Shown one piece after another: positions 1-64,000 of a stretch of 64,000 bases of DNA. The notes under the pieces were generated by a model. It saw nothing but the letters and a program-made list of their open reading frames with translations, was not told the DNA's origin and searched no databases. A program made the translations under genes and the position numbers. The first letter of the stretch is position 1; the number at the start of each line of letters is the position of its first letter. Source of the DNA: an uncultured Christensenellaceae bacterium (lineage in GTDB: Bacteria; Bacillota; Clostridia; Christensenellales; CAG-1252); NCBI GenBank assembly GCA_964391805.1, contig CAYMNK010000005.1, positions 96,979 to 160,978 on the forward strand, in the 5' to 3' direction.

Positions 1-330
1 ACACTGTGGCAAATGAGTACAGAATGCATTGTAGTATTTCCCGACGGTGTAGAGGTTCTACCATGGATGTTGTGCGGTAACAACGATATAGGTATGGCTA
101 CTGCAGAAAAAATGAAACTGGCAAGAGTTGTAGTTTGGGCTCTTCACGGTATATACGGCGCAGGCAAGAATCTTGACGAGACATTCGGATTAGTAGAAAC
201 GGTTGAAAAAGCATCACAAATATATATGCTTACATCACACCGCGATAGAATAAACACCATTACCGATGAACAATTAAGAGTTTTGGCGGATGCGTTCGGT
301 GTGAAGGTTAAAGAAGGAATAATAGAATAG
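1..330 (+). CDS. rhaD: rhamnulose-1-phosphate aldolase (class II aldolase), C-terminal part; 5' end lies outside the window
   Basis: The frame is open from nt 1. The segment VVWALHGIYGAGKNLDETFGLVETVEKASQ closely resembles the E. coli RhaD C-terminus as I recall it ([28 protein letters not shown]). Confidence 0.7.
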   Translation, partial: TLWQMSTECIVVFPDGVEVLPWMLCGNNDIGMATAEKMKLARVVVWALHGIYGAGKNLDETFGLVETVEKASQIYMLTSHRDRINTITDEQLRVLADAFGVKVKEGIIE

Positions 331-377
331 TACGTGAAGAGTGAAGATGAGCGGAAAAATGATTAAAGACTTAGCCC

Positions 378-955
378 GCCGTCATATTGCTTCCCGTCCC
401 GTCATACTGAGCGTAGCATAAGCGGAGTCGAACTGCGTAGTAGTGCGAGGTGCAATCGAGCAGTATCTTGGACGGTAACGATAAGCTATTGTTTTTGTAT
501 CAGCTTTAATGATAATGAATAAGATTCCGACACCATGTGGTGTCGCCCTGCGGGTTCGACTTCGGTCTTTCGACCTCCGCTCAGAATGACATTGATTGGA
601 TGCTGACGCTTGCTGTGATATGGATGATTGTTAGACTTATGACCAAATTGGTGCATAATAAAAGCAAGTGCGAGGACTTGCTTTTGGCGGGCGTTTACTA
701 AACGCCCCTACACCATTTGTAATATATTGTCATCTTTTGAGTAAAGTATATGAGCGTAAATGTGCTATTTTTTATGGATTTTAGATTCCGACACCATAGG
801 GTGTCGCCCTGGGGGTTCGACTTCGGTCTTTCGACCTCCGCTCAGAATGACATTTGATGGTGCGGTGCTACTCCATCAGTATGACATTTGATGCTAAATT
901 GCTCATCATATTTTTGCTCAGTATGACGGTGGACAAAATTTAGTGTGACATTTGA
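378..955. repeat. Intergenic mosaic repeat locus R1: one inverted unit (378-485), two forward hairpin units (521-600, 776-862), one twin-hairpin module (658-712) and extra CAGTATGAC tails
   Basis: Hairpins cgacacca-tg-tggtgtcg (528-545) and cgacacc-atag-ggtgtcg (789-806) are each followed by gggttcgacttcggtctttcgacctccgctcagaatgaca. The sequence aaaagcaagtgcgaggacttgcttttggcgggcgtttactaaacgcccc matches copies at 24.5, 31.0, 55.9 and 61.5 kb. Confidence 0.9.
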
Positions 956-959
956 TTTT

Positions 960-1754
960 TTAGTCGATTTTGACTCCGTTGGCGTTTATTATAAACGCCT
1001 TTTTTGTAAGCGGATAATTGCTTCGCGCAGATGCCATGTAATCCTTAATCATACGCTGTGCTAATGGTATAAGTTTATCAAACATTTGTTCCAAACTAAC
1101 ATTGGTTTCCATTTTTTCGTTACGAATTTGTTCCCATGTATTTCTATTAACGTTCATATAATCGTTAATGAGCATATTATTAGGTTTCGGATCGGTAAAT
1201 GAGTAATTGTTAAATGCTTGTCTAAATGACGACGGCTCTACAACATAACCTAAACACTTGGGATCGATTGCGTTGGTATATAAATCGATTATATCGTCTA
1301 TAACAAAAGACCTTGCCTTGAAACTCCGCACTTCGTCAAGAGAGGAAAGCATGTGACTGCAACGTACATAATAATCGATGGAATCTGATATATCTTTGAG
1401 TTCCTCAACCGACAATTCGTCGTCAAAATAATGATGGACTCCGTGCTCGTACATATAGTATACATAAGGTTTCATACGACTATCAAGTAGATAGTGACAT
1501 ATCATTCCGAGCATATAACTCAATTGACATTTACTGCTACTACCGAGTATGTACTCCGCCGAACCCGCAAATAAACTGTATCCTTGCATGGAATCCAATT
1601 CTGCTTTTACAGTTCCTATGCCTTCGAAAACATCGGCACCCAATACACCAAGCCTAAAAGCATCGGGATATAACCTGATGACTTGACTACTACCTATGGG
1701 TAATCCCTCTGTTACCTTGGAGGCAAAGTATATTTGAGTGTAAAATCCTATCAT
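960..1754 (-). CDS. hypothetical protein, 264 aa, function unknown
   Basis: Long ORF placed 9 nt downstream of the PHP gene on the same strand, so probably one operon. I see no confident motif; a vague resemblance to zinc-dependent phospholipase C-like proteins is not supported by the expected N-terminal His. Confidence 0.55.
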   Translation of the reverse strand: MIGFYTQIYFASKVTEGLPIGSSQVIRLYPDAFRLGVLGADVFEGIGTVKAELDSMQGYSLFAGSAEYILGSSSKCQLSYMLGMICHYLLDSRMKPYVYYMYEHGVHHYFDDELSVEELKDISDSIDYYVRCSHMLSSLDEVRSFKARSFVIDDIIDLYTNAIDPKCLGYVVEPSSFRQAFNNYSFTDPKPNNMLINDYMNVNRNTWEQIRNEKMETNVSLEQMFDKLIPLAQRMIKDYMASARSNYPLTKKAFIINANGVKID

Positions 1755-1763
1755 ATAGTCTCC

Positions 1764-2516
1764 TTAATGCTTCTTAAATATCGGGCGTTTGTCGCCTAAG
1801 TTTACTATTCTATCCTCAATACCATATTTAGCGATAAGAGCGTTCGCTTCGTCAAATCGACCGACATCGCATGTGCGATGCGCATCGCTGTTAACTATCA
1901 GCTTGACATCGGTTGATAGCAATTCATCAAGTATATCGTCCAAAACAGCCAAATGCTTGATATTGATTTCCATATATGTTTGAGTGTCAACACACGCCTT
2001 CGCAACCTCTTTGACATCAAAAAAATAACGGTGATTGGGGTGTGTAATAAAATCTATATCATTATTGGTTATACATTTGATAAGTATACGCGTATTGCGC
2101 TTACGACATACACTACTGTTACAAAAGAATGGATTGAGCATGGACGGTAAATACATTCTAAACCAGTCTTTTATAGAAGCGGGACCGGTAAATTGGTGGA
2201 AACCAACAGATAAAACATCCAATAAAGACTTGTCGCTACCGGATATATCTATATGTCCTTCTTCATCGATAAAATCCGCTTCATTGCCAAATAATACATT
2301 GATAGAGTAGTTCGATTTGATCTTTTGTATATATTGGTACTCCACATGTAGTTTCTTTTGTGAATAACAAGTGTTCCTTAGTCCGTGCTCGGTAATGGCA
2401 ATATCCTTTAAGCCCTTAGCTTCCGCCGATTCGATAAGTTCCTCGATAGTGCACTTTCCGTCACTCCAGTATGTATGTGTATGATAATCTCCATAATAAT
2501 TCATAATACTAATCAT
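1764..2516 (-). CDS. PHP-domain phosphoesterase (histidinol-phosphatase-like family)
   Basis: The N-terminal GDYHTHTYWSDG motif, ITEHG, and the later FITHPN / NSDAH metal-ligand motifs are typical of PHP domains. Confidence 0.75.
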   Translation of the reverse strand: MISIMNYYGDYHTHTYWSDGKCTIEELIESAEAKGLKDIAITEHGLRNTCYSQKKLHVEYQYIQKIKSNYSINVLFGNEADFIDEEGHIDISGSDKSLLDVLSVGFHQFTGPASIKDWFRMYLPSMLNPFFCNSSVCRKRNTRILIKCITNNDIDFITHPNHRYFFDVKEVAKACVDTQTYMEINIKHLAVLDDILDELLSTDVKLIVNSDAHRTCDVGRFDEANALIAKYGIEDRIVNLGDKRPIFKKH

Positions 2517-2689
2517 AACACTTTTTTTGAAAATTGTCTATAATTCTCGAATAATTAAACGCAGTTTTGCCGTATTTTTTTGTCACGAATTTGACCTTGC
2601 TCGCATTTTTACATTTGTTTTACATTTTTATTTGATTATAAGGCGGATATTTGATATAATCTATATATATCTTTTTAAGGACGGATTAT

Positions 2690-3466
2690 ATGTTAACCGA
2701 TGCACATGCACATTTGAATGATTCTGCTTATATAAATGATTTAGACGCTGTCGTTTCCGATTGCTTAAATATCGGCGTCGGTATTATCGTCAATTCCGCG
2801 TGGGACCTCGATAGCAGTATCAAGGCTTTGGAATTAGCGGAGAAATATCCCCGTATGTATTTTACCGTGGGAATACATCCGCATAATGTGCCCGATGCTA
2901 AGGACTCGGATTTATATAAACTTATGGAATTAACAAAACACGATAAATGCGTGGCGTGGGGCGAAACAGGACTCGATTACCATTACGATCAAACCAAAAA
3001 AGATATTCAAAAGGCGTTTTTTAAAGAGCAAATAGATATAGCAAACCAATTGGGCAAACCTTTGGTATTGCACCTAAGAGATGCTTATGGCGACGCTAAC
3101 GAAATCATTTCCGCTTATTCCAATAAAATGAATAACGGCGTTTTATTGCATTGTTACAGCGGTTCGATGGAATTGGCTCGCGATATGTATAACAAACTCG
3201 ACTTCTATTATTCTTTCGGTGGCACTATCACATTCAACAAGAATAATAAAAGCGAAGTGCTGAAGGTCATCCCCGAAGATAGACTGATGCTTGAAACAGA
3301 CTGCCCTTATATGACACCGGTGCCATATAGAGGTAAAAGGAACACTCCTGCGTACATAAGTTTGGTCAGGGATAAAATGGCTGAAAACCTAAACAAATCA
3401 CCCGATTACATCGAACAAATAACATATCGTAACCTATTAAGATTTTACCATATCGAGGACAAATAA
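2690..3466 (+). CDS. tatD: TatD-family metal-dependent hydrolase/DNase
   Basis: MLTDAHAHLN start, GIHPH, GETGLDY, VLHLRDA and LETDCPYMTP motifs. It sits directly upstream of rsmA, as in the Bacillus yabD-ksgA region. Confidence 0.9.
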   Translation: MLTDAHAHLNDSAYINDLDAVVSDCLNIGVGIIVNSAWDLDSSIKALELAEKYPRMYFTVGIHPHNVPDAKDSDLYKLMELTKHDKCVAWGETGLDYHYDQTKKDIQKAFFKEQIDIANQLGKPLVLHLRDAYGDANEIISAYSNKMNNGVLLHCYSGSMELARDMYNKLDFYYSFGGTITFNKNNKSEVLKVIPEDRLMLETDCPYMTPVPYRGKRNTPAYISLVRDKMAENLNKSPDYIEQITYRNLLRFYHIEDK

Positions 3467-4294
3467 ATGAGTTTACCGCTAAAAGATCTAATTATTAAAC
3501 ATGATTTCCATTTCAATAAGAGATATGGACAAAATTTCATTTCCGATAATAACCTTCTCGACGCCATAGTCGAGGATGCACAAATTACCGAAGAGGATAC
3601 CGTACTCGAAATAGGTGCCGGTGCAGGTACATTAACTAAGCGCTTGGCTTGTAAAGCAAAAAAGGTGGTAGGCTATGAAATAGATAAAAATCTTGTCGGT
3701 ATTCTATACGAAAATCTTGTCGATGTTTCCAATGTCGAGTTGAGATTTATGGATTTTATGAAGGACGATCCTAAAAAACTCCGCGAGGAATTTAAAAACG
3801 CTAAGGTTGTGGCAAATCTTCCTTACTATATAACCACCCCTGTGATTATGAGATTACTCGAGGACGGTATCGGACAAAGCATAACCGTTATGGTTCAAAA
3901 AGAGGTTGCCGATAGATTGTCTGCAGAGCCTTCGACAAAGGACTATAGCGCTATAACAGTCAAAGTAAAAATGCTCGGCGGTGCGGTTACTACGCGAAAA
4001 GTGCTAAGAAATATGTTTTATCCGATGCCAAATGTAGATTCGGCAGTAATTAGAATCAATAGAAATCCGATATACCTCGGTGTGAATGAAAAATATACCG
4101 ATAAAGTGGTCAAAACATCCTTCCTAATGAGACGTAAAACATTGGTCAATAACCTCGTCGGTCTTGGATTCACCAAGGAAGAATTGGCGGACACGTTGAC
4201 AGATATGGGTATAGACGTTAATGCTCGAGGAGAAACTCTGTCACCCGAACAATTCGTCGATTTATCCGATCGTCTTTATGCGAAAAAATCATAA
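3467..4294 (+). CDS. rsmA: 16S rRNA (adenine1518/1519-N6)-dimethyltransferase
   Basis: KRYGQNF, EIGAGAGTLT (SAM motif I) and VANLPYYITTP motifs. The ATG follows the tatD stop directly. Confidence 0.92.
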   Translation: MSLPLKDLIIKHDFHFNKRYGQNFISDNNLLDAIVEDAQITEEDTVLEIGAGAGTLTKRLACKAKKVVGYEIDKNLVGILYENLVDVSNVELRFMDFMKDDPKKLREEFKNAKVVANLPYYITTPVIMRLLEDGIGQSITVMVQKEVADRLSAEPSTKDYSAITVKVKMLGGAVTTRKVLRNMFYPMPNVDSAVIRINRNPIYLGVNEKYTDKVVKTSFLMRRKTLVNNLVGLGFTKEELADTLTDMGIDVNARGETLSPEQFVDLSDRLYAKKS

Positions 4295-4322
4295 ACTATT
4301 TTGACAATATGGTAAAAAACAT

Positions 4323-4351
4323 TTGCAAATATCAGAGTTTCGTCGTATAAT
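4323..4351 (+). promoter_or_regulatory. sigma-A type promoter for tRNA-Gln
   Basis: TTGCAA (4323-4328), 17-nt spacer, TATAAT (4346-4351). The tRNA 5' end lies 11 nt downstream. Confidence 0.6.
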
Positions 4352-4361
4352 GTAAGAACAT

Positions 4362-4435
4362 TGGAGTATGGTGTAGTGGTAGCACATAGGCCTCTGACTC
4401 CTATGGTGTTGGTTCGATTCCGACTACTCCTGCCA
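4362..4435 (+). tRNA. tRNA-Gln (anticodon CTG), CCA encoded
   Basis: Hand-folded cloverleaf. Acceptor TGGAGTA/TACTCCT with U8. D arm GTGT-AGTGGTA-GCAC. Anticodon arm TAGGC-CTCTGAC-TCCTA (U33, CUG, A37). T arm GTTGG-TTCGATT-CCGAC. Discriminator G plus CCA. Positions 1:72 are U.U and 31:39 are C.U mismatches. Confidence 0.8.
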
Positions 4436-4440
4436 AAAAA

Positions 4441-4468
4441 GCCTGTACATAAGTACAGGTCTTTTTTT
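4441..4468 (+). terminator. rho-independent terminator after tRNA-Gln
   Basis: cctgtac-ataa-gtacagg stem-loop followed by a T7 run. Confidence 0.8.
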
Positions 4469-4474
4469 ATCTTA

Positions 4475-5602
4475 TCATTCAAAATTTATCGATAACAATT
4501 TAAGTATGGTAGGCGTTATCTCAGCTCTTTGTAAAAGGTCTTTAAGTTCCTGTCTTTTCGCTTTCAAATAGGACGGTGCGTGATTCGCTCTCTTGGCCCT
4601 AATAAGTAAATTTTTAGGGCTATCCGATAAATCAACGAATTCGAGTACATCGGTTTTATATCCATAGAGTTCGAGCACAGTTGCTCGTATCGAATCGGTA
4701 ATTAATGCAGAAATTCGCTCTTTTATTATACCATATCTCATTAAAATCGGTTCAAAGCCCGACGATATTTGCTTATTAACTTCCTTTTGACAGCACGGTA
4801 CCGAGAAAATATATTTCGCTTTAGATTCCACCGCTTGTTTGAGTACGTAGTCGGTAGCAATATCGCATGCATGCAGTGAAATAATCAAATCAGGCTGTCG
4901 TATTGGTTTATAATCGATAATGTTCATACAATAGAAGTGCATTCCGTTATAACCATATTCGTTGGCGAGATTGGCGCAATCATTGATCACGCTATCCTTA
5001 AGGTCCACGCCGTCGAGTGTGACATTCATTTTTTTAACCACATTTAGATAATAGTATACCGCAAAACTTAAATAGCTTTTACCGCAACCGAAATCGGCAA
5101 TATAAATATTATCATTTTCGTGATAATCAACCAAACAGTCGTCAAGCAACTCGAGATAGCGGTTAATTTGCCTAAATTTATCACGCATAGAGGCGACAAC
5201 CTTGTATTCTTTGGTGAAAATTCCGATTTTAACAAAAATGGGGATGGGTGTACCTTCGGGAATAAGATAATTTTTCTCTTTATTGTGTAACGTCGGTGAT
5301 TGTTTCTCGGCAACTATCTTCTTACAAAACGATATCTCGCCGTTTTTGAGAAATGCCGAAAACGATTCGTCGCCAAAAATATGCATTTCCTTAAAATGCA
5401 CGCATGCGCTGTAAAGATAATCGCCCAATACATCGAAATTAGAATGTGTAACCTGTGTATCGGTATACTGTTCTGCTTGATAGAGCGTTTTAGCATTACT
5501 CAACCGTTTGATGACGATTTTTTTATATAAAGAGTCCTTTAACGGCTTAGAAAGGACAACTTTGTTGTATTCGCTTTTAAGTAATTGTTCTAATGTATAC
5601 AT
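4475..5602 (-). CDS. class I SAM-dependent methyltransferase (Methyltransf_32-like)
   Basis: Motif I is IADFGCGKSYLSFAVY. The 375-aa ORF has coding-like composition. The substrate is unknown. Confidence 0.7.
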   Translation of the reverse strand: MYTLEQLLKSEYNKVVLSKPLKDSLYKKIVIKRLSNAKTLYQAEQYTDTQVTHSNFDVLGDYLYSACVHFKEMHIFGDESFSAFLKNGEISFCKKIVAEKQSPTLHNKEKNYLIPEGTPIPIFVKIGIFTKEYKVVASMRDKFRQINRYLELLDDCLVDYHENDNIYIADFGCGKSYLSFAVYYYLNVVKKMNVTLDGVDLKDSVINDCANLANEYGYNGMHFYCMNIIDYKPIRQPDLIISLHACDIATDYVLKQAVESKAKYIFSVPCCQKEVNKQISSGFEPILMRYGIIKERISALITDSIRATVLELYGYKTDVLEFVDLSDSPKNLLIRAKRANHAPSYLKAKRQELKDLLQRAEITPTILKLLSINFE

Positions 5603-5693
5603 AACTATTTAATTCTACAACAAAACGATTTCAAATGCAATATAAAACCACACTTTTTTGCATACCCTTCGACTAAAAAGAATAAAATATTGC

Positions 5694-6284
5694 ATGAATC
5701 TTATCTTTGTGATATTGTTGGTTTTCTCAATTATCGCTATATGCATTTCTTCTCCGGATTCTGCGGTATCTTTTATGTTGGAAGGAACAAGCGAAGCGGT
5801 TAGGCTTACGATAAAACTGACTGCAATATACTCATTATGGTCGGGGCTTTTGCGTATAATGACCGATTCGGGTGTCGATAAAGCCGTTGCTACACTCTTT
5901 AAACCCATAACTAAACGAATTTTTAAGGGCGAAAACGACGAAACACAGTGTTTTATTGCTATGAACCTTACTGCGAACTTTTTAGGTATGGGCGGTGCAG
6001 GAACCTCTATGGGAATACGGTCAATGGAATTGATGGGACAAAATAAAAACAAAATCGATAAAAACATGATGCTGTTTTATATAATAAATGTTAGTTCGGT
6101 ACAATTATTGCCAACCACCGTAATAGCACTGCGGTCATCGATGTCGAGCAAAAGCCCTTCAGATATCATTCTTCCGGCGTTTATCGCAAGTCTATTCACC
6201 ACCCTTGTGGGCGTATTGTCAGTGTTGATAATAGAGCAAATAAAGACGGTGTTTGCCAAAAAAATTAAAAGAAAACATGCTTAA
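5694..6284 (+). CDS. spmA: spore maturation protein A (nucleoside-recognition/Gate domain membrane protein)
   Basis: Start moved from the track's TTG (5658) to ATG 5694, giving MNLIFVILLVF. This is a polytopic membrane protein paired with an overlapping spmB, as in Bacillus spmAB. Confidence 0.75.
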   Translation: MNLIFVILLVFSIIAICISSPDSAVSFMLEGTSEAVRLTIKLTAIYSLWSGLLRIMTDSGVDKAVATLFKPITKRIFKGENDETQCFIAMNLTANFLGMGGAGTSMGIRSMELMGQNKNKIDKNMMLFYIINVSSVQLLPTTVIALRSSMSSKSPSDIILPAFIASLFTTLVGVLSVLIIEQIKTVFAKKIKRKHA

Positions 6285-6792
6285 GTATACGGCATATGTA
6301 ATTCCGATATTGATAGTGATACTGCTTATCGTATCGCTTTTTAAACGAAACAAAGCTTTCGATAGTTTTGCATCGGGCGCCAAAGAAGGATTGGAACTTG
6401 CTATAGGTGTTTTTCCTTTTCTTGCATCGGTATTTGTTTGCGTGACATTATTTAGGGTGAGCGGATTAGCGACATACCTATCCGAAATTTGTAAACCATT
6501 ATTTGAATTCACCGGGGTTCCCATCGAATTAGCCGAGTTGATAATGATTAAGCCATTTAGCGGTTCGGGAACGTTAGCCGAACTCGAAAATATCTATACG
6601 CAATACGGAGTGGATAGTTATATATCTCGATGTGCATCGGTGATATTAGGAAGCAGTGAGACAGTGTTTTATGTATCGGCAGTATATTTTTCTAAATGTA
6701 AAGTCAAAAACCTATCCTATGGAATTCCGTTATCGTTATTGATCACATATTTAGGTGCAATTTTTAGTTGTTTTATATGTCGATATTTGTAG
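6277..6792 (+). CDS. spmB: spore maturation protein B
   Basis: ATG 6277 overlaps the spmA stop (ATGCTTAA). SFASGAKEGLELAIGVFPFL and IKPFSGSGTLA resemble B. subtilis SpmB (FVEGGKEGIKIAF..., IRPISGTAAL). Confidence 0.75.
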   Translation: MLKYTAYVIPILIVILLIVSLFKRNKAFDSFASGAKEGLELAIGVFPFLASVFVCVTLFRVSGLATYLSEICKPLFEFTGVPIELAELIMIKPFSGSGTLAELENIYTQYGVDSYISRCASVILGSSETVFYVSAVYFSKCKVKNLSYGIPLSLLITYLGAIFSCFICRYL

Positions 6793-6805
6793 CGAGGATG
6801 CTTAT

Positions 6806-7250
6806 GCGGATTTTAGATACCGACGCTATGCGTCGCCCTTCGGGTTCGACTTCGGTTTTCAACCTTCGCTCAGTATGACAAGATTGGAGCGCTGACGCTT
6901 GCCTTGATATGGATTAAGATTCCAATGCTTCGCTTTGCCCTATGGGTTCGACTTCGGGCTTTGCTTAGAATGACATTTGATGGTGCTCAGTATGACAAGA
7001 ATGTTATAGTCCGCCGTCATACTGAGTGGAGCGTAAGCGGAATCGAAATTCGAACAAAGTGAGAATCAAACGGCGTAGGCGTTTGGTATCTTGCGGACGG
7101 AATGATAAGTCTTTGTTATCGTATCCGCTTTTATTAATGCGGAATTAGATACTACAAGGCAAGCCTTGCACTGCTTCGCAGTTCGACTACAGACTTCGTC
7201 TTCCGCTCAGTATGACGAGACGGGAAGCTTAGTATGACATATATTTGATG
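6806..7250. repeat. Intergenic mosaic repeat locus R2: four units, three forward and one inverted (7010-7115), each with a different first hairpin
   Basis: The hairpins are cgacgc-tat-gcgtcg (6821-6835), caatgc-ttc-gctttg (one mismatch), the inverted unit's caaacg...cgtttg, and caaggc-aa-gccttg. All are followed by TTCGA(C/T)T ... (C/T)TCAGTATGAC tails. Confidence 0.9.
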
Positions 7251-7291
7251 ATTTTGCAAATAATATAAATAATCTACCACCTATACTACAT

Positions 7292-8803
7292 ATGAAAAAT
7301 GGTAAACGAACACTTATAAAGAGCGGAATAGTTCTAACGGTTTTCGGTGTTATCTCCAAAGTTATAGGACTGTTTTATAGAATTCCGCTTACCAATTTAC
7401 TCGGAGCAAACGGAATGGGGGTATATCAAATGATATTCCCGGTCTACGCATTACTTGTGGCGGTAGTATCTTCTGCTGTTCCTGTTTTGGTATCGAAAAA
7501 TCTCAATGCGTTGAGTGACACCGAATTAAAAAAGGGATTCTTCACCGAATCATTTTTTTATTCATTATCAACCGGTTTGATATTTGGCATTGGACTTATT
7601 GCCGTCGCTAAGTTGTTGGGGTTATTGCAAGGAAATGCTGAAGTCGAAACCGGATATTATATGATAGCACCTGCAGTTTTCTTTGTATCGGTGCTGTCGG
7701 CATTTCGAGGCTGGTTTAACTCGTGTTTAAATACCATTCATACGGCAATCAGCGGACTTTTCGAACAACTATTCAAACTGTCGGGAATTGCTACTTGCTA
7801 TATTTTTGGATTAGAAGGGATAAAAGCGGTTAACATCGCACTTTTAGGCATATCGTTGTCGGAATTTGTTGCTTGCGCATATGCGTTAATTATGTTTTTA
7901 GTTAAGGGCGGACGACTTGTTCGCGGTATTATACGAGTTCCGTTTTCGGCGTTTGTATCGGCATCAGCTCCTTTGACGGTGGGCGGACTCGTATTTCCGT
8001 TAGCATTATTTACAGATAGCATACTTGTTACAAGACTGTTGGCGTTACATGGTTTATCCGAAGCGGATGCAATTACCGAGTACGGCATTTTTTCGGGTGC
8101 GGTAGGCACGCTTATCAATGTTCCTCAAAGCCTTGCTATTTCGTTTGCGGTAACAATGATACCTGTAGTTGCAAGACACAAGAAGGAACAAAACATTAAA
8201 GGTATAAGAAGAGGGGAAATGACGGCGTTAAAAGCGGTTTTGATTATTGCTTTACCCTGTGCCGTTGCGTTATTTGTATTAGCTAAGAGCGTGATAGCGT
8301 TCCTTTATCCTGCATTTTCCGCAAGCGAGCAATCACGCGCGGTTTTTCTTCTTCAAATATCGGTCATACAAATACCCATATTGAGCGTACTTCAATTATT
8401 CGGTTCCTTTTTGCAAGCACTCGATAAAGGGGTAGTATCGGCAAAAAACATGATAATTGCTTGTGTAATCAAACTTGGAATAAACTTTACTTGTATTCGA
8501 TTAGGAATAGAAGGCATAATATTAGCAAATACAATTTGTTATTCCGTTTGTGCGGTACTCGATATCATATACGGATACCGTCTTACAGGCAAAACCGAAT
8601 TCAAAAGCGGAATACCGATATTGTTCGCGTCTCTCATCATGGGTGGAATTATGCTTCTAATTAATAAAAAAATATCAAATAATCTTCTGTCGCTTGCACT
8701 TTCGTTGTTGATTGGCGGAGCAATTTATGTTATAATACTACTAATATTAAACAAGATCGGCAATAGTTTACCCCAAAAAGCCGATCGATCGGAGGAATTA
8801 TGA
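7292..8803 (+). CDS. MOP-superfamily flippase (SpoVB / YabM / MurJ-like polysaccharide biosynthesis protein)
   Basis: About 14 predicted TM segments. The N-terminus LIKSGIVLTVFGVISKVIGLFYRIPLTNLLGANGMGVYQM is typical of SpoVB/YabM. It lies directly upstream of a yabN-like gene, as in Bacillus. Confidence 0.75.
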   Translation: MKNGKRTLIKSGIVLTVFGVISKVIGLFYRIPLTNLLGANGMGVYQMIFPVYALLVAVVSSAVPVLVSKNLNALSDTELKKGFFTESFFYSLSTGLIFGIGLIAVAKLLGLLQGNAEVETGYYMIAPAVFFVSVLSAFRGWFNSCLNTIHTAISGLFEQLFKLSGIATCYIFGLEGIKAVNIALLGISLSEFVACAYALIMFLVKGGRLVRGIIRVPFSAFVSASAPLTVGGLVFPLALFTDSILVTRLLALHGLSEADAITEYGIFSGAVGTLINVPQSLAISFAVTMIPVVARHKKEQNIKGIRRGEMTALKAVLIIALPCAVALFVLAKSVIAFLYPAFSASEQSRAVFLLQISVIQIPILSVLQLFGSFLQALDKGVVSAKNMIIACVIKLGINFTCIRLGIEGIILANTICYSVCAVLDIIYGYRLTGKTEFKSGIPILFASLIMGGIMLLINKKISNNLLSLALSLLIGGAIYVIILLILNKIGNSLPQKADRSEEL

Positions 8804-10176
8804 TTACAGTCGTTGGATTAGGATATGCCAAAAACGATTTGACCTTAGGTGCACTCGATGTTATCAAGCGTGCTCGTAAAGTTTACGTCCGTACTGCCTT
8901 GACTAAAGCAGGAAAAGCTCTTATGGAATTGCGAGATAATATAGTAGCATTCGATTATTTATACGAAAGTGCTACCGATTTTGACGAACTTAAAGCATCT
9001 ATCAAGGCGGAGCTTTTGTCCGATTCGGACTGCGTATTTTGTGTAGACGGTGCAGGCGGAGACGATCCGATCGTCGTGGAACTATCCAAAAGCGAAGATA
9101 TCAAAATCATAAGCGGTGTTTCCATTTCGTCCTTCGCACTAAGCATCTATCCCGATTGTTCGGTCGAGGTCAAGAATGCGTCCGATATTGTGAGTCGTAA
9201 ATTTATGCTTGCGTCCGATTCTACCCTTGTAATCAAGGAGATCGCCGATAAATACTTGGCATCCGAACTTAAACTAAAGTTGCTCGATGCATACGGTGAA
9301 ATTAAGTGTATATTGGTGTCTTCAGGTAAACAAAAAGAAATAGATGTAGTCGATCTCGATAGAGAAAAAAGATACGATTACTCAACCTTCGTTATATTGC
9401 CACATCAAGGCTTCTTGGATCGTAAACGTTATACCATATCTGACTTATATGAGATAGTATATGCATTAGTTGCACCCGATGGATGTCCTTGGGATAAGGT
9501 TCAAACACATAAGACCATTCGTGACTGTTGCTTAGAAGAAGCATACGAACTTGTCGAAGCGGTAGAAATGGATGATATCGATAAAATGGTTGAAGAATCG
9601 GGTGACGTATTGTTACAAGCCATCTTCCATTCAAATATAGCCGAACGTAGCGGAGAATATACCCTTAACGACGTTATCACAGGTATTTGTAAGAAACTTG
9701 TCGGTCGTCATTTACATATATTTGCGGGTGAAACTGCATCCAATCCCGAAGAAGCCTTGGCTGTTTGGGAGAAAGCTAAGGCTATGGAAAAATCACAAAA
9801 AACATACAGTGATAGAATGGAGCAAGTTGCATTAACCCTTCCTGCGTTAACTCGTGCAGGTAAAATACAAAAGATTTCCGAAAAAATGGGATTCACCCAA
9901 GATTCTACCGAATATTGGCTTGATAATATCAATGAGGAAATTCAAGAATTCCTCGAAAATAAAACGGAAGAGGAAGCAGGCGATATCTTATATGCCGTAG
10001 TTAGATTGATTCGCAGTTTCGGACTCAATCCAGAACTATCCTTGATGACCACTACTCGCAAAATGATAGGTCGCTTTGAAAAAATGGAAAAGGTAGCACT
10101 CGAGAGAGGACTCGATTTTAAATCAATGACTCGTGAAGAGGTTATTGCCCTATACGCTGAGGTAAAAAATGTTTAA
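8800..10176 (+). CDS. mazG: YabN-type fusion: tetrapyrrole-methylase-like N-domain plus MazG nucleoside-triphosphate pyrophosphohydrolase
   Basis: The start overlaps the upstream stop (ATGA). MazG-type motifs are CPWDKVQTHKTIRDCCLEEAYELVEA and a second EEAGDILYAVV repeat. Confidence 0.85.
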   Translation: MITVVGLGYAKNDLTLGALDVIKRARKVYVRTALTKAGKALMELRDNIVAFDYLYESATDFDELKASIKAELLSDSDCVFCVDGAGGDDPIVVELSKSEDIKIISGVSISSFALSIYPDCSVEVKNASDIVSRKFMLASDSTLVIKEIADKYLASELKLKLLDAYGEIKCILVSSGKQKEIDVVDLDREKRYDYSTFVILPHQGFLDRKRYTISDLYEIVYALVAPDGCPWDKVQTHKTIRDCCLEEAYELVEAVEMDDIDKMVEESGDVLLQAIFHSNIAERSGEYTLNDVITGICKKLVGRHLHIFAGETASNPEEALAVWEKAKAMEKSQKTYSDRMEQVALTLPALTRAGKIQKISEKMGFTQDSTEYWLDNINEEIQEFLENKTEEEAGDILYAVVRLIRSFGLNPELSLMTTTRKMIGRFEKMEKVALERGLDFKSMTREEVIALYAEVKNV

Positions 10177-11107
10177 AATAGGTTCGGTTGAACTCAGTTC
10201 CAATATTCTTTTAGCCCCTATGGCGGGAGTTAGCGATACCGGATTTAGGTATTTAGCGCGAAAATACGGAGCGGGACTTACATACACCGAAATGATTAGC
10301 GTAAAAGCATTGTGTTTCGGTAACAAAAGGACCTTTGAATTGTTGCGTTTGGCTCCTAATGAGACTCCATCGGCAGTTCAATTATTCGGTAGCGATCCCG
10401 AAGCTTTTTATAATGCGTGTAAGCTCGATGCTATACGCTCTTTTGATATTATAGATATTAATATGGGATGTCCGGTGCGTAAGGTTGTTTCGAGGGGCGA
10501 GGGTAGCGCTCTTATGAAAACTCCGTCGTTAGCGGAAGAAATCGTGCATGCTTGTATCGAAGGATCAGGCAAAACGGTAACTGTCAAACATCGTAGCGGT
10601 TTCGAAGAAGAAAATGCCCCCGAATTCGCAATGCTAATGGAAAAAGCAGGTGCATCGGCTATTACCATTCACGGACGTACAAGAGAACAAATGTATACAG
10701 GTTTTGCCGATAGAGGTGTCATCAAGAGAGTCAAAGAAGCAGTAACCGTGCCTGTATTCGGGAACGGAGATATCAAGTCGGCGGAAGACGTACATTCTAT
10801 GATGTCTGAAACAGGATGTGACGGTGTAATGATTGCTCGCGGTGCTATAGGTAATCCGTCCATTTTTGCAGATGTATTAGGTAACAACGTGAGCGTTGAT
10901 ATATATGCCGACATTCTCAAACACATTTCACTTCTTGAAGAAAACACCGCCGAACAGTCTATAGTCGGACTTATGAAATGCCACCTTATGGGATATGTCA
11001 AAGGGCATCCGGGTGCAAGAGATATTCGTTTTGCAGTAGGTACAGCCAAAACGATGCAAGACATTTTAGATATAGCCAAGCGGATTTCTCTCTGCGTCAA
11101 CGAATAA
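10169..11107 (+). CDS. dus: tRNA-dihydrouridine synthase
   Basis: LAPMAGVSDTGFR, DINMGCP, HGRTREQMY and ARGAIGNPSIF motifs. Confidence 0.88.
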   Translation: MFKIGSVELSSNILLAPMAGVSDTGFRYLARKYGAGLTYTEMISVKALCFGNKRTFELLRLAPNETPSAVQLFGSDPEAFYNACKLDAIRSFDIIDINMGCPVRKVVSRGEGSALMKTPSLAEEIVHACIEGSGKTVTVKHRSGFEEENAPEFAMLMEKAGASAITIHGRTREQMYTGFADRGVIKRVKEAVTVPVFGNGDIKSAEDVHSMMSETGCDGVMIARGAIGNPSIFADVLGNNVSVDIYADILKHISLLEENTAEQSIVGLMKCHLMGYVKGHPGARDIRFAVGTAKTMQDILDIAKRISLCVNE

Positions 11108-11120
11108 TTATTCAATCAAT

Positions 11121-11212
11121 GCTATTCGTTACCGTCCAAGATACTGCAAGGTAAACCTTGCACTGCTACACAGTTCAACTGCGGACTTCGTCTTAGAATG
11201 ACATTTGATGGT
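11121..11212 (+). repeat. Intergenic mosaic repeat locus R3: a single forward unit
   Basis: cgttaccgtccaagatac + tgcaagg-taaa-ccttgca (11145-11162) + ctgctacacagttcaactgcggacttcgtcttagaatgacatttgatgg. Confidence 0.9.
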
Positions 11213-11218
11213 GCAGTA

Positions 11219-11263
11219 TAAAAAAAGTCGGACAATGAAACATTTTTCACTGTCCGTTTTTTA
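11219..11263. terminator. bidirectional rho-independent terminator shared by dus (+) and greA (-)
   Basis: The stem cggacaatg...cactgtccg has one mismatch and is flanked by an A7 run on the left and a T6 run on the right. Confidence 0.7.
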
Positions 11264-11292
11264 TAGAGACTTTTAAGTTCTATATTCAATTA

Positions 11293-11763
11293 TTATTTAT
11301 CGATTGCTAAAATCTTGTATTCGAAGTTGCCTGAGGGTGCGTGAACTGTGAATGTATCGCCGATACGCTTGCCGTTCATAGCTTCGCCAAGTTTAGATTT
11401 TAAACTGATTTTGCCTTCGTCAAGGTCTGCTTCTGCGGTATTAACAAGCGAATAGCATACCTCTTCTTCAAGATCGAAGTCGTAAAGCTTAACCTTACAT
11501 CCGATGGAAACTCTATCATTGGAAACACTTTCGTCATCCAATATTTCGCAATTATCGATTAAGCGTTGTAAGTCAGCGATTCTGCCTTCGATGATGCCTT
11601 GAGTTTCTTTAGCAGCAGAATACTCCGCATTTTCGCTCAAGTCGCCTTGTTCACGAGCAACTGCGATAGCTTGTACGATGTTAGGACGCTCAACTTTAAT
11701 GAGGTGATCGAGTTCATCGTTGATTTTTTGCCAACCTTCTCTGGTAATGATTTGTTTTGCCAT
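11293..11763 (-). CDS. greA: transcription elongation factor GreA
   Basis: Start set to MAKQIITREGWQKI (ATG 11763), preceded by GGAGG. DLSENAEYSAAKE is the GreA signature. Confidence 0.92.
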   Translation of the reverse strand: MAKQIITREGWQKINDELDHLIKVERPNIVQAIAVAREQGDLSENAEYSAAKETQGIIEGRIADLQRLIDNCEILDDESVSNDRVSIGCKVKLYDFDLEEEVCYSLVNTAEADLDEGKISLKSKLGEAMNGKRIGDTFTVHAPSGNFEYKILAIDK

Positions 11764-11792
11764 ATATCCTCCAAGGTGCAAGAATGCACAAT

Positions 11793-12824
11793 TTATTTTG
11801 TTATAATTACTTTTTCCAAGTTACGAGGGTTATCGGGATCGAGCCCTTTCTCGGATGAAACGAACATACTTAATAGATGTACCGCAACCGAGTAGGTGAA
11901 AGTCGCCGTAATAAAATCGGCTTCGGGCATTTTCACCGATTCTTCTGCATAATTGAGTACCTCTCTGGTATCGCTAAGAACATACAGGTTTGCACCTACA
12001 AGATTGGTCCTCACGGTAATATCGAGGTAGTTTTGCGCGCATTCGCCGTAAGGTGCCAACAATACCACGTTAACGCCCTCGTCGAGCATAGCAATTGGAC
12101 CATGCATAAAGTCGGTAATCGAATAGAATTGAGAAAAACTGTAACAAAGTTGATTAAATTTCAACGCCAATTCTTTACCTACGCCTTGCATTGTACCACG
12201 GCTTAAAACGATAAAGGAATTCTTATCCTTTAACGCATAAGACAACCTTCTAATGGAAGGAATGAGGTCGAGTACTTCTTGAACTTTCTCGGGCATATTA
12301 CGGATTTGTTCAAGATACAAGCTCTTACCGGATAGGGCGGCTGCAAGCATATACAAAACGGTAAGTTCGGCATAAAAAGTCTTAGTAGCGCCTAAAGCCG
12401 ATTCAACTCCGGCATTAAGGAATAAATGATATTTCGCCTTTTTAGCAAGAGGTGAAGACGCATCGTTGGTAATCGCAACGGTCAACGCATTATGCTTTTT
12501 AGCATTGTCCAATACGGCAAGGGTATCGATACTTCTTCCGCTTTGGCTGATAGCGATTACAAGGTGATTATCATAATTGACCTCGGCACCATACATCGTA
12601 GTAACCGAAGGGTGCGCCGTACCTACCGGGATACCTGCGATTATCTCGGTGATATACTTAAAGCATAGTCCGGCGTTATCGCTCGAGCCTCTCCCTATTA
12701 TAGTAATATTTTTTATTTGTCTTTCGGCAACGGCGGATGCGATCTTATCAACCAATTCGATATTGGCTTGATATGCGTCCGCAATAACCTTTGGACAGCA
12801 GGTTAATTCCTGTTGCATAATCAT
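11793..12824 (-). CDS. SIS-domain sugar-phosphate isomerase/aminotransferase-like protein (GlmS isomerase-domain / AgaS / FrlB family)
   Basis: Two SIS-type segments (IIGRGSSDNAG..., AISQSGRSIDT). There is no N-terminal glutaminase domain. Start placed at ATG 12824, 8 nt after GGAGG. Confidence 0.7.
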   Translation of the reverse strand: MIMQQELTCCPKVIADAYQANIELVDKIASAVAERQIKNITIIGRGSSDNAGLCFKYITEIIAGIPVGTAHPSVTTMYGAEVNYDNHLVIAISQSGRSIDTLAVLDNAKKHNALTVAITNDASSPLAKKAKYHLFLNAGVESALGATKTFYAELTVLYMLAAALSGKSLYLEQIRNMPEKVQEVLDLIPSIRRLSYALKDKNSFIVLSRGTMQGVGKELALKFNQLCYSFSQFYSITDFMHGPIAMLDEGVNVVLLAPYGECAQNYLDITVRTNLVGANLYVLSDTREVLNYAEESVKMPEADFITATFTYSVAVHLLSMFVSSEKGLDPDNPRNLEKVIITK

Positions 12825-12950
12825 AATAAATGCCTCCATAACTATAGGTGGTATCGTTTATTTATATGATAATTTTAAAACTAATTTAACCAAAAGTAAA
12901 ACAAATTCACCCGATAGCTTGAAAAAATAAAGAGAACTTAATAGATTTTA

Positions 12951-13691
12951 TTACCAAATCCGTATAACAACGTCCTCATTTTTGTCGTTTGTCAAATAAT
13001 AGCCTTTTGACACCTTATCGAATTCACTGAAAAGAATATTTCTAATAGCCTCTCCGACGTATTCGGCTTCTCTAAGCGTAACATACCGATTTTCCTCTAA
13101 GAAAGCCTTGACATCGTCTTCGCTCATATGCGCATTCATCGCTGTGTTACAAAATCCCACACTGATTGCCTTCACCGCAACATCGTACTCTTTGGCAAGT
13201 GCCTTAGTGAATCCGATCAATGCGGACTTAGATGCCGAATAAGCGACTTCACAACTCGCTCCCAATTCTCCCCACATGGATGTAATGTTTAATATTATGC
13301 CACCTTCCGAATTCATCCGATCAATAACCTGTTTAGTTGTGTTAAACGCACCATTAAGATTAACATCGATAACTCTGCGCCAATCGGCAGGGGTGGTATC
13401 ATAGAATGATTTGACTAACGAAATCCCGGCATTGTTTATTAATGCATCGATTCTTGGGAAGCACTTATAAATATATTCGAAAGCAGATACGCATTCGTCA
13501 TAGTCGGAAATATCTAACTTGACGGTAATTACGTAGAAACCCGCTTCAGCGAGTATATTAGCAACCTCGCTAACTCCCGCCGGATCAGAGTTATAGGTGA
13601 GGGCAAGTCCGCACTTTTCGTGATTTAAAAAAGAAAGAGCAAGAGCCTTGCCAATTCCTTTCGATGCTCCTGTAATAACGATGTACTTCAT
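12951..13691 (-). CDS. short-chain dehydrogenase/reductase (FabG-like)
   Basis: TGASKGIGKA cofactor motif, NNAG, and the YSASKSAL catalytic Tyr-x3-Lys. Confidence 0.85.
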   Translation of the reverse strand: MKYIVITGASKGIGKALALSFLNHEKCGLALTYNSDPAGVSEVANILAEAGFYVITVKLDISDYDECVSAFEYIYKCFPRIDALINNAGISLVKSFYDTTPADWRRVIDVNLNGAFNTTKQVIDRMNSEGGIILNITSMWGELGASCEVAYSASKSALIGFTKALAKEYDVAVKAISVGFCNTAMNAHMSEDDVKAFLEENRYVTLREAEYVGEAIRNILFSEFDKVSKGYYLTNDKNEDVVIRIW

Positions 13692-13745
13692 TAAGTCCTA
13701 TGAATTAAGAAAAATGTCAACCGTTAAACGGTCGACATCATTCAA

Positions 13746-13949
13746 CTATTCTTGTTCTTCGGTCTCTTCTACGAGCTCGTCAAGTGTGCAACCGAACACC
13801 TTAGCGATTCTGTAAAGAACGGGAACTGTAGGCATGCTGTGTCCTTCCTCTATTTGTGCAAGGTATTGTCTTGTAATGCCAACTTTAGCAGAAAGAGCAA
13901 CCTTGGTCATGCCGAGATTTTTACGATAAGATTTAACTAAAATTTTCAT
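13746..13949 (-). CDS. XRE-family helix-turn-helix transcriptional regulator (67 aa)
   Basis: The LGMTKVALSAKVGITRQYLAQIEEG motif is a Cro/C1-type HTH. Start placed at ATG 13949 after GGAG. Confidence 0.8.
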   Translation of the reverse strand: MKILVKSYRKNLGMTKVALSAKVGITRQYLAQIEEGHSMPTVPVLYRIAKVFGCTLDELVEETEEQE

Positions 13950-14123
13950 AAAATTACGCTCCATTGTTTGTTATAAATTTTCACCGTATCAAAATATTTT
14001 TTCAATACAGCATATAAATGATATATTTTTTAAAAAGAAAAGTCAACAATTTTTACATACTTTTGTATGCATTAGCACGTAAAAAATCGAAAATTTATTG
14101 TTAGTTAATAATACCTTAAAAAA

Positions 14124-15383
14124 CTACAGAATATCGAACGTTTGTTTTAATAATTTTTCAACTATGGTATCGTTTAACGTCTTTGATTCGCTTTCAATCA
14201 ATATACGAATTACAGGTTCCGTTCCCGAGCGTCTAACGAGCATTCTGCGGGTAGCATCGACATTTCTTTCGAAGCATTCAGATTCTTCTGTTGCTATTTT
14301 CCAGTTGCTTTCGCTAAACGGAACCGATATTTCGGATATATGGGTATGTAAATATTCCTCTTTACGTTTCGATAGCGGTATTGTTGAGGCAAGATTGATC
14401 AATATAACTGCAGTCTTCACTCCATCACCGGTATTAGAATCTATTATTACATGTCCCGACGGTTCTGCACCTAATGAACAATTATGCTTAATCATCTCAT
14501 CTACCAAAAATCTATCGCCGACTTGACTTCTTATCAGTTTGATTCTGTGTTTTGCAAGGCTCTTTTCAAGTGCCATAGACGAGAACACAGTTCCTGCTAT
14601 CGTTGTATTGATGAGTTTTCCGTTTTCCAAATACTCCTTGGCTAAAATGTAGAGTATCATATCGCCGTCAAGTATTTCATTTTCTTCATCGATACACATT
14701 ATCCTATCGCCGTCGCCGTCGAAAATAAATGCCAAATCTGCCTTTTTTTCTATTTTCTTCGCTTTTGCTTCATTAAGGAAAAATACACCGCATCCGTCAT
14801 TAATATCTCCTTTTGCTCCTATAATCTGTGTTGTTATCTTGGGATTGTTAAACACGAACGGCGCGGTTGTCGTCGTTGCGCCGTTAGCACAATCGAATAG
14901 CACAGATAGAGGTTTTTGCGGGCTGAGATGTTTGGATAATTCCTCAATATATAGCTTCCTTTCAATATCGGATCGAGGTGGCATCATTTCGTTTCTCATC
15001 GCGGGAGCGCTTTCAATTAGCTCTTCTATTCTGTATATAGTTTCGTCTCCGATTTTATATCCGTTTTTATCGAATACTTTTATTCCGTTATACTCCTTAG
15101 GGTTATGCGAAGCCGTGATCATTACGCCTGCATCATAGTGACCGTTTTTTACCGCTTGAGATAAAGCGGGAGTAGGCATAATGCCTGCAATCGTCACCGT
15201 AGCTCCGCCGTGTATCACTCCCGATGCCAATGATTTACGAAGAATAGGACTTGTACTCCTTGTATCTTCCGCTATTAGTATGTCGCTTGCAATCTTAGAT
15301 AACGCAAAGCCTGTTTTATATGCAATTTGTGTCAATTCTTCAGAATATAATCTTCTAATGCCGTCTGTTCCGAAATATTTCAT
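14124..15383 (-). CDS. glmM: phosphoglucosamine mutase-like phosphohexomutase (short, 419 aa)
   Basis: MKYFGTDGIR start, TASHNPKEYNGIK phosphoserine loop, FDGDGDR metal loop and GAEPSGH sugar loop. Confidence 0.75.
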   Translation of the reverse strand: MKYFGTDGIRRLYSEELTQIAYKTGFALSKIASDILIAEDTRSTSPILRKSLASGVIHGGATVTIAGIMPTPALSQAVKNGHYDAGVMITASHNPKEYNGIKVFDKNGYKIGDETIYRIEELIESAPAMRNEMMPPRSDIERKLYIEELSKHLSPQKPLSVLFDCANGATTTTAPFVFNNPKITTQIIGAKGDINDGCGVFFLNEAKAKKIEKKADLAFIFDGDGDRIMCIDEENEILDGDMILYILAKEYLENGKLINTTIAGTVFSSMALEKSLAKHRIKLIRSQVGDRFLVDEMIKHNCSLGAEPSGHVIIDSNTGDGVKTAVILINLASTIPLSKRKEEYLHTHISEISVPFSESNWKIATEESECFERNVDATRRMLVRRSGTEPVIRILIESESKTLNDTIVEKLLKQTFDIL

Positions 15384-15523
15384 ACTAACATACTATTCTC
15401 TTTTATTATAAATAATTCCATATTTATACTATCGTTTTTGCAAAAAACCATTCTTTTATTATTTTTTTTAGCCTCCAAATGAGGCAAAAATGATTAAAAA
15501 TCAAAAAGATGACCAAAAAAATG

Positions 15524-15552
15524 TTGACTAAAACAAATATATATTATATAAT
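15524..15552 (+). promoter_or_regulatory. sigma-A promoter for the rpmH operon
   Basis: TTGACT (15524-15529), 17-nt spacer, TATAAT (15547-15552). Confidence 0.7.
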
Positions 15553-15617
15553 CTAAGGGCTTGTGTTTAACACGAGAATTTTTTTAACGTAAAAATCTAT
15601 ATAAGCGAGGATATATT

Positions 15618-15758
15618 ATGGCAATGTTTAGAACATATCAACCCAAGAAGAGACACCGTTCAATGGTACACGGTTTCCGTCAAAGAATGTCCACCAAAGG
15701 TGGCAGAAACGTTTTAGCAAGAAGACGCGCTAAGGGCAGAAAGAAACTTTCCGCATAG
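15618..15758 (+). CDS. rpmH: 50S ribosomal protein L34 (46 aa; below the ORF-track cutoff)
   Basis: Hand translation gives [46 protein letters not shown], the canonical L34. It sits upstream of rnpA. Confidence 0.95.
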
Positions 15759-15765
15759 TAAGTCG

Positions 15766-16098
15766 ATGCAACGACAGTACCGTTTAACCAATCGACGCAG
15801 CTTCGACTATATCTACAAACACGGTAAGTGTTATAATGATAATTTGTTTACTCTCGTTTGTTTGGAAGGTAAATATCCATCATTCAGAGTAGGTTTTGTT
15901 ACGGGTAAAAAGGTCGGTAAAAGCGTTATTCGCAATAAGGTTCGCCGTAGAATGAGGGAAGCATTCCGTTGTTTCAAGGTTGAAGGATATAATTCCTATA
16001 TACTTGTGGCTCATTCTCGTGCGAGCGAAGCGACATTCGATGAGGTGAAGGAATCTGTCGGTATTTTATTATCAAAAGCCGGGAAGTTAGTTCAATGA
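15766..16098 (+). CDS. rnpA: ribonuclease P protein component
   Basis: Basic 110-aa protein with the KKVGKSVIRNKVRRRMREAF RNR motif, in rpmH-rnpA synteny. Confidence 0.92.
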   Translation: MQRQYRLTNRRSFDYIYKHGKCYNDNLFTLVCLEGKYPSFRVGFVTGKKVGKSVIRNKVRRRMREAFRCFKVEGYNSYILVAHSRASEATFDEVKESVGILLSKAGKLVQ

Positions 16099-16337
16099 AA
16101 GCACTTGCCAGGTTTTTGTTAAAATTTTATAAAAAGTATATTTCTAACGCAATCTCTGCGTCGTGTATTTATACTCCGACATGCTCGTCATATACCTATC
16201 AAGCGATAGAAAAGTACGGATTTTTCATCGGTTGCTTTAAGGGCGGACTGAGAATTTTGAGATGTAATCCGTTTGCTAAAGGCGGTTTTGATCCCGTTAG
16301 AGAGAATTATAGAGGAAAAGCAAAATGGTTAATTTAG
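16095..16337 (+). CDS. yidD: membrane protein insertion efficiency factor YidD
   Basis: The C...TPTCSSYTYQAIEKYG...LRILRCNPF motif family. It overlaps the rnpA stop. Confidence 0.9.
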   Translation: MKALARFLLKFYKKYISNAISASCIYTPTCSSYTYQAIEKYGFFIGCFKGGLRILRCNPFAKGGFDPVRENYRGKAKWLI

Positions 16338-17503
16338 AATTTTTATTTTCCCAAGCTCCCCAAATCACCAATTGGATCGGTAAACTTATTTATATGCTTT
16401 ACGAGGCAATCGGTAATTTCGGTTGGACGGTCGTAATCTTCACCTTATGTTTGAAGGTGATTGTTTCTCCCCTCGATATTTGGCAAAAGAAGGTTACGAG
16501 GAAAAATAATATTGCAATGAAGAGGATGGAAAAGCCCATGGCTCAACTCCGTGACGCATATCAGGACGATCCTCGTATGTTGCAAACCAAACAAATGGAA
16601 CTTTATAAGCAGTACGGCTATTCCACCTTTGGAGCATGCCTACCCAGTTTGGTGACGATGATTATATTCTTCGTTATTTTTCAAGGCTTCAACGCAACCT
16701 GTAAATACGAAAACCAAATGATGGTTTACGATCTTGCACAATCTTACGAATCACTCGTGGTCAATACTGGGCTTATTGACGGTAAAATACAAGATCTGTT
16801 TTTAGAAGAAAACAAGGATGCATACGATACACTTGTTCGCTACGGCGTAGACGTTGAGCAATATAGGGATCGTACCGAATTCACCGATGAAGAAGTCGAC
16901 GAGTTTATCGATTCCATCATGTTAGCCGCATACGATGCCAATTCTGTCACCGATAAAGGTGTTAAAAAATGGGAGTGGCTGTGGGTAGATAACGTATTTA
17001 TGGGTGATTCATGGCACGACACAGTACCTACACTTGAAACATACGTAGGTACCGGTTTGGGTAAGTTAAATTCATCCTTGCCCGATTGTAACTTTAGAGT
17101 TCGCGCAAAATATAATTCGAATATATATAACGCACTGTTAGCACCTGCTCAAGCGAAATATAATAAAACCAAAACTTTCGATATCAAGAATTGGAACGGC
17201 TATTTGATTCTTCCTCTTCTTTCTATCGCTTTATCAATTCTTTCCACAAAGCTTTTGCGTGCCGGTACGCCTAAGACACAGTCTTATGATGCTAACGGTA
17301 ACGCCATCGATACGGATAAGCAAATGAGAATGATGAATTGGTTTATGCCTATTATGATCGGTGTATTCAGTTTGTTCTACACGGCTGCGTTTACGATATA
17401 CATGTTCTTCAGTTCGTTGATAACGGTTATATTCAATTTAGTATATAATGCCGTTTCCAAGAAGAAGGACGCTGAAATGGAAGAAGGAATCATTAAGAGG
17501 TAA
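16325..17503 (+). CDS. yidC: YidC/Oxa1-family membrane insertase (long form, 392 aa)
   Basis: Synteny after yidD. The segments IVIFTLCLKVIVSPL, MELYKQYGYSTFGACLPSLV and the C-terminal TM helices match YidC. A roughly 150-aa insert separates the conserved parts. Confidence 0.85.
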   Translation: MVNLEFLFSQAPQITNWIGKLIYMLYEAIGNFGWTVVIFTLCLKVIVSPLDIWQKKVTRKNNIAMKRMEKPMAQLRDAYQDDPRMLQTKQMELYKQYGYSTFGACLPSLVTMIIFFVIFQGFNATCKYENQMMVYDLAQSYESLVVNTGLIDGKIQDLFLEENKDAYDTLVRYGVDVEQYRDRTEFTDEEVDEFIDSIMLAAYDANSVTDKGVKKWEWLWVDNVFMGDSWHDTVPTLETYVGTGLGKLNSSLPDCNFRVRAKYNSNIYNALLAPAQAKYNKTKTFDIKNWNGYLILPLLSIALSILSTKLLRAGTPKTQSYDANGNAIDTDKQMRMMNWFMPIMIGVFSLFYTAAFTIYMFFSSLITVIFNLVYNAVSKKKDAEMEEGIIKR

Positions 17504-17505
17504 CT

Positions 17506-18189
17506 ATGGTATCTATAGAAAAAGAAGGAAGGAATGTTGAAGTTGCCATATCCAACGGATTGGAACAACTCGGTGTTGAGAGAGAAGAAGTAATAATCGA
17601 AGTAATCAAGGAAGGCGGACTGTTTTCCAAGGCTAAGGTAAGATTGACCGTTAAGGCAACTCCTGCTGACGAACTTTGCGAATATGTCGAAGGTTTATTG
17701 AGATACATGGGTTTGGATTGCTCCTGTGTCGTAGTTGAAAAGGAAGGTACATTATACTGTGATATAAGCGGTAAAGATAGCCCAATTGCTATAGGATATC
17801 GCGGTGAAGTTTTATCGGCAATTCAGTATTTGGCTACCATTTATTTGAATAGAAACAATAAGAGTAATCTAAAACTTATCGTCGATGTCGAAGGTTATCG
17901 CGACCGTAGACGTCAAACCCTTATCCTTCTTGCTAAGAGATTGGCAGATAAGGCAATTGCGTCGGGTTCGGCGGTTGATCTCGAGCCGATGAATACAATT
18001 GATAGACGTTCTATTCACGAGGCATTGGCAGAAGACGATAGAGTTACCACAGAATCAAAGGGAGACGAACCTAATCGTTATGTAAGTATCGTCCCCAAAG
18101 AAAAGGAAATTTCCTACGGAACGAGTAACAGTTTCAAAAAGTCGGGATTTAAAACCCGTTCGTTCGGACAAAAGAAAAAAAGATTTTAA
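17506..18189 (+). CDS. jag: Jag/KhpB RNA-binding protein (Jag_N, KH, R3H)
   Basis: Synteny after yidC. The R3H-like segment is LEPMNTIDRRSIHEAL. Confidence 0.88.
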   Translation: MVSIEKEGRNVEVAISNGLEQLGVEREEVIIEVIKEGGLFSKAKVRLTVKATPADELCEYVEGLLRYMGLDCSCVVVEKEGTLYCDISGKDSPIAIGYRGEVLSAIQYLATIYLNRNNKSNLKLIVDVEGYRDRRRQTLILLAKRLADKAIASGSAVDLEPMNTIDRRSIHEALAEDDRVTTESKGDEPNRYVSIVPKEKEISYGTSNSFKKSGFKTRSFGQKKKRF

Positions 18190-18211
18190 TTATTAATATA
18201 AGAGGCTGTCG

Positions 18212-19519
18212 ATGAGTATTATTGCAGGTATATCTACGCCTATTGGAAACGGAGCGATTAGTATCGTGCGTATGTCCGGAGAGGGCGCGCTTGAAATTGC
18301 GCTCCGTTTTTTTTCGTGTAAACGAATTAGAGAAGGTGAATTGATACCTAATTATATGTATCTTGGAAGTTTTCACGGTGATAATTTCAAGGATCGCTGC
18401 CTTTTTGTATATTTCAAAGCCCCTCGAACTTATACCGGAGAAGATTTGGTTGAATTTCATCTTCACGGCGGAGTAACCGTTACACAAAAAGTTTTACACA
18501 CCTTATTGCAAAATGGGGCGGTAATGGCAGAGAACGGCGAATTTACCAAGCGTGCATTTCTTAACGGCAAGATCGGCTTAGACGAAGCCGAAGGTATTTT
18601 AGGTATCATTAATGCCGAAAGCGAAACAGAAATAAGCGCGGCATACAGCGTTATGCAAGGTACGGTCTCTAAAAGGGTTAAACCAATTGCCGATAGACTT
18701 TTGAGCGTGGTAAGTATGCTTGAAGCGTGGTTCGATTATCCTGAGGAAATGGAAGACGAAGTTAATTCCGACGTTTTTCCCGAATTAGAGTCAATTAAGG
18801 TGGATATAGAAGCATTATTATCCACAGCTAAGCAAGGCAGAATGGTTCATAACGGCATATCTGTTGCCCTTGTGGGTAGACCTAACGTCGGTAAATCGTC
18901 ATTACTCAACGCATTTTTGAGAGAAGAGCGCGCGATAGTTACCGATATTCCAGGTACTACAAGAGATACCATTGCCGAAAGTATAGTTTATAAGGGAGTG
19001 CGTATCAATTTATTAGATACGGCAGGCATTCGCGAAAGCACCGATATAGTGGAGTGCAAGGGAATAGAGCGTTCTTTAGATGCAGTTGCTAAGGCTGATA
19101 TCGTAATTTACGTATTGGACGCGTCGATATCCGAAATACCCGATGAAACAATGATCGAGGGTGCGCATGGTAAAATAATCTACGTCAATAACAAGGTAGA
19201 TTTAGCAGAGGGAAATGGTGAATACCGCAATGTTTCTGCCCTTAAACGTATAGGTATAGACGAATTGCTCGATGAAATAGTTAGTGCAGTAGGCGATAAA
19301 AGAATGTACGGAGAAATGCTTACAGTCGATCGTCACATATCCGCTGTATCGTCGGCATTGGACAGTTTGAATAATGCCTTAAATAATCGCTTTGCATCTT
19401 TTGATTGCTTGTTAGTCGACCTTAAAGAATGTTTAACCGCTTTATTGGAAATTGACGGAGGAGCGGCCTCCGAAAAGATAATTGACGATATATTCTCGCG
19501 TTTTTGCGTAGGTAAATAG
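18212..19519 (+). CDS. mnmE: tRNA modification GTPase MnmE
   Basis: GRPNVGKSSLLN P-loop, DTAGIRE, and the C-terminal FCVGK. Confidence 0.93.
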   Translation: MSIIAGISTPIGNGAISIVRMSGEGALEIALRFFSCKRIREGELIPNYMYLGSFHGDNFKDRCLFVYFKAPRTYTGEDLVEFHLHGGVTVTQKVLHTLLQNGAVMAENGEFTKRAFLNGKIGLDEAEGILGIINAESETEISAAYSVMQGTVSKRVKPIADRLLSVVSMLEAWFDYPEEMEDEVNSDVFPELESIKVDIEALLSTAKQGRMVHNGISVALVGRPNVGKSSLLNAFLREERAIVTDIPGTTRDTIAESIVYKGVRINLLDTAGIRESTDIVECKGIERSLDAVAKADIVIYVLDASISEIPDETMIEGAHGKIIYVNNKVDLAEGNGEYRNVSALKRIGIDELLDEIVSAVGDKRMYGEMLTVDRHISAVSSALDSLNNALNNRFASFDCLLVDLKECLTALLEIDGGAASEKIIDDIFSRFCVGK

Positions 19520-19522
19520 TAT

Positions 19523-21376
19523 ATGGATAAGTTTTTTGATGCAGTAGTAATAGGCGCAGGTCACGCAGGGTGCGAGGCGGCGTTGGCAATAGCAAGGATG
19601 GGTAAGACCGTCCTTTTGACTGCGACCGAAGAAGAAACGGTAGCATATATGCCTTGTAATCCGCATATCGGTGGCACGGGTAAGGGCCATTTAGTTCGCG
19701 AAATAGACGCCTTGGGCGGTGAAATGGGCATTAATGCCGATAAAACGCTTTTACAAATCAAAATGCTCAACACCACTAAAGGTCCTGCCGTACAAAGTTT
19801 AAGAGGACAAGCCGATAAGAGTGCATATCACAAAAGCATGCTCCAAACACTTCGCAATCAAGAAAATCTTACCCTCGATTTCGGAGAAGTTACCGCCGTA
19901 CACGAAATAGACGGCGCTGTTAATTCGATCACCTTTAACGGCGAAGAGATTAAAACCAATGCCGTAATCGTTTGCGCAGGCGTTTACATGAACGCAAGGA
20001 TAATAAGAGGCGACGAAGAATATTTCGAAGGTCCGTCCGGATTCCGTCCTTCATTAGAATTAAGTAAGCAATTACAAGAAATCGGTATTCGATTCCGTAG
20101 ATTTAAAACAGGCACTCCTGCCAGAATTTATAGAGACAGTATCGATTTTTCCTTGATGGAAAAAGAAGACGGAGAGGATAGCGTATATAGTTTTTCGTGT
20201 CTATCGGATACTAAACTTGTAGAACAATTTCCTTGCTACTTAACCTATACCAACGAAGAAACACATAGAATAATTAGAGAAAACATCCATAGAGCACCCA
20301 TGTATAACGGCGCAATCAAGGGTACGGGACCGAGATATTGCCCGTCCATCGAAGATAAGGTAATGCGTTTTTACGATAAACCTCGTCATCAAATATTCGT
20401 CGAACCCGAAAGTGCCGATAGTGATTTGATGTATATACAGGGTATGAGTTCATCTATGCCACGCGATGTACAGGAATTAATGTACCATTCGGTTAAGGGA
20501 TTGGAACATTGTAGATTCGCTAAATATGCATATGCTATCGAGTACGACTGCATCGATCCGCTTCAATTAAAAACAACATTGGAGAGTAAGGCAATATGCG
20601 GATTATTCTTCGCAGGACAGGTTAATGGTAGTAGCGGATACGAAGAAGCGGGTGCACAAGGCTTAATTGCCGGTATCAATGCTAAGCGTTATCTCGATAA
20701 CGAAAAACCTTTGATTTTATCGAGATCGGATGCTTATATAGGTGTTTTAATAGACGATTTGGTCACATTAGGAACAAATGAGCCTTATAGAATGATGACC
20801 GCAAGATGCGAATATAGATTGACACTTAGACAAGATAATGCCGATAGGCGTTTGACCGAAATCGGTAGAGAATACGGGCTTGTAGACGATTATAGATATC
20901 AAGCGTACCTCAATAAACAAAAAGAGTGGCAACGTGTTGCAAGCCTTCTCGAAAATTTGCTCATCAAAGCCGAAGTAGCATCTCCAATAGTCGAAAGAGG
21001 CGGTGAACATCCATTAACTCAGTCGATAAAAGCAAGTGATCTATTGAAACATAACGGAGTCAGCTATAAGGACCTCATGATGCTTCCCGAATTGCAGTCG
21101 GTTAGCGAATCCATATTAATGGAAGTTGCCGTTGAAATCAAATATCAGGGATATCTCAAAAAAGAGCGTGTAGCAATAAAAGAAGCGCAAAAAATGGAAG
21201 ATAGAATTATCCCTGACGATATCGATTATAAATCCATTACCAACCTTAGACTCGAAGCAAGACAAAAACTTACCGATGTAAGACCACGCACTTTAGGTCA
21301 AGCTGCCCGTATCAGCGGTGTCAGCCCTGCCGATATCAACGTATTGATTATAGAATTATTGAAGAGAGGTAACTGA
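19523..21376 (+). CDS. mnmG: tRNA uridine 5-carboxymethylaminomethyl modification enzyme MnmG (GidA)
   Basis: VIGAGHAGCEAA FAD motif, NPHIGGTGKGHLVREIDALGG and GTGPRYCPSIEDK. Confidence 0.95.
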   Translation: MDKFFDAVVIGAGHAGCEAALAIARMGKTVLLTATEEETVAYMPCNPHIGGTGKGHLVREIDALGGEMGINADKTLLQIKMLNTTKGPAVQSLRGQADKSAYHKSMLQTLRNQENLTLDFGEVTAVHEIDGAVNSITFNGEEIKTNAVIVCAGVYMNARIIRGDEEYFEGPSGFRPSLELSKQLQEIGIRFRRFKTGTPARIYRDSIDFSLMEKEDGEDSVYSFSCLSDTKLVEQFPCYLTYTNEETHRIIRENIHRAPMYNGAIKGTGPRYCPSIEDKVMRFYDKPRHQIFVEPESADSDLMYIQGMSSSMPRDVQELMYHSVKGLEHCRFAKYAYAIEYDCIDPLQLKTTLESKAICGLFFAGQVNGSSGYEEAGAQGLIAGINAKRYLDNEKPLILSRSDAYIGVLIDDLVTLGTNEPYRMMTARCEYRLTLRQDNADRRLTEIGREYGLVDDYRYQAYLNKQKEWQRVASLLENLLIKAEVASPIVERGGEHPLTQSIKASDLLKHNGVSYKDLMMLPELQSVSESILMEVAVEIKYQGYLKKERVAIKEAQKMEDRIIPDDIDYKSITNLRLEARQKLTDVRPRTLGQAARISGVSPADINVLIIELLKRGN

Positions 21377-21377
21377 T

Positions 21378-22064
21378 ATGACTATTCAAGAAATACTTTC
21401 ATCCTTCGATATAACTGTAAGCAATTTACAAAAAGAAAAGCTCGACACGTTCTATTCACTGCTCGTCGAATGGAATGAAAAAATGAATCTTACAGCGATA
21501 ACCGATTATGACGAGGTTCTTATAAAGCACTTCGCCGATAGCATTATCGGGTTGCCCTATATGAATGGTAAAACGTGTGATGTCGGTGCAGGTGCAGGAT
21601 TTCCGTCCATTCCTTTATCGGTAATGGGCGTAGACGGAATGGTTTTAGCGGATAGCTTGGCTAAACGTATAAACTTCCTTAACGAGGTTATAGATAAACT
21701 CGATTTGAATTGCACTGCGGTTCATATTAGAGCGGAAGATATGGGTAGAGGTGCGTACAGAGAGAGTTTCGATACCGTTACAGCAAGAGCGGTTGCAAAC
21801 ACTCAAACATTGGTTGAATACTTGTTACCATTGGTTAAAGTAGGCGGTAAAGCGGTGCTATATAAGAGCGGAGATGTTGACGAAGAACTGAAAAACAGCG
21901 AGTTCGCCATAACAAAACTCGGCGGTAAAATAGAAAAAGTTGTGCGTTATGAGTTGTGCGGAATGGAACGCAGTTTGGTAATTATTGATAAAATATCCGC
22001 TACACCTAAGGCATATCCGAGATCGGGTAATAAACCAAGAACACAACCATTGACTAAAAAATAA
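21378..22064 (+). CDS. rsmG: 16S rRNA (guanine527-N7)-methyltransferase RsmG (GidB)
   Basis: Synteny. WNEKMNLTAI and DVGAGAGFPSIPL motifs. Confidence 0.92.
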   Translation: MTIQEILSSFDITVSNLQKEKLDTFYSLLVEWNEKMNLTAITDYDEVLIKHFADSIIGLPYMNGKTCDVGAGAGFPSIPLSVMGVDGMVLADSLAKRINFLNEVIDKLDLNCTAVHIRAEDMGRGAYRESFDTVTARAVANTQTLVEYLLPLVKVGGKAVLYKSGDVDEELKNSEFAITKLGGKIEKVVRYELCGMERSLVIIDKISATPKAYPRSGNKPRTQPLTKK

Positions 22065-22100
22065 CGAATAATTCAATAATAATTAAGGAGACTGAATACA

Positions 22101-23210
22101 TTGATAGATATAGATGCTTTACGAAATAATCTAAACGACCTTAAAACGCTTGTCAAAGAGTTGGGCGTATCTATTAATATATCCAAACTCGAAAGCGAGT
22201 TGGTAGAACTCGAGAAAAAACAGGAAAATCCCGATATTTGGTCCAATGTCAAAGAAGCTCAAGCTGTCATGCAACAAGCCAAAAGATTATCCAATAGGAT
22301 AAATTCATATAAGAAACTATCTTCAGGTATCGATGAAAACTTGGAATTAATTGCGATGATCGAATCATTGGGCGAATATGACGAATTGGAATCCGTGCAA
22401 ACGTCGTATAAAGATCTGAAATCGACTGCCGAAAAAATGCGTTTAGAAACCTATCTATCGGGCGAATACGACGCTTGTAACGCAATTCTTGCCATTCACC
22501 CGGGCGCCGGCGGTACCGATTCGCAGGATTGGGCTGAAATGTTATACCGTATGTATACAAGATATGCAGAGAAAAAAGGATTTACATGTCAATTAATTGA
22601 CCTATTACCAGGCGAAGAGGCAGGTATCAAGAGTGTAACTTTTGAGGTAAGCGGTGATATGGTATACGGTTATCTCAAATCGGAAAGAGGTGTACATCGT
22701 TTAATACGTATGTCACCGTTCAATTCGGACGGATTACGTCACACATCATTCGCTTCACTTGACGTAATGCCGATTATAGAAGACAATTCGGTTATTGAAA
22801 TCAAGCCCGAGGATCTCAAAATCGATACTTATCGTTCGGGCGGGGCGGGCGGTCAACACGTCAACCGTACCGACAGTGCCGTACGAATTACCCATATACC
22901 GACAGGCATAGTTACTCAGTGCCAAAACGAGCGTTCTCAAATACAAAATCGCGAAGTTGCAATGAAAATGCTGAGAGCACGGCTTGCTGAACGGAAGGAA
23001 AAAGAAAACCTCGAACGCAATAAAGCAATAAGAGGCAATATGAAAAAAATAGAATGGGGCAGTCAAATCAGAACATACACGTTCCAGCCCTACACGATGG
23101 TCAAGGACGAACGAACGGGTATGACGACATACAACGTCGACGACGTAATGGACGGAGATATAGACTGTTTTATAGACGAATATCTTAAGAGATCGGTGTC
23201 AAATGAATAA
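22101..23210 (+). CDS. prfB: peptide chain release factor 2, encoded as one uninterrupted frame
   Basis: SPF tripeptide (RMSPFNS) and GGQ (SGGAGGQHVN). TTG start 9 nt after AAGGAGA. There is no in-frame TGA or +1 shift site near codon 26. Confidence 0.9.
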   Translation: MIDIDALRNNLNDLKTLVKELGVSINISKLESELVELEKKQENPDIWSNVKEAQAVMQQAKRLSNRINSYKKLSSGIDENLELIAMIESLGEYDELESVQTSYKDLKSTAEKMRLETYLSGEYDACNAILAIHPGAGGTDSQDWAEMLYRMYTRYAEKKGFTCQLIDLLPGEEAGIKSVTFEVSGDMVYGYLKSERGVHRLIRMSPFNSDGLRHTSFASLDVMPIIEDNSVIEIKPEDLKIDTYRSGGAGGQHVNRTDSAVRITHIPTGIVTQCQNERSQIQNREVAMKMLRARLAERKEKENLERNKAIRGNMKKIEWGSQIRTYTFQPYTMVKDERTGMTTYNVDDVMDGDIDCFIDEYLKRSVSNE

Positions 23211-24237
23211 TTTACAGCATAAGGAAAATTTAACTATATTAGCTATCGAAAGTTCGTGCGACGAAACGGCGTGCGCAATAATGCGTGACGGCGTTATTTT
23301 GGGCGAAAGTATATCCACCCAAATTGAAATTCACAGACTATACGGTGGCGTCGTGCCCGAAATCGCTTCGAGAAACCATGTTTTGAGTATAGATGCCATA
23401 GTTAAAGGTGCTATCGAAAAGGCAGGAATCGAACTAAATGAAATCGATGTAATAGCCGTAACAAAGGGTGCAGGCTTATTGGGTTCTTTACTTGTAGGTG
23501 TTTCTTACGCAAAAGGGCTTGCATATGCACTTGATAAACCTATTATAGGAATTAATCATATAAGAGGTCATATAGCAGCCAACTATTTAGAACATCCCGA
23601 ACTCGATACCCCTTACGTCGGACTTATCGTAAGTGGCGGACATTCAGCCGTCGCTTTGGTAAATTCAAAAACACATTTGGAAATAAGGGGAACTACTGCA
23701 GACGATGCATGCGGTGAAGCTTTTGATAAAGTCGCTCGTGTATTAGGTCTGCCGTACCCAGGCGGTCCCGAAATAGAAAAACTTGCAAAGGAAGGAACGC
23801 CGAGTATACCCATGCCACGTGTTAAAATGAAAAATTCGCTCGATTTCAGTTATAGCGGATTAAAAACGGCGGTAATCAACTATGTACATAACGCCGAACA
23901 AAAAGGTGTAGAAATTAATAAGGCCGATGTCGCTTGTTCCTTCCAAAAAGCAGCGGTGGAAATGCTCGCAGAACATGCGGTAGAGTTGGCACGGTCGGAA
24001 GGTATAAAGAGTATAGCAATGGCAGGTGGAGTTGCCGCAAACGGTGCGTTGAGAGAAACTCTTACAGAGTTGGCTTCAAAATATGACATCAATGTTTATT
24101 ATCCGTCCAAGCGACTTTGTACCGATAATGCATCGATGATAGCATCAGAGGCATATGTTCAAATTAGGAGCGGTGCCGATTTTTCCGACCTTACATTAGA
24201 TGCCCATGCTACATTATCACTTGTAACGGATTGTTGA
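23203..24237 (+). CDS. tsaD: tRNA N6-adenosine threonylcarbamoyltransferase TsaD
   Basis: LAIESSCDETA, GINHIRGH and SGGHS motifs. Confidence 0.93.
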   Translation: MNNLQHKENLTILAIESSCDETACAIMRDGVILGESISTQIEIHRLYGGVVPEIASRNHVLSIDAIVKGAIEKAGIELNEIDVIAVTKGAGLLGSLLVGVSYAKGLAYALDKPIIGINHIRGHIAANYLEHPELDTPYVGLIVSGGHSAVALVNSKTHLEIRGTTADDACGEAFDKVARVLGLPYPGGPEIEKLAKEGTPSIPMPRVKMKNSLDFSYSGLKTAVINYVHNAEQKGVEINKADVACSFQKAAVEMLAEHAVELARSEGIKSIAMAGGVAANGALRETLTELASKYDINVYYPSKRLCTDNASMIASEAYVQIRSGADFSDLTLDAHATLSLVTDC

Positions 24238-24280
24238 TTACATTCCTTTCCATATCCGTATATAAAAAATCATAACCAAC

Positions 24281-24310
24281 AAAAAAGTGCCCTAAAGAGG
24301 CATTTTTTTT
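24281..24310 (+). terminator. weak rho-independent terminator after tsaD
   Basis: A6-gtgcc-ctaaaga-ggcat-T8. The GC stem is short and extended by A/T pairing. Confidence 0.5.
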
Positions 24311-25185
24311 GAATGAAGAGTAATAAGTGAAAATGTGTTGATTCTTTGATTGATGGAGAACGTTATCGTTCGCAAGATTCCATTTATCGTTACCGCCTAA
24401 GATACTGCAAGGCGATGCCTTGCACTGCTACGCAGTTCGACTACGCTTACGATAGTATGACATTTGATGAGTAATATAATTTGTGCAAATAAAAAGCAAG
24501 TGCGATGACTTGCTTTGGGCGGGCGATTACTAATCGCCCCTACTTTTGTAATATTTTGTTGTTCTTTATGCAATTTATATGTCCTTTTATATGCTTTTTT
24601 ACAAGGAATTTAGATACCGACGCTATGCGTCGCTGCTTCGCAGTTCGACTACGGTCTATCGACCTACGCTCAGTATGACATTTGATAGTAAAATGCTATT
24701 CAAAGTTTTAGAATGAGAAGATGGGCAATATTATTTCTGCAAATAAAAAGCAAGTGCGATGACCTGCTTTTGGCGGGCGATTACTAATCGCCCCTACTTT
24801 TGTAATATTTTGTTGCTCTTTATGCGATTTATATGTGCTTTTATATGCTTTTTTACAAGGGATTTAGATACCGACGCTATGCGTCGCTGCTTCGCAGTTC
24901 GACTACGCTCAGTATGACATGATCGTTGCTCCGCTATGCAGTTCGATTTCGCTTACGATAGTATGATAAGATTGGTCGCTGTCGCTTAACAAGGAATAAG
25001 ATTCCGACACCGATGGTGTCGCCCTACGGGTTCGACTACGGTTTTTCACCCTTCGCTCAGAATGACATTGATGGTGCGGGGGACTTAGAATGACATTTGT
25101 TTATCCATAACATTGCTTAGCATTACATCATTTGCAATGACGGGACGAATCAGTATGACTGCGGACGGCGTAGTAACAACATTAA
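24311..25185 (+). repeat. Intergenic mosaic repeat locus R4 (the largest): leader-like module F, about six hairpin units, two tandem copies of the ~200-nt twin-hairpin composite, and a partial module E
   Basis: See findings. Segment 24431-24687 is nearly identical to 30953-31210. Copies of aaaaagcaagtgcgatgac(t/c)tgcttt(t)ggcgggcgattactaatcgcccc lie at 24490-24540 and 24746-24794. Confidence 0.92.
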
Positions 25186-25225
25186 AAGAGGACTAAACGA
25201 ATTAATTCGATTGGTCCTTTTTTTT
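25186..25225 (+). terminator. rho-independent terminator closing repeat locus R4
   Basis: aggac...cgaatt/aattcg...gtcct is a long imperfect hairpin followed by a T8 run (25218-25225). Confidence 0.6.
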
Positions 25226-25320
25226 GAGGATAACAATTGAAAACGTAAACAAAAAATATTGCAAACACATTTCATCAATGATATAATATATTAAAAGACA
25301 ATTAAAAGGTAAGAAGTTAT

Positions 25321-25718
25321 ATGACTAAGAATGTTTTATTTAGAATAATTACATTAATATGTTTGATTCTTTTCTTATGTTTATCACTTGTTGGATGTAC
25401 CGACGATGTAGAGGATGTCGAAGTGGAATCAATAACAGTTAATGTTGGAGAATCAATTGAGATTACTATTGATGCTTATGGTGGAACATTATATACTTGG
25501 GAGTATAAAATTAAACCCAAACGTCGAATTGAGTTTACTTCAAGAAAATCTTATTTCAATAGTTGTCCTGACCACTGTGGTGGAGGTGAATACACTTATA
25601 CATTTGTCGCAAAAAAACCGGCAAATGTGACATAAAATTTTCACTTAAGCATAGATTGGATAAATCAACGAAAAAAATAATAATATATAAAGTTACTATT
25701 AATAATTTTGAACAATAG
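25321..25718 (+). pseudogene. chagasin-family (I42) cysteine-peptidase inhibitor lipoprotein, interrupted by a +1 frameshift in an A7 tract (25611-25617)
   Basis: Lipobox LVGC. YGGTLYTWEY and CGGGEYTYTFVAKK resemble the chagasin NPTTGY.W and G.GG..f.f.a motifs. Frame 1 stops at 25633-25635. The next frame, from 25617, reads TGKCDIKFSLKHRLDKSTKKIIIYKVTINNFEQ*, which is the expected beta-strand C-terminus. Confidence 0.6.
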
Positions 25719-25872
25719 ATGATAATATTGAAATCTAACAACAGTTACGCCATTGTTTTGTGCAGCATTTTCAATTGAACTAAGCAGTGCAACAATTAAT
25801 CAAGTTTTATCACAGAATAACGATAAGTATCAATAAAGTCTAAAACCACAACTATAGTTTTTTATACCGGTA

Positions 25873-25901
25873 TTGCATTTCAATTTAGATTATAGTATAA
25901 T
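25873..25901 (+). promoter_or_regulatory. sigma-A promoter, copy 1 of a duplicated promoter module
   Basis: TTGCAT (25873-25878), 17-nt spacer, TATAAT (25896-25901). The sequence tattgcatttcaatttagattatagtataat recurs at 26621. Confidence 0.65.
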
Positions 25902-25935
25902 ATAAAAAAAGCTATTCATTTTTTGTGGAGAATGT

Positions 25936-26478
25936 ATGAAAAAATTGTGTATTGTAGTATTAATAGTATTGTTGTTTTGTTGTATATTAAGCTGTTTCGT
26001 GGGATGCAAGGAATCCAAAGAGCCTATCCCATTTAATGCGAGAGGTTTGTGGGTAAATGTAAAAGATGAGTTTTTAATTCAAGACGAAAATCGTGTACGT
26101 GATATAGTATATAATGTTGAATTTCCGGATTTATTTGAAGAAGATTCTTATCATCATCCAATGATAGCAGATGATAGCTATCCGATTTATCGTGCAATCC
26201 TTATTAAAGATCGATCACACGCGGATGAAATATTCGAAGACTTAGGAATATTTGATTTTGAAAATAGAATGATAATTGTCATTATATATTCTCAATCTGA
26301 AGGCTATAGTATTTCATTAAGTAATGTGGAAATAATAGTCGATGATTTATTAGTAACTTTAGATATACGCTCAAAATGGCAAACTATGCCTCGCCTTGTG
26401 GTTAGCACAATTTGTTTAGATAAAATAGATATAAATACGGTATTTGTTGATTTTCAATATAAGAAATGGAGGGATTAA
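25936..26478 (+). CDS. hypothetical lipoprotein (180 aa)
   Basis: Signal peptide with lipobox FVGC and a GGAG RBS. I recognise no domain. Confidence 0.7.
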   Translation: MKKLCIVVLIVLLFCCILSCFVGCKESKEPIPFNARGLWVNVKDEFLIQDENRVRDIVYNVEFPDLFEEDSYHHPMIADDSYPIYRAILIKDRSHADEIFEDLGIFDFENRMIIVIIYSQSEGYSISLSNVEIIVDDLLVTLDIRSKWQTMPRLVVSTICLDKIDINTVFVDFQYKKWRD

Positions 26479-26479
26479 T

Positions 26480-26587
26480 ATGAAAAAATTACTAACAATA
26501 TGTGTTATACTCATGGTACTAACAATTGCTTTGTCATTTACGACGTTTGATCAAGCTTTTGCGTTGAATTATAATGAACGTACTTAA
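26480..26587 (+). CDS. 35-aa mini-ORF: signal peptide plus a 7-residue tail (MKKLLTICVILMVLTIALSFTTFDQAFA|LNYNERT)
   Basis: The GGAGGG RBS lies 6 nt upstream. The ATG comes 2 nt after the upstream stop. It is below the ORF-track cutoff and was translated by hand. Confidence 0.4.
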   Translation: MKKLLTICVILMVLTIALSFTTFDQAFALNYNERT

Positions 26588-26622
26588 TAATTCAGACAAC
26601 ACATTAATTATTTTAATCAATA

Positions 26623-26651
26623 TTGCATCTCAATTTAGATTATAGTATAAT
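26623..26651 (+). promoter_or_regulatory. sigma-A promoter, copy 2 of the duplicated promoter module
   Basis: TTGCAT (26623-26628), 17-nt spacer, TATAAT (26646-26651). Confidence 0.65.
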
Positions 26652-26684
26652 AAAGAAAAGCAATTCAACTTTTGGGGAGGACGT

Positions 26685-34282: not shown

Positions 34283-36540
34283 TGAAACGACAAAAAATCG
34301 AAATAAAAACGATAATAGAATGGGTGATAATAACCGCGCTTATGTTGATTCTATCATATGCGCGTATTTTCGGAAATGTAAGCACTCTTGCTATAGCGTT
34401 ATTTGTGGGGTTGGCATATAATCGAAAGAATATACTTGTTCTAACACCCATTCTGCTTTTATCAAATGTTTTGTTCGCATCGGTATGGCAAACCGTTGTA
34501 ATATCTCTATCACCTTGTGTGCTTTTCATTTTCGCCTATCTAATTACGCGAAAACTAAAAAAACGAATCAAACCACATCATGCCGTTGAGTTGACCGCGT
34601 TATCGCTTACTCCTTTATTCTTCATATACGGTTTAAGTGCCGAAACTGCCCTTTGGGCATTTTTAAGCATTGTGATTACATCTTTTTTGGCGTATTGCAG
34701 TATTACCGTGTGTTACCTTATATTCATAAAGGGAATCAGATATAAACTTATTCCGGTCGAAACACTATCACTTTCGTGTTTACTATTGGCACTCTCGTTA
34801 GGATTATATAGAATCAAGATATCAAATGTGTATTTAAGTGCGCCAATACTTGCATTTTTTATTGTATCAGCCGTATATCTTTTTGCCGAAAAGGGGGTAT
34901 TATTAACCATTATATGTTCTTTCTCGCCTGTTTTATCGGACGGAAACACCTCAGCTACCGTATTTATTTGTATCAGTACGGTCCTTTGTCTTTTTATTAG
35001 TCGCTATAGACGAATCTCTTTTTTGGTTATACCTTTTTTCCATTTGATAATGGGTTTAGCATTCAGTTTTTTCGAAAATTACTCCTACATAAACACAATA
35101 TTACTTTTTGTAGGCGGTGGAATATTTGCAATGTTGTCCGATAGTATTATCAATAGATTTTTATCAAGTATTGGAGTAGAGCGCGGATATGCCATGCGTA
35201 CATTGGTAAATCGAAATAGATTCGATATGTATAAAAGACTAAGTAAAGTATCCAATGTACTCAAGGAAATGTCACGAGCGGTCGCTTTTGATGATGTTAT
35301 TAATAACGAAAAAATGGAAGATATATCCTTTTTATCAAAAAAGCTTGCCGATTCGCTTTGTTTCGATTGCGATAGGCGAATGGAGTGTGAAAGAATGTTG
35401 ACCGCCTCAACCGCTTCTGCCACTCGTGATTTGATATCGAATGCTATAAAAAACGGAAGGGTAAGCATACTTGAAATGCCTCCTTTTTTGGTGGAGTATT
35501 GTGCAAAAAGTTCTAAAATGTTGGTTTCTTGCAAGGAAATGCTCGAGAATTATGCAGTAAGAAAAGAATTAACCGAAAGTGTCGGTACATGTAGAACTTT
35601 ATTATCCGAACAAATAAACGGATTATCGGGAATGATAGACGGCTTTGCCTCCGAAATCAAACAGGCAGTTGCTTTCGACCCCGAAAAAGAACGTGAGTTG
35701 ACAGAAGCTTTGTCGGCAGTTAACATCATAGCGTCCGAAGCAATCATTTATCGGGGTAGCGATTGCAGAAGTCTTGTAATAAGTGTTAGAGAACAAGACG
35801 AAGTTAAACCTGCACTCATGTCCAATATCGAAAAAGTGCTGGGTAAAATGGTCAAAAGCGATAGAACACAGGGGAAAGGTGTTGTCAATTTAACCTTTGT
35901 TGATGCACCGAGATATGACCTTACCTACGGCGTCAGTGCAAAAAGCAAAGATGCAACCTCTAACGGTGATGCGTTTTCGGTTGTAAAACTTTCCACCGAT
36001 AAAGTGATGTTTGCCATTTGTGACGGAATGGGGAGCGGAAAAGATGCAAGCGAAACGAGCGGTAGGGCGATAGCGTTGGTTGAAGCGTTCTATAAAGCAG
36101 GAATCGACGAAAACGGCGTACTGTCACTTATCAATAAACTGCTGTCAGCAAGAGGTGGCGAGAATTTTTCCGCTCTCGATATATGTGTTGTCAATCTAAG
36201 AAGGGGAACAGCCGATTTTATTAAACTCGGTGGAGTTGAAAGCGTTATATTAGGTTCAGGCACTTCCGATATTATCGAAGGCGGGGCACTACCTTTGGGA
36301 ATTCTCGAAACTGTCAAACCTAAGGTAGCGAGAAAGAGTGTAACAAACGGTGATATGATTGTTATGTTTAGTGACGGCATAACCGATTCGATAGGCTCGG
36401 ACGGCGTGATAAGAATAGGAGAGCAATCCAAAACCAATAATCCCGAACGCCTTGCCGAATCGATTATCGAAGATTCGGAATTTGTGGGGCACGCCGACGA
36501 TAAAACCGTGTTATGCATCAAAATATTTAATAGAATTTGA
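34282..36540 (+). CDS. spoIIE: stage II sporulation protein E (polytopic membrane PP2C phosphatase)
   Basis: About 10 N-terminal TM helices, a central region, and a C-terminal PP2C domain (NGDAFSV, CDGMGSG, MFSDGI, DDKTV). The ATG overlaps the minE stop (TGATG). Confidence 0.88.
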   Translation: MKRQKIEIKTIIEWVIITALMLILSYARIFGNVSTLAIALFVGLAYNRKNILVLTPILLLSNVLFASVWQTVVISLSPCVLFIFAYLITRKLKKRIKPHHAVELTALSLTPLFFIYGLSAETALWAFLSIVITSFLAYCSITVCYLIFIKGIRYKLIPVETLSLSCLLLALSLGLYRIKISNVYLSAPILAFFIVSAVYLFAEKGVLLTIICSFSPVLSDGNTSATVFICISTVLCLFISRYRRISFLVIPFFHLIMGLAFSFFENYSYINTILLFVGGGIFAMLSDSIINRFLSSIGVERGYAMRTLVNRNRFDMYKRLSKVSNVLKEMSRAVAFDDVINNEKMEDISFLSKKLADSLCFDCDRRMECERMLTASTASATRDLISNAIKNGRVSILEMPPFLVEYCAKSSKMLVSCKEMLENYAVRKELTESVGTCRTLLSEQINGLSGMIDGFASEIKQAVAFDPEKERELTEALSAVNIIASEAIIYRGSDCRSLVISVREQDEVKPALMSNIEKVLGKMVKSDRTQGKGVVNLTFVDAPRYDLTYGVSAKSKDATSNGDAFSVVKLSTDKVMFAICDGMGSGKDASETSGRAIALVEAFYKAGIDENGVLSLINKLLSARGGENFSALDICVVNLRRGTADFIKLGGVESVILGSGTSDIIEGGALPLGILETVKPKVARKSVTNGDMIVMFSDGITDSIGSDGVIRIGEQSKTNNPERLAESIIEDSEFVGHADDKTVLCIKIFNRI

Positions 36541-36604
36541 TCATTTTATAGATATTTTAGATAAATTAATATAATAAAGCGATAAAAAGTTGTATAATGT
36601 AATT

Positions 36605-39600
36605 ATGAAAAAGTTTTCCGCTTTATTATTGATATGCTGTATACTTTTGATGCTTACCTTGTCGGTAGGCCTTTTCGGTTGTATTTCTAAAGTTACAGTC
36701 ACCGTTACAATAGAGGGCGAAGCATATAGGGGAGCAGTTTGTCCTATTTACGCTACAATCAAAGGTACCGACGAATATATCGACGTGCAGTTTGAAATTC
36801 TCGAAGATTACAACTGGGTATCTATAAACGGAAACGAATTACTTTTCACAAAAAATGCTACAGTGGGAGCGACCGTAACTGTTAAAGCCACTATCGACGG
36901 TTACGAGGGACAAAAAACAGTTACCGTCGGACACACCCCTATAAACGGCTTAGAAATAGAAAAAATACCCGTTTTATCCGCCGGTGAAAGTTATAAGCTG
37001 ACCATAATTACCGATCCGTTTTATGCCGACGATGCCGAAATTACTTACAAATTGGTTTCGGGAGAAAACGTTGCAACAGTTCGCGACGACATTCTATATA
37101 TCGCAAACGACGCTAACTACACAGACGATATACGAATTGTCGCACAATCAGGGGACAAGACAAGCGAAACCATTTTTGTTAAAATCTCTACCGTACAACC
37201 CGAAACTCTCGAATTAGTTTCCGATAAATACACGTTAAAACGGGGAGAACAAGCTAAAATAAGTTGTATAGTTACTCCAAGCAATTGCACGTTAGGCACA
37301 GCCGAATTGATAGTACCCGAAAGCGAATATTATTCATATAATCCGCTCGGTATTCTTACCGTAAAGGATACCGCTCCCGAAGGTGAAATCGAAATTATTG
37401 CTAAATTAGGAGCATTGACGAAAAGTATCAAATTACAAATCGTCAAAACGCCCGTGGAAAAAATAGAATTTACCTCATCTAAAAATGGTTGTCTTCGCAT
37501 AGGGGATAAAGTCGACTTTTTTGCACAAGCATTCCCCGATAATGCAACCTACAACGAGATTACGGTGGAAGCGATTTTAGGCGCAGAATATATCGATTTT
37601 AATCCGACAACGTTTACCGTAACTACCGCAGAAGTTGGTAAAAAGATTACGCTATATGCGCATGCCGACGGCGTCGGTGCATATCTATCGTTTGAAACGG
37701 TTGCCGTAAATGTCGAAGATATATCGATAACCTTTGACGGCTCGGTATCGGTAACGGTAGGTAGCGAGCGTGAATTGAACTGCACCGTCAAACCGTCAAA
37801 TGCAACCTATGGAGACGTCACTTTGTCAATATCGAGGGGCAACGAATATGCAAGGATCGATGGTAATAAGATAATGTTTGAAGCCATATCCGATACATTG
37901 ACCGAAGTAGAAATATCGGCAACCGCGGATGGGATCACTCGCACGGTAACGTTTTATGTTGTTCCTGTGCCTGTCGAAAGAATCGAACTTAGTACAAAAG
38001 ATGCTACTACCGAGTTAAAATCAAATGATACCGTGACTTTCGATGCAGTAATATTCCCATCAAACGCCACCTATAATGATATACAATTCCGATTCGAATC
38101 GGGAGAGCAACTTGGATTTTTTGTAGGAAATACATTCAAAGTCAATGATCCTACCGAGCGCGGACGTGTCGTGATATTTGCGGAATCACGCGACGGAATT
38201 AGAAGCAATTCCATAACTCTCGAAATCTTTGGAAATATAACCGTCCTCACTCCCAATTCTTGGTCCGAATTAGATAACTCGCCAACTTTATTGGACAATT
38301 CCGAATCGGTACGCATCAATTTTAGCGAATTAAAATCCGATGCAGATTATACCACTCTGATAATATCGGATGATGTCGAATATCTCGAGTTAATAGGTAA
38401 CTACGACGGAAACGACTATATAATCAGCAATTTAAGTTTTTATTTTTTGACTACCGACAGCGTTTACGTAAGATTCGAAAACTTCGCAATAGACAATAAC
38501 GGCGGTTTTAGCGATTATGTTATAGACTTCGGTAACGTTGCTACAATAACACTTGAGATAGTCGGAAAAAATTATATCAAGGCATCTTCTGTGTATAAAC
38601 CAAACACATCAGGATTTATGGTGAACGGCGCATTTGCCGGTGAAAATACCGATTATATTCGCAAAAACGGTATGAATGGTTTCAACGGAACCGATGGCGG
38701 AACTGCAATTAACGCTAAAAATATTGAGATTATAGGTACCGGCAACCTTGAATTGGTGGCAGGAAGCGGTTCAAACGGGACCGACGGAACAAACGGCGCC
38801 GATGCTTCGGGTAAAACTTTTGCAGGTAACGGTGGTGACGGCGGTTCGGGTGGTAATTCAGGTTACGCTTTAACATGCGAAACCTTTGTTTGTAACATCG
38901 AAGGCAAACTTATCCTCTCGGGTGCAAACGGAGCGCTCGCAGGAAAGGGCGGTAAAGGCGGAATCGCAAACGACGGATATTCGGGAAGTGACGGAATTGA
39001 CGGATCAGATGGTATCGCACGAAATCCGCTTTTGGCAACGGTTAAAGCGGAATATGTTACCGATAACTACACGATAACGCTTGGCAATGTGGTTGGAAAC
39101 TCAGCCGTTAGAGTGTTCGTTTTTGACGAATTTGCCGATATGCTAAGTAAGTATTATAAGATAGACGTTCATTACGGTACCGACCTCAATAATCCGCATA
39201 GTCAATTCAAAATGGTTGAACTAACGTCTGCTGTCGAAATAAACAGAATGCTTTCCGCTCTGGATTATGCGCTTCAAACATTCCCGAAAAATCTGTATAT
39301 TGAAATGGCTCAGGCTTCTAAAAAAGATATCGATATATATATCGTTCAATCTATCACTAAAAATTCATCGGAAGTATACGGATTGACGTCGGACGCAAAC
39401 AATGTATGGTTCGAAACATTCGACACGAGATTAAGGGGTATATATTACAGCACTCCGTATAATATAATGATTCACGAATTACTGCACGTATTGACTTATA
39501 ATCTTGACGATGCAACGAATAGTGCACTCAAAAAGACGTTGCCGTCATACAATCTTAACTATAGTTACAAAACTAATTCGTTGGGCGTATATGATCCTAC

Positions 39601-39832
39601 CAACGGATATGACGAGGATAATTCGGTATTTTTGTGTAAATATAGTAAGTCGAGCTACAGCGAAGATGTAAGCGATAATTTGAGTATGATTGCGATGTTG
39701 CCCAATAAGGCGAAGTATCTTGAGGAAAATAAACCGCTAAATTTGAAGGTTCAATACATTACATCGGTTTATGTCGGACATTATTCAACGTTATCGGATA
39801 GAACCGAATTCAGGTGGAATAGATTTATTTAA
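36605..39832 (+). CDS. surface lipoprotein: multiple Big_2-like Ig repeats, a Gly/Asp/Asn-rich low-complexity region and a C-terminal HExxH zincin-like domain
   Basis: Start moved to ATG 36605 (MKKFSALLL...LFGC lipobox). The segment has repeated ~85-aa modules of the form V.P.NAT. The low-complexity stretch is GSGSNGTDGTNGADASG...GGDGGSGGNSG. The zincin motif is IMIHELLHVLTY. Confidence 0.75.
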   Translation: MKKFSALLLICCILLMLTLSVGLFGCISKVTVTVTIEGEAYRGAVCPIYATIKGTDEYIDVQFEILEDYNWVSINGNELLFTKNATVGATVTVKATIDGYEGQKTVTVGHTPINGLEIEKIPVLSAGESYKLTIITDPFYADDAEITYKLVSGENVATVRDDILYIANDANYTDDIRIVAQSGDKTSETIFVKISTVQPETLELVSDKYTLKRGEQAKISCIVTPSNCTLGTAELIVPESEYYSYNPLGILTVKDTAPEGEIEIIAKLGALTKSIKLQIVKTPVEKIEFTSSKNGCLRIGDKVDFFAQAFPDNATYNEITVEAILGAEYIDFNPTTFTVTTAEVGKKITLYAHADGVGAYLSFETVAVNVEDISITFDGSVSVTVGSERELNCTVKPSNATYGDVTLSISRGNEYARIDGNKIMFEAISDTLTEVEISATADGITRTVTFYVVPVPVERIELSTKDATTELKSNDTVTFDAVIFPSNATYNDIQFRFESGEQLGFFVGNTFKVNDPTERGRVVIFAESRDGIRSNSITLEIFGNITVLTPNSWSELDNSPTLLDNSESVRINFSELKSDADYTTLIISDDVEYLELIGNYDGNDYIISNLSFYFLTTDSVYVRFENFAIDNNGGFSDYVIDFGNVATITLEIVGKNYIKASSVYKPNTSGFMVNGAFAGENTDYIRKNGMNGFNGTDGGTAINAKNIEIIGTGNLELVAGSGSNGTDGTNGADASGKTFAGNGGDGGSGGNSGYALTCETFVCNIEGKLILSGANGALAGKGGKGGIANDGYSGSDGIDGSDGIARNPLLATVKAEYVTDNYTITLGNVVGNSAVRVFVFDEFADMLSKYYKIDVHYGTDLNNPHSQFKMVELTSAVEINRMLSALDYALQTFPKNLYIEMAQASKKDIDIYIVQSITKNSSEVYGLTSDANNVWFETFDTRLRGIYYSTPYNIMIHELLHVLTYNLDDATNSALKKTLPSYNLNYSYKTNSLGVYDPTNGYDEDNSVFLCKYSKSSYSEDVSDNLSMIAMLPNKAKYLEENKPLNLKVQYITSVYVGHYSTLSDRTEFRWNRFI

Positions 39833-39850
39833 AAGTAATTAAAAAATTAT

Positions 39851-39883
39851 ACTCGGCGAAATGTTTGTCTGCTTTCGCCGAGT
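39851..39883 (-). terminator. terminator for the collagen-like gene (minus strand)
   Basis: An 11-bp stem actcggcgaaa/tttcgccgagt. On the minus strand it is followed by ataaTTTTTT. Confidence 0.6.
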
Positions 39884-39885
39884 TG

Positions 39886-39913
39886 CCGTGTACCGTCGGT
39901 ATGCGGTTTTTTT
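39886..39913 (+). terminator. terminator for the 1075-aa lipoprotein gene (plus strand)
   Basis: A 9-bp stem ccgtgtacc/ggtatgcgg with two G.U pairs, loop gtc, then a T7 run. Confidence 0.65.
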
Positions 39914-39914
39914 C

Positions 39915-40547
39915 TTAAGTGTTCAATAAAGCGATGGTTATGCTTGAATTAGTCAAAGAGAGTGTCGAATCGGTGGGATTGTTGAGTTGAATCGTTGCGT
40001 TCGACGGAATATTGAGTAATATAGTTTTAGATACACAAGCCAAGTTACCTGCTGTGGTGACCTCAGATATTTTGGTGTTGGCAACCTCTGTTCCGTTCAT
40101 ATATAGAGTTACTCCGAATGTAGTACCCGCGCTTGTTCCTGTTGCACCATATGATACCATATATATTCCTGCGGTCGGAACAGTAACAGTATTGCCCTCA
40201 TAGGTTATATCGGTGTCCGATGTAGCAACTGTAACGGTAAACGGAATATTAGCGCCTGCCACTACAGTACCGTCTGTAGACTCTACATAGCGAGCATTGG
40301 CAATGCCTTGAGCGCCAGTCGCACCTGTTGCGCCTGTTGCACCTGTTGCTCCGGTAGCGCCAGTTGCTCCGGTAGCACCTTGAGGGCCTTGTGGCCCCAT
40401 TATTCCCTGTGGACCTTGGGGGCCTTGCGGTCCTACAGGACCTTGCGGACCTGGAATACCAACAACAGTGGGTCTTGGTCTTCTATCACAGCAATTATTG
40501 TTATTGTTGTTGCAAGGACAGCCGTTCCCAAAAATGAAATTACACAT
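39915..40547 (-). CDS. collagen-like triple-helix repeat protein with a BclA/C1q-like C-terminal domain and a Cys/Asn-rich N-terminus (putative spore-surface protein)
   Basis: There are 17 uninterrupted G-X-Y triplets, [31 protein letters not shown](ATG)6AQG. A ~125-aa beta-rich Thr/Asn/Val tail follows. The N-terminus is [21 protein letters not shown]. Confidence 0.8.
40305..40460 (-). repeat. coding 9-bp-periodic G-X-Y repeat tract inside the collagen-like gene
   Basis: The plus strand reads gcacctgttgcgcctgttgcacctgttgctccggtagcgccagttgctccggtagcacc..., an imperfect GGN-GCN-ACN periodicity. Confidence 0.85.
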
Positions 40548-40639
40548 TAATCTCTATTCATCCTCCGTATTTAATTTGCCTTAGGCTTAATACATATTAT
40601 GAATAATACGCAAACATCTGTGATAAAAATGGGTGATTT

Positions 40640-41040
40640 ATTTAATGGAATTTCGTCCGCAAGATTATATGTCATCCTGAGCAAAATCGAGGAATCTAAT
40701 TCCTTGTTTATAAGGATTTTAGATTCCAATGCTTCGCATTGCCCTATCGGGTTCGACTACAGGCTACGCCTTTCGCTCAGTATGACATTATTGGACGTTT
40801 AGAATGTCATTAACAATATGTGCGTTATCGTCCGCATCAATCAAAAATTCATATAACGGCGGACAAAAATCCGCTTTTATAATTTGGATTAAGATACTGC
40901 AAGGCAAGCCTTGCACTGCTTCGCAGTTCGACTTCGGTCTATCGACCTACGCTCAGTATGACATTGATGGTACGGCGCTATTCAGTTCCGCTCAGTATGA
41001 CACTTGATTGTAAAGTACTTTTCTGAGTTAAGTATGACAT
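40640..41040 (+). repeat. Intergenic mosaic repeat locus R6
   Basis: Units carry caatgc-ttc-gcattg (near 40727) and tgcaaggc-aa-gccttgca (near 40897). There are four (C/T)(T/A)AGTATGACA tails and a short GTCCGC...GCGGAC-bounded element at 40826-40866. Confidence 0.9.
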
Positions 41041-41133
41041 ACAAAAATTTGACATAGTGAGATTCAGTAATGGGCAAAAAATGGTTAGAATAAACAGTTG
41101 TATTTTTTATAAACAGTTTTTTATTTTTATCTA

Positions 41134-41162
41134 TTGACTATTACAAAAAAAATGTATATAAT
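41134..41162 (+). promoter_or_regulatory. sigma-A promoter upstream of the 346-aa gene
   Basis: TTGACT (41134-41139), 17-nt spacer, TATAAT (41157-41162). The ~110-nt leader contains the hairpin gttcgtt-tcaaa-aacgaac. Confidence 0.65.
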
Positions 41163-41275
41163 GTATATAATTTAATACATTAAATTTGTCGGTGGATTTC
41201 CCTTCGGGTTATCTATCTTGTATATATGTTCGTTTCAAAAACGAACAATGCGGAATTCGAAAAAGGAGAATGGGT

Positions 41276-42316
41276 ATGCAAAATTATGTTACCGAAAAAC
41301 AACCATTGCTCAATGGCAACGGATGCATTGAAAACCCCGGATACTCTAAAGAACTCGTTTGGCAGTATTCGAGAGACGATATAAAAGCAAAGAAAAGTAG
41401 AATAAAAGAGTGGGATTATTACTATATTTCCAACGGAAGATATGCGCTATGTCTTACTATGGCTGATATGGGATATGTAGGCGCAAACTCTATTTCCGTT
41501 ATCGATTTTGCTAAGCCTTGGCAAGCTACTAATAGCGATGTTATACTTTTCCCTATGGGAAAACTCAATATGCCAACAACTTCCGCTATCGGAGATGCTT
41601 ATTGTAAAACAGGAAAATCGGAATATACATTTGAAAACGATGGTAACGAAAGACTTTTACACGGCTATTATAAAAAGTATGACAAGAAAAACGATCTTTC
41701 TTTTGAAATCGTTATTAAAAATGTTCCCAAGGAAACAATGGTTATAGCGACTCCCTTCGATAAAGAAAAATATTTCTACTATAACCAAAAAATCAATTGC
41801 ATGGTTGCAAGCGGTTGGTTTATGATAAATGAGCAAAAGTTCGTATTCGATGAAGAAGACACCCTTGCTACCCTCGATTGGGGACGCGGTGTTTGGACAT
41901 ATGACAATACTTGGTATTGGGGAAGTCTACAAACACGACTCAAAGACGGAAAAACATTCGGTTTCAATATCGGTTACGGCTTCGGTAATACCTCTGCCGC
42001 TTCTGAAAATATGCTATTTTACGATGGATCGGCTCATAAAATCGAAAATGTCGATTTCGGTATTCCTAACGATAACAAGAAGGGCGTCAATCCCGATTAT
42101 ATGCAAAAATGGCATTTTACATCGTCGGATAATAGACTTGACCTCATATTTGAACCGATTATCGACAGATATGCTCCGTTTGATTTAAAAGTAATGTGCA
42201 TGATACCTCATCAAGTGTTCGGTAGATTCCGCGGAAAGTGTATACTCAATGACGGTAAGGTTATTGAATTAGACGGTGATCTCGGATTTGCCGAAAAAGT
42301 ACATAATAAATGGTAA
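41276..42316 (+). CDS. conserved hypothetical protein, possibly DUF2804-like
   Basis: Start moved from the track's TTG 41186 to ATG 41276, 7 nt after AAAGGAG. The family assignment comes from a vague memory of its size and WDYYYI-type motif, so it is low confidence. Confidence 0.6.
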   Translation: MQNYVTEKQPLLNGNGCIENPGYSKELVWQYSRDDIKAKKSRIKEWDYYYISNGRYALCLTMADMGYVGANSISVIDFAKPWQATNSDVILFPMGKLNMPTTSAIGDAYCKTGKSEYTFENDGNERLLHGYYKKYDKKNDLSFEIVIKNVPKETMVIATPFDKEKYFYYNQKINCMVASGWFMINEQKFVFDEEDTLATLDWGRGVWTYDNTWYWGSLQTRLKDGKTFGFNIGYGFGNTSAASENMLFYDGSAHKIENVDFGIPNDNKKGVNPDYMQKWHFTSSDNRLDLIFEPIIDRYAPFDLKVMCMIPHQVFGRFRGKCILNDGKVIELDGDLGFAEKVHNKW

Positions 42317-42321
42317 TATCA

Positions 42322-42348
42322 ATGCATCCAATTCGGATGCATTTTTTT
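42322..42348 (+). terminator. rho-independent terminator
   Basis: An 8-bp stem atgcatcc/ggatgcat, loop aattc, then a T7 run. Confidence 0.85.
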
Positions 42349-42351
42349 AAC

Positions 42352-42652
42352 AAGGATTTTAGATTCCGACGCATTGCGTCGCCCTACCGGGTTCGACTAC
42401 AGACTTCGTCTTTCGCTCAGAATGACCTTATTAGACGCTTACGCTTGCCTTGAAATGGGATAGGATAGTGTCACCTATGGTGGTTCGACTTCGCTTACGC
42501 TCAGTATGACATAATCGTGGTTGTTATCGTCCGCAAGATACCAAATTGTTGCACAATTTGATTCGCACGATGTGCGAATTTCGACTACAAGGGCGCGATT
42601 AGTAATCGCCCGCATCAATCAAAAATCCATATAACGGCGGACGAGATGTGGG
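42352..42652 (+). repeat. Intergenic mosaic repeat locus R7: three forward units plus an inverted twin-hairpin fragment
   Basis: Hairpins are cgacgc-att-gcgtcg, cacc-tat-ggtg, caaattg-ttgca-caatttg and ttcgcac-gat-gtgcgaa. The fragment gggcgcgattagtaatcgcccgc is also present. Confidence 0.9.
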
Positions 42653-42655
42653 CGT

Positions 42656-43741
42656 TTAGTATTTGGTGAATTCGAATAGGAAAGCAAAATAGCCATCCTC
42701 GGTGTGAGAAAAAGTGTAGGATTGCACCCTATTTTGTGAGATTTTCGGGAGAGCATTTTCTATTATTTCGGCAAACAAATCGTCTTGCATACGAAAATAA
42801 AACGGAATTTTACCATTTTGTGTGTGATTAGCATCTATGAAGTTTAACAATGCCTTAAAGACTTCGTCGGTATTTTTAAAATATAATCCTTTTCTATAAT
42901 AATAATTATCCTTAGTAGAATTGCATTCCAAATCGGGATAATCATCTTTTTTATAATTATGGTCAAAAAGTATTTCGTCGTCTGTTACATTAAAGTACAT
43001 ATATTGAGGCTCGTCGATTCTCTTGGAATAATCTTCATCAAATGTTAGGTCCACGTGATAACAAGCTCCGTTAATCCGTACAATCAACCAGTCATGCGCC
43101 TCTTCTTCCTCGGTTTTATCGGAATAGATATTTGCTACAAGTATTCCGTGTTGTTGCAAAATATATTGCATCAATAGCGACAAACCTCCGCAAACTCCTT
43201 TTTGACGTTTCAATAAACCGACTACCGTAAAGAGTTCTCGTTGCTCTTGTCCGTTATACGATAAAAAATCATAATCATAATCGTAATCGCCTATGATGAA
43301 ATCTCGTACCGCAAGTTCAAGATCAAATTCGTCATCTATTCCGTCAAACTTATGCGATATCTCGTTAAGTTGAGTAGTAATCCGCTCTATTTCATCTTCA
43401 CTATATTCAGCCTTTCCGTCACCGATGGTGAGAAGAAAATCACGCTCGAAAGATAATTCGCTACGTGCAATATAAAACAACTCGGGCCAATCCCAAATAA
43501 CTCCGTCGTAAACCTTATCGATATCTATATAGTTATCATAATTATAGGTAAATACGGGCAAAGTTCTATCAACTTCCTCGTTTTCGGGAGTGTAAAGTAA
43601 TTCGTAAGAATAGACCGATAAATAATAAAACCTTAGTTCGCGCTTCATTATGCGTTCGACCAAAAACAAATATAATTCTTTTTCGGATGGATTCATTCGA
43701 GTATAGTTATATCTGCACTCGAGTTTATAATTATCGGTCAT
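42656..43741 (-). CDS. transglutaminase-like (Cys-His-Asp) domain protein
   Basis: KGVCGGLSLLMQYILQQHGI ... EAHDWLIVRINGACYHVDLTFD matches the G.C..f..l...llr..GI ... HaW.ev...g.W...D core pattern. Confidence 0.7.
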   Translation of the reverse strand: MTDNYKLECRYNYTRMNPSEKELYLFLVERIMKRELRFYYLSVYSYELLYTPENEEVDRTLPVFTYNYDNYIDIDKVYDGVIWDWPELFYIARSELSFERDFLLTIGDGKAEYSEDEIERITTQLNEISHKFDGIDDEFDLELAVRDFIIGDYDYDYDFLSYNGQEQRELFTVVGLLKRQKGVCGGLSLLMQYILQQHGILVANIYSDKTEEEEAHDWLIVRINGACYHVDLTFDEDYSKRIDEPQYMYFNVTDDEILFDHNYKKDDYPDLECNSTKDNYYYRKGLYFKNTDEVFKALLNFIDANHTQNGKIPFYFRMQDDLFAEIIENALPKISQNRVQSYTFSHTEDGYFAFLFEFTKY

Positions 43742-43811
43742 TGGGTTCTCCTTTTTTTTGTTTTTATAAAGGATTTTTAAAAAGCAAGTAGATAAAAACC
43801 GACTTTTAAAT

Positions 43812-44068
43812 TTGGATTAGATACCTACGCTATGCGTCGCCCTACGAGTTCGACTTCGGTCTATCGACCTTCGCTGTAGGGGCCGATTAGTAATCGCCCT
43901 ATCCTTGTTAAGGCAAGCGATAACGTCCCCATATGTTATTCCAAGCGTAGAAAACTACGATAAGATGACACATATATTTATCCGCAATTTTGCGATAGCA
44001 ATACATCATTTGCCGAATAGGCAAACTTCATTCATCATTATGCGTAGCAGAACATCATTTGCAATAAC
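43812..44068 (+). repeat. Intergenic mosaic repeat locus R8: a truncated unit, an inverted twin-hairpin fragment, an inverted linker and a full module E abutting the DUF4349 gene stop
   Basis: ggattagatacctacgctatgcgtcgccctacgagttcgacttcggtctatcgaccttcgct is followed by gtaggggccgattagtaatcgccc. Module E (43965-44068) has ttgc-gata-gcaa, tttgcc-gaata-ggcaaa and tgc-gta-gca. Confidence 0.88.
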
Positions 44069-44069
44069 G

Positions 44070-44978
44070 TTACTCTTTATTGTCGGCTGAGGAATCTTCA
44101 GCGTCGGCTTCGTTTTTTGACTCGGATTCGAGTGCTTTACGCTTGCTCGTTGGAACAATTTCTCCGTTCTTAATCTTCTTATGTCTCTTGACAAGATATA
44201 CGATTAAAATAGTTATTCCACCGATTACAATGATAAACGGAAGTGCAGTCAATAAGAATATCGTCAATGCTTCGGCAAATTTAAGTCCGCCTTCCATCGA
44301 TTCTAATAGTTTAGAACCGAACGTCTCCTTTTGTACGACAGTCTTCGTGTACATGTTGACGGTAACTGTGCTATAATCGACCAAACTATCGTACTTTTTG
44401 AGAATGCCGTCAATTTCCTTCAATTCAGTTTCTATTTCGCTGAGCCTTGTATTTATGGTAATTATCTCGCTTACGGTTGCATCTGTCATAAGTGAAATGA
44501 GTCTCGATTGTTCTGACTCTAAGGTTGCCTTACGAACGGTATTATTGTAGTACGTCAACGAAACATCTTTAGATGAAATAGATGTAGACGATACCTCGCC
44601 TATACCTTCGAGGTCATTCAAAAATGCATCTAATCTCGACGATTTGATTCTAAATACAAACGTTGCATAAGTGCTTTCAACGGAGGACGATTCAATCCAT
44701 TCATCGGCATTAATTTTACCTTTTATGGTATTACTTGCTTCTTTGATGTTATCAACGGTCAATCGCGTACTTGCCGTATAGATTATTTTACGGTCTGGAG
44801 CTACATCGGTGCTTTCGGACTCATCACTAATATAATCCTTACTTTCGGACGAAGGATCATATCCGTCCGCTTTATATTCATAATCTCCGGGATAATAATC
44901 AGAACCCGAACTACATCCTACCAAAACTAAGGTCAACAGTAAAACAACAACTAACACAATACACAGTTTCTTTTTCAT
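44070..44978 (-). CDS. DUF4349-like lipoprotein with a C-terminal TM anchor
   Basis: Lipobox LVGC. The segment DRKIIYTASTRLTVDNIKEA is typical of DUF4349. It also has a coiled-coil region and a C-terminal TM helix. Confidence 0.7.
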   Translation of the reverse strand: MKKKLCIVLVVVLLLTLVLVGCSSGSDYYPGDYEYKADGYDPSSESKDYISDESESTDVAPDRKIIYTASTRLTVDNIKEASNTIKGKINADEWIESSSVESTYATFVFRIKSSRLDAFLNDLEGIGEVSSTSISSKDVSLTYYNNTVRKATLESEQSRLISLMTDATVSEIITINTRLSEIETELKEIDGILKKYDSLVDYSTVTVNMYTKTVVQKETFGSKLLESMEGGLKFAEALTIFLLTALPFIIVIGGITILIVYLVKRHKKIKNGEIVPTSKRKALESESKNEADAEDSSADNKE

Positions 44979-44988
44979 AATAATCTCC

Positions 44989-45528
44989 TTATGACTTTGC
45001 CTTTTCGGCTACATATCTCATGATAGCGTAGACAGTTTTTCCGTCTTTAATCAACCCATCAAGAATTTTTATATATGCCTCTTGTATAGGCATTTTAATT
45101 ACATCTAAAAATTCGCCTTCATCTAAATGACGCTCGCCCTTGTGTTCTACATGCGCTTTATACACATAAATCTTTTCGTTTGTGTATCCGGGAGTAGGAT
45201 ATATGATGCCGTAGGGCGTAACTTCATCGACAATCAAACCTGTTTCTTCCGATAATTCTCGAATAGCCGTTCGGGAAGGGGCCTCGCCCTTCTCTATTTT
45301 CCCGGCAGGAATTTCGAGAATTTCTTCACGATAAACATATCTATATTGACTGACAAGATATATATTTTCATCATTATCTACAGCCAAAATTGCAGAACCG
45401 CCGTTATGACAAACATACTCGCGTTTAGCCTCACTTCCATCGGGTAAAGAAACGCTATCAAGTCTCAAATCAAGTATTTTACCCTCGTAAAGAAGGTGTG
45501 AAGACAACTGTTTTTCTTCCTTATTCAT
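44989..45528 (-). CDS. NUDIX hydrolase (ADP-ribose pyrophosphatase type)
   Basis: Nudix box GKIEKGEAPSRTAIRELSEETG. The start overlaps the folD stop. Confidence 0.85.
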   Translation of the reverse strand: MNKEEKQLSSHLLYEGKILDLRLDSVSLPDGSEAKREYVCHNGGSAILAVDNDENIYLVSQYRYVYREEILEIPAGKIEKGEAPSRTAIRELSEETGLIVDEVTPYGIIYPTPGYTNEKIYVYKAHVEHKGERHLDEGEFLDVIKMPIQEAYIKILDGLIKDGKTVYAIMRYVAEKAKS

Positions 45529-46375
45529 CTCTTTTTCTCAAATCGTGTGCAAGTAATGTATTTTGAAGAAGCATGGCGATAGTCATAGGTCCGACTCCGC
45601 CGGGTACGGGGGTAATATACGATGCTTTTGGCGCAACCGAATCAAAATCAACATCACCCTTCAAGCCATTCTCCGTCCTCGTGATACCGACATCGACGAT
45701 AACTGCGCCGTCTTTGACCATATCGGCAGTTAATAAGCCTTGTTTACCGACAGCAACGGCTACTATATCGGCAGAACGTGTATATTCACCGATATTCGGC
45801 GTGCGTGAGTGGCATACGGTTACAGTTGCATTCTCGTCCAAGAAAAGTTCAAACAACGGCTTACCGACCAAAATAGAGCGCCCCACAACGACAACTTTTT
45901 TACCCGAAATCTCTATTCCGTATTCTTTAAGCAGTCTAATTACACCCGATGGGGTACAAGGCACTAACTGCTTTTTACCGCCATATAGCCTGCCTTGTTG
46001 AGAATAGGTCAAGCCGTCCACATCCTTAAGGGGCGAAATATGATTAATTATCTTATTTTCATTGAATCCCTTGGGAAGCGGTAATTGTAATAAAATACCG
46101 TCAACTGTGTCATCTACATTTAAGCGTTCGATCTCGGAGATAATCTCGTCTTCACCTACTGTAGCAGGCATTCTTATTGTCAGTGATTGGATACCTGCTT
46201 TTTGGCAAGCCTTGATCTTATTATTGACATAAACTTGACTGGCGGGATCATCACCCACCAAAATAACAGCAAGTGTCAACGAAAAATCAAAGTTTGATTG
46301 TTTTCTTCTCTCGATTTCCTCTTTTAGTTCGCTCCTAACCTTGAGCGCAGTCGCTTTTCCGTCTAAAATAATCAT
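45521..46375 (-). CDS. folD: bifunctional 5,10-methylenetetrahydrofolate dehydrogenase/cyclohydrolase
   Basis: ILVGDDPASQVYV, LLQLPLP, PCTP, VVVGRSILVGKP and TPVPGGVGPMT motifs. Confidence 0.95.
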   Translation of the reverse strand: MIILDGKATALKVRSELKEEIERRKQSNFDFSLTLAVILVGDDPASQVYVNNKIKACQKAGIQSLTIRMPATVGEDEIISEIERLNVDDTVDGILLQLPLPKGFNENKIINHISPLKDVDGLTYSQQGRLYGGKKQLVPCTPSGVIRLLKEYGIEISGKKVVVVGRSILVGKPLFELFLDENATVTVCHSRTPNIGEYTRSADIVAVAVGKQGLLTADMVKDGAVIVDVGITRTENGLKGDVDFDSVAPKASYITPVPGGVGPMTIAMLLQNTLLAHDLRKRDE

Positions 46376-46392
46376 AATAATTACTCCGCTAT

Positions 46393-49300
46393 TTATTCTT
46401 GTGACTCGTCGCGTGATTTGATAATCAGGGTATATGTATCATTGATAATGGTATAGTTTTTGTCAAGTGACACCACTTTGACGGTATAATTACCTACAGA
46501 CTCGGGATAGGTCACTTTATTGCCTAAAGTGTCAAATATTTCTATTGTCGCATCGAAGTCGTACTCATTTACAATTGTTAATGCAAGCGATGAACCTTCG
46601 TAAACCTCGTATATCGAGGAAGATATAAAAATAGCCCTATCGCCGTTAAGTATGGTGAGTTTATCTATATTTCGCGGTAAAACAGTTAAGGGCAATTCTA
46701 TAGTGATAGCCTCGTTAATTCCGTCTTTGGTCAATACAAACTTTGAATCATTAATACCGATAGAAAGGGTATAATTACCTACTGCAAGGATGCTACCGCT
46801 ACTTATAACGGCACCGTTTTCATCGAGCATTTTAAGTGATATGTTTTTAGAGTCGAGTAAGCTCGCAACCTTTGTTGCAACTTGATTATCAACGAGATAC
46901 TTGATAACGGTATATTCGGCATCGAATTCAATTGAAAGATTCACCTTGCTCAAATCAAAATCATCACTCGAGAGCATAACGGGCTTATCGGTTTGACAAT
47001 CGATCGATACGCTACCGACATTACCTATATATTCTCTACCGTTCCAAATTTTCAAATACATCTTTTGATTAAAAATAAAGTCAAATGCAAGAGTCGTAAA
47101 ATTTTTATGAGCAACTAACGTCTTGACGACTTTAACTCCGTTTTGATAATAGGAATATGTTATATTAAGACTATCCACGTTGATAATCAGTTCTTTCCAA
47201 GCAAGGTTTGCTTGATATACGTTTGCCGTATTGGAAAACGATGTAAATCCCTTATCTACAGAATAAATAATTCCGCCGGCAACGTATTGTCCTATCACAT
47301 CATTATCGATGGTGATCGATTCCAATGTGTTTTGAATAGAATACACCGAATATCCGTTCTTTAATTGATATCCACCCGCATCGTTACCGACTAAAATATC
47401 AACATCCTTAGCAATCAGTCCGCCGTTAAAGTCAGCCGACATATCGGTTATATCGTATTTAAGTGTCATATAATATAGATAATCGTCATCGATAAATTTA
47501 ACTTTAACTGCCTTATGCGCTATAGTTCTACCATTCTCGATAACTATATTTTCGCCAAAGGGTGAATCGTCAAATACATTGACGTCTATTCGCATTAGGG
47601 ACACGCCGTCAATATATACAAGTTCGATAATTCTACGGCTAACTGTGACTGCGCACGGTATTTCTATATTTCCGAATACCGTTTTTATTATCGCTTGAAC
47701 TTGCCCGCTTGCACCTAAATAAAGGGTTGTATCGGCAAATGTCTCAACATTCCATCCGTCAAGACGCGCTACTGTTTTGACTCCGTTAATATAGAATGAT
47801 ACCTTGTTAGGATAGCATTTTGAATCGGTAGCATCGGCAAGATAAGGATCGATTGTAATATTTGTCCCCGATGCAGTCATCGAATTAATTTCCGACATCG
47901 AATTATTAACGGACGAATTTGCTAAAGGTAAAAATCCGTCGAAGGATAGCGACTCTAAAGGCGAGCCCTCTATAGAAAGAGTCAATGCCGAACAAATAAT
48001 GTTACCTACTTTGGCGGTGAGAGATATCCTACCGCTAACCTCGTTTACCGCTACACCTTTAGCCATTTCGGTGCGATATAATGTAGCTATATCTTCTAAG
48101 CCTATCCATTCGGTGATATCGAACCAACTATTGACGGTATTGGTATCGGCATATTCAAAATATAACTTACCTAAACAACCGTCATTATCACATCCGCAAA
48201 TAAGGCTATGCAAGAATGTAGAATCGGTCAAATTATTGACAATCAAATTGCCATTAGAATCGGTATCGAGCAATTTTACGCTTATTACCTTTGTCTTTAC
48301 TAAATTCGTTTCGGGTTCGTCAACATTGCCTAAGACAGGATTACCGTTCGAGTCGAACACAAAATAGTAATCGTCGGGGTCCTTGCTCGAAATCCACAAA
48401 CGAATATCACTAAGTTTTTGAGCGAGCGGAATATATACCGAGACCTTCTCATAATAACCAAGTGACGCAACATCGACGGTCGATAACGCAGATATATCCC
48501 AACTGATTGGTAAGTCAAAATAGATGCTCTCTCCGTTAGAATCGGTTATGCCCTTAAAGGAAACGCGTGCGAAAGATGGATAACTGTCATAGCACATATA
48601 ATTCGTTCTGTTGGGATCGATAGTAAGACTGTATTCGCTGTCTCCTTCCGCTAATTTATAATAAACAAAACCTTCTACTCCGTTCTCTATTCGATAATGT
48701 TTGAGCGCCCTATGCGATTCATCTGCTAAAACGAAATGTCCGTCTACTAAAACATAGGTTCCGTTACTATCCTCAACATAGGTTGGAGTGGTCAATATAG
48801 GTGAAGTCGGTTCGGACGGATTACCATCGGAATCTAACAAAGTCCATTCGTCTACAATCGCCTTGACAAAGGATATGTTTAATTCGATATGCTTATCAGC
48901 AACCGCTATCACACCGCCATAAACGAATTGTTCTCCTCTATACCAAATTTCTTTATCGTTATAAGACTTGAGATTCCAATCGATATTACGAATGACCGCA
49001 CTCGATGCGGGATAATCGAAGTGTGCCTCGCCCACCGTAAGCGTGTATGCCTCATAATCCATAACCACGCTGTCGGGAATAGCAAAATCATAGGGGTTTT
49101 TGTTCAATAATTCGAACTTGATGTTTGTTCCTATTTCATTCTCGGTTGCTACTACCGTCGATCCGCTATAAAGTGTTATTGCGGTCAAATCGTAGTTTTT
49201 AAATATATAGGTGTAATTGAATGTTTGGTATCCGCCTATATCATCACCTACAATAAGAGATATTTTACCGCTTATCGGTTCCACAGAATATAGAGGAATG

Positions 49301-52300
49301 TTTTTCACTACCGGAATATCCCATTTAACTGCACGCTCTGTATGCGCTCCATCGGCGTAAATCAATTCAACTTCATTGGCTATAACCGTATCTGAACCCA
49401 ACGCTGAAACCTTTAGTTGGTCGAAAAGCAATATACCGTCACCGATTATCTCGATGCCGTCATTCAAGCCGATAAGTTCGGTATCGTCTATAATGCGGTT
49501 AGTGATAGTGATTATTGCCTTTAATTCGGTCTGCACGCCTAATGAATTGGTTATATATGCAGTAATTTCGTACGCTCCGTCAATGCTGAATAATTTGTCC
49601 TTCATTGCGGATACAAGCTGTGCATCGGTAAGAAGGATGTCATCCACCTTAACTGATCTATTGTGAATAGATTCGGTATTCCAAGACAATTCCGCCTTAA
49701 AACGCTTCCCGCCCTTGGTTAACACATAAGTTTCGTTGCGAGAATATGTTTCACCGTTAAACGGATCGAATCCACCATAAGCATATATTTCTAAGAAGTT
49801 CTCTGCATTTTCTATTTTATCGATATCGGTATTATCAAGTTTAAGAGTATACACACAGGAACTAAGCTCGATGGGTTCACCGAAAAAGCCTATAACGCTC
49901 GGAATTATTTTGAATTCGGCGCCCGAGGTAAATACAGCTTCATCGATCGGTTTACCGCCATATGTCCAAATAACGGGCTTATTGATATAATGCACACCTA
50001 TCGTCATTCCAATGTTTTGGAATTGTTCCATCAACGCTTTAATTGGATCGACAGCACTGTTATACCCCTCAAATGTGAAGGTTTTAATTGCGTTATCGAT
50101 ATATTCGAGGTATTCCGCAGGAGCATTGATCGAATAATCGGTAGCATCGGTAAAATCAACCGAAATGGTCTCAGTTACACGTTGTCCGAATACTTCTATA
50201 TATGCGTTTACTTCACGAATTCCCGAACCTAACGAAGGTACATTATCACAATGCCATCCGCCGATGTCGGATACGTCGATAACGAGAGTTGACGATTGTT
50301 TGCCGTTCATTTCTACGGTAACCGTATCAGATAGGTCATTAACATCAAATATGGATACGGTACGACCGCTATGGTCACCCAATTCCTTAGTTTTGACGGA
50401 TAAATCGTAGTTTTCGAGTGCGATATCGTCAATAATCAAGTCAATACGCTTATTCTTAGCAAATAACGTGCTGAATTTCGTATTCTTACCGACCGATAAA
50501 GTAAAAGTATCTACCGCAAAATCGATTGGCAATTCCTTTATACTCATATCGGGTATTAATTTAGATAAAAAGGATATTATTTCATTGAACCCCTCGTGTC
50601 CTGCCGACAAAACTAAGCCGTTTGCATCGTTGCGCAATACTAAGGACGAATCGGTAGATACCAATGCATTACCGTTAATATCACCCAAAAATGCGGAATA
50701 TCTACCGCTTTCACGTAATTCTAACGATAAAATCTTATTGATACCGTTTTGCTCGGGATAAACCACATAGATCATATCGGAAGCCGACTTATAATAAATC
50801 GAGCACACAAATGACTCTGCCGAATCATAGAAGGATAACTTAAAGATATCAAGAGCACCATCTGGAGTGTAATTGCATTCCGCTATAAAATCGGTTATTT
50901 CACCATCAATGCTAACTTCGGTTCCGCTGAGGCTCGTAATCAAGCTCGATACAAGTTCGGCATTGGTAAGATTGGAAATATTAGTTTCAATTCTACCCTT
51001 AATAACAGGAGTAAGAGTGGCAGAATCACTCCAAGATTTGCATTTATCGGTCCATTCAGGGGTAGAGAGAGAAACTTCATAACCCACCGAAGGAGAAGAT
51101 GCAGATACTTTAAAAGTTAGACCTTCGCCGAATAACAAAAGAGATAACGACTTAAAAAGGTTGTTTGAAGTGTCTGCAGTGACGGTTGCCTTACTGTAGT
51201 TATAGACAAAGTCAATACCCAACCTACTCTTGATAAGCTCGAGTGCGTCGCTATCGATATCGAGAACGGTACTGTCTTTATCGATATTCAATCCGTCCAA
51301 AAACGCAGCAATGAGATAGGCTTTACGCACATTGTCGATGTCCGCAGGCTCGGAAAGTATAGATAAAATACTAAGTTTATCCTCAATATAATCTTTATCA
51401 AAAGAATAATAGTTCGATTCTCCTAAGAGTGCAGAAGCATCGATAAAATATTTTTCTCCGTTATAATAAACGGATATGCCTTTACCGCTATTAAGAACAT
51501 TATCGAGGGATAGAGAAAAACTGAGTTTGCCGTCGGCATAATTCGACTTTAAAGAATAATTCGAAGTGTATGAGTTATCGGTGAACTTGGTTGCTATACT
51601 CGAACCAAATATCTCGTTAACAACATCGGTACGGTCAAAATCAAGTTCAATGGCACCCGAGATGTCATAATTTCTAAAGTCAAAATGTCTGTATGATGAC
51701 AAGTTGTCGGCAAGTAAAACATTATATTCGCTTGAGAATTCCTCCGTAAACTCTGTCGCGGTAAAACTATTGAGCGCAATAGAGTCAGTTACAGTACCCT
51801 CAATAGATTGGTAACAAGCATTCTTAAAGTAATAATAGTCCGCCCCACCGCGTGTATTGTACAACTCAAAGGTAACGTTTGCATCCGATTCACTAAGTTT
51901 ATTAATATCAGCTTTGGTCAAATTCAATGCACCCAAAAACATATCCGCATCGATACCTAAATCGGCGGTAAATAATACATTTTCCAATGCAGAATAAACT
52001 AAAGAAAAGTCAAGAGTGCAGGTATATTGGAAGTGATTGATACAATTACAATTATCATCATCACAACTATCTAAAACAACTTTTTTACAGTCGGTGAAAA
52101 TATAATTGCTCAATATGGGAATTAATTCTATTACATCACTGACCTTTCCTTCATGAATGTTACTTTGATTCAAGGTGTTAGCTAAATTGCCAAGATTAAA
52201 TCCCGTGATAGCAACCTTGTTGAATATCGGTGGATAATCGATATATAAGGTTCCGTTCGAATAGTACAATGAAAATAGACTTCCGCCGTTTTCCTCTCTA

Positions 52301-52638
52301 ACGATGAAAGATGCAACACTCTTGGTGTCCGAAGAAAGGTTTTCGGAATCGATATATATTTTGGCGGAAAAATCGTAAAGCGTAGCAGGGGAATTGATGG
52401 TTAATTCACTATTTGTGCTCTTGTTTTCCCCACTAAAAGCAACATAAATGCCCTCTGTTGCACCGTCGGTCGTGCATGAGTGAAGCATCGCAGTATATAT
52501 CTCGTCTATAGCATCGGCAACAACCATAGTTCCGTCGTCGTTTATGGTAATATCGGGCGGAGTGGTCCTACAAGCGGTAAAAACAAGCATTACCGATAAT
52601 AATAGTATAAACGATATAATCAATAACTTTTTCTTCAT
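46393..52638 (-). CDS. giant lipoprotein of unknown function (2081 aa from ATG 52638)
   Basis: GGAGG RBS 4 nt upstream of ATG 52638. Signal peptide with lipobox FTAC. The frame is uninterrupted and beta-rich (Thr/Ser/Asn/Ile/Val). I recognise no domain. It ends 17 nt upstream of folD. Confidence 0.8.
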   Translation of the reverse strand: MKKKLLIISFILLLSVMLVFTACRTTPPDITINDDGTMVVADAIDEIYTAMLHSCTTDGATEGIYVAFSGENKSTNSELTINSPATLYDFSAKIYIDSENLSSDTKSVASFIVREENGGSLFSLYYSNGTLYIDYPPIFNKVAITGFNLGNLANTLNQSNIHEGKVSDVIELIPILSNYIFTDCKKVVLDSCDDDNCNCINHFQYTCTLDFSLVYSALENVLFTADLGIDADMFLGALNLTKADINKLSESDANVTFELYNTRGGADYYYFKNACYQSIEGTVTDSIALNSFTATEFTEEFSSEYNVLLADNLSSYRHFDFRNYDISGAIELDFDRTDVVNEIFGSSIATKFTDNSYTSNYSLKSNYADGKLSFSLSLDNVLNSGKGISVYYNGEKYFIDASALLGESNYYSFDKDYIEDKLSILSILSEPADIDNVRKAYLIAAFLDGLNIDKDSTVLDIDSDALELIKSRLGIDFVYNYSKATVTADTSNNLFKSLSLLLFGEGLTFKVSASSPSVGYEVSLSTPEWTDKCKSWSDSATLTPVIKGRIETNISNLTNAELVSSLITSLSGTEVSIDGEITDFIAECNYTPDGALDIFKLSFYDSAESFVCSIYYKSASDMIYVVYPEQNGINKILSLELRESGRYSAFLGDINGNALVSTDSSLVLRNDANGLVLSAGHEGFNEIISFLSKLIPDMSIKELPIDFAVDTFTLSVGKNTKFSTLFAKNKRIDLIIDDIALENYDLSVKTKELGDHSGRTVSIFDVNDLSDTVTVEMNGKQSSTLVIDVSDIGGWHCDNVPSLGSGIREVNAYIEVFGQRVTETISVDFTDATDYSINAPAEYLEYIDNAIKTFTFEGYNSAVDPIKALMEQFQNIGMTIGVHYINKPVIWTYGGKPIDEAVFTSGAEFKIIPSVIGFFGEPIELSSCVYTLKLDNTDIDKIENAENFLEIYAYGGFDPFNGETYSRNETYVLTKGGKRFKAELSWNTESIHNRSVKVDDILLTDAQLVSAMKDKLFSIDGAYEITAYITNSLGVQTELKAIITITNRIIDDTELIGLNDGIEIIGDGILLFDQLKVSALGSDTVIANEVELIYADGAHTERAVKWDIPVVKNIPLYSVEPISGKISLIVGDDIGGYQTFNYTYIFKNYDLTAITLYSGSTVVATENEIGTNIKFELLNKNPYDFAIPDSVVMDYEAYTLTVGEAHFDYPASSAVIRNIDWNLKSYNDKEIWYRGEQFVYGGVIAVADKHIELNISFVKAIVDEWTLLDSDGNPSEPTSPILTTPTYVEDSNGTYVLVDGHFVLADESHRALKHYRIENGVEGFVYYKLAEGDSEYSLTIDPNRTNYMCYDSYPSFARVSFKGITDSNGESIYFDLPISWDISALSTVDVASLGYYEKVSVYIPLAQKLSDIRLWISSKDPDDYYFVFDSNGNPVLGNVDEPETNLVKTKVISVKLLDTDSNGNLIVNNLTDSTFLHSLICGCDNDGCLGKLYFEYADTNTVNSWFDITEWIGLEDIATLYRTEMAKGVAVNEVSGRISLTAKVGNIICSALTLSIEGSPLESLSFDGFLPLANSSVNNSMSEINSMTASGTNITIDPYLADATDSKCYPNKVSFYINGVKTVARLDGWNVETFADTTLYLGASGQVQAIIKTVFGNIEIPCAVTVSRRIIELVYIDGVSLMRIDVNVFDDSPFGENIVIENGRTIAHKAVKVKFIDDDYLYYMTLKYDITDMSADFNGGLIAKDVDILVGNDAGGYQLKNGYSVYSIQNTLESITIDNDVIGQYVAGGIIYSVDKGFTSFSNTANVYQANLAWKELIINVDSLNITYSYYQNGVKVVKTLVAHKNFTTLAFDFIFNQKMYLKIWNGREYIGNVGSVSIDCQTDKPVMLSSDDFDLSKVNLSIEFDAEYTVIKYLVDNQVATKVASLLDSKNISLKMLDENGAVISSGSILAVGNYTLSIGINDSKFVLTKDGINEAITIELPLTVLPRNIDKLTILNGDRAIFISSSIYEVYEGSSLALTIVNEYDFDATIEIFDTLGNKVTYPESVGNYTVKVVSLDKNYTIINDTYTLIIKSRDESQE

Positions 52639-52796
52639 ATTTCCTCCGACTAATAAGTAAACTCTCAAAAGTACTTATCACTATTAGTTTACAACTATAA
52701 GTATAGCGGTGTCAATATAATATTTTTTAATATTACGCGTACGCGAAAGAAAAGATTGCATTTTTTAAAGCAGTTTTTTGCATTATATCAGCTTTT

Positions 52797-52885
52797 ATGA
52801 TTTGGATTAAGATACTGCAAGGCAAGCCTTGCACTGCTTCGCAGTTCGACTTCGCCAAGGGTGCGATTAGTAATATTTTGTTGTT
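52797..52885 (+). repeat. Intergenic mosaic repeat locus R9: a truncated unit fused to an inverted twin-hairpin fragment
   Basis: ttttatgatttggattaagatactgcaaggcaagccttgcactgcttcgcagttcgacttcgcc is followed by aagggtgcgattagtaatattttgttgtt. The first 60 nt are identical to 55815-55874. Confidence 0.88.
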
Positions 52886-52947
52886 GTTTTCGTAAAAAGT
52901 ATGTGCAATACTTTTCAATTTTGATATTAAATAAAACGAGAAAGCTC

Positions 52948-55464
52948 TTATAATTTAATCCACAAGGAGGGAACTACGCCCATATATGTATAATTAACCA
53001 TTTCATCATATATTTCACCATTATAATAAATATATCGAGCATAATAGCTATCACGAGTAAACGGCGAGCGTAGCCACCACCAGCAGTTTCCATTATAATC
53101 GGATGTATTTGCTAAACACCCTTGACTTTTAGCGTAGTCGGTACTCTTTCGTTGTCCGCTCTCGGTAGATAAATTGTATTTTTCGACTTCAGCATATGAC
53201 AACAAAAATACTGCATCTTTTGTATTAGAGCAAACATATAGACCGTCGTCACTTCCCGCACTCGAAGCTGAATTAACTACACTGGTGATACTAATTATTT
53301 TCTTTTGATATTCGCTAAATGTAGTATCATAAAAGGTGTCGTTTAACCATGAACGGATAGTGCTATACTCATAGTTATTCTCATAAACGGTTCCTCTATC
53401 TTTAATACGTGTATTTCCGTTAGCAGTTGTATAGTAATTTTGACTATCAATCGCTATATCGCAAAGTAAAAGAGCATTACCGTTTTTTTCATCAAGTATT
53501 TGCCACTTAATAGGTTCATACTTAAACCAATAAATTGTATTAGTATAATATCCGTTATCACTTTGATAACTGTTACCGCTTGATGAACTATAAGTCGTAA
53601 AATATGGACGATAATTCGTAAAATATACGCCACGATATTTTTCAGTATCATACTCAACATCTATATACCACATGTAGTTAGATATATTACCGCTAATATA
53701 ATAACCGTAGGATGCCCAATTTCTACTATATGAGGATGTTGGCAGTGTTCCAGCTAAATCGTTTAGCGAAGTTTCTAACGTACTATCCGATACAAGGCTT
53801 TGAGGATATTCACCAAACAATATAGTATCGCCCACTCTTGAATATACTTTTATCATTTTACGAGTAATTGTTACATTATGAGAAGGCATAAGCGTTTCTG
53901 AAGTAATTATTTCATCATCTATATAGTATTCATAATAATACCCTTCTTTTCTGTTTTTATCCGAACTAATAATACTCTCTAAGATGGGATTGCCTTCCTT
54001 TTGGGTACAAAGAAGACTCCCATTTAATGTAATCCTTAAAGTTTCTTTTTCTTTCCAGTTGGCATAATAGGTAATCTTTTCCCAAATACGCTCACCTTCG
54101 GTGAAGCGAGTGGAATCGGTAGATAAGTATCCATCGGGTTCGGTATACCAGCCCATAAAAGTGTAGCCTTCCCTACTTACTTCAGGCGTGTCGTCATTAA
54201 AAATAGAACCGATTTTAACCCTAACGGCATAGCCACCTTCCCCACCATTAGCGTCAAATACAACTTTAACTTTCTTGTTATTTGATGAAAACGGTGTTAG
54301 TTGAACTCGTTTATATTCTTCGGCTAAATCTGCTTCTTCACCAATATAGATAGTTCCGTTACCATCCTTCTTGAAGTAGTAACTATATTTAACATCTCCG
54401 AACAAGTCATCGGTTGTGCTAAATGTGATTTTGTTATCGGATACCTTCCATTTACCGCTTTCGGTTGAAGTTTCGCCTGTGAAATCTTGATAATAAACAG
54501 TATATTTACTCGGGGTAAAACTATAGAAGTCGTCGGGATCATCTACATTTACATATACACCGCGTACACCTATAAAACAAACCATTAGCGTGATGGCGGT
54601 AGCTAAAATTGCAAGAACAATAATAAATTTTAAAGCGCCGGCTTGCATAAAGGCTTTGAATGACGCCCACTTACCGGCAAAAGACATTTTATATACTTTA
54701 TTCTCAAGGATTTTGTGTTTTGCTTCTAAGTCGTTAATCCGCTTTTTAAGTTCGCTCGTTTCGTGCTCGTCGGTATCTTTCTTTTTATCCTTGATTTCTT
54801 TATTTACCTCTTTATTCTTAACTTCTCTTTTATCTTTGTTGTCTATATCGTTGATTTTTTTCTTTAAATAATCGAGTTCAGTCTGTAATTCGAGGTTCTT
54901 TTGTTTGAGTTCGTCGCACTCGTTACGCATATTAATTAAAGCGGATTCGTCCTTAGCGGAAAGTTCGACTGAAGGATTATCAACCTTAACGTCTTCCTCG
55001 ATATGGTCCACTCTATCATCGCATCCAAATGGATTATCTGTCGGACGCTCATTAAAAGTAGACGGATTATAACTTACTTCGTCAATATTATCTTCAACAA
55101 AGAAACGTATATCCCTCGAATCATCAACTTTATTAGAATTAGCACTTGAATCGATCAAATTATCGTTATGCAAATTCTCTATAGACTCGGAATGTTCTTC
55201 AACAAAAGTAATTTCACTACCATAGGTCTTATCACCAAAAGGCATATGAAAAGAATCATTAATGGCATCGATAGGTTTAGAAAAATCGGAAGACACTTTT
55301 TCATTCGCATCAACGGGTTCCGATTCGTCTACATTTTCCAATTCATCATCGTAGTCGTCATATCCGTCATAATCGTCATCCAATTTAAAAAAGGCATTAC
55401 AGTATTTACATGCAAAATAACCGTTGACTTCGAGCAGTTCATTTCCACACTTCGGACACTTCAT
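52948..55464 (-). CDS. bitopic membrane protein: N-terminal zinc ribbon, acidic region, Lys/Glu coiled coil, one TM helix, a Listeria-Bacteroides repeat and a C-terminal DUF6273-like domain
   Basis: Start moved to ATG 55464 (MKCPKCGNEL...CKYC), 6 nt after AAGGAGA. The TM helix is ALKFIIVLAILATAITLMVCFIGV. Other motifs are GYTFMGWYTEPDGY, FGEYPQ...IKWQILD...IRSWLN...VFLLSYAE and CWWWLRSP...GVVPSLWI. Confidence 0.78.
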   Translation of the reverse strand: MKCPKCGNELLEVNGYFACKYCNAFFKLDDDYDGYDDYDDELENVDESEPVDANEKVSSDFSKPIDAINDSFHMPFGDKTYGSEITFVEEHSESIENLHNDNLIDSSANSNKVDDSRDIRFFVEDNIDEVSYNPSTFNERPTDNPFGCDDRVDHIEEDVKVDNPSVELSAKDESALINMRNECDELKQKNLELQTELDYLKKKINDIDNKDKREVKNKEVNKEIKDKKKDTDEHETSELKKRINDLEAKHKILENKVYKMSFAGKWASFKAFMQAGALKFIIVLAILATAITLMVCFIGVRGVYVNVDDPDDFYSFTPSKYTVYYQDFTGETSTESGKWKVSDNKITFSTTDDLFGDVKYSYYFKKDGNGTIYIGEEADLAEEYKRVQLTPFSSNNKKVKVVFDANGGEGGYAVRVKIGSIFNDDTPEVSREGYTFMGWYTEPDGYLSTDSTRFTEGERIWEKITYYANWKEKETLRITLNGSLLCTQKEGNPILESIISSDKNRKEGYYYEYYIDDEIITSETLMPSHNVTITRKMIKVYSRVGDTILFGEYPQSLVSDSTLETSLNDLAGTLPTSSYSRNWASYGYYISGNISNYMWYIDVEYDTEKYRGVYFTNYRPYFTTYSSSSGNSYQSDNGYYTNTIYWFKYEPIKWQILDEKNGNALLLCDIAIDSQNYYTTANGNTRIKDRGTVYENNYEYSTIRSWLNDTFYDTTFSEYQKKIISITSVVNSASSAGSDDGLYVCSNTKDAVFLLSYAEVEKYNLSTESGQRKSTDYAKSQGCLANTSDYNGNCWWWLRSPFTRDSYYARYIYYNGEIYDEMVNYTYMGVVPSLWIKL

Positions 55465-55726
55465 ATCATTTCTCCTTACGATAAGCAGTATTTTAGCTTT
55501 TAGCATAAATAATTCTTGACTGTCGAAAGTTTCCCCTATTGATAATCAAGATAATCGCATTCCCAATACTATACCTATTCGCAGTTATATGACAAATTAG
55601 GTATATTAGCGCCTTCTCGGCTACTTTTTACATTTTATCACTTATCTAATGTAGTTGTCAAGATGCATTCGAAAAGAATGTAAATAAGTGTAAAAAAATA
55701 CGCGCAATGCGTACTTCTTTTTAATA

Positions 55727-55958
55727 AGGATGCAGATACCGACGCTATGCGTCACCCTATCGGGTTCGACTACGCTTACTACGCTTGGGTATGACAAAAT
55801 TGGACGCTGGCGCTTTTATGATTTGGATTAAGATACTGCAAGGCAAGCCTTGCACTGCTTCGCAGTTCGACTGCGGTTTTCAACCTTCGCTCAGTATGAC
55901 AAGAACCGCAATAGTAAGTACATAATAAAAGCAAGTGCGAGGACTTGCTTTTGGCGAA
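55727..55958 (+). repeat. Intergenic mosaic repeat locus R10: two forward units plus the first hairpin of the twin-hairpin module
   Basis: gcagataccgacgctatgcgtcaccctatcgggttcgactacgc... comes first. It is followed by ggattaagatactgcaaggcaagccttgcactgcttcgcagttcgactgcggttttcaaccttcgctcagtatgaca, then aaaagcaagtgcgaggacttgctttt. Confidence 0.9.
55921..55952 (-). terminator. terminator of the P-type ATPase gene, provided by the repeat-family hairpin
   Basis: A 10-bp stem aaaagcaagt/acttgctttt lies 30 nt past the ATPase stop. On the minus strand it is followed by TTTTATTAT. Confidence 0.7.
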
Positions 55959-55982
55959 AAATGATAAACACAAAGAATAATA

Positions 55983-58634
55983 TTATAGGTCGTCGGCGAA
56001 GCGGGTGCGACGCAATATACATTTACGAATAATGTCGTAAGGAATAATTGCGAGACTTAAACCGAATATTACTAACCACTGATAAATATCGAGTCCCGTA
56101 CATTGGAATACGGCTCCGCCAAACTGCGTCAATATGATTTGGATTACGAAAATCAAACCGATACAAGGCAAGAATCCCTTATTCTCACGAATGTTGTTAA
56201 ACAGCGTAATAGAACTTGTACGAGTATTGAAGGCGTTGAAAATCGCACTTAACATAAAGAATGTAAAGAATGCCGTATGTGATACCGTCGCTTCGGATGT
56301 AGTGTCAAACGGGAAGAAAGATACAAACGCAGGCAATTTAAGAATCAGCATTCCTATAACTACCACAAAGACTGCAGATGTGATTATCCTAATCCACATC
56401 GATTTACTGATGATGTCTCCGTCTCTACTCTTCGGTTTTTCATCCATATATTTCGGAAGGGGCGGTTCTCCACCGAATGCGATTGCCGCAAGGGTATCTA
56501 TTACGAGATTCACCCATAATATTTGGATAATACTTAACGGTTCCGCTATACTGAAGAATGATGCAAGGAAACTGATAAGTACCGCCGCGATATTTATCGA
56601 GAGTTGGAATACGACAAACTTACGAATGCTATTAAAAATGGTTCTACCGTATAAAACCGCTCTTGCTATGGTGGAGAAATTATCGTCAAGAATAACTAAA
56701 TCACTCGCCTCCTTAGCAACTTCCGTACCACCGCCCATACCAAAGCCTACATCGGCTTTCTTGAGTGCGGGAGAATCGTTGACACCGTCACCGGTCATAC
56801 CGACAACGAGGTTCATACTCTTACTGATATCTACAAGTCTACTCTTATCGCTGGGCAACGCTCTTGCAATCACCTTAATATTCGGCAAACAATCCTTGAT
56901 GTCGTCGTCAGACATACTTGCAAGCTCGTCGGAAGTGAATACGAGGTCGTCTTCACTATCGATAATGCCTGATTCCTTGGCAATGGCAATTGCCGTTTCT
57001 CTGCGGTCACCGGTAATCATTACTACCTGTATACCCGCTCTTTGTACTTCGGCTATGGCTTCAACCGCCTCGGGGCGAACATCGTCACGAATGCCGATAT
57101 ACGCGACAAGAGTAAGTTGAGCGTCGCTTAAATTGCCGTCGACAATTTCATCGTTAGTGTACGCAAATATCAATACACGCATTGCACGAAGGGCTAAATC
57201 GATAATAGATCTATCGATAGAAGACGGATCGGTTAACGGTTGTTCTCTACCTTCCGCATCGAGATAGTATTTACAACGAGGTAAAAGTCTTTCGGGAGCA
57301 CCCTTTATAATTGTTTTACCGTTGTCGAGGGTGACACAGGAATATTTATTCGTACTATTGAAAGGAATGCTATTAATAACGCCCTTGGGTTTGGTTTCGC
57401 TATCAATAACATATTGAGCCAACGCCCTCTCGGTAGCGTTACCGCCGACAACCGTCAAGTTTCCCAACTCATCTTTAGTCAATATCGACTGGGTGTTTGT
57501 CAAAATATTATCGGTCAATTCGTCCATAATCGGCTTAGGAATGGCGTTCGGTTCGGTATATGCCTTTCCGCTACCGTCATGTACCGAGACTACTTCGAGT
57601 TTACCTTTGGTAATCGTTCCGGTCTTATCCGAAAAAAGTATGTTAAGACTTCCTGCCGTTTCGATACCTACTATTTTACGAACAAGAACGTTTTCCTTGA
57701 GCATCTTGTTCATATTAAGTGCGGAAACCAATGCAATCATCAAAGGTAAGCCTTCCGGAACAGCCATTACTATAATAGTGACGGCTAACATTAACGCTTC
57801 GACACAATCACCGAATACTACCATCCAGTCACCCGAGAAATAGGCACTAATCAATTGAGGATCAAAATTGTTTTCTATAATAAATTTGAGGAATAAATAG
57901 GATAACGCTATGAGTATACCGCCAATATAGCCAAATACACTTATCATTTTGGCAAGTTTTTCAAGTTTAACCTTTAGTGGTGACGGTCTATCGTCGTTTT
58001 GCTGTAGTTCCTCTGCAATTTTACCATATACAGACTTATCACCAACAACAGTTACTCTCATTACGCCGTTACCGTTACAAACGATGGAACCGCGGTATAC
58101 GCTACTGTAATCGAGAAAATCTCTATAATCGGTTTCTTCACCGGGAACTTTGGTAACATCCTTACTTTCACCGTTTAACGCAGACTGATCGACAGATACC
58201 TCGCCTTCAATGATTATACCGTCTGCGGGAACTTTATCGCCAAGTTGCAATAATACTATATCGCCGACTACAAGGTCGTCTATAACTATCTCTTTGATAA
58301 CTCCGTCTCTAAATACCTTACATATAATTCGAGATGCCTCTTCTTGGAGTTTTTTGAAAACATTTTCGTTACGATACTCCGAAAAAGTCGAAACAAAGGT
58401 TGCTAATAACACTGCTATCGAAATGCCTACGGGTTCGTACCATTCGCACTTACCGAAACATGCAATCACAATATTGATAACCAATGCAACCAATAATATT
58501 TCTATCATCGGATCTTTGAAGTTTCTTAATAACTTTTTCCAGAACGATTCGCCTTTGACTTCGGTAAGTTTGTTATCACCGTGTTCCGCTCTGGAGCGAA
58601 CTACTTCTTGTTCGCTTAATCCCTTATAGTTCAT
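55983..58634 (-). CDS. P-type cation-transporting ATPase, Ca2+ (P2A/P2B) type
   Basis: DKTGTITKG phosphorylation site, TGES-like NGESK, PEGLP, MITGDRRETA and GDGVNDSPALKKADVG, with 10 TM segments. Confidence 0.9.
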   Translation of the reverse strand: MNYKGLSEQEVVRSRAEHGDNKLTEVKGESFWKKLLRNFKDPMIEILLVALVINIVIACFGKCEWYEPVGISIAVLLATFVSTFSEYRNENVFKKLQEEASRIICKVFRDGVIKEIVIDDLVVGDIVLLQLGDKVPADGIIIEGEVSVDQSALNGESKDVTKVPGEETDYRDFLDYSSVYRGSIVCNGNGVMRVTVVGDKSVYGKIAEELQQNDDRPSPLKVKLEKLAKMISVFGYIGGILIALSYLFLKFIIENNFDPQLISAYFSGDWMVVFGDCVEALMLAVTIIVMAVPEGLPLMIALVSALNMNKMLKENVLVRKIVGIETAGSLNILFSDKTGTITKGKLEVVSVHDGSGKAYTEPNAIPKPIMDELTDNILTNTQSILTKDELGNLTVVGGNATERALAQYVIDSETKPKGVINSIPFNSTNKYSCVTLDNGKTIIKGAPERLLPRCKYYLDAEGREQPLTDPSSIDRSIIDLALRAMRVLIFAYTNDEIVDGNLSDAQLTLVAYIGIRDDVRPEAVEAIAEVQRAGIQVVMITGDRRETAIAIAKESGIIDSEDDLVFTSDELASMSDDDIKDCLPNIKVIARALPSDKSRLVDISKSMNLVVGMTGDGVNDSPALKKADVGFGMGGGTEVAKEASDLVILDDNFSTIARAVLYGRTIFNSIRKFVVFQLSINIAAVLISFLASFFSIAEPLSIIQILWVNLVIDTLAAIAFGGEPPLPKYMDEKPKSRDGDIISKSMWIRIITSAVFVVVIGMLILKLPAFVSFFPFDTTSEATVSHTAFFTFFMLSAIFNAFNTRTSSITLFNNIRENKGFLPCIGLIFVIQIILTQFGGAVFQCTGLDIYQWLVIFGLSLAIIPYDIIRKCILRRTRFADDL

Positions 58635-58807
58635 CTATGCCTCCACTCGGTCTTTGTAGATAGACCGCGCAAATAGTTGTTGTGTAAATTCATTTTATTA
58701 TTATACCATATTTCAAAAATAATAACATACTAATAATAGGTACCTTATTTGAAAAATGCAACAATTATTACAATATCTTAATAAATTTTCCGTTTACGGA
58801 TACCTAA

Positions 58808-58836
58808 TTGACAAAAAATGCCACGATATTTATAAT
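58808..58836 (+). promoter_or_regulatory. consensus sigma-A promoter placed so that the transcript would start at or next to the ATG (leaderless)
   Basis: TTGACA (58808-58813), 17-nt spacer, TATAAT (58831-58836). ATG 58844 begins 8 nt after the -10 hexamer, and there is no Shine-Dalgarno between them. Confidence 0.65.
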
Positions 58837-58843
58837 TTATATT

Positions 58844-60316
58844 ATGAAAAGAATCATCGTTTTGATACTCTGTATATTTATTACGTTGTCTTTGGTTTGC
58901 TGTAATCATGTAGGACTAAGCACACCCGAATTGACTATCGACGGCGATATTTTGTCTTGGTCCGCTATTTCGGGTGCCGAAAGCTATTCTTTGAAGATAA
59001 TGTTCGATGACGTTAACGGATACGAATTGACAACGACCGAAACTTCCTATAAGGCTAAGTTCGTCAAAGAAGGGTGCTATACATTCGCGGTAAGAGCAAA
59101 TGTTAACGGTAAGTACACTAAATATTCTAACGAGGTCACCTATACACTCGATAAGGACATCAATATATCTTCGAGTCCCGACGGTTCGGTTACCTATAGA
59201 GGTTCGGGAACGGCGGACGACCCAATTCTTATCGAATCGGCTACACAACTACTATCCATTCAAACAGGTACTAAAAAAGTTACTACAAACGGTATATCCG
59301 AAACTATTCAACTCTATTATAAGCAAACATGCAATATCGATTTATCAGGTAAAAATAGCGATCCTATTTGTACCGGTTCGCAAAAATTCTCGGGTTACTA
59401 CGACGGTAACGGCTATAAAATTATCAACCTTACTCAAAATAAAGTACCCGATTCAGGTTACATTTATATGGGTTTGTTTGGCTCTATAGAAAATGCAAGC
59501 ATAATTAACGTGACTATCGAAAACTATTCAGTCAATATGAGTTATGTTTCTAAGGGTTTCGGTTGGGGTGCCATTGCCGGCTATAGTAAGCAGTCAAACA
59601 TCGAAAACTGCCACGTGACAGGCAATATATCCATAAATTCACCAATAAACGCTGTTTACTACGGATATGCAGGAATGCTGATCGGCGAATCTTATGGTTC
59701 TACAATTCGCAGATGCTCCGCTTCGGGCGAAATCAATATGGTGTTTTCGAAATGTTATGTCGGCGGTATTGCAGGTACAACCAATATCGGAACTAAGGAC
59801 ACAATACAAAACTGCTTATCCACCGTCAAAATTACTACGCATTCAACCGGTAGAAACTCCGGTGTACCCGAAACAAGCAGTTATGCAGGCGGGCTTATCG
59901 GATATGCAACATCGTTTAGTGAAGTAAATAATTCGGTAGCGGATGCGTATCTCGTCGCAACCGCAATCGATGGCGGTGATCCGCTCACAATCGGTATAGG
60001 TATTTTCGGCGGTGGTAAATTTAGATCGGCAGACGGTTTATCGTCGCTCGAATATACAAACTGTTATTTCAATTATCAAAAGATGGGATTGGAGTTAAGC
60101 GAAGAATATCCTACAATAGAAGCGTTAGTAGATAGATACGCTATCGGCGGTAAAACGGTTAAACAAAACTCAAAAACTACCGTATTTGGTTTCGATGACA
60201 ATCAAGCGTCGTTTGAGGAAACATATAAAGATTTCGATTTTACCGATATATGGGAATTTAAAGACGGCAAATTAGCACTTCGTAGCTACAAAGCCGAGCA
60301 TACAATATCAATTTAG
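58844..60316 (+). CDS. GLUG-motif repeat lipoprotein
   Basis: Start moved from TTG 58808 (which is the -35 box) to ATG 58844 (MKRIIVLILCIFITLSLVCC lipobox). GLUG-type repeats are GLFGSI, GAIAGYS, GGIAGTT and GGLIGYA. Confidence 0.75.
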   Translation: MKRIIVLILCIFITLSLVCCNHVGLSTPELTIDGDILSWSAISGAESYSLKIMFDDVNGYELTTTETSYKAKFVKEGCYTFAVRANVNGKYTKYSNEVTYTLDKDINISSSPDGSVTYRGSGTADDPILIESATQLLSIQTGTKKVTTNGISETIQLYYKQTCNIDLSGKNSDPICTGSQKFSGYYDGNGYKIINLTQNKVPDSGYIYMGLFGSIENASIINVTIENYSVNMSYVSKGFGWGAIAGYSKQSNIENCHVTGNISINSPINAVYYGYAGMLIGESYGSTIRRCSASGEINMVFSKCYVGGIAGTTNIGTKDTIQNCLSTVKITTHSTGRNSGVPETSSYAGGLIGYATSFSEVNNSVADAYLVATAIDGGDPLTIGIGIFGGGKFRSADGLSSLEYTNCYFNYQKMGLELSEEYPTIEALVDRYAIGGKTVKQNSKTTVFGFDDNQASFEETYKDFDFTDIWEFKDGKLALRSYKAEHTISI

Positions 60317-60328
60317 GAGGAATTAATC

Positions 60329-61162
60329 ATGAGTTATGCAGATGAAGTTTTTAAGCAAAACATCCGCGATATTTTAGAAAACGGCTTTTCTGATGAAGGA
60401 CTAAAGGTGCGTCCATATTGGGCGGATGACCACTCCCCCGCTCATACCGTAAAAAAATTCTGCATAGTAAATAGATACGACCTATCTAAAGAATTCCCGA
60501 TTATGACGCTTAGAAAAACTAACTTCCGTGCCGCAATCGATGAAATATTATGGATTTGGCAAAAAAAATCTAACAACGTCAACGATTTAAATAGCCATAT
60601 TTGGGACGCATGGGCGGACGAAAGCGGTAGCATCGGTAAAGCTTACGGCTATCAACTCGGAATCAAACACCAATACCCCGAAGGCGAATTCGATCAAGTG
60701 GATAGAGTTTTGTATGACCTCAAAAACAATCCCGCATCGAGAAGAATTATGACAAACATTTATGTGCATCAAGATTTGCACGAAATGAACCTCTATCCTT
60801 GCGCTTATTCGGTGACGTTCAACGTGACAGGCAATAAACTCAATGCAATACTCAATCAACGTTCTCAAGATATGGTGGTTGCAAACAATTGGAATATCGT
60901 ACAATATGCAGTCCTTGTACACATGTTTGCACAAGTTAGCGGACTCGAGGTCGGAGAACTTGTACATGTAATTGCCGATGCTCATATATATGATAGACAT
61001 ATTCCTATTGCAAAGGGTATGATAGAAAGAGTACCGTTTAATGCTCCTAAATTGATCATCGATAAGTCAATAACGAATTTCTATGATTTTACCGTTGATA
61101 GCTTTTCACTCGAAGGTTACGAATGGCATAAATTAGGATGTAAATTACCGGTAGCGGTATAA
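60329..61162 (+). CDS. thyA: thymidylate synthase (B. subtilis ThyA-like subtype)
   Basis: ILWIWQKKSNNVNDLN, NPASRRIM, the catalytic PCAYSV, and RSQDMVVANNWNIVQY. Confidence 0.93.
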   Translation: MSYADEVFKQNIRDILENGFSDEGLKVRPYWADDHSPAHTVKKFCIVNRYDLSKEFPIMTLRKTNFRAAIDEILWIWQKKSNNVNDLNSHIWDAWADESGSIGKAYGYQLGIKHQYPEGEFDQVDRVLYDLKNNPASRRIMTNIYVHQDLHEMNLYPCAYSVTFNVTGNKLNAILNQRSQDMVVANNWNIVQYAVLVHMFAQVSGLEVGELVHVIADAHIYDRHIPIAKGMIERVPFNAPKLIIDKSITNFYDFTVDSFSLEGYEWHKLGCKLPVAV

Positions 61163-61196
61163 AAAAAAGTCCTCACCGATTGGTGAGGCTTTTTTA
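61163..61196 (+). terminator. rho-independent terminator after thyA
   Basis: An A8 run, stem cctcacc-gatt-ggtgagg, then c plus a T6 run. Confidence 0.85.
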
Positions 61197-61204
61197 ATAA
61201 TAGG

Positions 61205-61460
61205 TAATAGTGAATAGTGAAGATGTGTAGATTGAGTGGATTGATGGTAATCGTTACCGTCCAAGATACTGCAAGGCAAGCCTTGCACTGCTTCGCAGTT
61301 CGACTGCGCTTACGCTCCGCTCAGTATGCCGGGACGGGCGCTAAAGCGAATCATTTTGCGGATGCAGATACCGACGCAAAGCGTCGCCCTATAGGTTCGA
61401 CTACAGACTTCGTCTTCCGCTCAGTATGGCATCAATAGACAAATATAGTAAGTGCAAAAT
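61205..61460 (+). repeat. Intergenic mosaic repeat locus R11: leader-like module F plus two forward units
   Basis: taatagtgaatagtgaagatgtgtagattgagtggattgatggtaatcgttaccgtccaagatac is followed by tgcaaggc-aa-gccttgca.... The second unit carries cgacgc-aaa-gcgtcg. Confidence 0.9.
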
Positions 61461-61517
61461 AAAAAGCAAGTGCGATGACTTGCTTTTTGCGGGCGATTAC
61501 TAATCGCCTTTTTTTTT
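61461..61517. terminator. twin-hairpin module acting as a bidirectional terminator between thyA (+) and potD (-)
   Basis: Hairpin 1 is aaaaagcaagt-gcgatg-acttgcttttt. Hairpin 2 is ggcgatt-act-aatcgcc followed by a T9 run. Read on the minus strand, hairpin 1 is followed by TTTTTATTTT. Confidence 0.75.
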
Positions 61518-61596
61518 GAATTATATATATTACTTTATTGTCATATATTTATTATTTGCAGTGTGAGCGACTAATAGTTAAGGTAATAACCGATCA

Positions 61597-64000: not shown

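Follow-up and report, generated by a model that had tools for sequence, protein, structure and literature searches.

Comparison with described hairpin repeats

The NTS/SRM repeats are bound and cut as single-stranded DNA (ssDNA) by Ssn GIY-YIG nucleases (Chenal et al., Nat Commun 2025, PMC11893778). In Neisseria, cleavage is governed by the three nucleotides before the palindrome and binding by the C after it; SsnA does not bind RNA, and the function demonstrated for Ssn is restriction of incoming ssDNA (PMC11893778). Firmicutes are not named in the main text of that paper. The superfamily of CGTC-tagged REPs, which includes Neisseria dRS3 and Rickettsia RPE-4 and RPE-6, has been reported from Proteobacteria, Chlorobi, Bacteroidetes, Spirochaetes and Thermotogae, not Firmicutes, and no flanking transposase was found (Di Nocera, De Gregorio & Rocco, BMC Genomics 2013, PMC3733652).

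The window analyzed here, a stretch of 64 kb, carries a repeat family that we consider probably (roughly 70%) to consist of SRM/NTS-type DNA hairpin repeats of the CGTC-tagged REP class, the presumed target of an Ssn GIY-YIG ssDNA endonuclease and a form of REP/REPIN-like selfish DNA. Judged by sequence, the units share the defining features of both described groups: a (T/C)GTC tag, a stem starting with AT and a following C on the complementary strand place them in this class. The initial annotation had matched the sequence to no element it knew and thought a new family possible; these features, and minimal members that flank Ssn-type GIY-YIG genes, instead suggest a Clostridial form of Ssn-recognized hairpins, branched and unusually elaborate, rather than a new class.

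Like NTS/SRM, the units form an oriented hairpin in which an unpaired HGTC tag precedes a stem that opens with AT and is directly followed by C, have a single meaningful strand, occur in hundreds of extragenic copies and are found on either side of the ssn gene. Unlike NTS/SRM, with 8-9 perfect pairs, a 0-5-nt loop and a length of about 28 nt, they have 4-5 Watson-Crick pairs plus tandem G.A, a junction with three extra hairpins and a length of 60-77 nt (75-95 nt with the outer closing stem P1, which is often present), are nested in one another, and reside in a spore-forming Clostridia bacterium whose window lacks an ssn gene. The apical "loop", which amounts to 45-60 nt of extra hairpins, speaks against Ssn recognition, which could be lost. 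With CGTC-tagged REPs the family shares a CGTC/TGTC tag left unpaired at the end, a stem whose first two pairs are A-T and T-A, a short tail on the 3' side, a predominance of tags-outward dimers in metagenome-assembled genomes (MAGs) and no classical transposase association, whereas the described families have 8-9-bp stems, 4-5-nt loops and the tail consensus CCA (CUN here), and copies in the window lie largely head to tail or singly.

REP/BIME and REPIN-RAYT systems of Enterobacteria and Pseudomonas resemble the family in outline: they have a short ssDNA hairpin whose tetranucleotide tag stays unpaired, mosaic intergenic clusters and a single-copy nuclease gene between its own repeats. The likeness to REP/BIME noted initially (combinatorial, hairpin-forming, intergenic) is borne out. 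Their tag is GTAG, however, their enzyme a Y1 (HUH) transposase rather than GIY-YIG, and sequence similarity is absent. Correia (Neisseria), RUP/BOX (Streptococcus) and ERIC elements are likewise abundant, structured and modular intergenic repeats, either TIR-bounded MITEs or modular A-B-C boxes; to our knowledge they match the units in neither sequence nor architecture, and none has the (T/C)GTC-AT signature.

Architecture and fold of the units

The units are branched hairpins supported by covariation. The order of elements is an optional P1, AG, P2 (AUNNN/NNNAU), H1, H2, UUCGACU, H3 (GGUC-UUUC-GACC or AGAC-UUC-GUCU), CGCUC, P2', GAC(A/G) and P1', in three subtypes (A, B and C) plus hybrids. 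The consensus first given (AGAT(A/T)C, hairpin 1, CTGC-TTC-GCAG or CCC-NNN-GGG, GTTCGACT, a small hairpin and CGCTCAG(T/A)ATGAC) is correct; TCGACCT, described as a separate module, is the 3' arm of H3. Stem P2, which had been missed, pairs AGAU-NN with N'N'-AUGAC and covaries in 113 of 119 units (CG 69, UA 33, AU 11). Within a 21-unit alignment, P2, H1, H2 and H3 are 97-99% paired. Shuffles yield 24 double-change cells where the alignment has 59, and sliding the register lowers the share of paired cells from 85% to 35-46%.

The two strands are not equivalent. With RNA parameters the complementary strand folds better in 101 of 119 units, with DNA parameters in 110, and its junction mismatches are tandem G.A instead of pyrimidine-pyrimidine. 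On this strand the unpaired tag is TGTC in 99 of 119 units and CGTC in 19; it is followed by P2, with invariant AT at stem positions 1-2 (A-T, T-A), by a GAG/CGA continuation (tandem G.A pairs plus one G-C) and, directly after the stem, by C. H1 and H2 are lateral and H3 apical, which yields a four-way junction.

Copies within the window

Hand curation of the window gave 28 units, either full or partial (25 on the plus strand and 3 on the minus strand), alongside at least six solo 3' ends (Table 1), together 1,831 nt or 2.9% of the window. With partial units included the count is about 28, where the initial estimate was about 30. The family is present at all 11 loci originally listed, all of them intergenic and with no unit inside a gene; including other modules the loci sum to 4,088 nt (6.4% of the window); the earlier figures were about 4.1 kb and 6%. 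The statement that nearly every gap above 150 nt is built from such modules was too strong, as 11 of the 18 intergenic regions with a length of 150 nt or more contain units.

A profile built from the units recovered 24 of them in the window at E<=1e-3 (nhmmer), a 40-nt core matched three times against 0.00 expected by chance, and the 18-mer CTGCTTCGCAGTTCGACT occurs eight times. Many window units are decayed, and truncation and chimeras are seen. Most lack P1 and lie head to tail rather than as inverted dimers; this counts against an Ssn-type reading, as does the 25:3 strand bias. Because copies diverge (60-100% identity) and an independent Logan contig (L001), which breaks inside a unit at each end, is 100% identical to positions 7188-11154, the repeats are not an assembly artefact.

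Table 1. Repeat units and solo 3' ends in the 64-kb window
Position	Strand	Feature	Evidence
400-468	-	Full, subtype A, P1 CCGTCC/GGGACGG (391-477); left partner of inverted (tags-outward) dimer with 522-591	nhmmer E=5.6e-16, sequence; dimer census
522-591	+	Full, subtype B (H1 CGACACC/GGTGTCG, H2 CCC-UGC-GGG, H3 GGUC-UUUC-GACC)	nhmmer, curation
783-852	+	Full, subtype B	nhmmer, curation
917-929	+	Solo 3' end, CTCAGTATGACGG	3'-end motif scan
6815-6880	+	Full, subtype B	nhmmer, curation
6917-6975	+	Subtype B, H3 truncated	nhmmer, curation
6986-6998	+	Solo 3' end	3'-end motif scan
7015-7091	-	Full, subtype C (H1 CAAACG..CGTTTG, H2 ATTCTCAC..GTTCGAAT), P1 GTCCGC/GCGGAC (7006-7100); inverted dimer with 7147-7217	nhmmer, curation
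7147-7217	+	Full, subtype A (H1 ACAAGGC-AA-GCCTTGC, H2 CUGC-UUC-GCAG, H3 AGAC-UUC-GUCU); L001 begins within	nhmmer
7228-7240	+	Solo 3' end	3'-end motif scan
11139-11203	+	Subtype A; chimeric, given a 5' P1 half (TACCGTCC) but a ATTTGATGG-type 3' flank	nhmmer; L001 ends within
24400-24462	+	Subtype A, without H3	nhmmer, curation
24612-24680	+	Hybrid (subtype B H1, subtype A H2); part of a 243-254-nt composite present three times	family D1, nhmmer
24866-24919	+	Hybrid, without H3	nhmmer, curation
24926-24968	+	Degenerate, 5'-truncated	family D2, curation
24999-25067	+	Full, subtype B	nhmmer, curation
25084-25096	+	Solo 3' end	3'-end motif scan
30926-30984	+	Hybrid, GGAT for AGAT, without H3	nhmmer, curation
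31134-31203	+	Hybrid, with H3	nhmmer, curation
31232-31297	+	Full, subtype C, P1 CGTCCGC/GCGGACG (31223-31306)	regex, curation
31312-31324	+	Solo 3' end	3'-end motif scan
40670-40698	-	Minimal unit TGTC-ATCCT-GAGCAAAATCGA-GGAAT-CTA, without accessory hairpins; the form found flanking ssn genes elsewhere	curation
40721-40787	+	Full, subtype B	nhmmer, curation
40892-40963	+	Full, subtype A	nhmmer E=6.8e-16
40991-41003	+	Solo 3' end	3'-end motif scan
42361-42427	+	Full, subtype B, tag GGTC	nhmmer, curation
42458-42511	+	Degenerate	nhmmer, curation
42536-42588	+	Subtype C, 5' half, fused to another module	curation
43819-43875	+	Subtype B, without 3' junction	nhmmer, curation
52810-52855	+	Subtype A, 5' half	nhmmer, curation
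55734-55796	+	Subtype B, 3' part degenerate	nhmmer, curation
55831-55901	+	Full, subtype A	nhmmer E=8.4e-16
61264-61331	+	Subtype A, P1 CCGTCC/GGGACGG, tag mutated to GCC	nhmmer, curation
61366-61431	+	Subtype B, GGCA at tag position	nhmmer, curation

Relatives and other Clostridia

The architecture and its three subtypes recur in numerous high-GC Clostridia MAGs from distant lineages, where units are often nested (about 25 to 30 inverted units at the H3 position) or paired as inverted dimers; the dimer census of 35 adjacent pairs gave 25 head-to-head (tags-outward), 8 tail-to-tail and 2 head-to-tail. L204 holds minimal forms only and L205 full units only. Tag, AT-start stem and following C are conserved across genomes of 38-60% GC. 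Among closer relatives the family is polymorphic in presence and absence: units are missing from orthologous intergenic sites, with none in 9.1 kb of L121 (89% nucleotide identity) and none in 20.9 kb of L122. Some of the same intergenic regions in relatives still hold family members. The solo end at 7228-7240 has a homologue, ATGACATATATTT, in L121. Homology of the window to relatives ends at the repeat loci, with which synteny breaks coincide.

Association with Ssn-type genes and alternative explanations

The family is physically associated with Ssn-type genes. At six MAG loci the distance between a unit and a GIY-YIG ORF of about 90 aa is 13-156 nt, at four further independent loci units adjoin such an ORF, and when ORFs from 90 unit-bearing loci were clustered the GIY-YIG gene was the sole recurrent small neighbor. 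Metagenomic loci of Ssn homologues carry a minimal family core within 250 nt in 65 of 80 cases, at 4.9 cores per kb near the ssn ORF and 0.63 per kb farther off. Of the cores closest to the gene, those upstream are inverted in 39 of 56 loci and those downstream direct in 32 of 43, so that tags face outward from the gene; this symmetrical flanking, at a median distance of 33-43 nt, is what an enzyme with sites of its own would show. One family-associated GIY-YIG protein (P0001) is 46% identical (E=7e-17) to an N. gonorrhoeae homologue whose gene is flanked by seven canonical NTS repeats. As initially noted, the window has no transposase; it has no ssn homologue either, nor do 72 kb from four relatives, so for this organism the pairing of enzyme and repeat is putative.

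The same data make it unlikely that the units are REPs, REPINs or MITEs moved by a RAYT, an IS200/IS605 Y1 or another classical transposase, with GIY-YIG genes as mere neighbors using the repeats as landing sites. Hairpin-based, high-copy, extragenic units and REPIN-like inverted dimers in MAGs would suit such a transposase, solo 3' ends and head-to-tail chains could mean one-ended or site-specific insertion, and we know of no Ssn enzyme with demonstrated transposition activity. However, the tag is not GTAG, Di Nocera et al. found no transposase between CGTC repeats (PMC3733652), no split unit enclosing an ORF was found, and both the ORF clustering and the outward-facing flanks single out the GIY-YIG gene, which leaves the RAYT/IS200-IS605 lead of the initial annotation without support.

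A structured non-coding RNA, such as a four-way junction that is ribozyme-like or binds protein and is transcribed with its neighbors or from its own promoters, is quite improbable. Strong compensatory covariation, highly conserved junction strands, enrichment downstream of genes in convergent intergenic regions, and terminator-like hairpins between units agree with it, but Rfam has no match even at E<=5, promoter-like sites are not enriched, and orientation is random in tandem gene contexts (20 same, 17 opposite), with three window loci antisense to both flanking genes. Close relatives lack units at orthologous sites, the nesting, truncation and chimerism are traits of selfish DNA, and Neisseria SsnA leaves RNA unbound.

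Least probable is that the units now serve mainly as host-exapted DNA or RNA signals (terminators, mRNA 3' stabilizers, nucleoid or gyrase sites, recombination hotspots) without a dedicated active enzyme, which fits their position downstream of genes and beside intrinsic terminators, the synteny breakpoints, the decay and the retention in some shared regions, but leaves the conserved tag, stem start and C and the tight ssn association unaccounted for in units that close relatives dispense with.

Implications

Under the preferred reading, as SRM/NTS-type repeats, the meaningful strand would be the complement of that first written and would fold as ssDNA, the short hairpin having been elaborated in this Clostridial lineage by H1, H2, H3 and often P1. 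By analogy with Neisseria SsnA and NTS, the fold may be bound by an Ssn-family ssDNA endonuclease with a single GIY-YIG domain, whose gene would lie elsewhere in the genome; whenever the strand becomes single-stranded, this enzyme may cut it a few nucleotides to the 5' side of the tag. This or another enzyme may spread the units. The published SRM search string overlooks this class of repeat: it has no match in the window and matches just 2 of the 80 loci where such repeats flank ssn, a point against the reading. The units would then be non-autonomous, REP/REPIN-like selfish DNA that multiplies and decays within lineages and may promote rearrangements.

Abundance and reality of the repeat

The host is a spore-forming Clostridia bacterium with a GC content of about 39%, and the window encodes SpoIIE, SpmA/B-like proteins and a BclA-like collagen. 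The hairpin repeat that the initial annotation described from 11 loci has the sequence reported at all 11 of them, and a repeat search of the window uncovered many interlocking direct-repeat families, every one within these loci. A 40-nt core occurs three times in the window against 0.00 expected, and the 18-mer CTGCTTCGCAGTTCGACT occurs eight times. Searching the window with a profile of regex-delimited units yields 24 units at E <= 1e-3. Where about 30 units had been claimed, curation recognizes 28 units, complete or partial (25 + and 3 - strand), as well as six solo 3' ends, which together occupy 1,831 nt, or 2.9% of the window; the loci as first delimited total 4,088 nt (6.4%), in line with the original estimate of about 6%. 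The units are restricted to intergenic DNA, as proposed, with 0 of the 28 units or partial units overlapping a gene. They are present in 11 of the 18 intergenic regions of at least 150 nt, so the description of "nearly every" such gap was overstated. The repeat is real and not an assembly artefact, since the copies differ in sequence and an independent Logan contig (L001) is 100% identical to window 7188-11154. Both ends of this contig fall inside units, and such breaks are expected for a high-copy repeat. The organism of the window is also present in SRR10277277. The absence of a transposase from the window was confirmed, and no GIY-YIG gene is encoded there.

Unit architecture and strand asymmetry

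On the AGAT...ATGAC strand, the unit reads (P1 5' arm) - N-AG - P2 5' (AU-NNN) - H1 - H2 - UUCGACU - NN - H3 - YNCGCUC - P2 3' (NNN-AU) - GAC(A/G) - (P1 3' arm). The earlier model of the unit missed stem P2. P2 opens invariantly with A-U and U-A (118-119 of 119 non-identical units; 21 of 21 in alignment A1), and its third pair is C-G in 69 of the 119, U-A in 33 and A-U in 11, with six exceptions. The full structure was tested on A1, which comprises 21 aligned subtype-B units. P2, H1, H2 and H3 are 97-99% paired there and both sides have changed at 16 of 25 pairs; double-change cells number 59 versus 24.3 +/- 3.8 in shuffles, a value reached by 0 of 500 shuffles, and 85% of cells are paired, a share that drops to 35-46% once the partner is displaced by 1-3 columns. 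Three subtypes differ in H1 and H2 (see table), and chimeric units between subtypes are also found.

The outer stem P1 is well paired in copies from metagenome-assembled genomes (MAGs) but missing from most window copies; its arms are complementary, and their sequence differs between copies. Window copies without P1 bear lineage-specific flanks, NNGG-ATT(T/A)AGAT and ATGACATTTGATGG, which recur in this lineage only. The arms of P1 recall the terminal inverted repeats of a classical MITE, yet they are variable and mostly missing in the window, and no consistent target-site duplication, another classical MITE feature, was found at the units. Between the P2 strands, window units hold H1, H2 and H3 (45-60 nt), and the simple hairpin form is approached only by window copy 40670-40698 and by relatives in L204, L118 and L120, three loci from other genomes or metagenomes. 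Minimal cores, for example GATCC-TTCGCTTCGCTCA-GGATGACA, consist of P2 and the two junction strands without H1, H2 or H3; a short hairpin repeat has therefore gained the accessory hairpins.

The complementary, TGTCAT strand folds more stably in 101 of 119 units with RNA parameters and in 110 of 119 with DNA parameters (15 of 16 window units). The conserved junction strands on this complement, GAGCG and AGUCGAA, can by their sequence extend P2 as tandem G.A pairs plus one G-C pair; the same positions on the opposite strand would be pyrimidine-pyrimidine mismatches. In keeping with the initial impression that the sequence belonged to no familiar family, only a tRNA reaches the Rfam gathering score in the window, with no match to a unit at E <= 5, and a gathering scan of 18 MAG loci likewise gave no unit match, its sole match being a THF riboswitch elsewhere. 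That riboswitch (43 bits, above the gathering score) lies at 6211-6320 of L003, a unit-rich Oscillospiraceae MAG contig, and is unrelated to the repeats. Independent small RNA genes composed of promoter, unit and terminator were rejected, as promoter-like sites number 5 versus 4.9 expected and the terminator-like hairpins are other modules; a tRNA resemblance is limited to UUCGACU, which equals the T-loop consensus, yet no T-stem follows it. The core nucleotides of hammerhead (CUGANGA/GAAA), twister-sister, hatchet and k-turn motifs misfit by eye, and Rfam is silent.

In tandem contexts of the MAG loci, unit orientation is random with respect to flanking genes (20 same, 17 opposite), and units favor convergent over divergent intergenic space (29 versus 10 cases), a pattern typical of tolerated selfish DNA. 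Adjacent units in MAG loci form 25 head-to-head pairs (GACA ends outward), 8 tail-to-tail and 2 head-to-tail; in the window, where head-to-tail chains prevail, the corresponding counts are 2, 1 and 6. A same-strand bias was observed in the window (25 of 28 units on the + strand) and in two relatives, with all nine minimal cores of L204 and all four units of L205 on one strand. Replication-linked orientation was rejected as its source, since the 25:3 bias does not flip at the rpmH-rnpA cluster or at the GC-skew turn near 42 kb, as was gene direction, with which unit orientation in MAGs is uncorrelated. The origin-type cluster itself (15384-24237; rpmH, rnpA, yidD, yidC, jag, mnmE, mnmG, rsmG, noc/parB, parA, parB) has no adjoining dnaA, with glmM upstream in its stead, and the cumulative GC skew of the window has a local minimum near 16 kb and a maximum near 42 kb.

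Association with Ssn-type GIY-YIG genes

Clustering of ORFs from 90 unit-bearing loci uncovered a sole recurrent small neighbor, a GIY-YIG protein of about 90 aa (MYYVYILTN..IYIGVTNDL.RR..EH). Its ORF lies 13-156 nt from a unit in six MAG loci, and in locus L069 inverted composite units stand on either side of it. Homologues number 3,403 at E <= 1e-10, and most lie on contigs only 0.5-2.7 kb long, which points to assemblies broken by repeats. Family members abut the ORF in all of four further independent contexts (see table). Five perfect-register tandem 35-nt minimal units (CCCACCCCTGTCATCCCGAGCTTGTCGAGGGATCTC) lie directly downstream of an ssn homologue at L118 10290-10480, arranged head-to-tail as in the chains of the window. 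Public gene calls for five homologues (P0031, P0060, P0096, P0110 and P0092) extend the ssn ORFs upstream through units, with spurious read-through N-terminal peptides such as ..YAQDD.., ..AQDD.., ..SLRMT.. and ..SEAKDL..; such peptides offer a quick marker for the repeat family in annotations.

As an unbiased sample, 80 metagenomic loci were fetched with a profile of the GIY-YIG protein. A GAT-NN...N'N'-ATGAC core lies within 250 nt of the ORF in 65 of the 80, and cores number 4.9 per kb close to the ORF versus 0.63 per kb elsewhere. Upstream of the ORF, the closest core is inverted in 39 of 56 loci (median distance 42.5 nt); downstream, the closest core is direct in 32 of 43 (median distance 33 nt). 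Inverted copies, tags outward, therefore stand on both sides of the ssn-type gene. Outside the window, the repeat family is physically paired with Ssn-type genes. One of the proteins, P0001, matches an ORF of N. gonorrhoeae (46% identity, E = 7e-17, 94% coverage) that we found to be flanked by seven canonical NTS copies. NCBIfam has no specific model for the GIY-YIG protein, and PDB contains only a distant UPF0213 relative. No ssn gene is present among the genes and ORFs of the window or in 72 kb from its relatives.

Comparison with SRM/NTS and CGTC-tagged REPs

Chenal et al. 2025 (PMC11893778) showed that genes for single-domain GIY-YIG proteins of the Ssn family (cd10448) are flanked by NTS in Neisseria (CGTCATTCCCGCGMAVGCGGGAATCYRG) and by related SRM repeats. 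SsnA binds this strand alone, and only as ssDNA, cutting it a few nt upstream of the repeat; dsDNA and RNA are not acted on. Cleavage depends on the three bases that precede the palindrome, and binding on the C that immediately follows it, the most critical base for SsnA binding in N. meningitidis. An Ssn is encoded in 81% of genomes having more than 200 SRMs, and 29% of ssn loci were left with no SRM (PMC11893778). CGTC-tagged REPs carry an unpaired CGTC tag (also TGTC or CCTC) and a short tail, have A-T and T-A at stem positions 1 and 2, occur as head-to-head dimers and have no associated transposase (Di Nocera et al., PMC3733652).

Read on the complement, the minimal unit is TGTC-ATCCT-GAGCGAAGCGA-AGGAT-CTC. 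As in SRM/NTS elements, in which an unpaired HGTC tag directly precedes a stem starting W-Y, a tag (TGTC in 99, CGTC in 19 and GGTC in 1 of 119 units) is followed by a stem that starts A-T, T-A; the C after the stem (the G of AGAT) is invariant in A1 and present in 26 of the 28 curated window units or partial units, and the repeat is extragenic and of high copy number (28 units or partial units in 64 kb). The units thus combine an ssDNA-type fold and strand asymmetry with the critical SRM positions. They depart from SRMs in that the published search string, HGTCWYN(0-2)YYVSBRHN(0-5)WNVSBRGN(0-2)RNCYNB, has 0 matches on either strand of the window (2 of 90 MAG loci and 2 of 80 ssn-flanking metagenome loci match), and in that a three-hairpin junction takes the place of a loop of 0-5 nt. 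The stem of CGTC-tagged REPs has 8-9 bp and a loop of 4-5 nt, whereas P2 has only 4-5 Watson-Crick pairs, and minimal forms reach 8-9 "pairs" only when tandem G.A is counted. The tail is CU(C/A/U), the complement of GAG in 65, TAG in 34 and AAG in 15 units, against a CCA consensus, and the mostly head-to-head dimers of CGTC-REPs resemble the pairs in MAGs but not those of the window, which are mostly head-to-tail. The units differ from GTAG REPs and REPIN-RAYT systems, which have a GTAG tag and a flanked Y1 (RAYT) gene, in their (T/C)GTC tag and in having a GIY-YIG gene as the only recurrent neighbor in 90 loci. Because the working features are kept (GTC and AT, and the C after the stem), we place the family with SRM/CGTC-REP elements. 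The guess of a REP-like family was sound, and the repeat is abundant and was correctly described, but what had seemed a new kind appears to be a variant of the Ssn/SRM, CGTC-REP elements.

Distribution and turnover

An 18-mer search of genome contigs returned at least 90 unit-bearing loci; among the matches listed, almost all are gut MAGs of Clostridia, Oscillospiraceae, Lachnospiraceae or Christensenellaceae, with much higher GC. The flanks of the MAG loci show identical architecture and the identical three subtypes. In about 25-30 cases in MAG loci, a complete unit of opposite orientation lies exactly at the H3 position of another, and the spacing from UUCGACU to CGCUC falls into two classes, 0-30 nt and about 90 nt. 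The units are chromosomal; BLAST of one unit against plasmids and phages gave no match, and a pattern scan of 2.9 million viral contigs gave six matches only. A search for autonomous versions, in which an ORF would separate the 5' and 3' halves of a unit whose P1 arms match, found none within 150-5000 nt. Literature full text returned only unrelated primers for the core sequence strings, and no description of this repeat class after Chenal et al. 2025 was found.

Relatives of the window were retrieved through the Dus protein adjoining one repeat locus. One of them, L121 (from SRR33013286), matches window 7234-11108 at 98% identity in amino acids and 89% in nucleotides and has no unit, 3'-end motif or core in 9.1 kb, so that the proposed comparison of orthologous sites reveals presence/absence polymorphism. 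Its homology to the window ends exactly at repeat loci (7234, 11108 and 52744), and its junction holds only a decayed remnant (..TTTGGTCGCTTCCGTTTAAAAATGACATATATTT..). A relative of about 70% nucleotide identity, L122, has no units in 20.9 kb, and its synteny blocks with the window also end at repeat loci. Nine minimal cores, some downstream of Dus, occur on one strand of L204 (78% Dus identity), and four full subtype-B units on one strand of L205 (71% Dus identity), one of them in the spacer between SpmB and MurJ, where the window has four. Units have been gained and lost between relatives; the family is old in this clade, with rapid turnover in how many copies there are, which form they take and which sites they fill, and rearrangement breakpoints fall at the repeats. 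Synteny blocks with L121 and L122 end at window 7234, 11108, 41261-42317, 52744 and 56022-58644, and the MurJ-MazG-Dus block, a DUF2804 gene and a P-type ATPase gene, neighbors in relatives, are 30-50 kb apart in the window, which suggests repeat-associated rearrangement.

Other modules beside the units

A second module consists of two terminator-like hairpins, the bidirectional AAAAGCAAGTGCGATGACTTGCTTTT and then GGGCGATTACTAATCGCCC with a T-run; this module, a unit and an AT-rich spacer make up a composite of 243-254 nt that is present in three copies of 77-98% identity. A tandem small-hairpin module sits just downstream of the stop codons of minus-strand genes and has a weak, sub-threshold similarity to the Rfam Gut-1 RNA (24 bits, gathering score 50, E = 2.5). 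A third hairpin has P1 arms as in subtype C units around an unrelated 22-nt loop and may be an "empty" or alternative filling of P1; at window 42536-42645, a 5' half unit and another module lie between P1 arms. A conserved element of about 120 nt (..CCGACAGTACACCTAAAAGGTGTAACACACTATACCTTGC..GTGTGAAAAGGAGTACGAAC..GTACTCCTTTTGTT, with an intrinsic terminator at its end) lies about 150 nt upstream of a composite unit and occurs in L023, L024, L044, L047, L052, L072, L087 and L090, loci from at least eight Clostridia MAG species with differing flanking genes. It has no Rfam match and could represent either a small RNA not yet described or a further repeat module.

Unit subtypes, window features and GIY-YIG gene contexts
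Feature	Window position	Description
Subtype A		H1 UGCNNGGC..GCCNNGCA; H2 CUGC-UUC-GCAG
Subtype B		H1 CGAYRC..GYRUCG; H2 CCC-NNN-GGG
Subtype C		H1 CAAACG..CGUUUG; H2 AUYCUC..GGAU
rpmH-rnpA-yidD-yidC-jag-mnmE-mnmG-rsmG-parAB cluster	15.6-24.2 kb	
Second module	655-722, 24487-24554, 24741-24808, 31009-31076, 55918-55956, 61457-61524	recurrent
Composite copies	24426-24668, 24680-24922, 30948-31190	
Tandem small-hairpin module	31306-31382 (-); also 25100-25142, 44027-44069	AUGA(A/U)G spacers
Third hairpin	40833-40870, 42600-42645	CGTCCGC-ATCAATCAAAAAT(T/C)CATATAAC-GGCGGAC
GIY-YIG gene P0038		composite unit overlaps the ORF's stop codon
GIY-YIG gene P0115		85-nt direct repeats, each one reverse and one forward minimal unit, on both sides of ORF; ORF inserted between trkA and trkH
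GIY-YIG gene P0055		a single minimal unit 35 nt upstream; a tandem array of five 35-nt minimal units downstream
GIY-YIG gene P0083		minimal unit directly after stop codon

Proposed mechanism and significance

We explain the repeats as a branched Clostridial variant of the Ssn/SRM (CGTC-REP) elements on which an Ssn encoded elsewhere in the genome acts, a reading to which we assign a probability of roughly 0.7. Such a nuclease would bind the TGTCAT strand of the unit when single-stranded, a state that might arise in replication, repair or DNA uptake, and would cut a few nt 5' of the tag, a region which in this lineage is the conserved CCATCAAA. This cutting activity, or recombination between copies, could lie behind the spread, nesting and rearrangement of the units. 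The branched form may or may not still be an Ssn substrate, and we know of no Ssn enzyme for which transposition of its own repeats has been shown.

We entertain more tentatively a distinct new Ssn-related class, (T/C)GTC-AUCCU-GAG...CGA-AGGAU-C with tandem G.A pairs, which in Clostridia would have grown into a four-way junction and be paired with an Ssn clade of its own, new in its specificity for sequence and structure. Active mobility of SRMs, beyond a role as restriction tags, would then be indicated more clearly than before by the nesting of units at the apical hairpin, the chains of head-to-tail units, the solo 3' ends and presence/absence at 89% identity, and Ssn nucleases driving repeat spread would become a directly testable idea.

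The Ssn/SRM system was first described in 2025, mainly from Proteobacteria (PMC11893778), and the published SRM search pattern misses the class found here. As a branched variant of that system, the repeats indicate that it, or its relics, can take up about 3-6% of a Clostridial genome region and that the recognition hairpin tolerates or acquires large branched insertions. They lie where synteny breaks and interrupt the metagenome assemblies of gut Clostridia, and their read-through peptides (..SLRMT.., ..AQDD..) explain many spurious "hypothetical proteins" of Clostridia. The set of candidate ssDNA-specific nucleases with new specificities is widened, and the family is a naturally occurring test case for the spread of repeats by their Ssn enzymes.

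Follow-up and report, generated by a model that had tools for sequence, protein, structure and literature searches.

Short palindromic repeats of the REP, BIME and REPIN type are the closest described systems to the repeat units analysed here. Both are short, high-copy and extragenic, carry a conserved tetranucleotide at the 5′ foot of a hairpin, have stems that differ between subfamilies yet remain paired, are present in particular lineages only, and occur as single units, as inverted doublets or mixed with other motifs in mosaics. For Y1 enzymes the cleavage site base-pairs with a guide, a tetranucleotide lying 5′ of the foot of the hairpin (PMC6006769), and RAYT-linked REPs show the same TTC/TGC loop bias as our units on the strand that carries GTAG (PMC6006769 supplement). 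The ends of IS200/IS605 elements, and the non-autonomous derivatives of these elements (PATEs), have subterminal hairpins that are recognised as single-stranded DNA, as the hairpins of our units would be. BOX and RUP elements of pneumococci, Correia elements of Neisseria and ERIC sequences are likewise intergenic, present in tens to hundreds of copies, modular (boxA-boxB-boxC), predicted to form stable folds and insertable into each other. They have either conserved module sequences or terminal inverted repeats with short target duplications, whereas in our units it is the linkers that are fixed and the stems that vary freely. Integron attC sites are the textbook case, in a folded single strand of DNA, of conserved structure without conserved sequence, the pattern also seen in the units, and the T-shaped ITRs of parvoviruses and the single-strand origins of rolling-circle plasmids place small palindromes inside larger ones that are read by HUH enzymes.

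Searching the window (the whole 64,000-nucleotide stretch of DNA analysed) with a covariance model, R1, revealed 25 repeat units in 11 intergenic regions, all of them outside the main gene-length ORFs. The hairpins flagged at 6806-7250, where four of the 25 units fall, are parts of a very abundant intergenic repeat family of approximately 65-100 bases in uncultured gut Clostridia. A unit consists, in order, of AGAT(W/C)C, hairpin 1, hairpin 2, TTCGACT, hairpin 3 and CGCTCAG(W/G)ATGAC, with single-stranded linkers setting the three short hairpins apart. A 4-bp helix, ATNC/GNAT (ATWC/GWAT), joins the 5′ motif to the 3′ motif and closes the unit, giving a four-arm fold open to either DNA strand, and about half of the copies have an outer closing stem of 6-10 bp. 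R1 was built from ten seed sequences, three of which are window units with loop lengths adjusted for alignment. Related loci from uncultured MAGs, mostly gut Clostridia, were gathered with a pattern containing the linkers GTTCGACT and GCTCAGWATGAC; together with the window they comprise 738 kb and hold 188 units, whose copy number and arrangement vary strongly. Linker conservation is at least 90% over 146 distinct copies, drawn from 63 sources (the 5′ motif AGAT(W/C)C is kept in at least 90% of copies), whereas the most frequent base at a stem position accounts for only 40-70%; since the loci were chosen through GTTCGACT and GCTCAGWATGAC, the conservation of these two linkers is partly a selection effect. 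We detected no sequence similar to the units in Rfam, among plasmids or among phages: blastn with 6806-7250 as the query gave no plasmid or phage match, and the unit pattern had 0 matches among 2.9 million viral contigs in IMG/VR. Literature searches by sequence strings and by keywords returned no description of the family. The best reading is that this REP/BIME-like mosaic repeat is new, with no earlier name in the databases and literature covered.

The four units of the flagged locus illustrate how freely the stems vary. Unit 1 (6815-6879, + strand; R1 79.5 bits, E = 5.8e-22) comprises AGATAC (6815-6820), hairpin 1 CGACGC-tat-GCGTCG (6821-6835), hairpin 2 CCC-ttc-GGG (6836-6844), TTCGACT (6845-6851), hairpin 3 GGTT-ttc-AACC (6854-6864) and CGCTCAGTATGAC (6867-6879). 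It is followed by a spacer module (..GCGCTGACGCTTGCCTTGATATGGATTA) of repeat family D19/D15 (6880-6916, + strand), which recurs at approximately 601-631 and 42436-42466. Unit 2 (6917-6974, + strand; 50 bits, E = 7e-13) has AGATTC, hairpin 1 CAATGC-ttc-GCTTTG, hairpin 2 CCC-tat-GGG, a degenerate hairpin 3 and TTAGAATGAC. Unit 3 is inverted (7016-7091, − strand; 30.2 bits, E = 9e-07), with the outer stem GTCCGC/GCGGAC, hairpin 1 CAAACG-cctacgc-CGTTTG and a hairpin 2 of the ATTC..GAAT class. Unit 4 (7147-7216, + strand; 63.7 bits) has AGATAC, hairpin 1 TACAAGG-caag-CCTTGCA, hairpin 2 CTGC-ttc-GCAG and hairpin 3 AGAC-ttc-GTCT. The first-pass annotation of this DNA had described the hairpin-1 stems as perfectly paired, which applies to two of these four; the units at 6917 and 7147 each have one mismatch, T·T and A·C respectively. 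All of the hairpin-1 stems that it listed across the window are present, within a few bases of where it placed them.

The remaining units lie on the + strand with one exception (401-468, − strand; 40.9 bits), which has the outer stem CCGTCC/GGACGG. Hairpin 1 is CGACGC-tat-GCGTCG in the units at 24612-24679 (83.8 bits; hairpin 2 CTGC-ttc-GCAG), 24866-24918 (64.7 bits; without hairpin 3), 30926-30983 (45.6 bits) and 31134-31202 (75.6 bits), with the loop changed to att at 42361-42426 (82.1 bits) and to aaa at 61366-61430 (71.4 bits). The CGACACC..GGTGTCG stem encloses atgt at 522-590 (62.1 bits), atag at 783-851 (62.1 bits) and gat at 24999-25066 (58.2 bits), and CAATGC-ttc-GCATTG is found at 40721-40786 (80 bits). 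TGCAAGG-caag-CCTTGCA forms hairpin 1 at 40892-40962 (60.5 bits), at 55831-55900 (66.3 bits), in a unit truncated past TTCGACT at 52810-52876 (24.5 bits), and at 61264-61330 (45.8 bits), where the outer stem is again CCGTCC/GGACGG. The stem CAAATTGT-tgc-ACAATTTG occurs at 31232-31296 (30.8 bits; outer stem GTCCGC/GCGGAC) and in a truncated unit at 42536-42600, not reported by R1, in which hairpin 2 is ATTCGCAC-gat-GTGCGAAT and another hairpin module stands in place of the 3′ motif. At 11139-11202 (35.4 bits) hairpin 1 is TGCAAGGT-aa-ACCTTGCA, the compensated variant in which, as previously noted, a C-G pair is replaced by T-A; its 5′ flank holds CCGTCC, the 5′ arm of the outer stem of the 401 and 61264 units, and the complementary 3′ arm is absent. 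The unit at 24400-24461 (34.8 bits; family D1), with hairpin 1 TGCAAGGC-gat-GCCTTGCA, opens a 243-nt composite repeat. Three further units are degenerate (42433-42510; 22.8 bits, E = 1.7e-4), decayed in hairpin 1 (43819-43882; 36.7 bits) or located at 55734-55795 (43 bits). An accessory module (24483-24554, + strand; families D6 and D11, detected in the scan for terminator-like hairpins) often lies 3′ of a unit and holds two hairpins, AAGCAAGT..ACTTGCTT and GGGCGAT-tacta-ATCGCCC, both terminator-like; further copies are at 651-722, 24737-24808, 31005-31076, 55918-55956 and 61453-61524.

Pairing of the stems is retained throughout this variation. With the 146 real sequences re-aligned to R1, and the alignments thus fitted to the model, 97.7% of stem cells are paired, versus 73.1% in shuffles and 35-55% in slid registers, and 577 cells are altered on both sides versus 160 expected; pairing exceeds all 500 shuffles and every slid register. 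For the window alone, 95.8% of the whole structure is paired (shuffles 72.7%, slid registers 28-43%), and hairpin 1 is 97.3% paired with all six pairs varying on both sides. In 49% of 118 units defined by pattern, a perfect stem of 6 bp or more stands directly 3′ of AGATWC, versus 3.7% in shuffles. The large multi-genome alignment thereby bears out the earlier claim that hairpin-1 pairing is kept despite sequence change. Hairpin 1 is indeed a covarying helix, and not a special one: the four helices, namely hairpins 1, 2 and 3 and the closing helix, all covary, which makes it one among four, and the outer stem behaves likewise (46% of units score at least 5, versus 15% with mismatched partners). 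The closing helix covaries over approximately 55 nt. Its variable pair has three states, UA in 58 copies, AU in 50 and CG in 28, with 7 unpaired, so that AGATTC goes with GAATGAC, AGATAC with GTATGAC and AGATCC with GGATGAC, and this linkage persists although the modules between both motifs reassort. One hypothesis for the diversity of stems is that unrelated families share a flank, or that the hairpins are chance matches. The classes TGCAAGG and CAAATTG, which no single-pair steps link to other classes, could be read this way; however, the three linkers, the helix order and the closing pair are common to all classes, modules reassort among classes, and pairing stands above the shuffles and slid registers, which together make this hypothesis highly improbable. 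The hairpin classes are instead subfamilies of one element.

There are two observable sources of stem diversity, namely replacement of single base pairs and exchange of whole modules between copies. Stepwise replacement is seen in hairpin 1, where 13 of the 18 six-bp stem cores are joined by single-pair changes. Module exchange is seen within the window, where the hairpin-1 classes CGACGC and TGCAAGG each combine with all three main hairpin-3 classes. From GTTCGACT on, identity between the long copies at 24400 and 30926 is 98%, yet these copies differ in hairpin 1, as had been pointed out, and also in hairpin 2; the 30926 unit, which has the downstream composite of 24400 and a CGACGC hairpin 1, is thus a mosaic. 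What was first called stem swapping is a real difference in hairpin-1 classes that is largely whole-module reassortment, the rest being stepwise single-pair replacement. Stems vary freely so long as Watson-Crick pairing stays, and the linkers are conserved. The further suggestion that stems might carry specificity finds no support in these data. Double changes could also be produced by template-switch correction of quasi-palindromes, so they are not in themselves proof that the fold is selected. Such correction is established as a mutational mechanism, and together with recent copying from a few perfect masters it could leave paired stems without any selection. Such an origin agrees with stems that are nearly all Watson-Crick without wobble intermediates and with the many near-identical copies. 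We nevertheless consider it quite unlikely, given that 26 distinct hairpin-1 arms over the 63 sources are every one paired at the same place between conserved linkers, that the loop bias is strand-asymmetric, and that covariation of ATNC with GNAT at their distance is hard to explain by local template switching.

Strong covariation does not by itself show that an element is RNA, a caution that applies here. A multi-copy structured RNA (a small RNA, a processing or stability element, or a ribozyme), selected for its fold as a four-way junction, has the classic signature of covariation in four helices with conserved single-stranded joiners on its side. TTCGA fits the RNA T-loop consensus, UUCRA, and GUUCGACU contains such a T-loop-like UUCGA. 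A TATAAT-like box lies approximately 12 nt upstream of many Christensenellaceae copies, and terminator-like hairpins often stand 3′ of units in the composites of the window; given the T-loop match and the TATAAT boxes, transcription and an RNA role may apply. Several observations argue in the other direction. G·U makes up less than 1% of paired cells, with no excess over A·C: counts intended to reveal the folding strand show no asymmetry, the core helices having 20 G·T versus 24 A·C and the outer stem 5 versus 4. Unit orientation is independent of the neighbouring genes, with 26 units between convergent ORFs, 19 antisense to both neighbours, 15 sense to both and 11 between divergent ORFs, so that units are antisense as often as sense to both. 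Complete antisense units serve as hairpin 3 of other units in at least seven MAG loci, and head-to-head inverted pairs occur in an Oscillospiraceae MAG. The loops are triloops of the C-TNC-G type, T-N-C in 141 of 180 and G-N-A in none, in place of the UNCG or GNRA loops of RNA, and the bias differs between strands. "UUCG tetraloops" were rejected as a sign of RNA because maximal pairing yields C-TTC-G triloops and leaves no UNCG tetraloop in the units.

Folding predictions point the same way. Single units folded as RNA do not stand out from shuffles in stability (z +0.4 to −2.0), whereas for units closed by an outer stem each of the two DNA strands folds better than its shuffles (z −2.6 to −3.9; the 31232 unit has −3.9 on the + strand and −3.3 on the − strand). 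With Rfam 15 the window units have no match even at E up to 5, only a tRNA at 4362-4432 reaching the gathering score, and in 16 related loci only a tRNA and a THF riboswitch reach it. A tRNA-like cloverleaf and the hammerhead, twister and hatchet ribozymes were rejected because the units differ from them in helix order and cores and have no Rfam match. A weak Gut-1 match (24 bits, threshold 50) was seen on a hairpin array beside units. Promoters are not enriched in a scan of two arrays. Nor does a conserved RNA gene agree well with units that occur about once every 2.5 kb and are missing at orthologous loci in close relatives. A structured RNA is therefore an unlikely explanation. We infer that the fold matters as single-stranded DNA and not as RNA; of the earlier proposal that the fold is selected "as RNA or ssDNA", the data favour the DNA half, with the reservation about double changes given above.

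Comparison with relatives shows that units are gained and lost fast, close relatives, whose flanking genes are 70-88% identical, being without units at the same loci. In spoVB/MurJ relatives with 87-88% and 70-71% identity, spoVT abuts spoVB and no units are found in 2.8-21 kb, the comparison with the 88% spoVB relative covering its 2.8-kb contig only. The window has four units where spoVT lies in these relatives, and one unit after dus. A 92% relative has a different unit variant at the same position, and a three-unit block in locus L026 is missing from the syntenic L047. No short target-site duplication was seen at the units; in the dus-greA spacer, divergence of the intergenic DNA from the 87% relative is too great for exact insertion junctions to be read. 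The two resolvable indels lie between direct repeats, 12 and 26 nt long, which fits recombination or slippage better than classical transposition. These repeats, together with an outer stem that is variable and missing from about half of the copies, set the units apart from MITEs.

The genes around the units are ordinary housekeeping genes, as are the ORFs between units in the Oscillospiraceae MAG; in the window, the spmA/spmB-like, spoVB, mazG and dus ORFs were identified only through relatives. One could suppose that the host keeps the units for a role in DNA or transcription (an insulator, a terminator, or a binding site for nucleoid proteins or topoisomerase) and that mobility is secondary. 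Host roles of this kind have been proposed for E. coli REPs. The strictly intergenic placement, the preference for convergent over divergent gene ends, the terminator-like hairpins in composites and the conservation of linkers across distant Clostridia would all suit such a role. The units themselves lack T-tracts, however, and a terminator scan returned none in 6700-7320; close relatives also do without units at the same loci, and copy number and arrangement are highly variable. We regard a host-kept role as improbable.

We think it somewhat probable that the units are a high-copy, non-coding, modular repeat of the REP/BIME/REPIN kind in uncultured gut Clostridia whose fold matters as single-stranded DNA and which an enzyme acting in trans spreads or maintains. 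High-copy extragenic palindromes with inverted pairs, nested composites and mosaics are what REPs would lead one to expect. Under this model the single-stranded form of a unit would fold so that the hairpins display the conserved linkers, and a candidate trans-acting enzyme would read these linkers and spread or maintain the element. By analogy with REP-RAYT systems and IS200/IS605 ends, the enzyme may be a single-strand nuclease of HUH/Y1 type, with ATNC at the 5′ foot of hairpin 1 as a putative guide and GNAT in the 3′ motif as its pairing partner. This guide-target hypothesis for a single-strand enzyme is suggested by the closing pair with its three covarying states, and formally the ATNC/GNAT helix resembles the guide-cleavage pairing of IS200/IS605. 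The differences from both systems are nonetheless considerable. The REP-defining GT[AG]G at the hairpin foot is absent, AGAT(W/C)C standing there instead; a REP is a single imperfect palindrome, whereas a unit is a compound of three hairpins and a closing stem; and REPs are usually species-specific, whereas the linkers are kept in different families and orders of Clostridia. Unlike IS200/IS605 ends, the units have three hairpins between "guide" and "target" and do not form left and right ends around a gene. Simple targeting of the lagging strand, as expected for IS200/IS605, would predict a flip of orientation near 40 kb, where GC skew and gene strand switch; 23 of the 25 window units are on the + strand and show no such flip. 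A DnaA-box search of the window detected no origin cluster.

In REP systems the repeats flank a single-copy RAYT (Y1 HUH) gene, an arrangement called a REPtron, and a search for a comparable partner was made around the units. Apart from one IS200-like copy in locus L035, detected by tblastn with approximate IS608 TnpA and E. coli RAYT queries, the 738 kb yielded no gene for a RAYT, an HUH enzyme or another transposase beside units. That copy, the only Y1 gene, is a frameshifted pseudogene adjoining one unit, possibly by coincidence. A weak tblastn match in locus L070 was rejected as a Y1 enzyme, being a membrane transporter. Clustering of 641 ORFs near units for a partner gene gave ABC transporters as the only recurrent class, and a Pfam scan of 43 window ORFs, which leaves out 61597-63222 and 63223-63990, detected no transposase, integrase or Rep. 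With no enzyme found, the mechanism of spread is a hypothesis.

Other single-stranded DNA systems resemble the units less closely. attC sites have R″/R′ core sites (RYYYAAC/GTTRRRY), cassettes and an integrase, none of which accompany the units, and the architecture and the housekeeping neighbours differ as well. Viral and plasmid single-strand origins differ in that the units are chromosomal, very numerous and absent from viral contigs, phages and plasmids. The 3′ motif (C/T)AGTATGAC shares 8 of 9 bases with the nick site of CRESS-DNA viruses, TAGTATTAC, a resemblance which we treat as a lead only. A bolder interpretation, which we hold tentatively, is that the units represent a new class of non-autonomous elements processed as single-stranded DNA, with a four-arm junction, sequence-free stems, a programmable ATNC/GNAT guide-target pair and linkers read by an unrecognised enzyme of HUH or other type, or else a new four-way-junction RNA with a T-loop. 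As a new DNA class, together with its simplified relatives, it would be among the most widespread bacterial repeat superfamilies. Such relatives, e.g. AGATCC-TTCGCTTCG-CTCAGGATGAC, are scattered in Planctomycetota, Bacteroidota, Acidobacteriota and Verrucomicrobiota.

If the REP-like reading holds, uncultured gut Clostridia would have copy numbers in the order of a thousand per genome, as extrapolated from 25 in 64 kb, and the element would draw a cleaner line than classical REPs between linkers read by sequence and stems read by shape. The repeat takes up intergenic space and can stand in place of genes, as here at the position of spoVT in relatives, and it breaks metagenome assemblies. It also yields spurious ORFs, e.g. 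those encoding '..CHSERS..' and 'VILSE..'; over the full set of loci, ORFs of 90 aa or longer overlap 11 of 100 units, and every such ORF looks spurious.

The 500-nt gap between the spmB-like gene (6253-6792) and spoVB/murJ (7292-8803) contains four copies of one repeat unit, at 6815-6879 (+), 6917-6974 (+), 7016-7091 (-) and 7147-7216 (+). A covariance model of the unit, built from ten seeds and applied to the window at E < 1e-3, finds 25 units in 11 intergenic regions, 23 of them on the + strand. Aligning units on their invariant parts allowed us to read their anatomy. The 5′ motif AGAT(W/C)C is followed by hairpin 1, usually 6-8 bp with a loop of 3-4, which hairpin 2 abuts directly (3-4 bp; classes CCC..GGG, CTGC..GCAG and ATTCGCAC..GTGCGAAT). 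Next come TTCGACT with 2-3 nt, hairpin 3 (none, 4 bp, 8-11 bp or an entire nested unit) and the 3′ motif CGCTCAG(W/G)ATGAC. ATNC in the 5′ motif pairs with GNAT in the 3′ motif, and roughly half of all units carry an outer stem, 6-10 bp long, whose sequence varies from copy to copy (GTCCGC/GCGGAC, CCGTCC/GGACGG, CCGCCCC/GGGGCGG, CCCCACCT/AGGTGGGG). From this order of linkers and hairpins, the ATNC/GNAT pairing and the outer stem, the unit is a four-arm junction, with hairpin 1 as one of its arms.

The first-pass annotation had described hairpin 1 as conserved in structure and free in sequence, and this holds: in the window it is 97.3% paired, with 6 of 6 pairs changed on both sides. All stems cited there are found in the window, while the perfect pairing ascribed to them at this locus is seen in two of four units, those at 6917 and 7147 each having one hairpin-1 mismatch (T·T and A·C, respectively). 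Stem pairing exceeds chance throughout. A perfect anchored stem of 6 bp or more is found in 49% of units versus 3.7% of shuffles, and in the window units alone 95.8% of cells are paired, versus 72.7% with shuffled partners and 28-43% in slid registers. A search for GTTCGACT-N(3-30)-GCTCAGWATGAC, with each species represented by a single genome, gave at least 98 related loci, which among the matches listed are mostly from uncultured Oscillospiraceae, Christensenellaceae and other Clostridia MAGs of ruminant, human and other guts. The model places 188 units in the 738 kb of listed related loci and window. The proposed check for covariation in a multi-copy alignment bears the idea out: across 146 distinct copies drawn from 63 sources, aligned by fitting to the covariance model, 97.7% of cells are paired (73.1% shuffled, 35-55% slid), both sides are changed in 577 cells where 160 would be expected, and every helix covaries. 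Chance, or unrelated families with a common flank, is excluded as an explanation. Linkers are conserved at 90% or more, whereas at stem positions the most frequent base accounts for no more than 40-70%; two linkers belonged to the search pattern, so their conservation partly reflects locus selection, while AGATNC and the GGATGAC variant lay outside it.

Both stem swapping and compensatory change, as first proposed, contribute to this diversity. The 91 copies whose hairpin 1 is clean show 26 different 5′ arms, and 13 of 18 six-bp cores fall in a single network joined by single base-pair replacements (including CGACAC, CGACGC, CGATGC, CGATGT, CGATAC, CGATTC and CAATGC); TGCAAG, TGCTCG, CAACAA and a few more lie outside it. 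Modules also reassort: in the window, hairpin-1 CGACGC and TGCAAGG each occur with hairpin-3 GGTC/GACC, GGTT/AACC and AGAC/GTCT, and CGACGC is combined with two hairpin-2 classes. The long composites at 24400 and 30926 differ upstream of GTTCGACT, as had been noticed, and share 98% identity beyond it. For such exchange the conserved linkers offer natural points of crossover. Template-switch correction of quasi-palindromes could yield coordinated double changes without selection, but leaves unexplained the loop bias and the long-range closing pair, where ATNC at the hairpin-1 foot and GNAT show three covarying states (UA 58, AU 50, CG 28; 7 unpaired), a link kept although the modules between them reassort.

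The fold had been proposed to be selected as RNA or single-stranded DNA, and several independent observations point to DNA. Core helices contain 20 G·T pairs and 24 A·C mismatches, and outer stems 5 and 4; a functional RNA would tolerate G·U, so wobble pairs no commoner than A·C favor DNA. Unit orientation does not follow that of the neighboring genes: 26 units sit between convergent genes and 11 between divergent ones, 19 are antisense to both neighbors and 15 sense to both. At seven or more MAG loci, an entire AGATTC-type unit is nested in antisense inside an AGATCC-type unit, its outer stem doubling as hairpin 3 of the host. This composite of about 150 nt, with an AGATCC/GGATGAC-type host and an AGATTC/GAATGAC-type guest, is kept across several MAGs (related loci L023:1714-1871, L050:396-538, L034:6862-7010 and 7781-7928, L025:3294-3433, L051:4388-4527, L087:3150-3306); an Oscillospiraceae MAG has the two types joined head to head as inverted pairs. 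At maximal pairing, triloops are T-N-C in 141 of 180 cases, closed mostly by C-G, tetraloops are T-N-N-C in 71 of 120, and UNCG loops are absent. The complementary G-N-A triloop forms an unusually stable DNA mini-hairpin, and RAYT-linked REPs have the same TTC/TGC loop bias, on the GTAG strand. Treated as DNA, units closed by the outer stem fold well on either strand (z -2.6 to -3.9). A structured RNA is an unlikely reading: it would account for the T-loop-like UUCGA, the TATAAT boxes found upstream in certain lineages and the downstream terminator-like hairpins, while single-unit RNA folds are not better than shuffles and units match no Rfam family.

Units are gained, lost and replaced over short time scales and are patchy across lineages. 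Relatives of the window's spoVB/MurJ have 92%, 88%, 87%, 71% and 70% identity; in the relatives compared for gene order (L100, L103, L105 and L107, loci from other genomes) it is spmA-spmB-spoVT-spoVB. Among relatives at 87-88% and 70-71%, spoVT runs into the spoVB start, and the model finds no units in 2.8-21 kb of syntenic DNA (for the 88% relative, a 2.8-kb contig only). The window has no spoVT at this position (6253-7292) and the four-unit array in its place, with one further unit after dus. At equal distance from spoVB, the end of a unit is also seen in the 92% relative, but of another variant; this relative has in addition an array of hairpins, 125 nt long, with a 12-nt direct repeat on its flanks. 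Of two syntenic Christensenella-like MAGs, one has a block of three units (about 390 nt) that the other lacks, and a 26-nt direct repeat borders it. Such quick turnover and patchy spread is the behavior of mobile or selfish DNA, not of a conserved gene. The unit pattern has no match in IMG/VR viral contigs, nor the four-unit locus in phage and plasmid collections.

An element with the architecture, covariation, modular exchange and turnover observed here would plausibly act through its fold as single-stranded DNA, its linkers perhaps read by a trans-acting enzyme. The nearest logic to ATNC/GNAT is that of the Y1 HUH single-strand nucleases (RAYT with REPs, TnpA with IS200/IS605 ends), in which a tetranucleotide at the hairpin 5′ foot pairs with the cleavage site (PMC6006769). 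We regard the element as REP/BIME-like in its workings, without classing it in that family, since several points count against the model. No Y1-type enzyme was found, the scanned ORFs of the window being housekeeping or sporulation genes; the REP tag GT[AG]G is absent from units; repeats flanking unit indels are long, not short; and the + strand bias (23/25) does not flip near 40 kb, where GC skew and gene strand both switch. The sole Y1 gene seen near any unit, an IS200-like transposase with an in-frame stop or frameshift (L035:147-719, from another genome), ends about 120 nt from a unit at 846-912 and may be coincidence. No recurrent gene family adjoins units. A host-recruited role, as insulator or binding site, is compatible with a REP/BIME-like repeat and not exclusive of it. 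Structured, high-copy, intergenic palindromic repeats are already known; what is unusual here is a compound build with four arms, linkers that are fixed while stems are free, a closing pair with three states, and conservation across Clostridia families. No description of this family was found in Rfam or the literature searched.

Anecdotally, simplified look-alikes occur in Planctomycetia, Balneolaceae, Flavobacterium, Abditibacteriales, Opitutaceae and Pedobacter (loci L011:285-321, L029:700-1300, L080:4940-5090, L006:7180-7312, L054:1110-1260 and L027:3380-4100), for example GTCATCCTGAGCGAAGCGAAGGATCT, the antisense of AGATCC-TTCGCTTCG-CTCAGGATGAC. Such relatives in other phyla hint at a superfamily across many phyla. 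A minimal hairpin-free unit at 40671-40697 (-) of the window, AGATTCC-TCGATTTT-GCTCAGGATGACA adjoining GTCCGCAAGAT, resembles them.

Successive units are linked at 601-631, 6890-6920, 42436-42466 and 55800-55830 by a conserved spacer module (GCTGACGCTTGCCTTGATATGGAT), whose CTTGATA is reminiscent of the nick site in rolling-circle replicons of the pC194 type. Downstream of ..ATGACAT(N)TTTATCC lies a second type of repeat (25100-25142, 31328-31418, 44027-44069; also L102:50-175, a related locus). Its tandem short hairpins have differing stems (TATTGC/GCAATA, TTGCC/GGCAA, TATGC/GCATA) and a conserved linker (ACWTCAT/CTTCAC), so it too is conserved in structure and free in sequence; it matches Gut-1 RNA below threshold (24 bits against 50) and, in the 92% relative, forms an insertion flanked by the 12-nt direct repeat. 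A non-coding array in a Christensenellaceae MAG (L041:400-2200) spans 1.7 kb and is made up of composite repeats, each about 276 nt long; many units follow directly on ..GTATAATAATGCGGATG, so that AGATAC has a TATAAT box about 12 nt upstream. Spurious ORFs over units at six related loci (L008, L009, L035, L042, L070, L088), with recurrent peptides ..RPCHSERS.. and ..VILSE.., probably contaminate protein databases. The window also has an rnpA-yidC-jag-mnmE-mnmG-rsmG cluster and a ParA/Soj gene (15766-23210 and 33306-34070), genes whose usual place in Firmicutes is close to the origin; the window contains no dnaA and no cluster of DnaA boxes. At 46393-52668 (-), a 2091-aa ORF without any Pfam match neighbors large surface-protein-like genes with BspA LRR, Listeria-Bacteroides repeat and DUF6273 domains.
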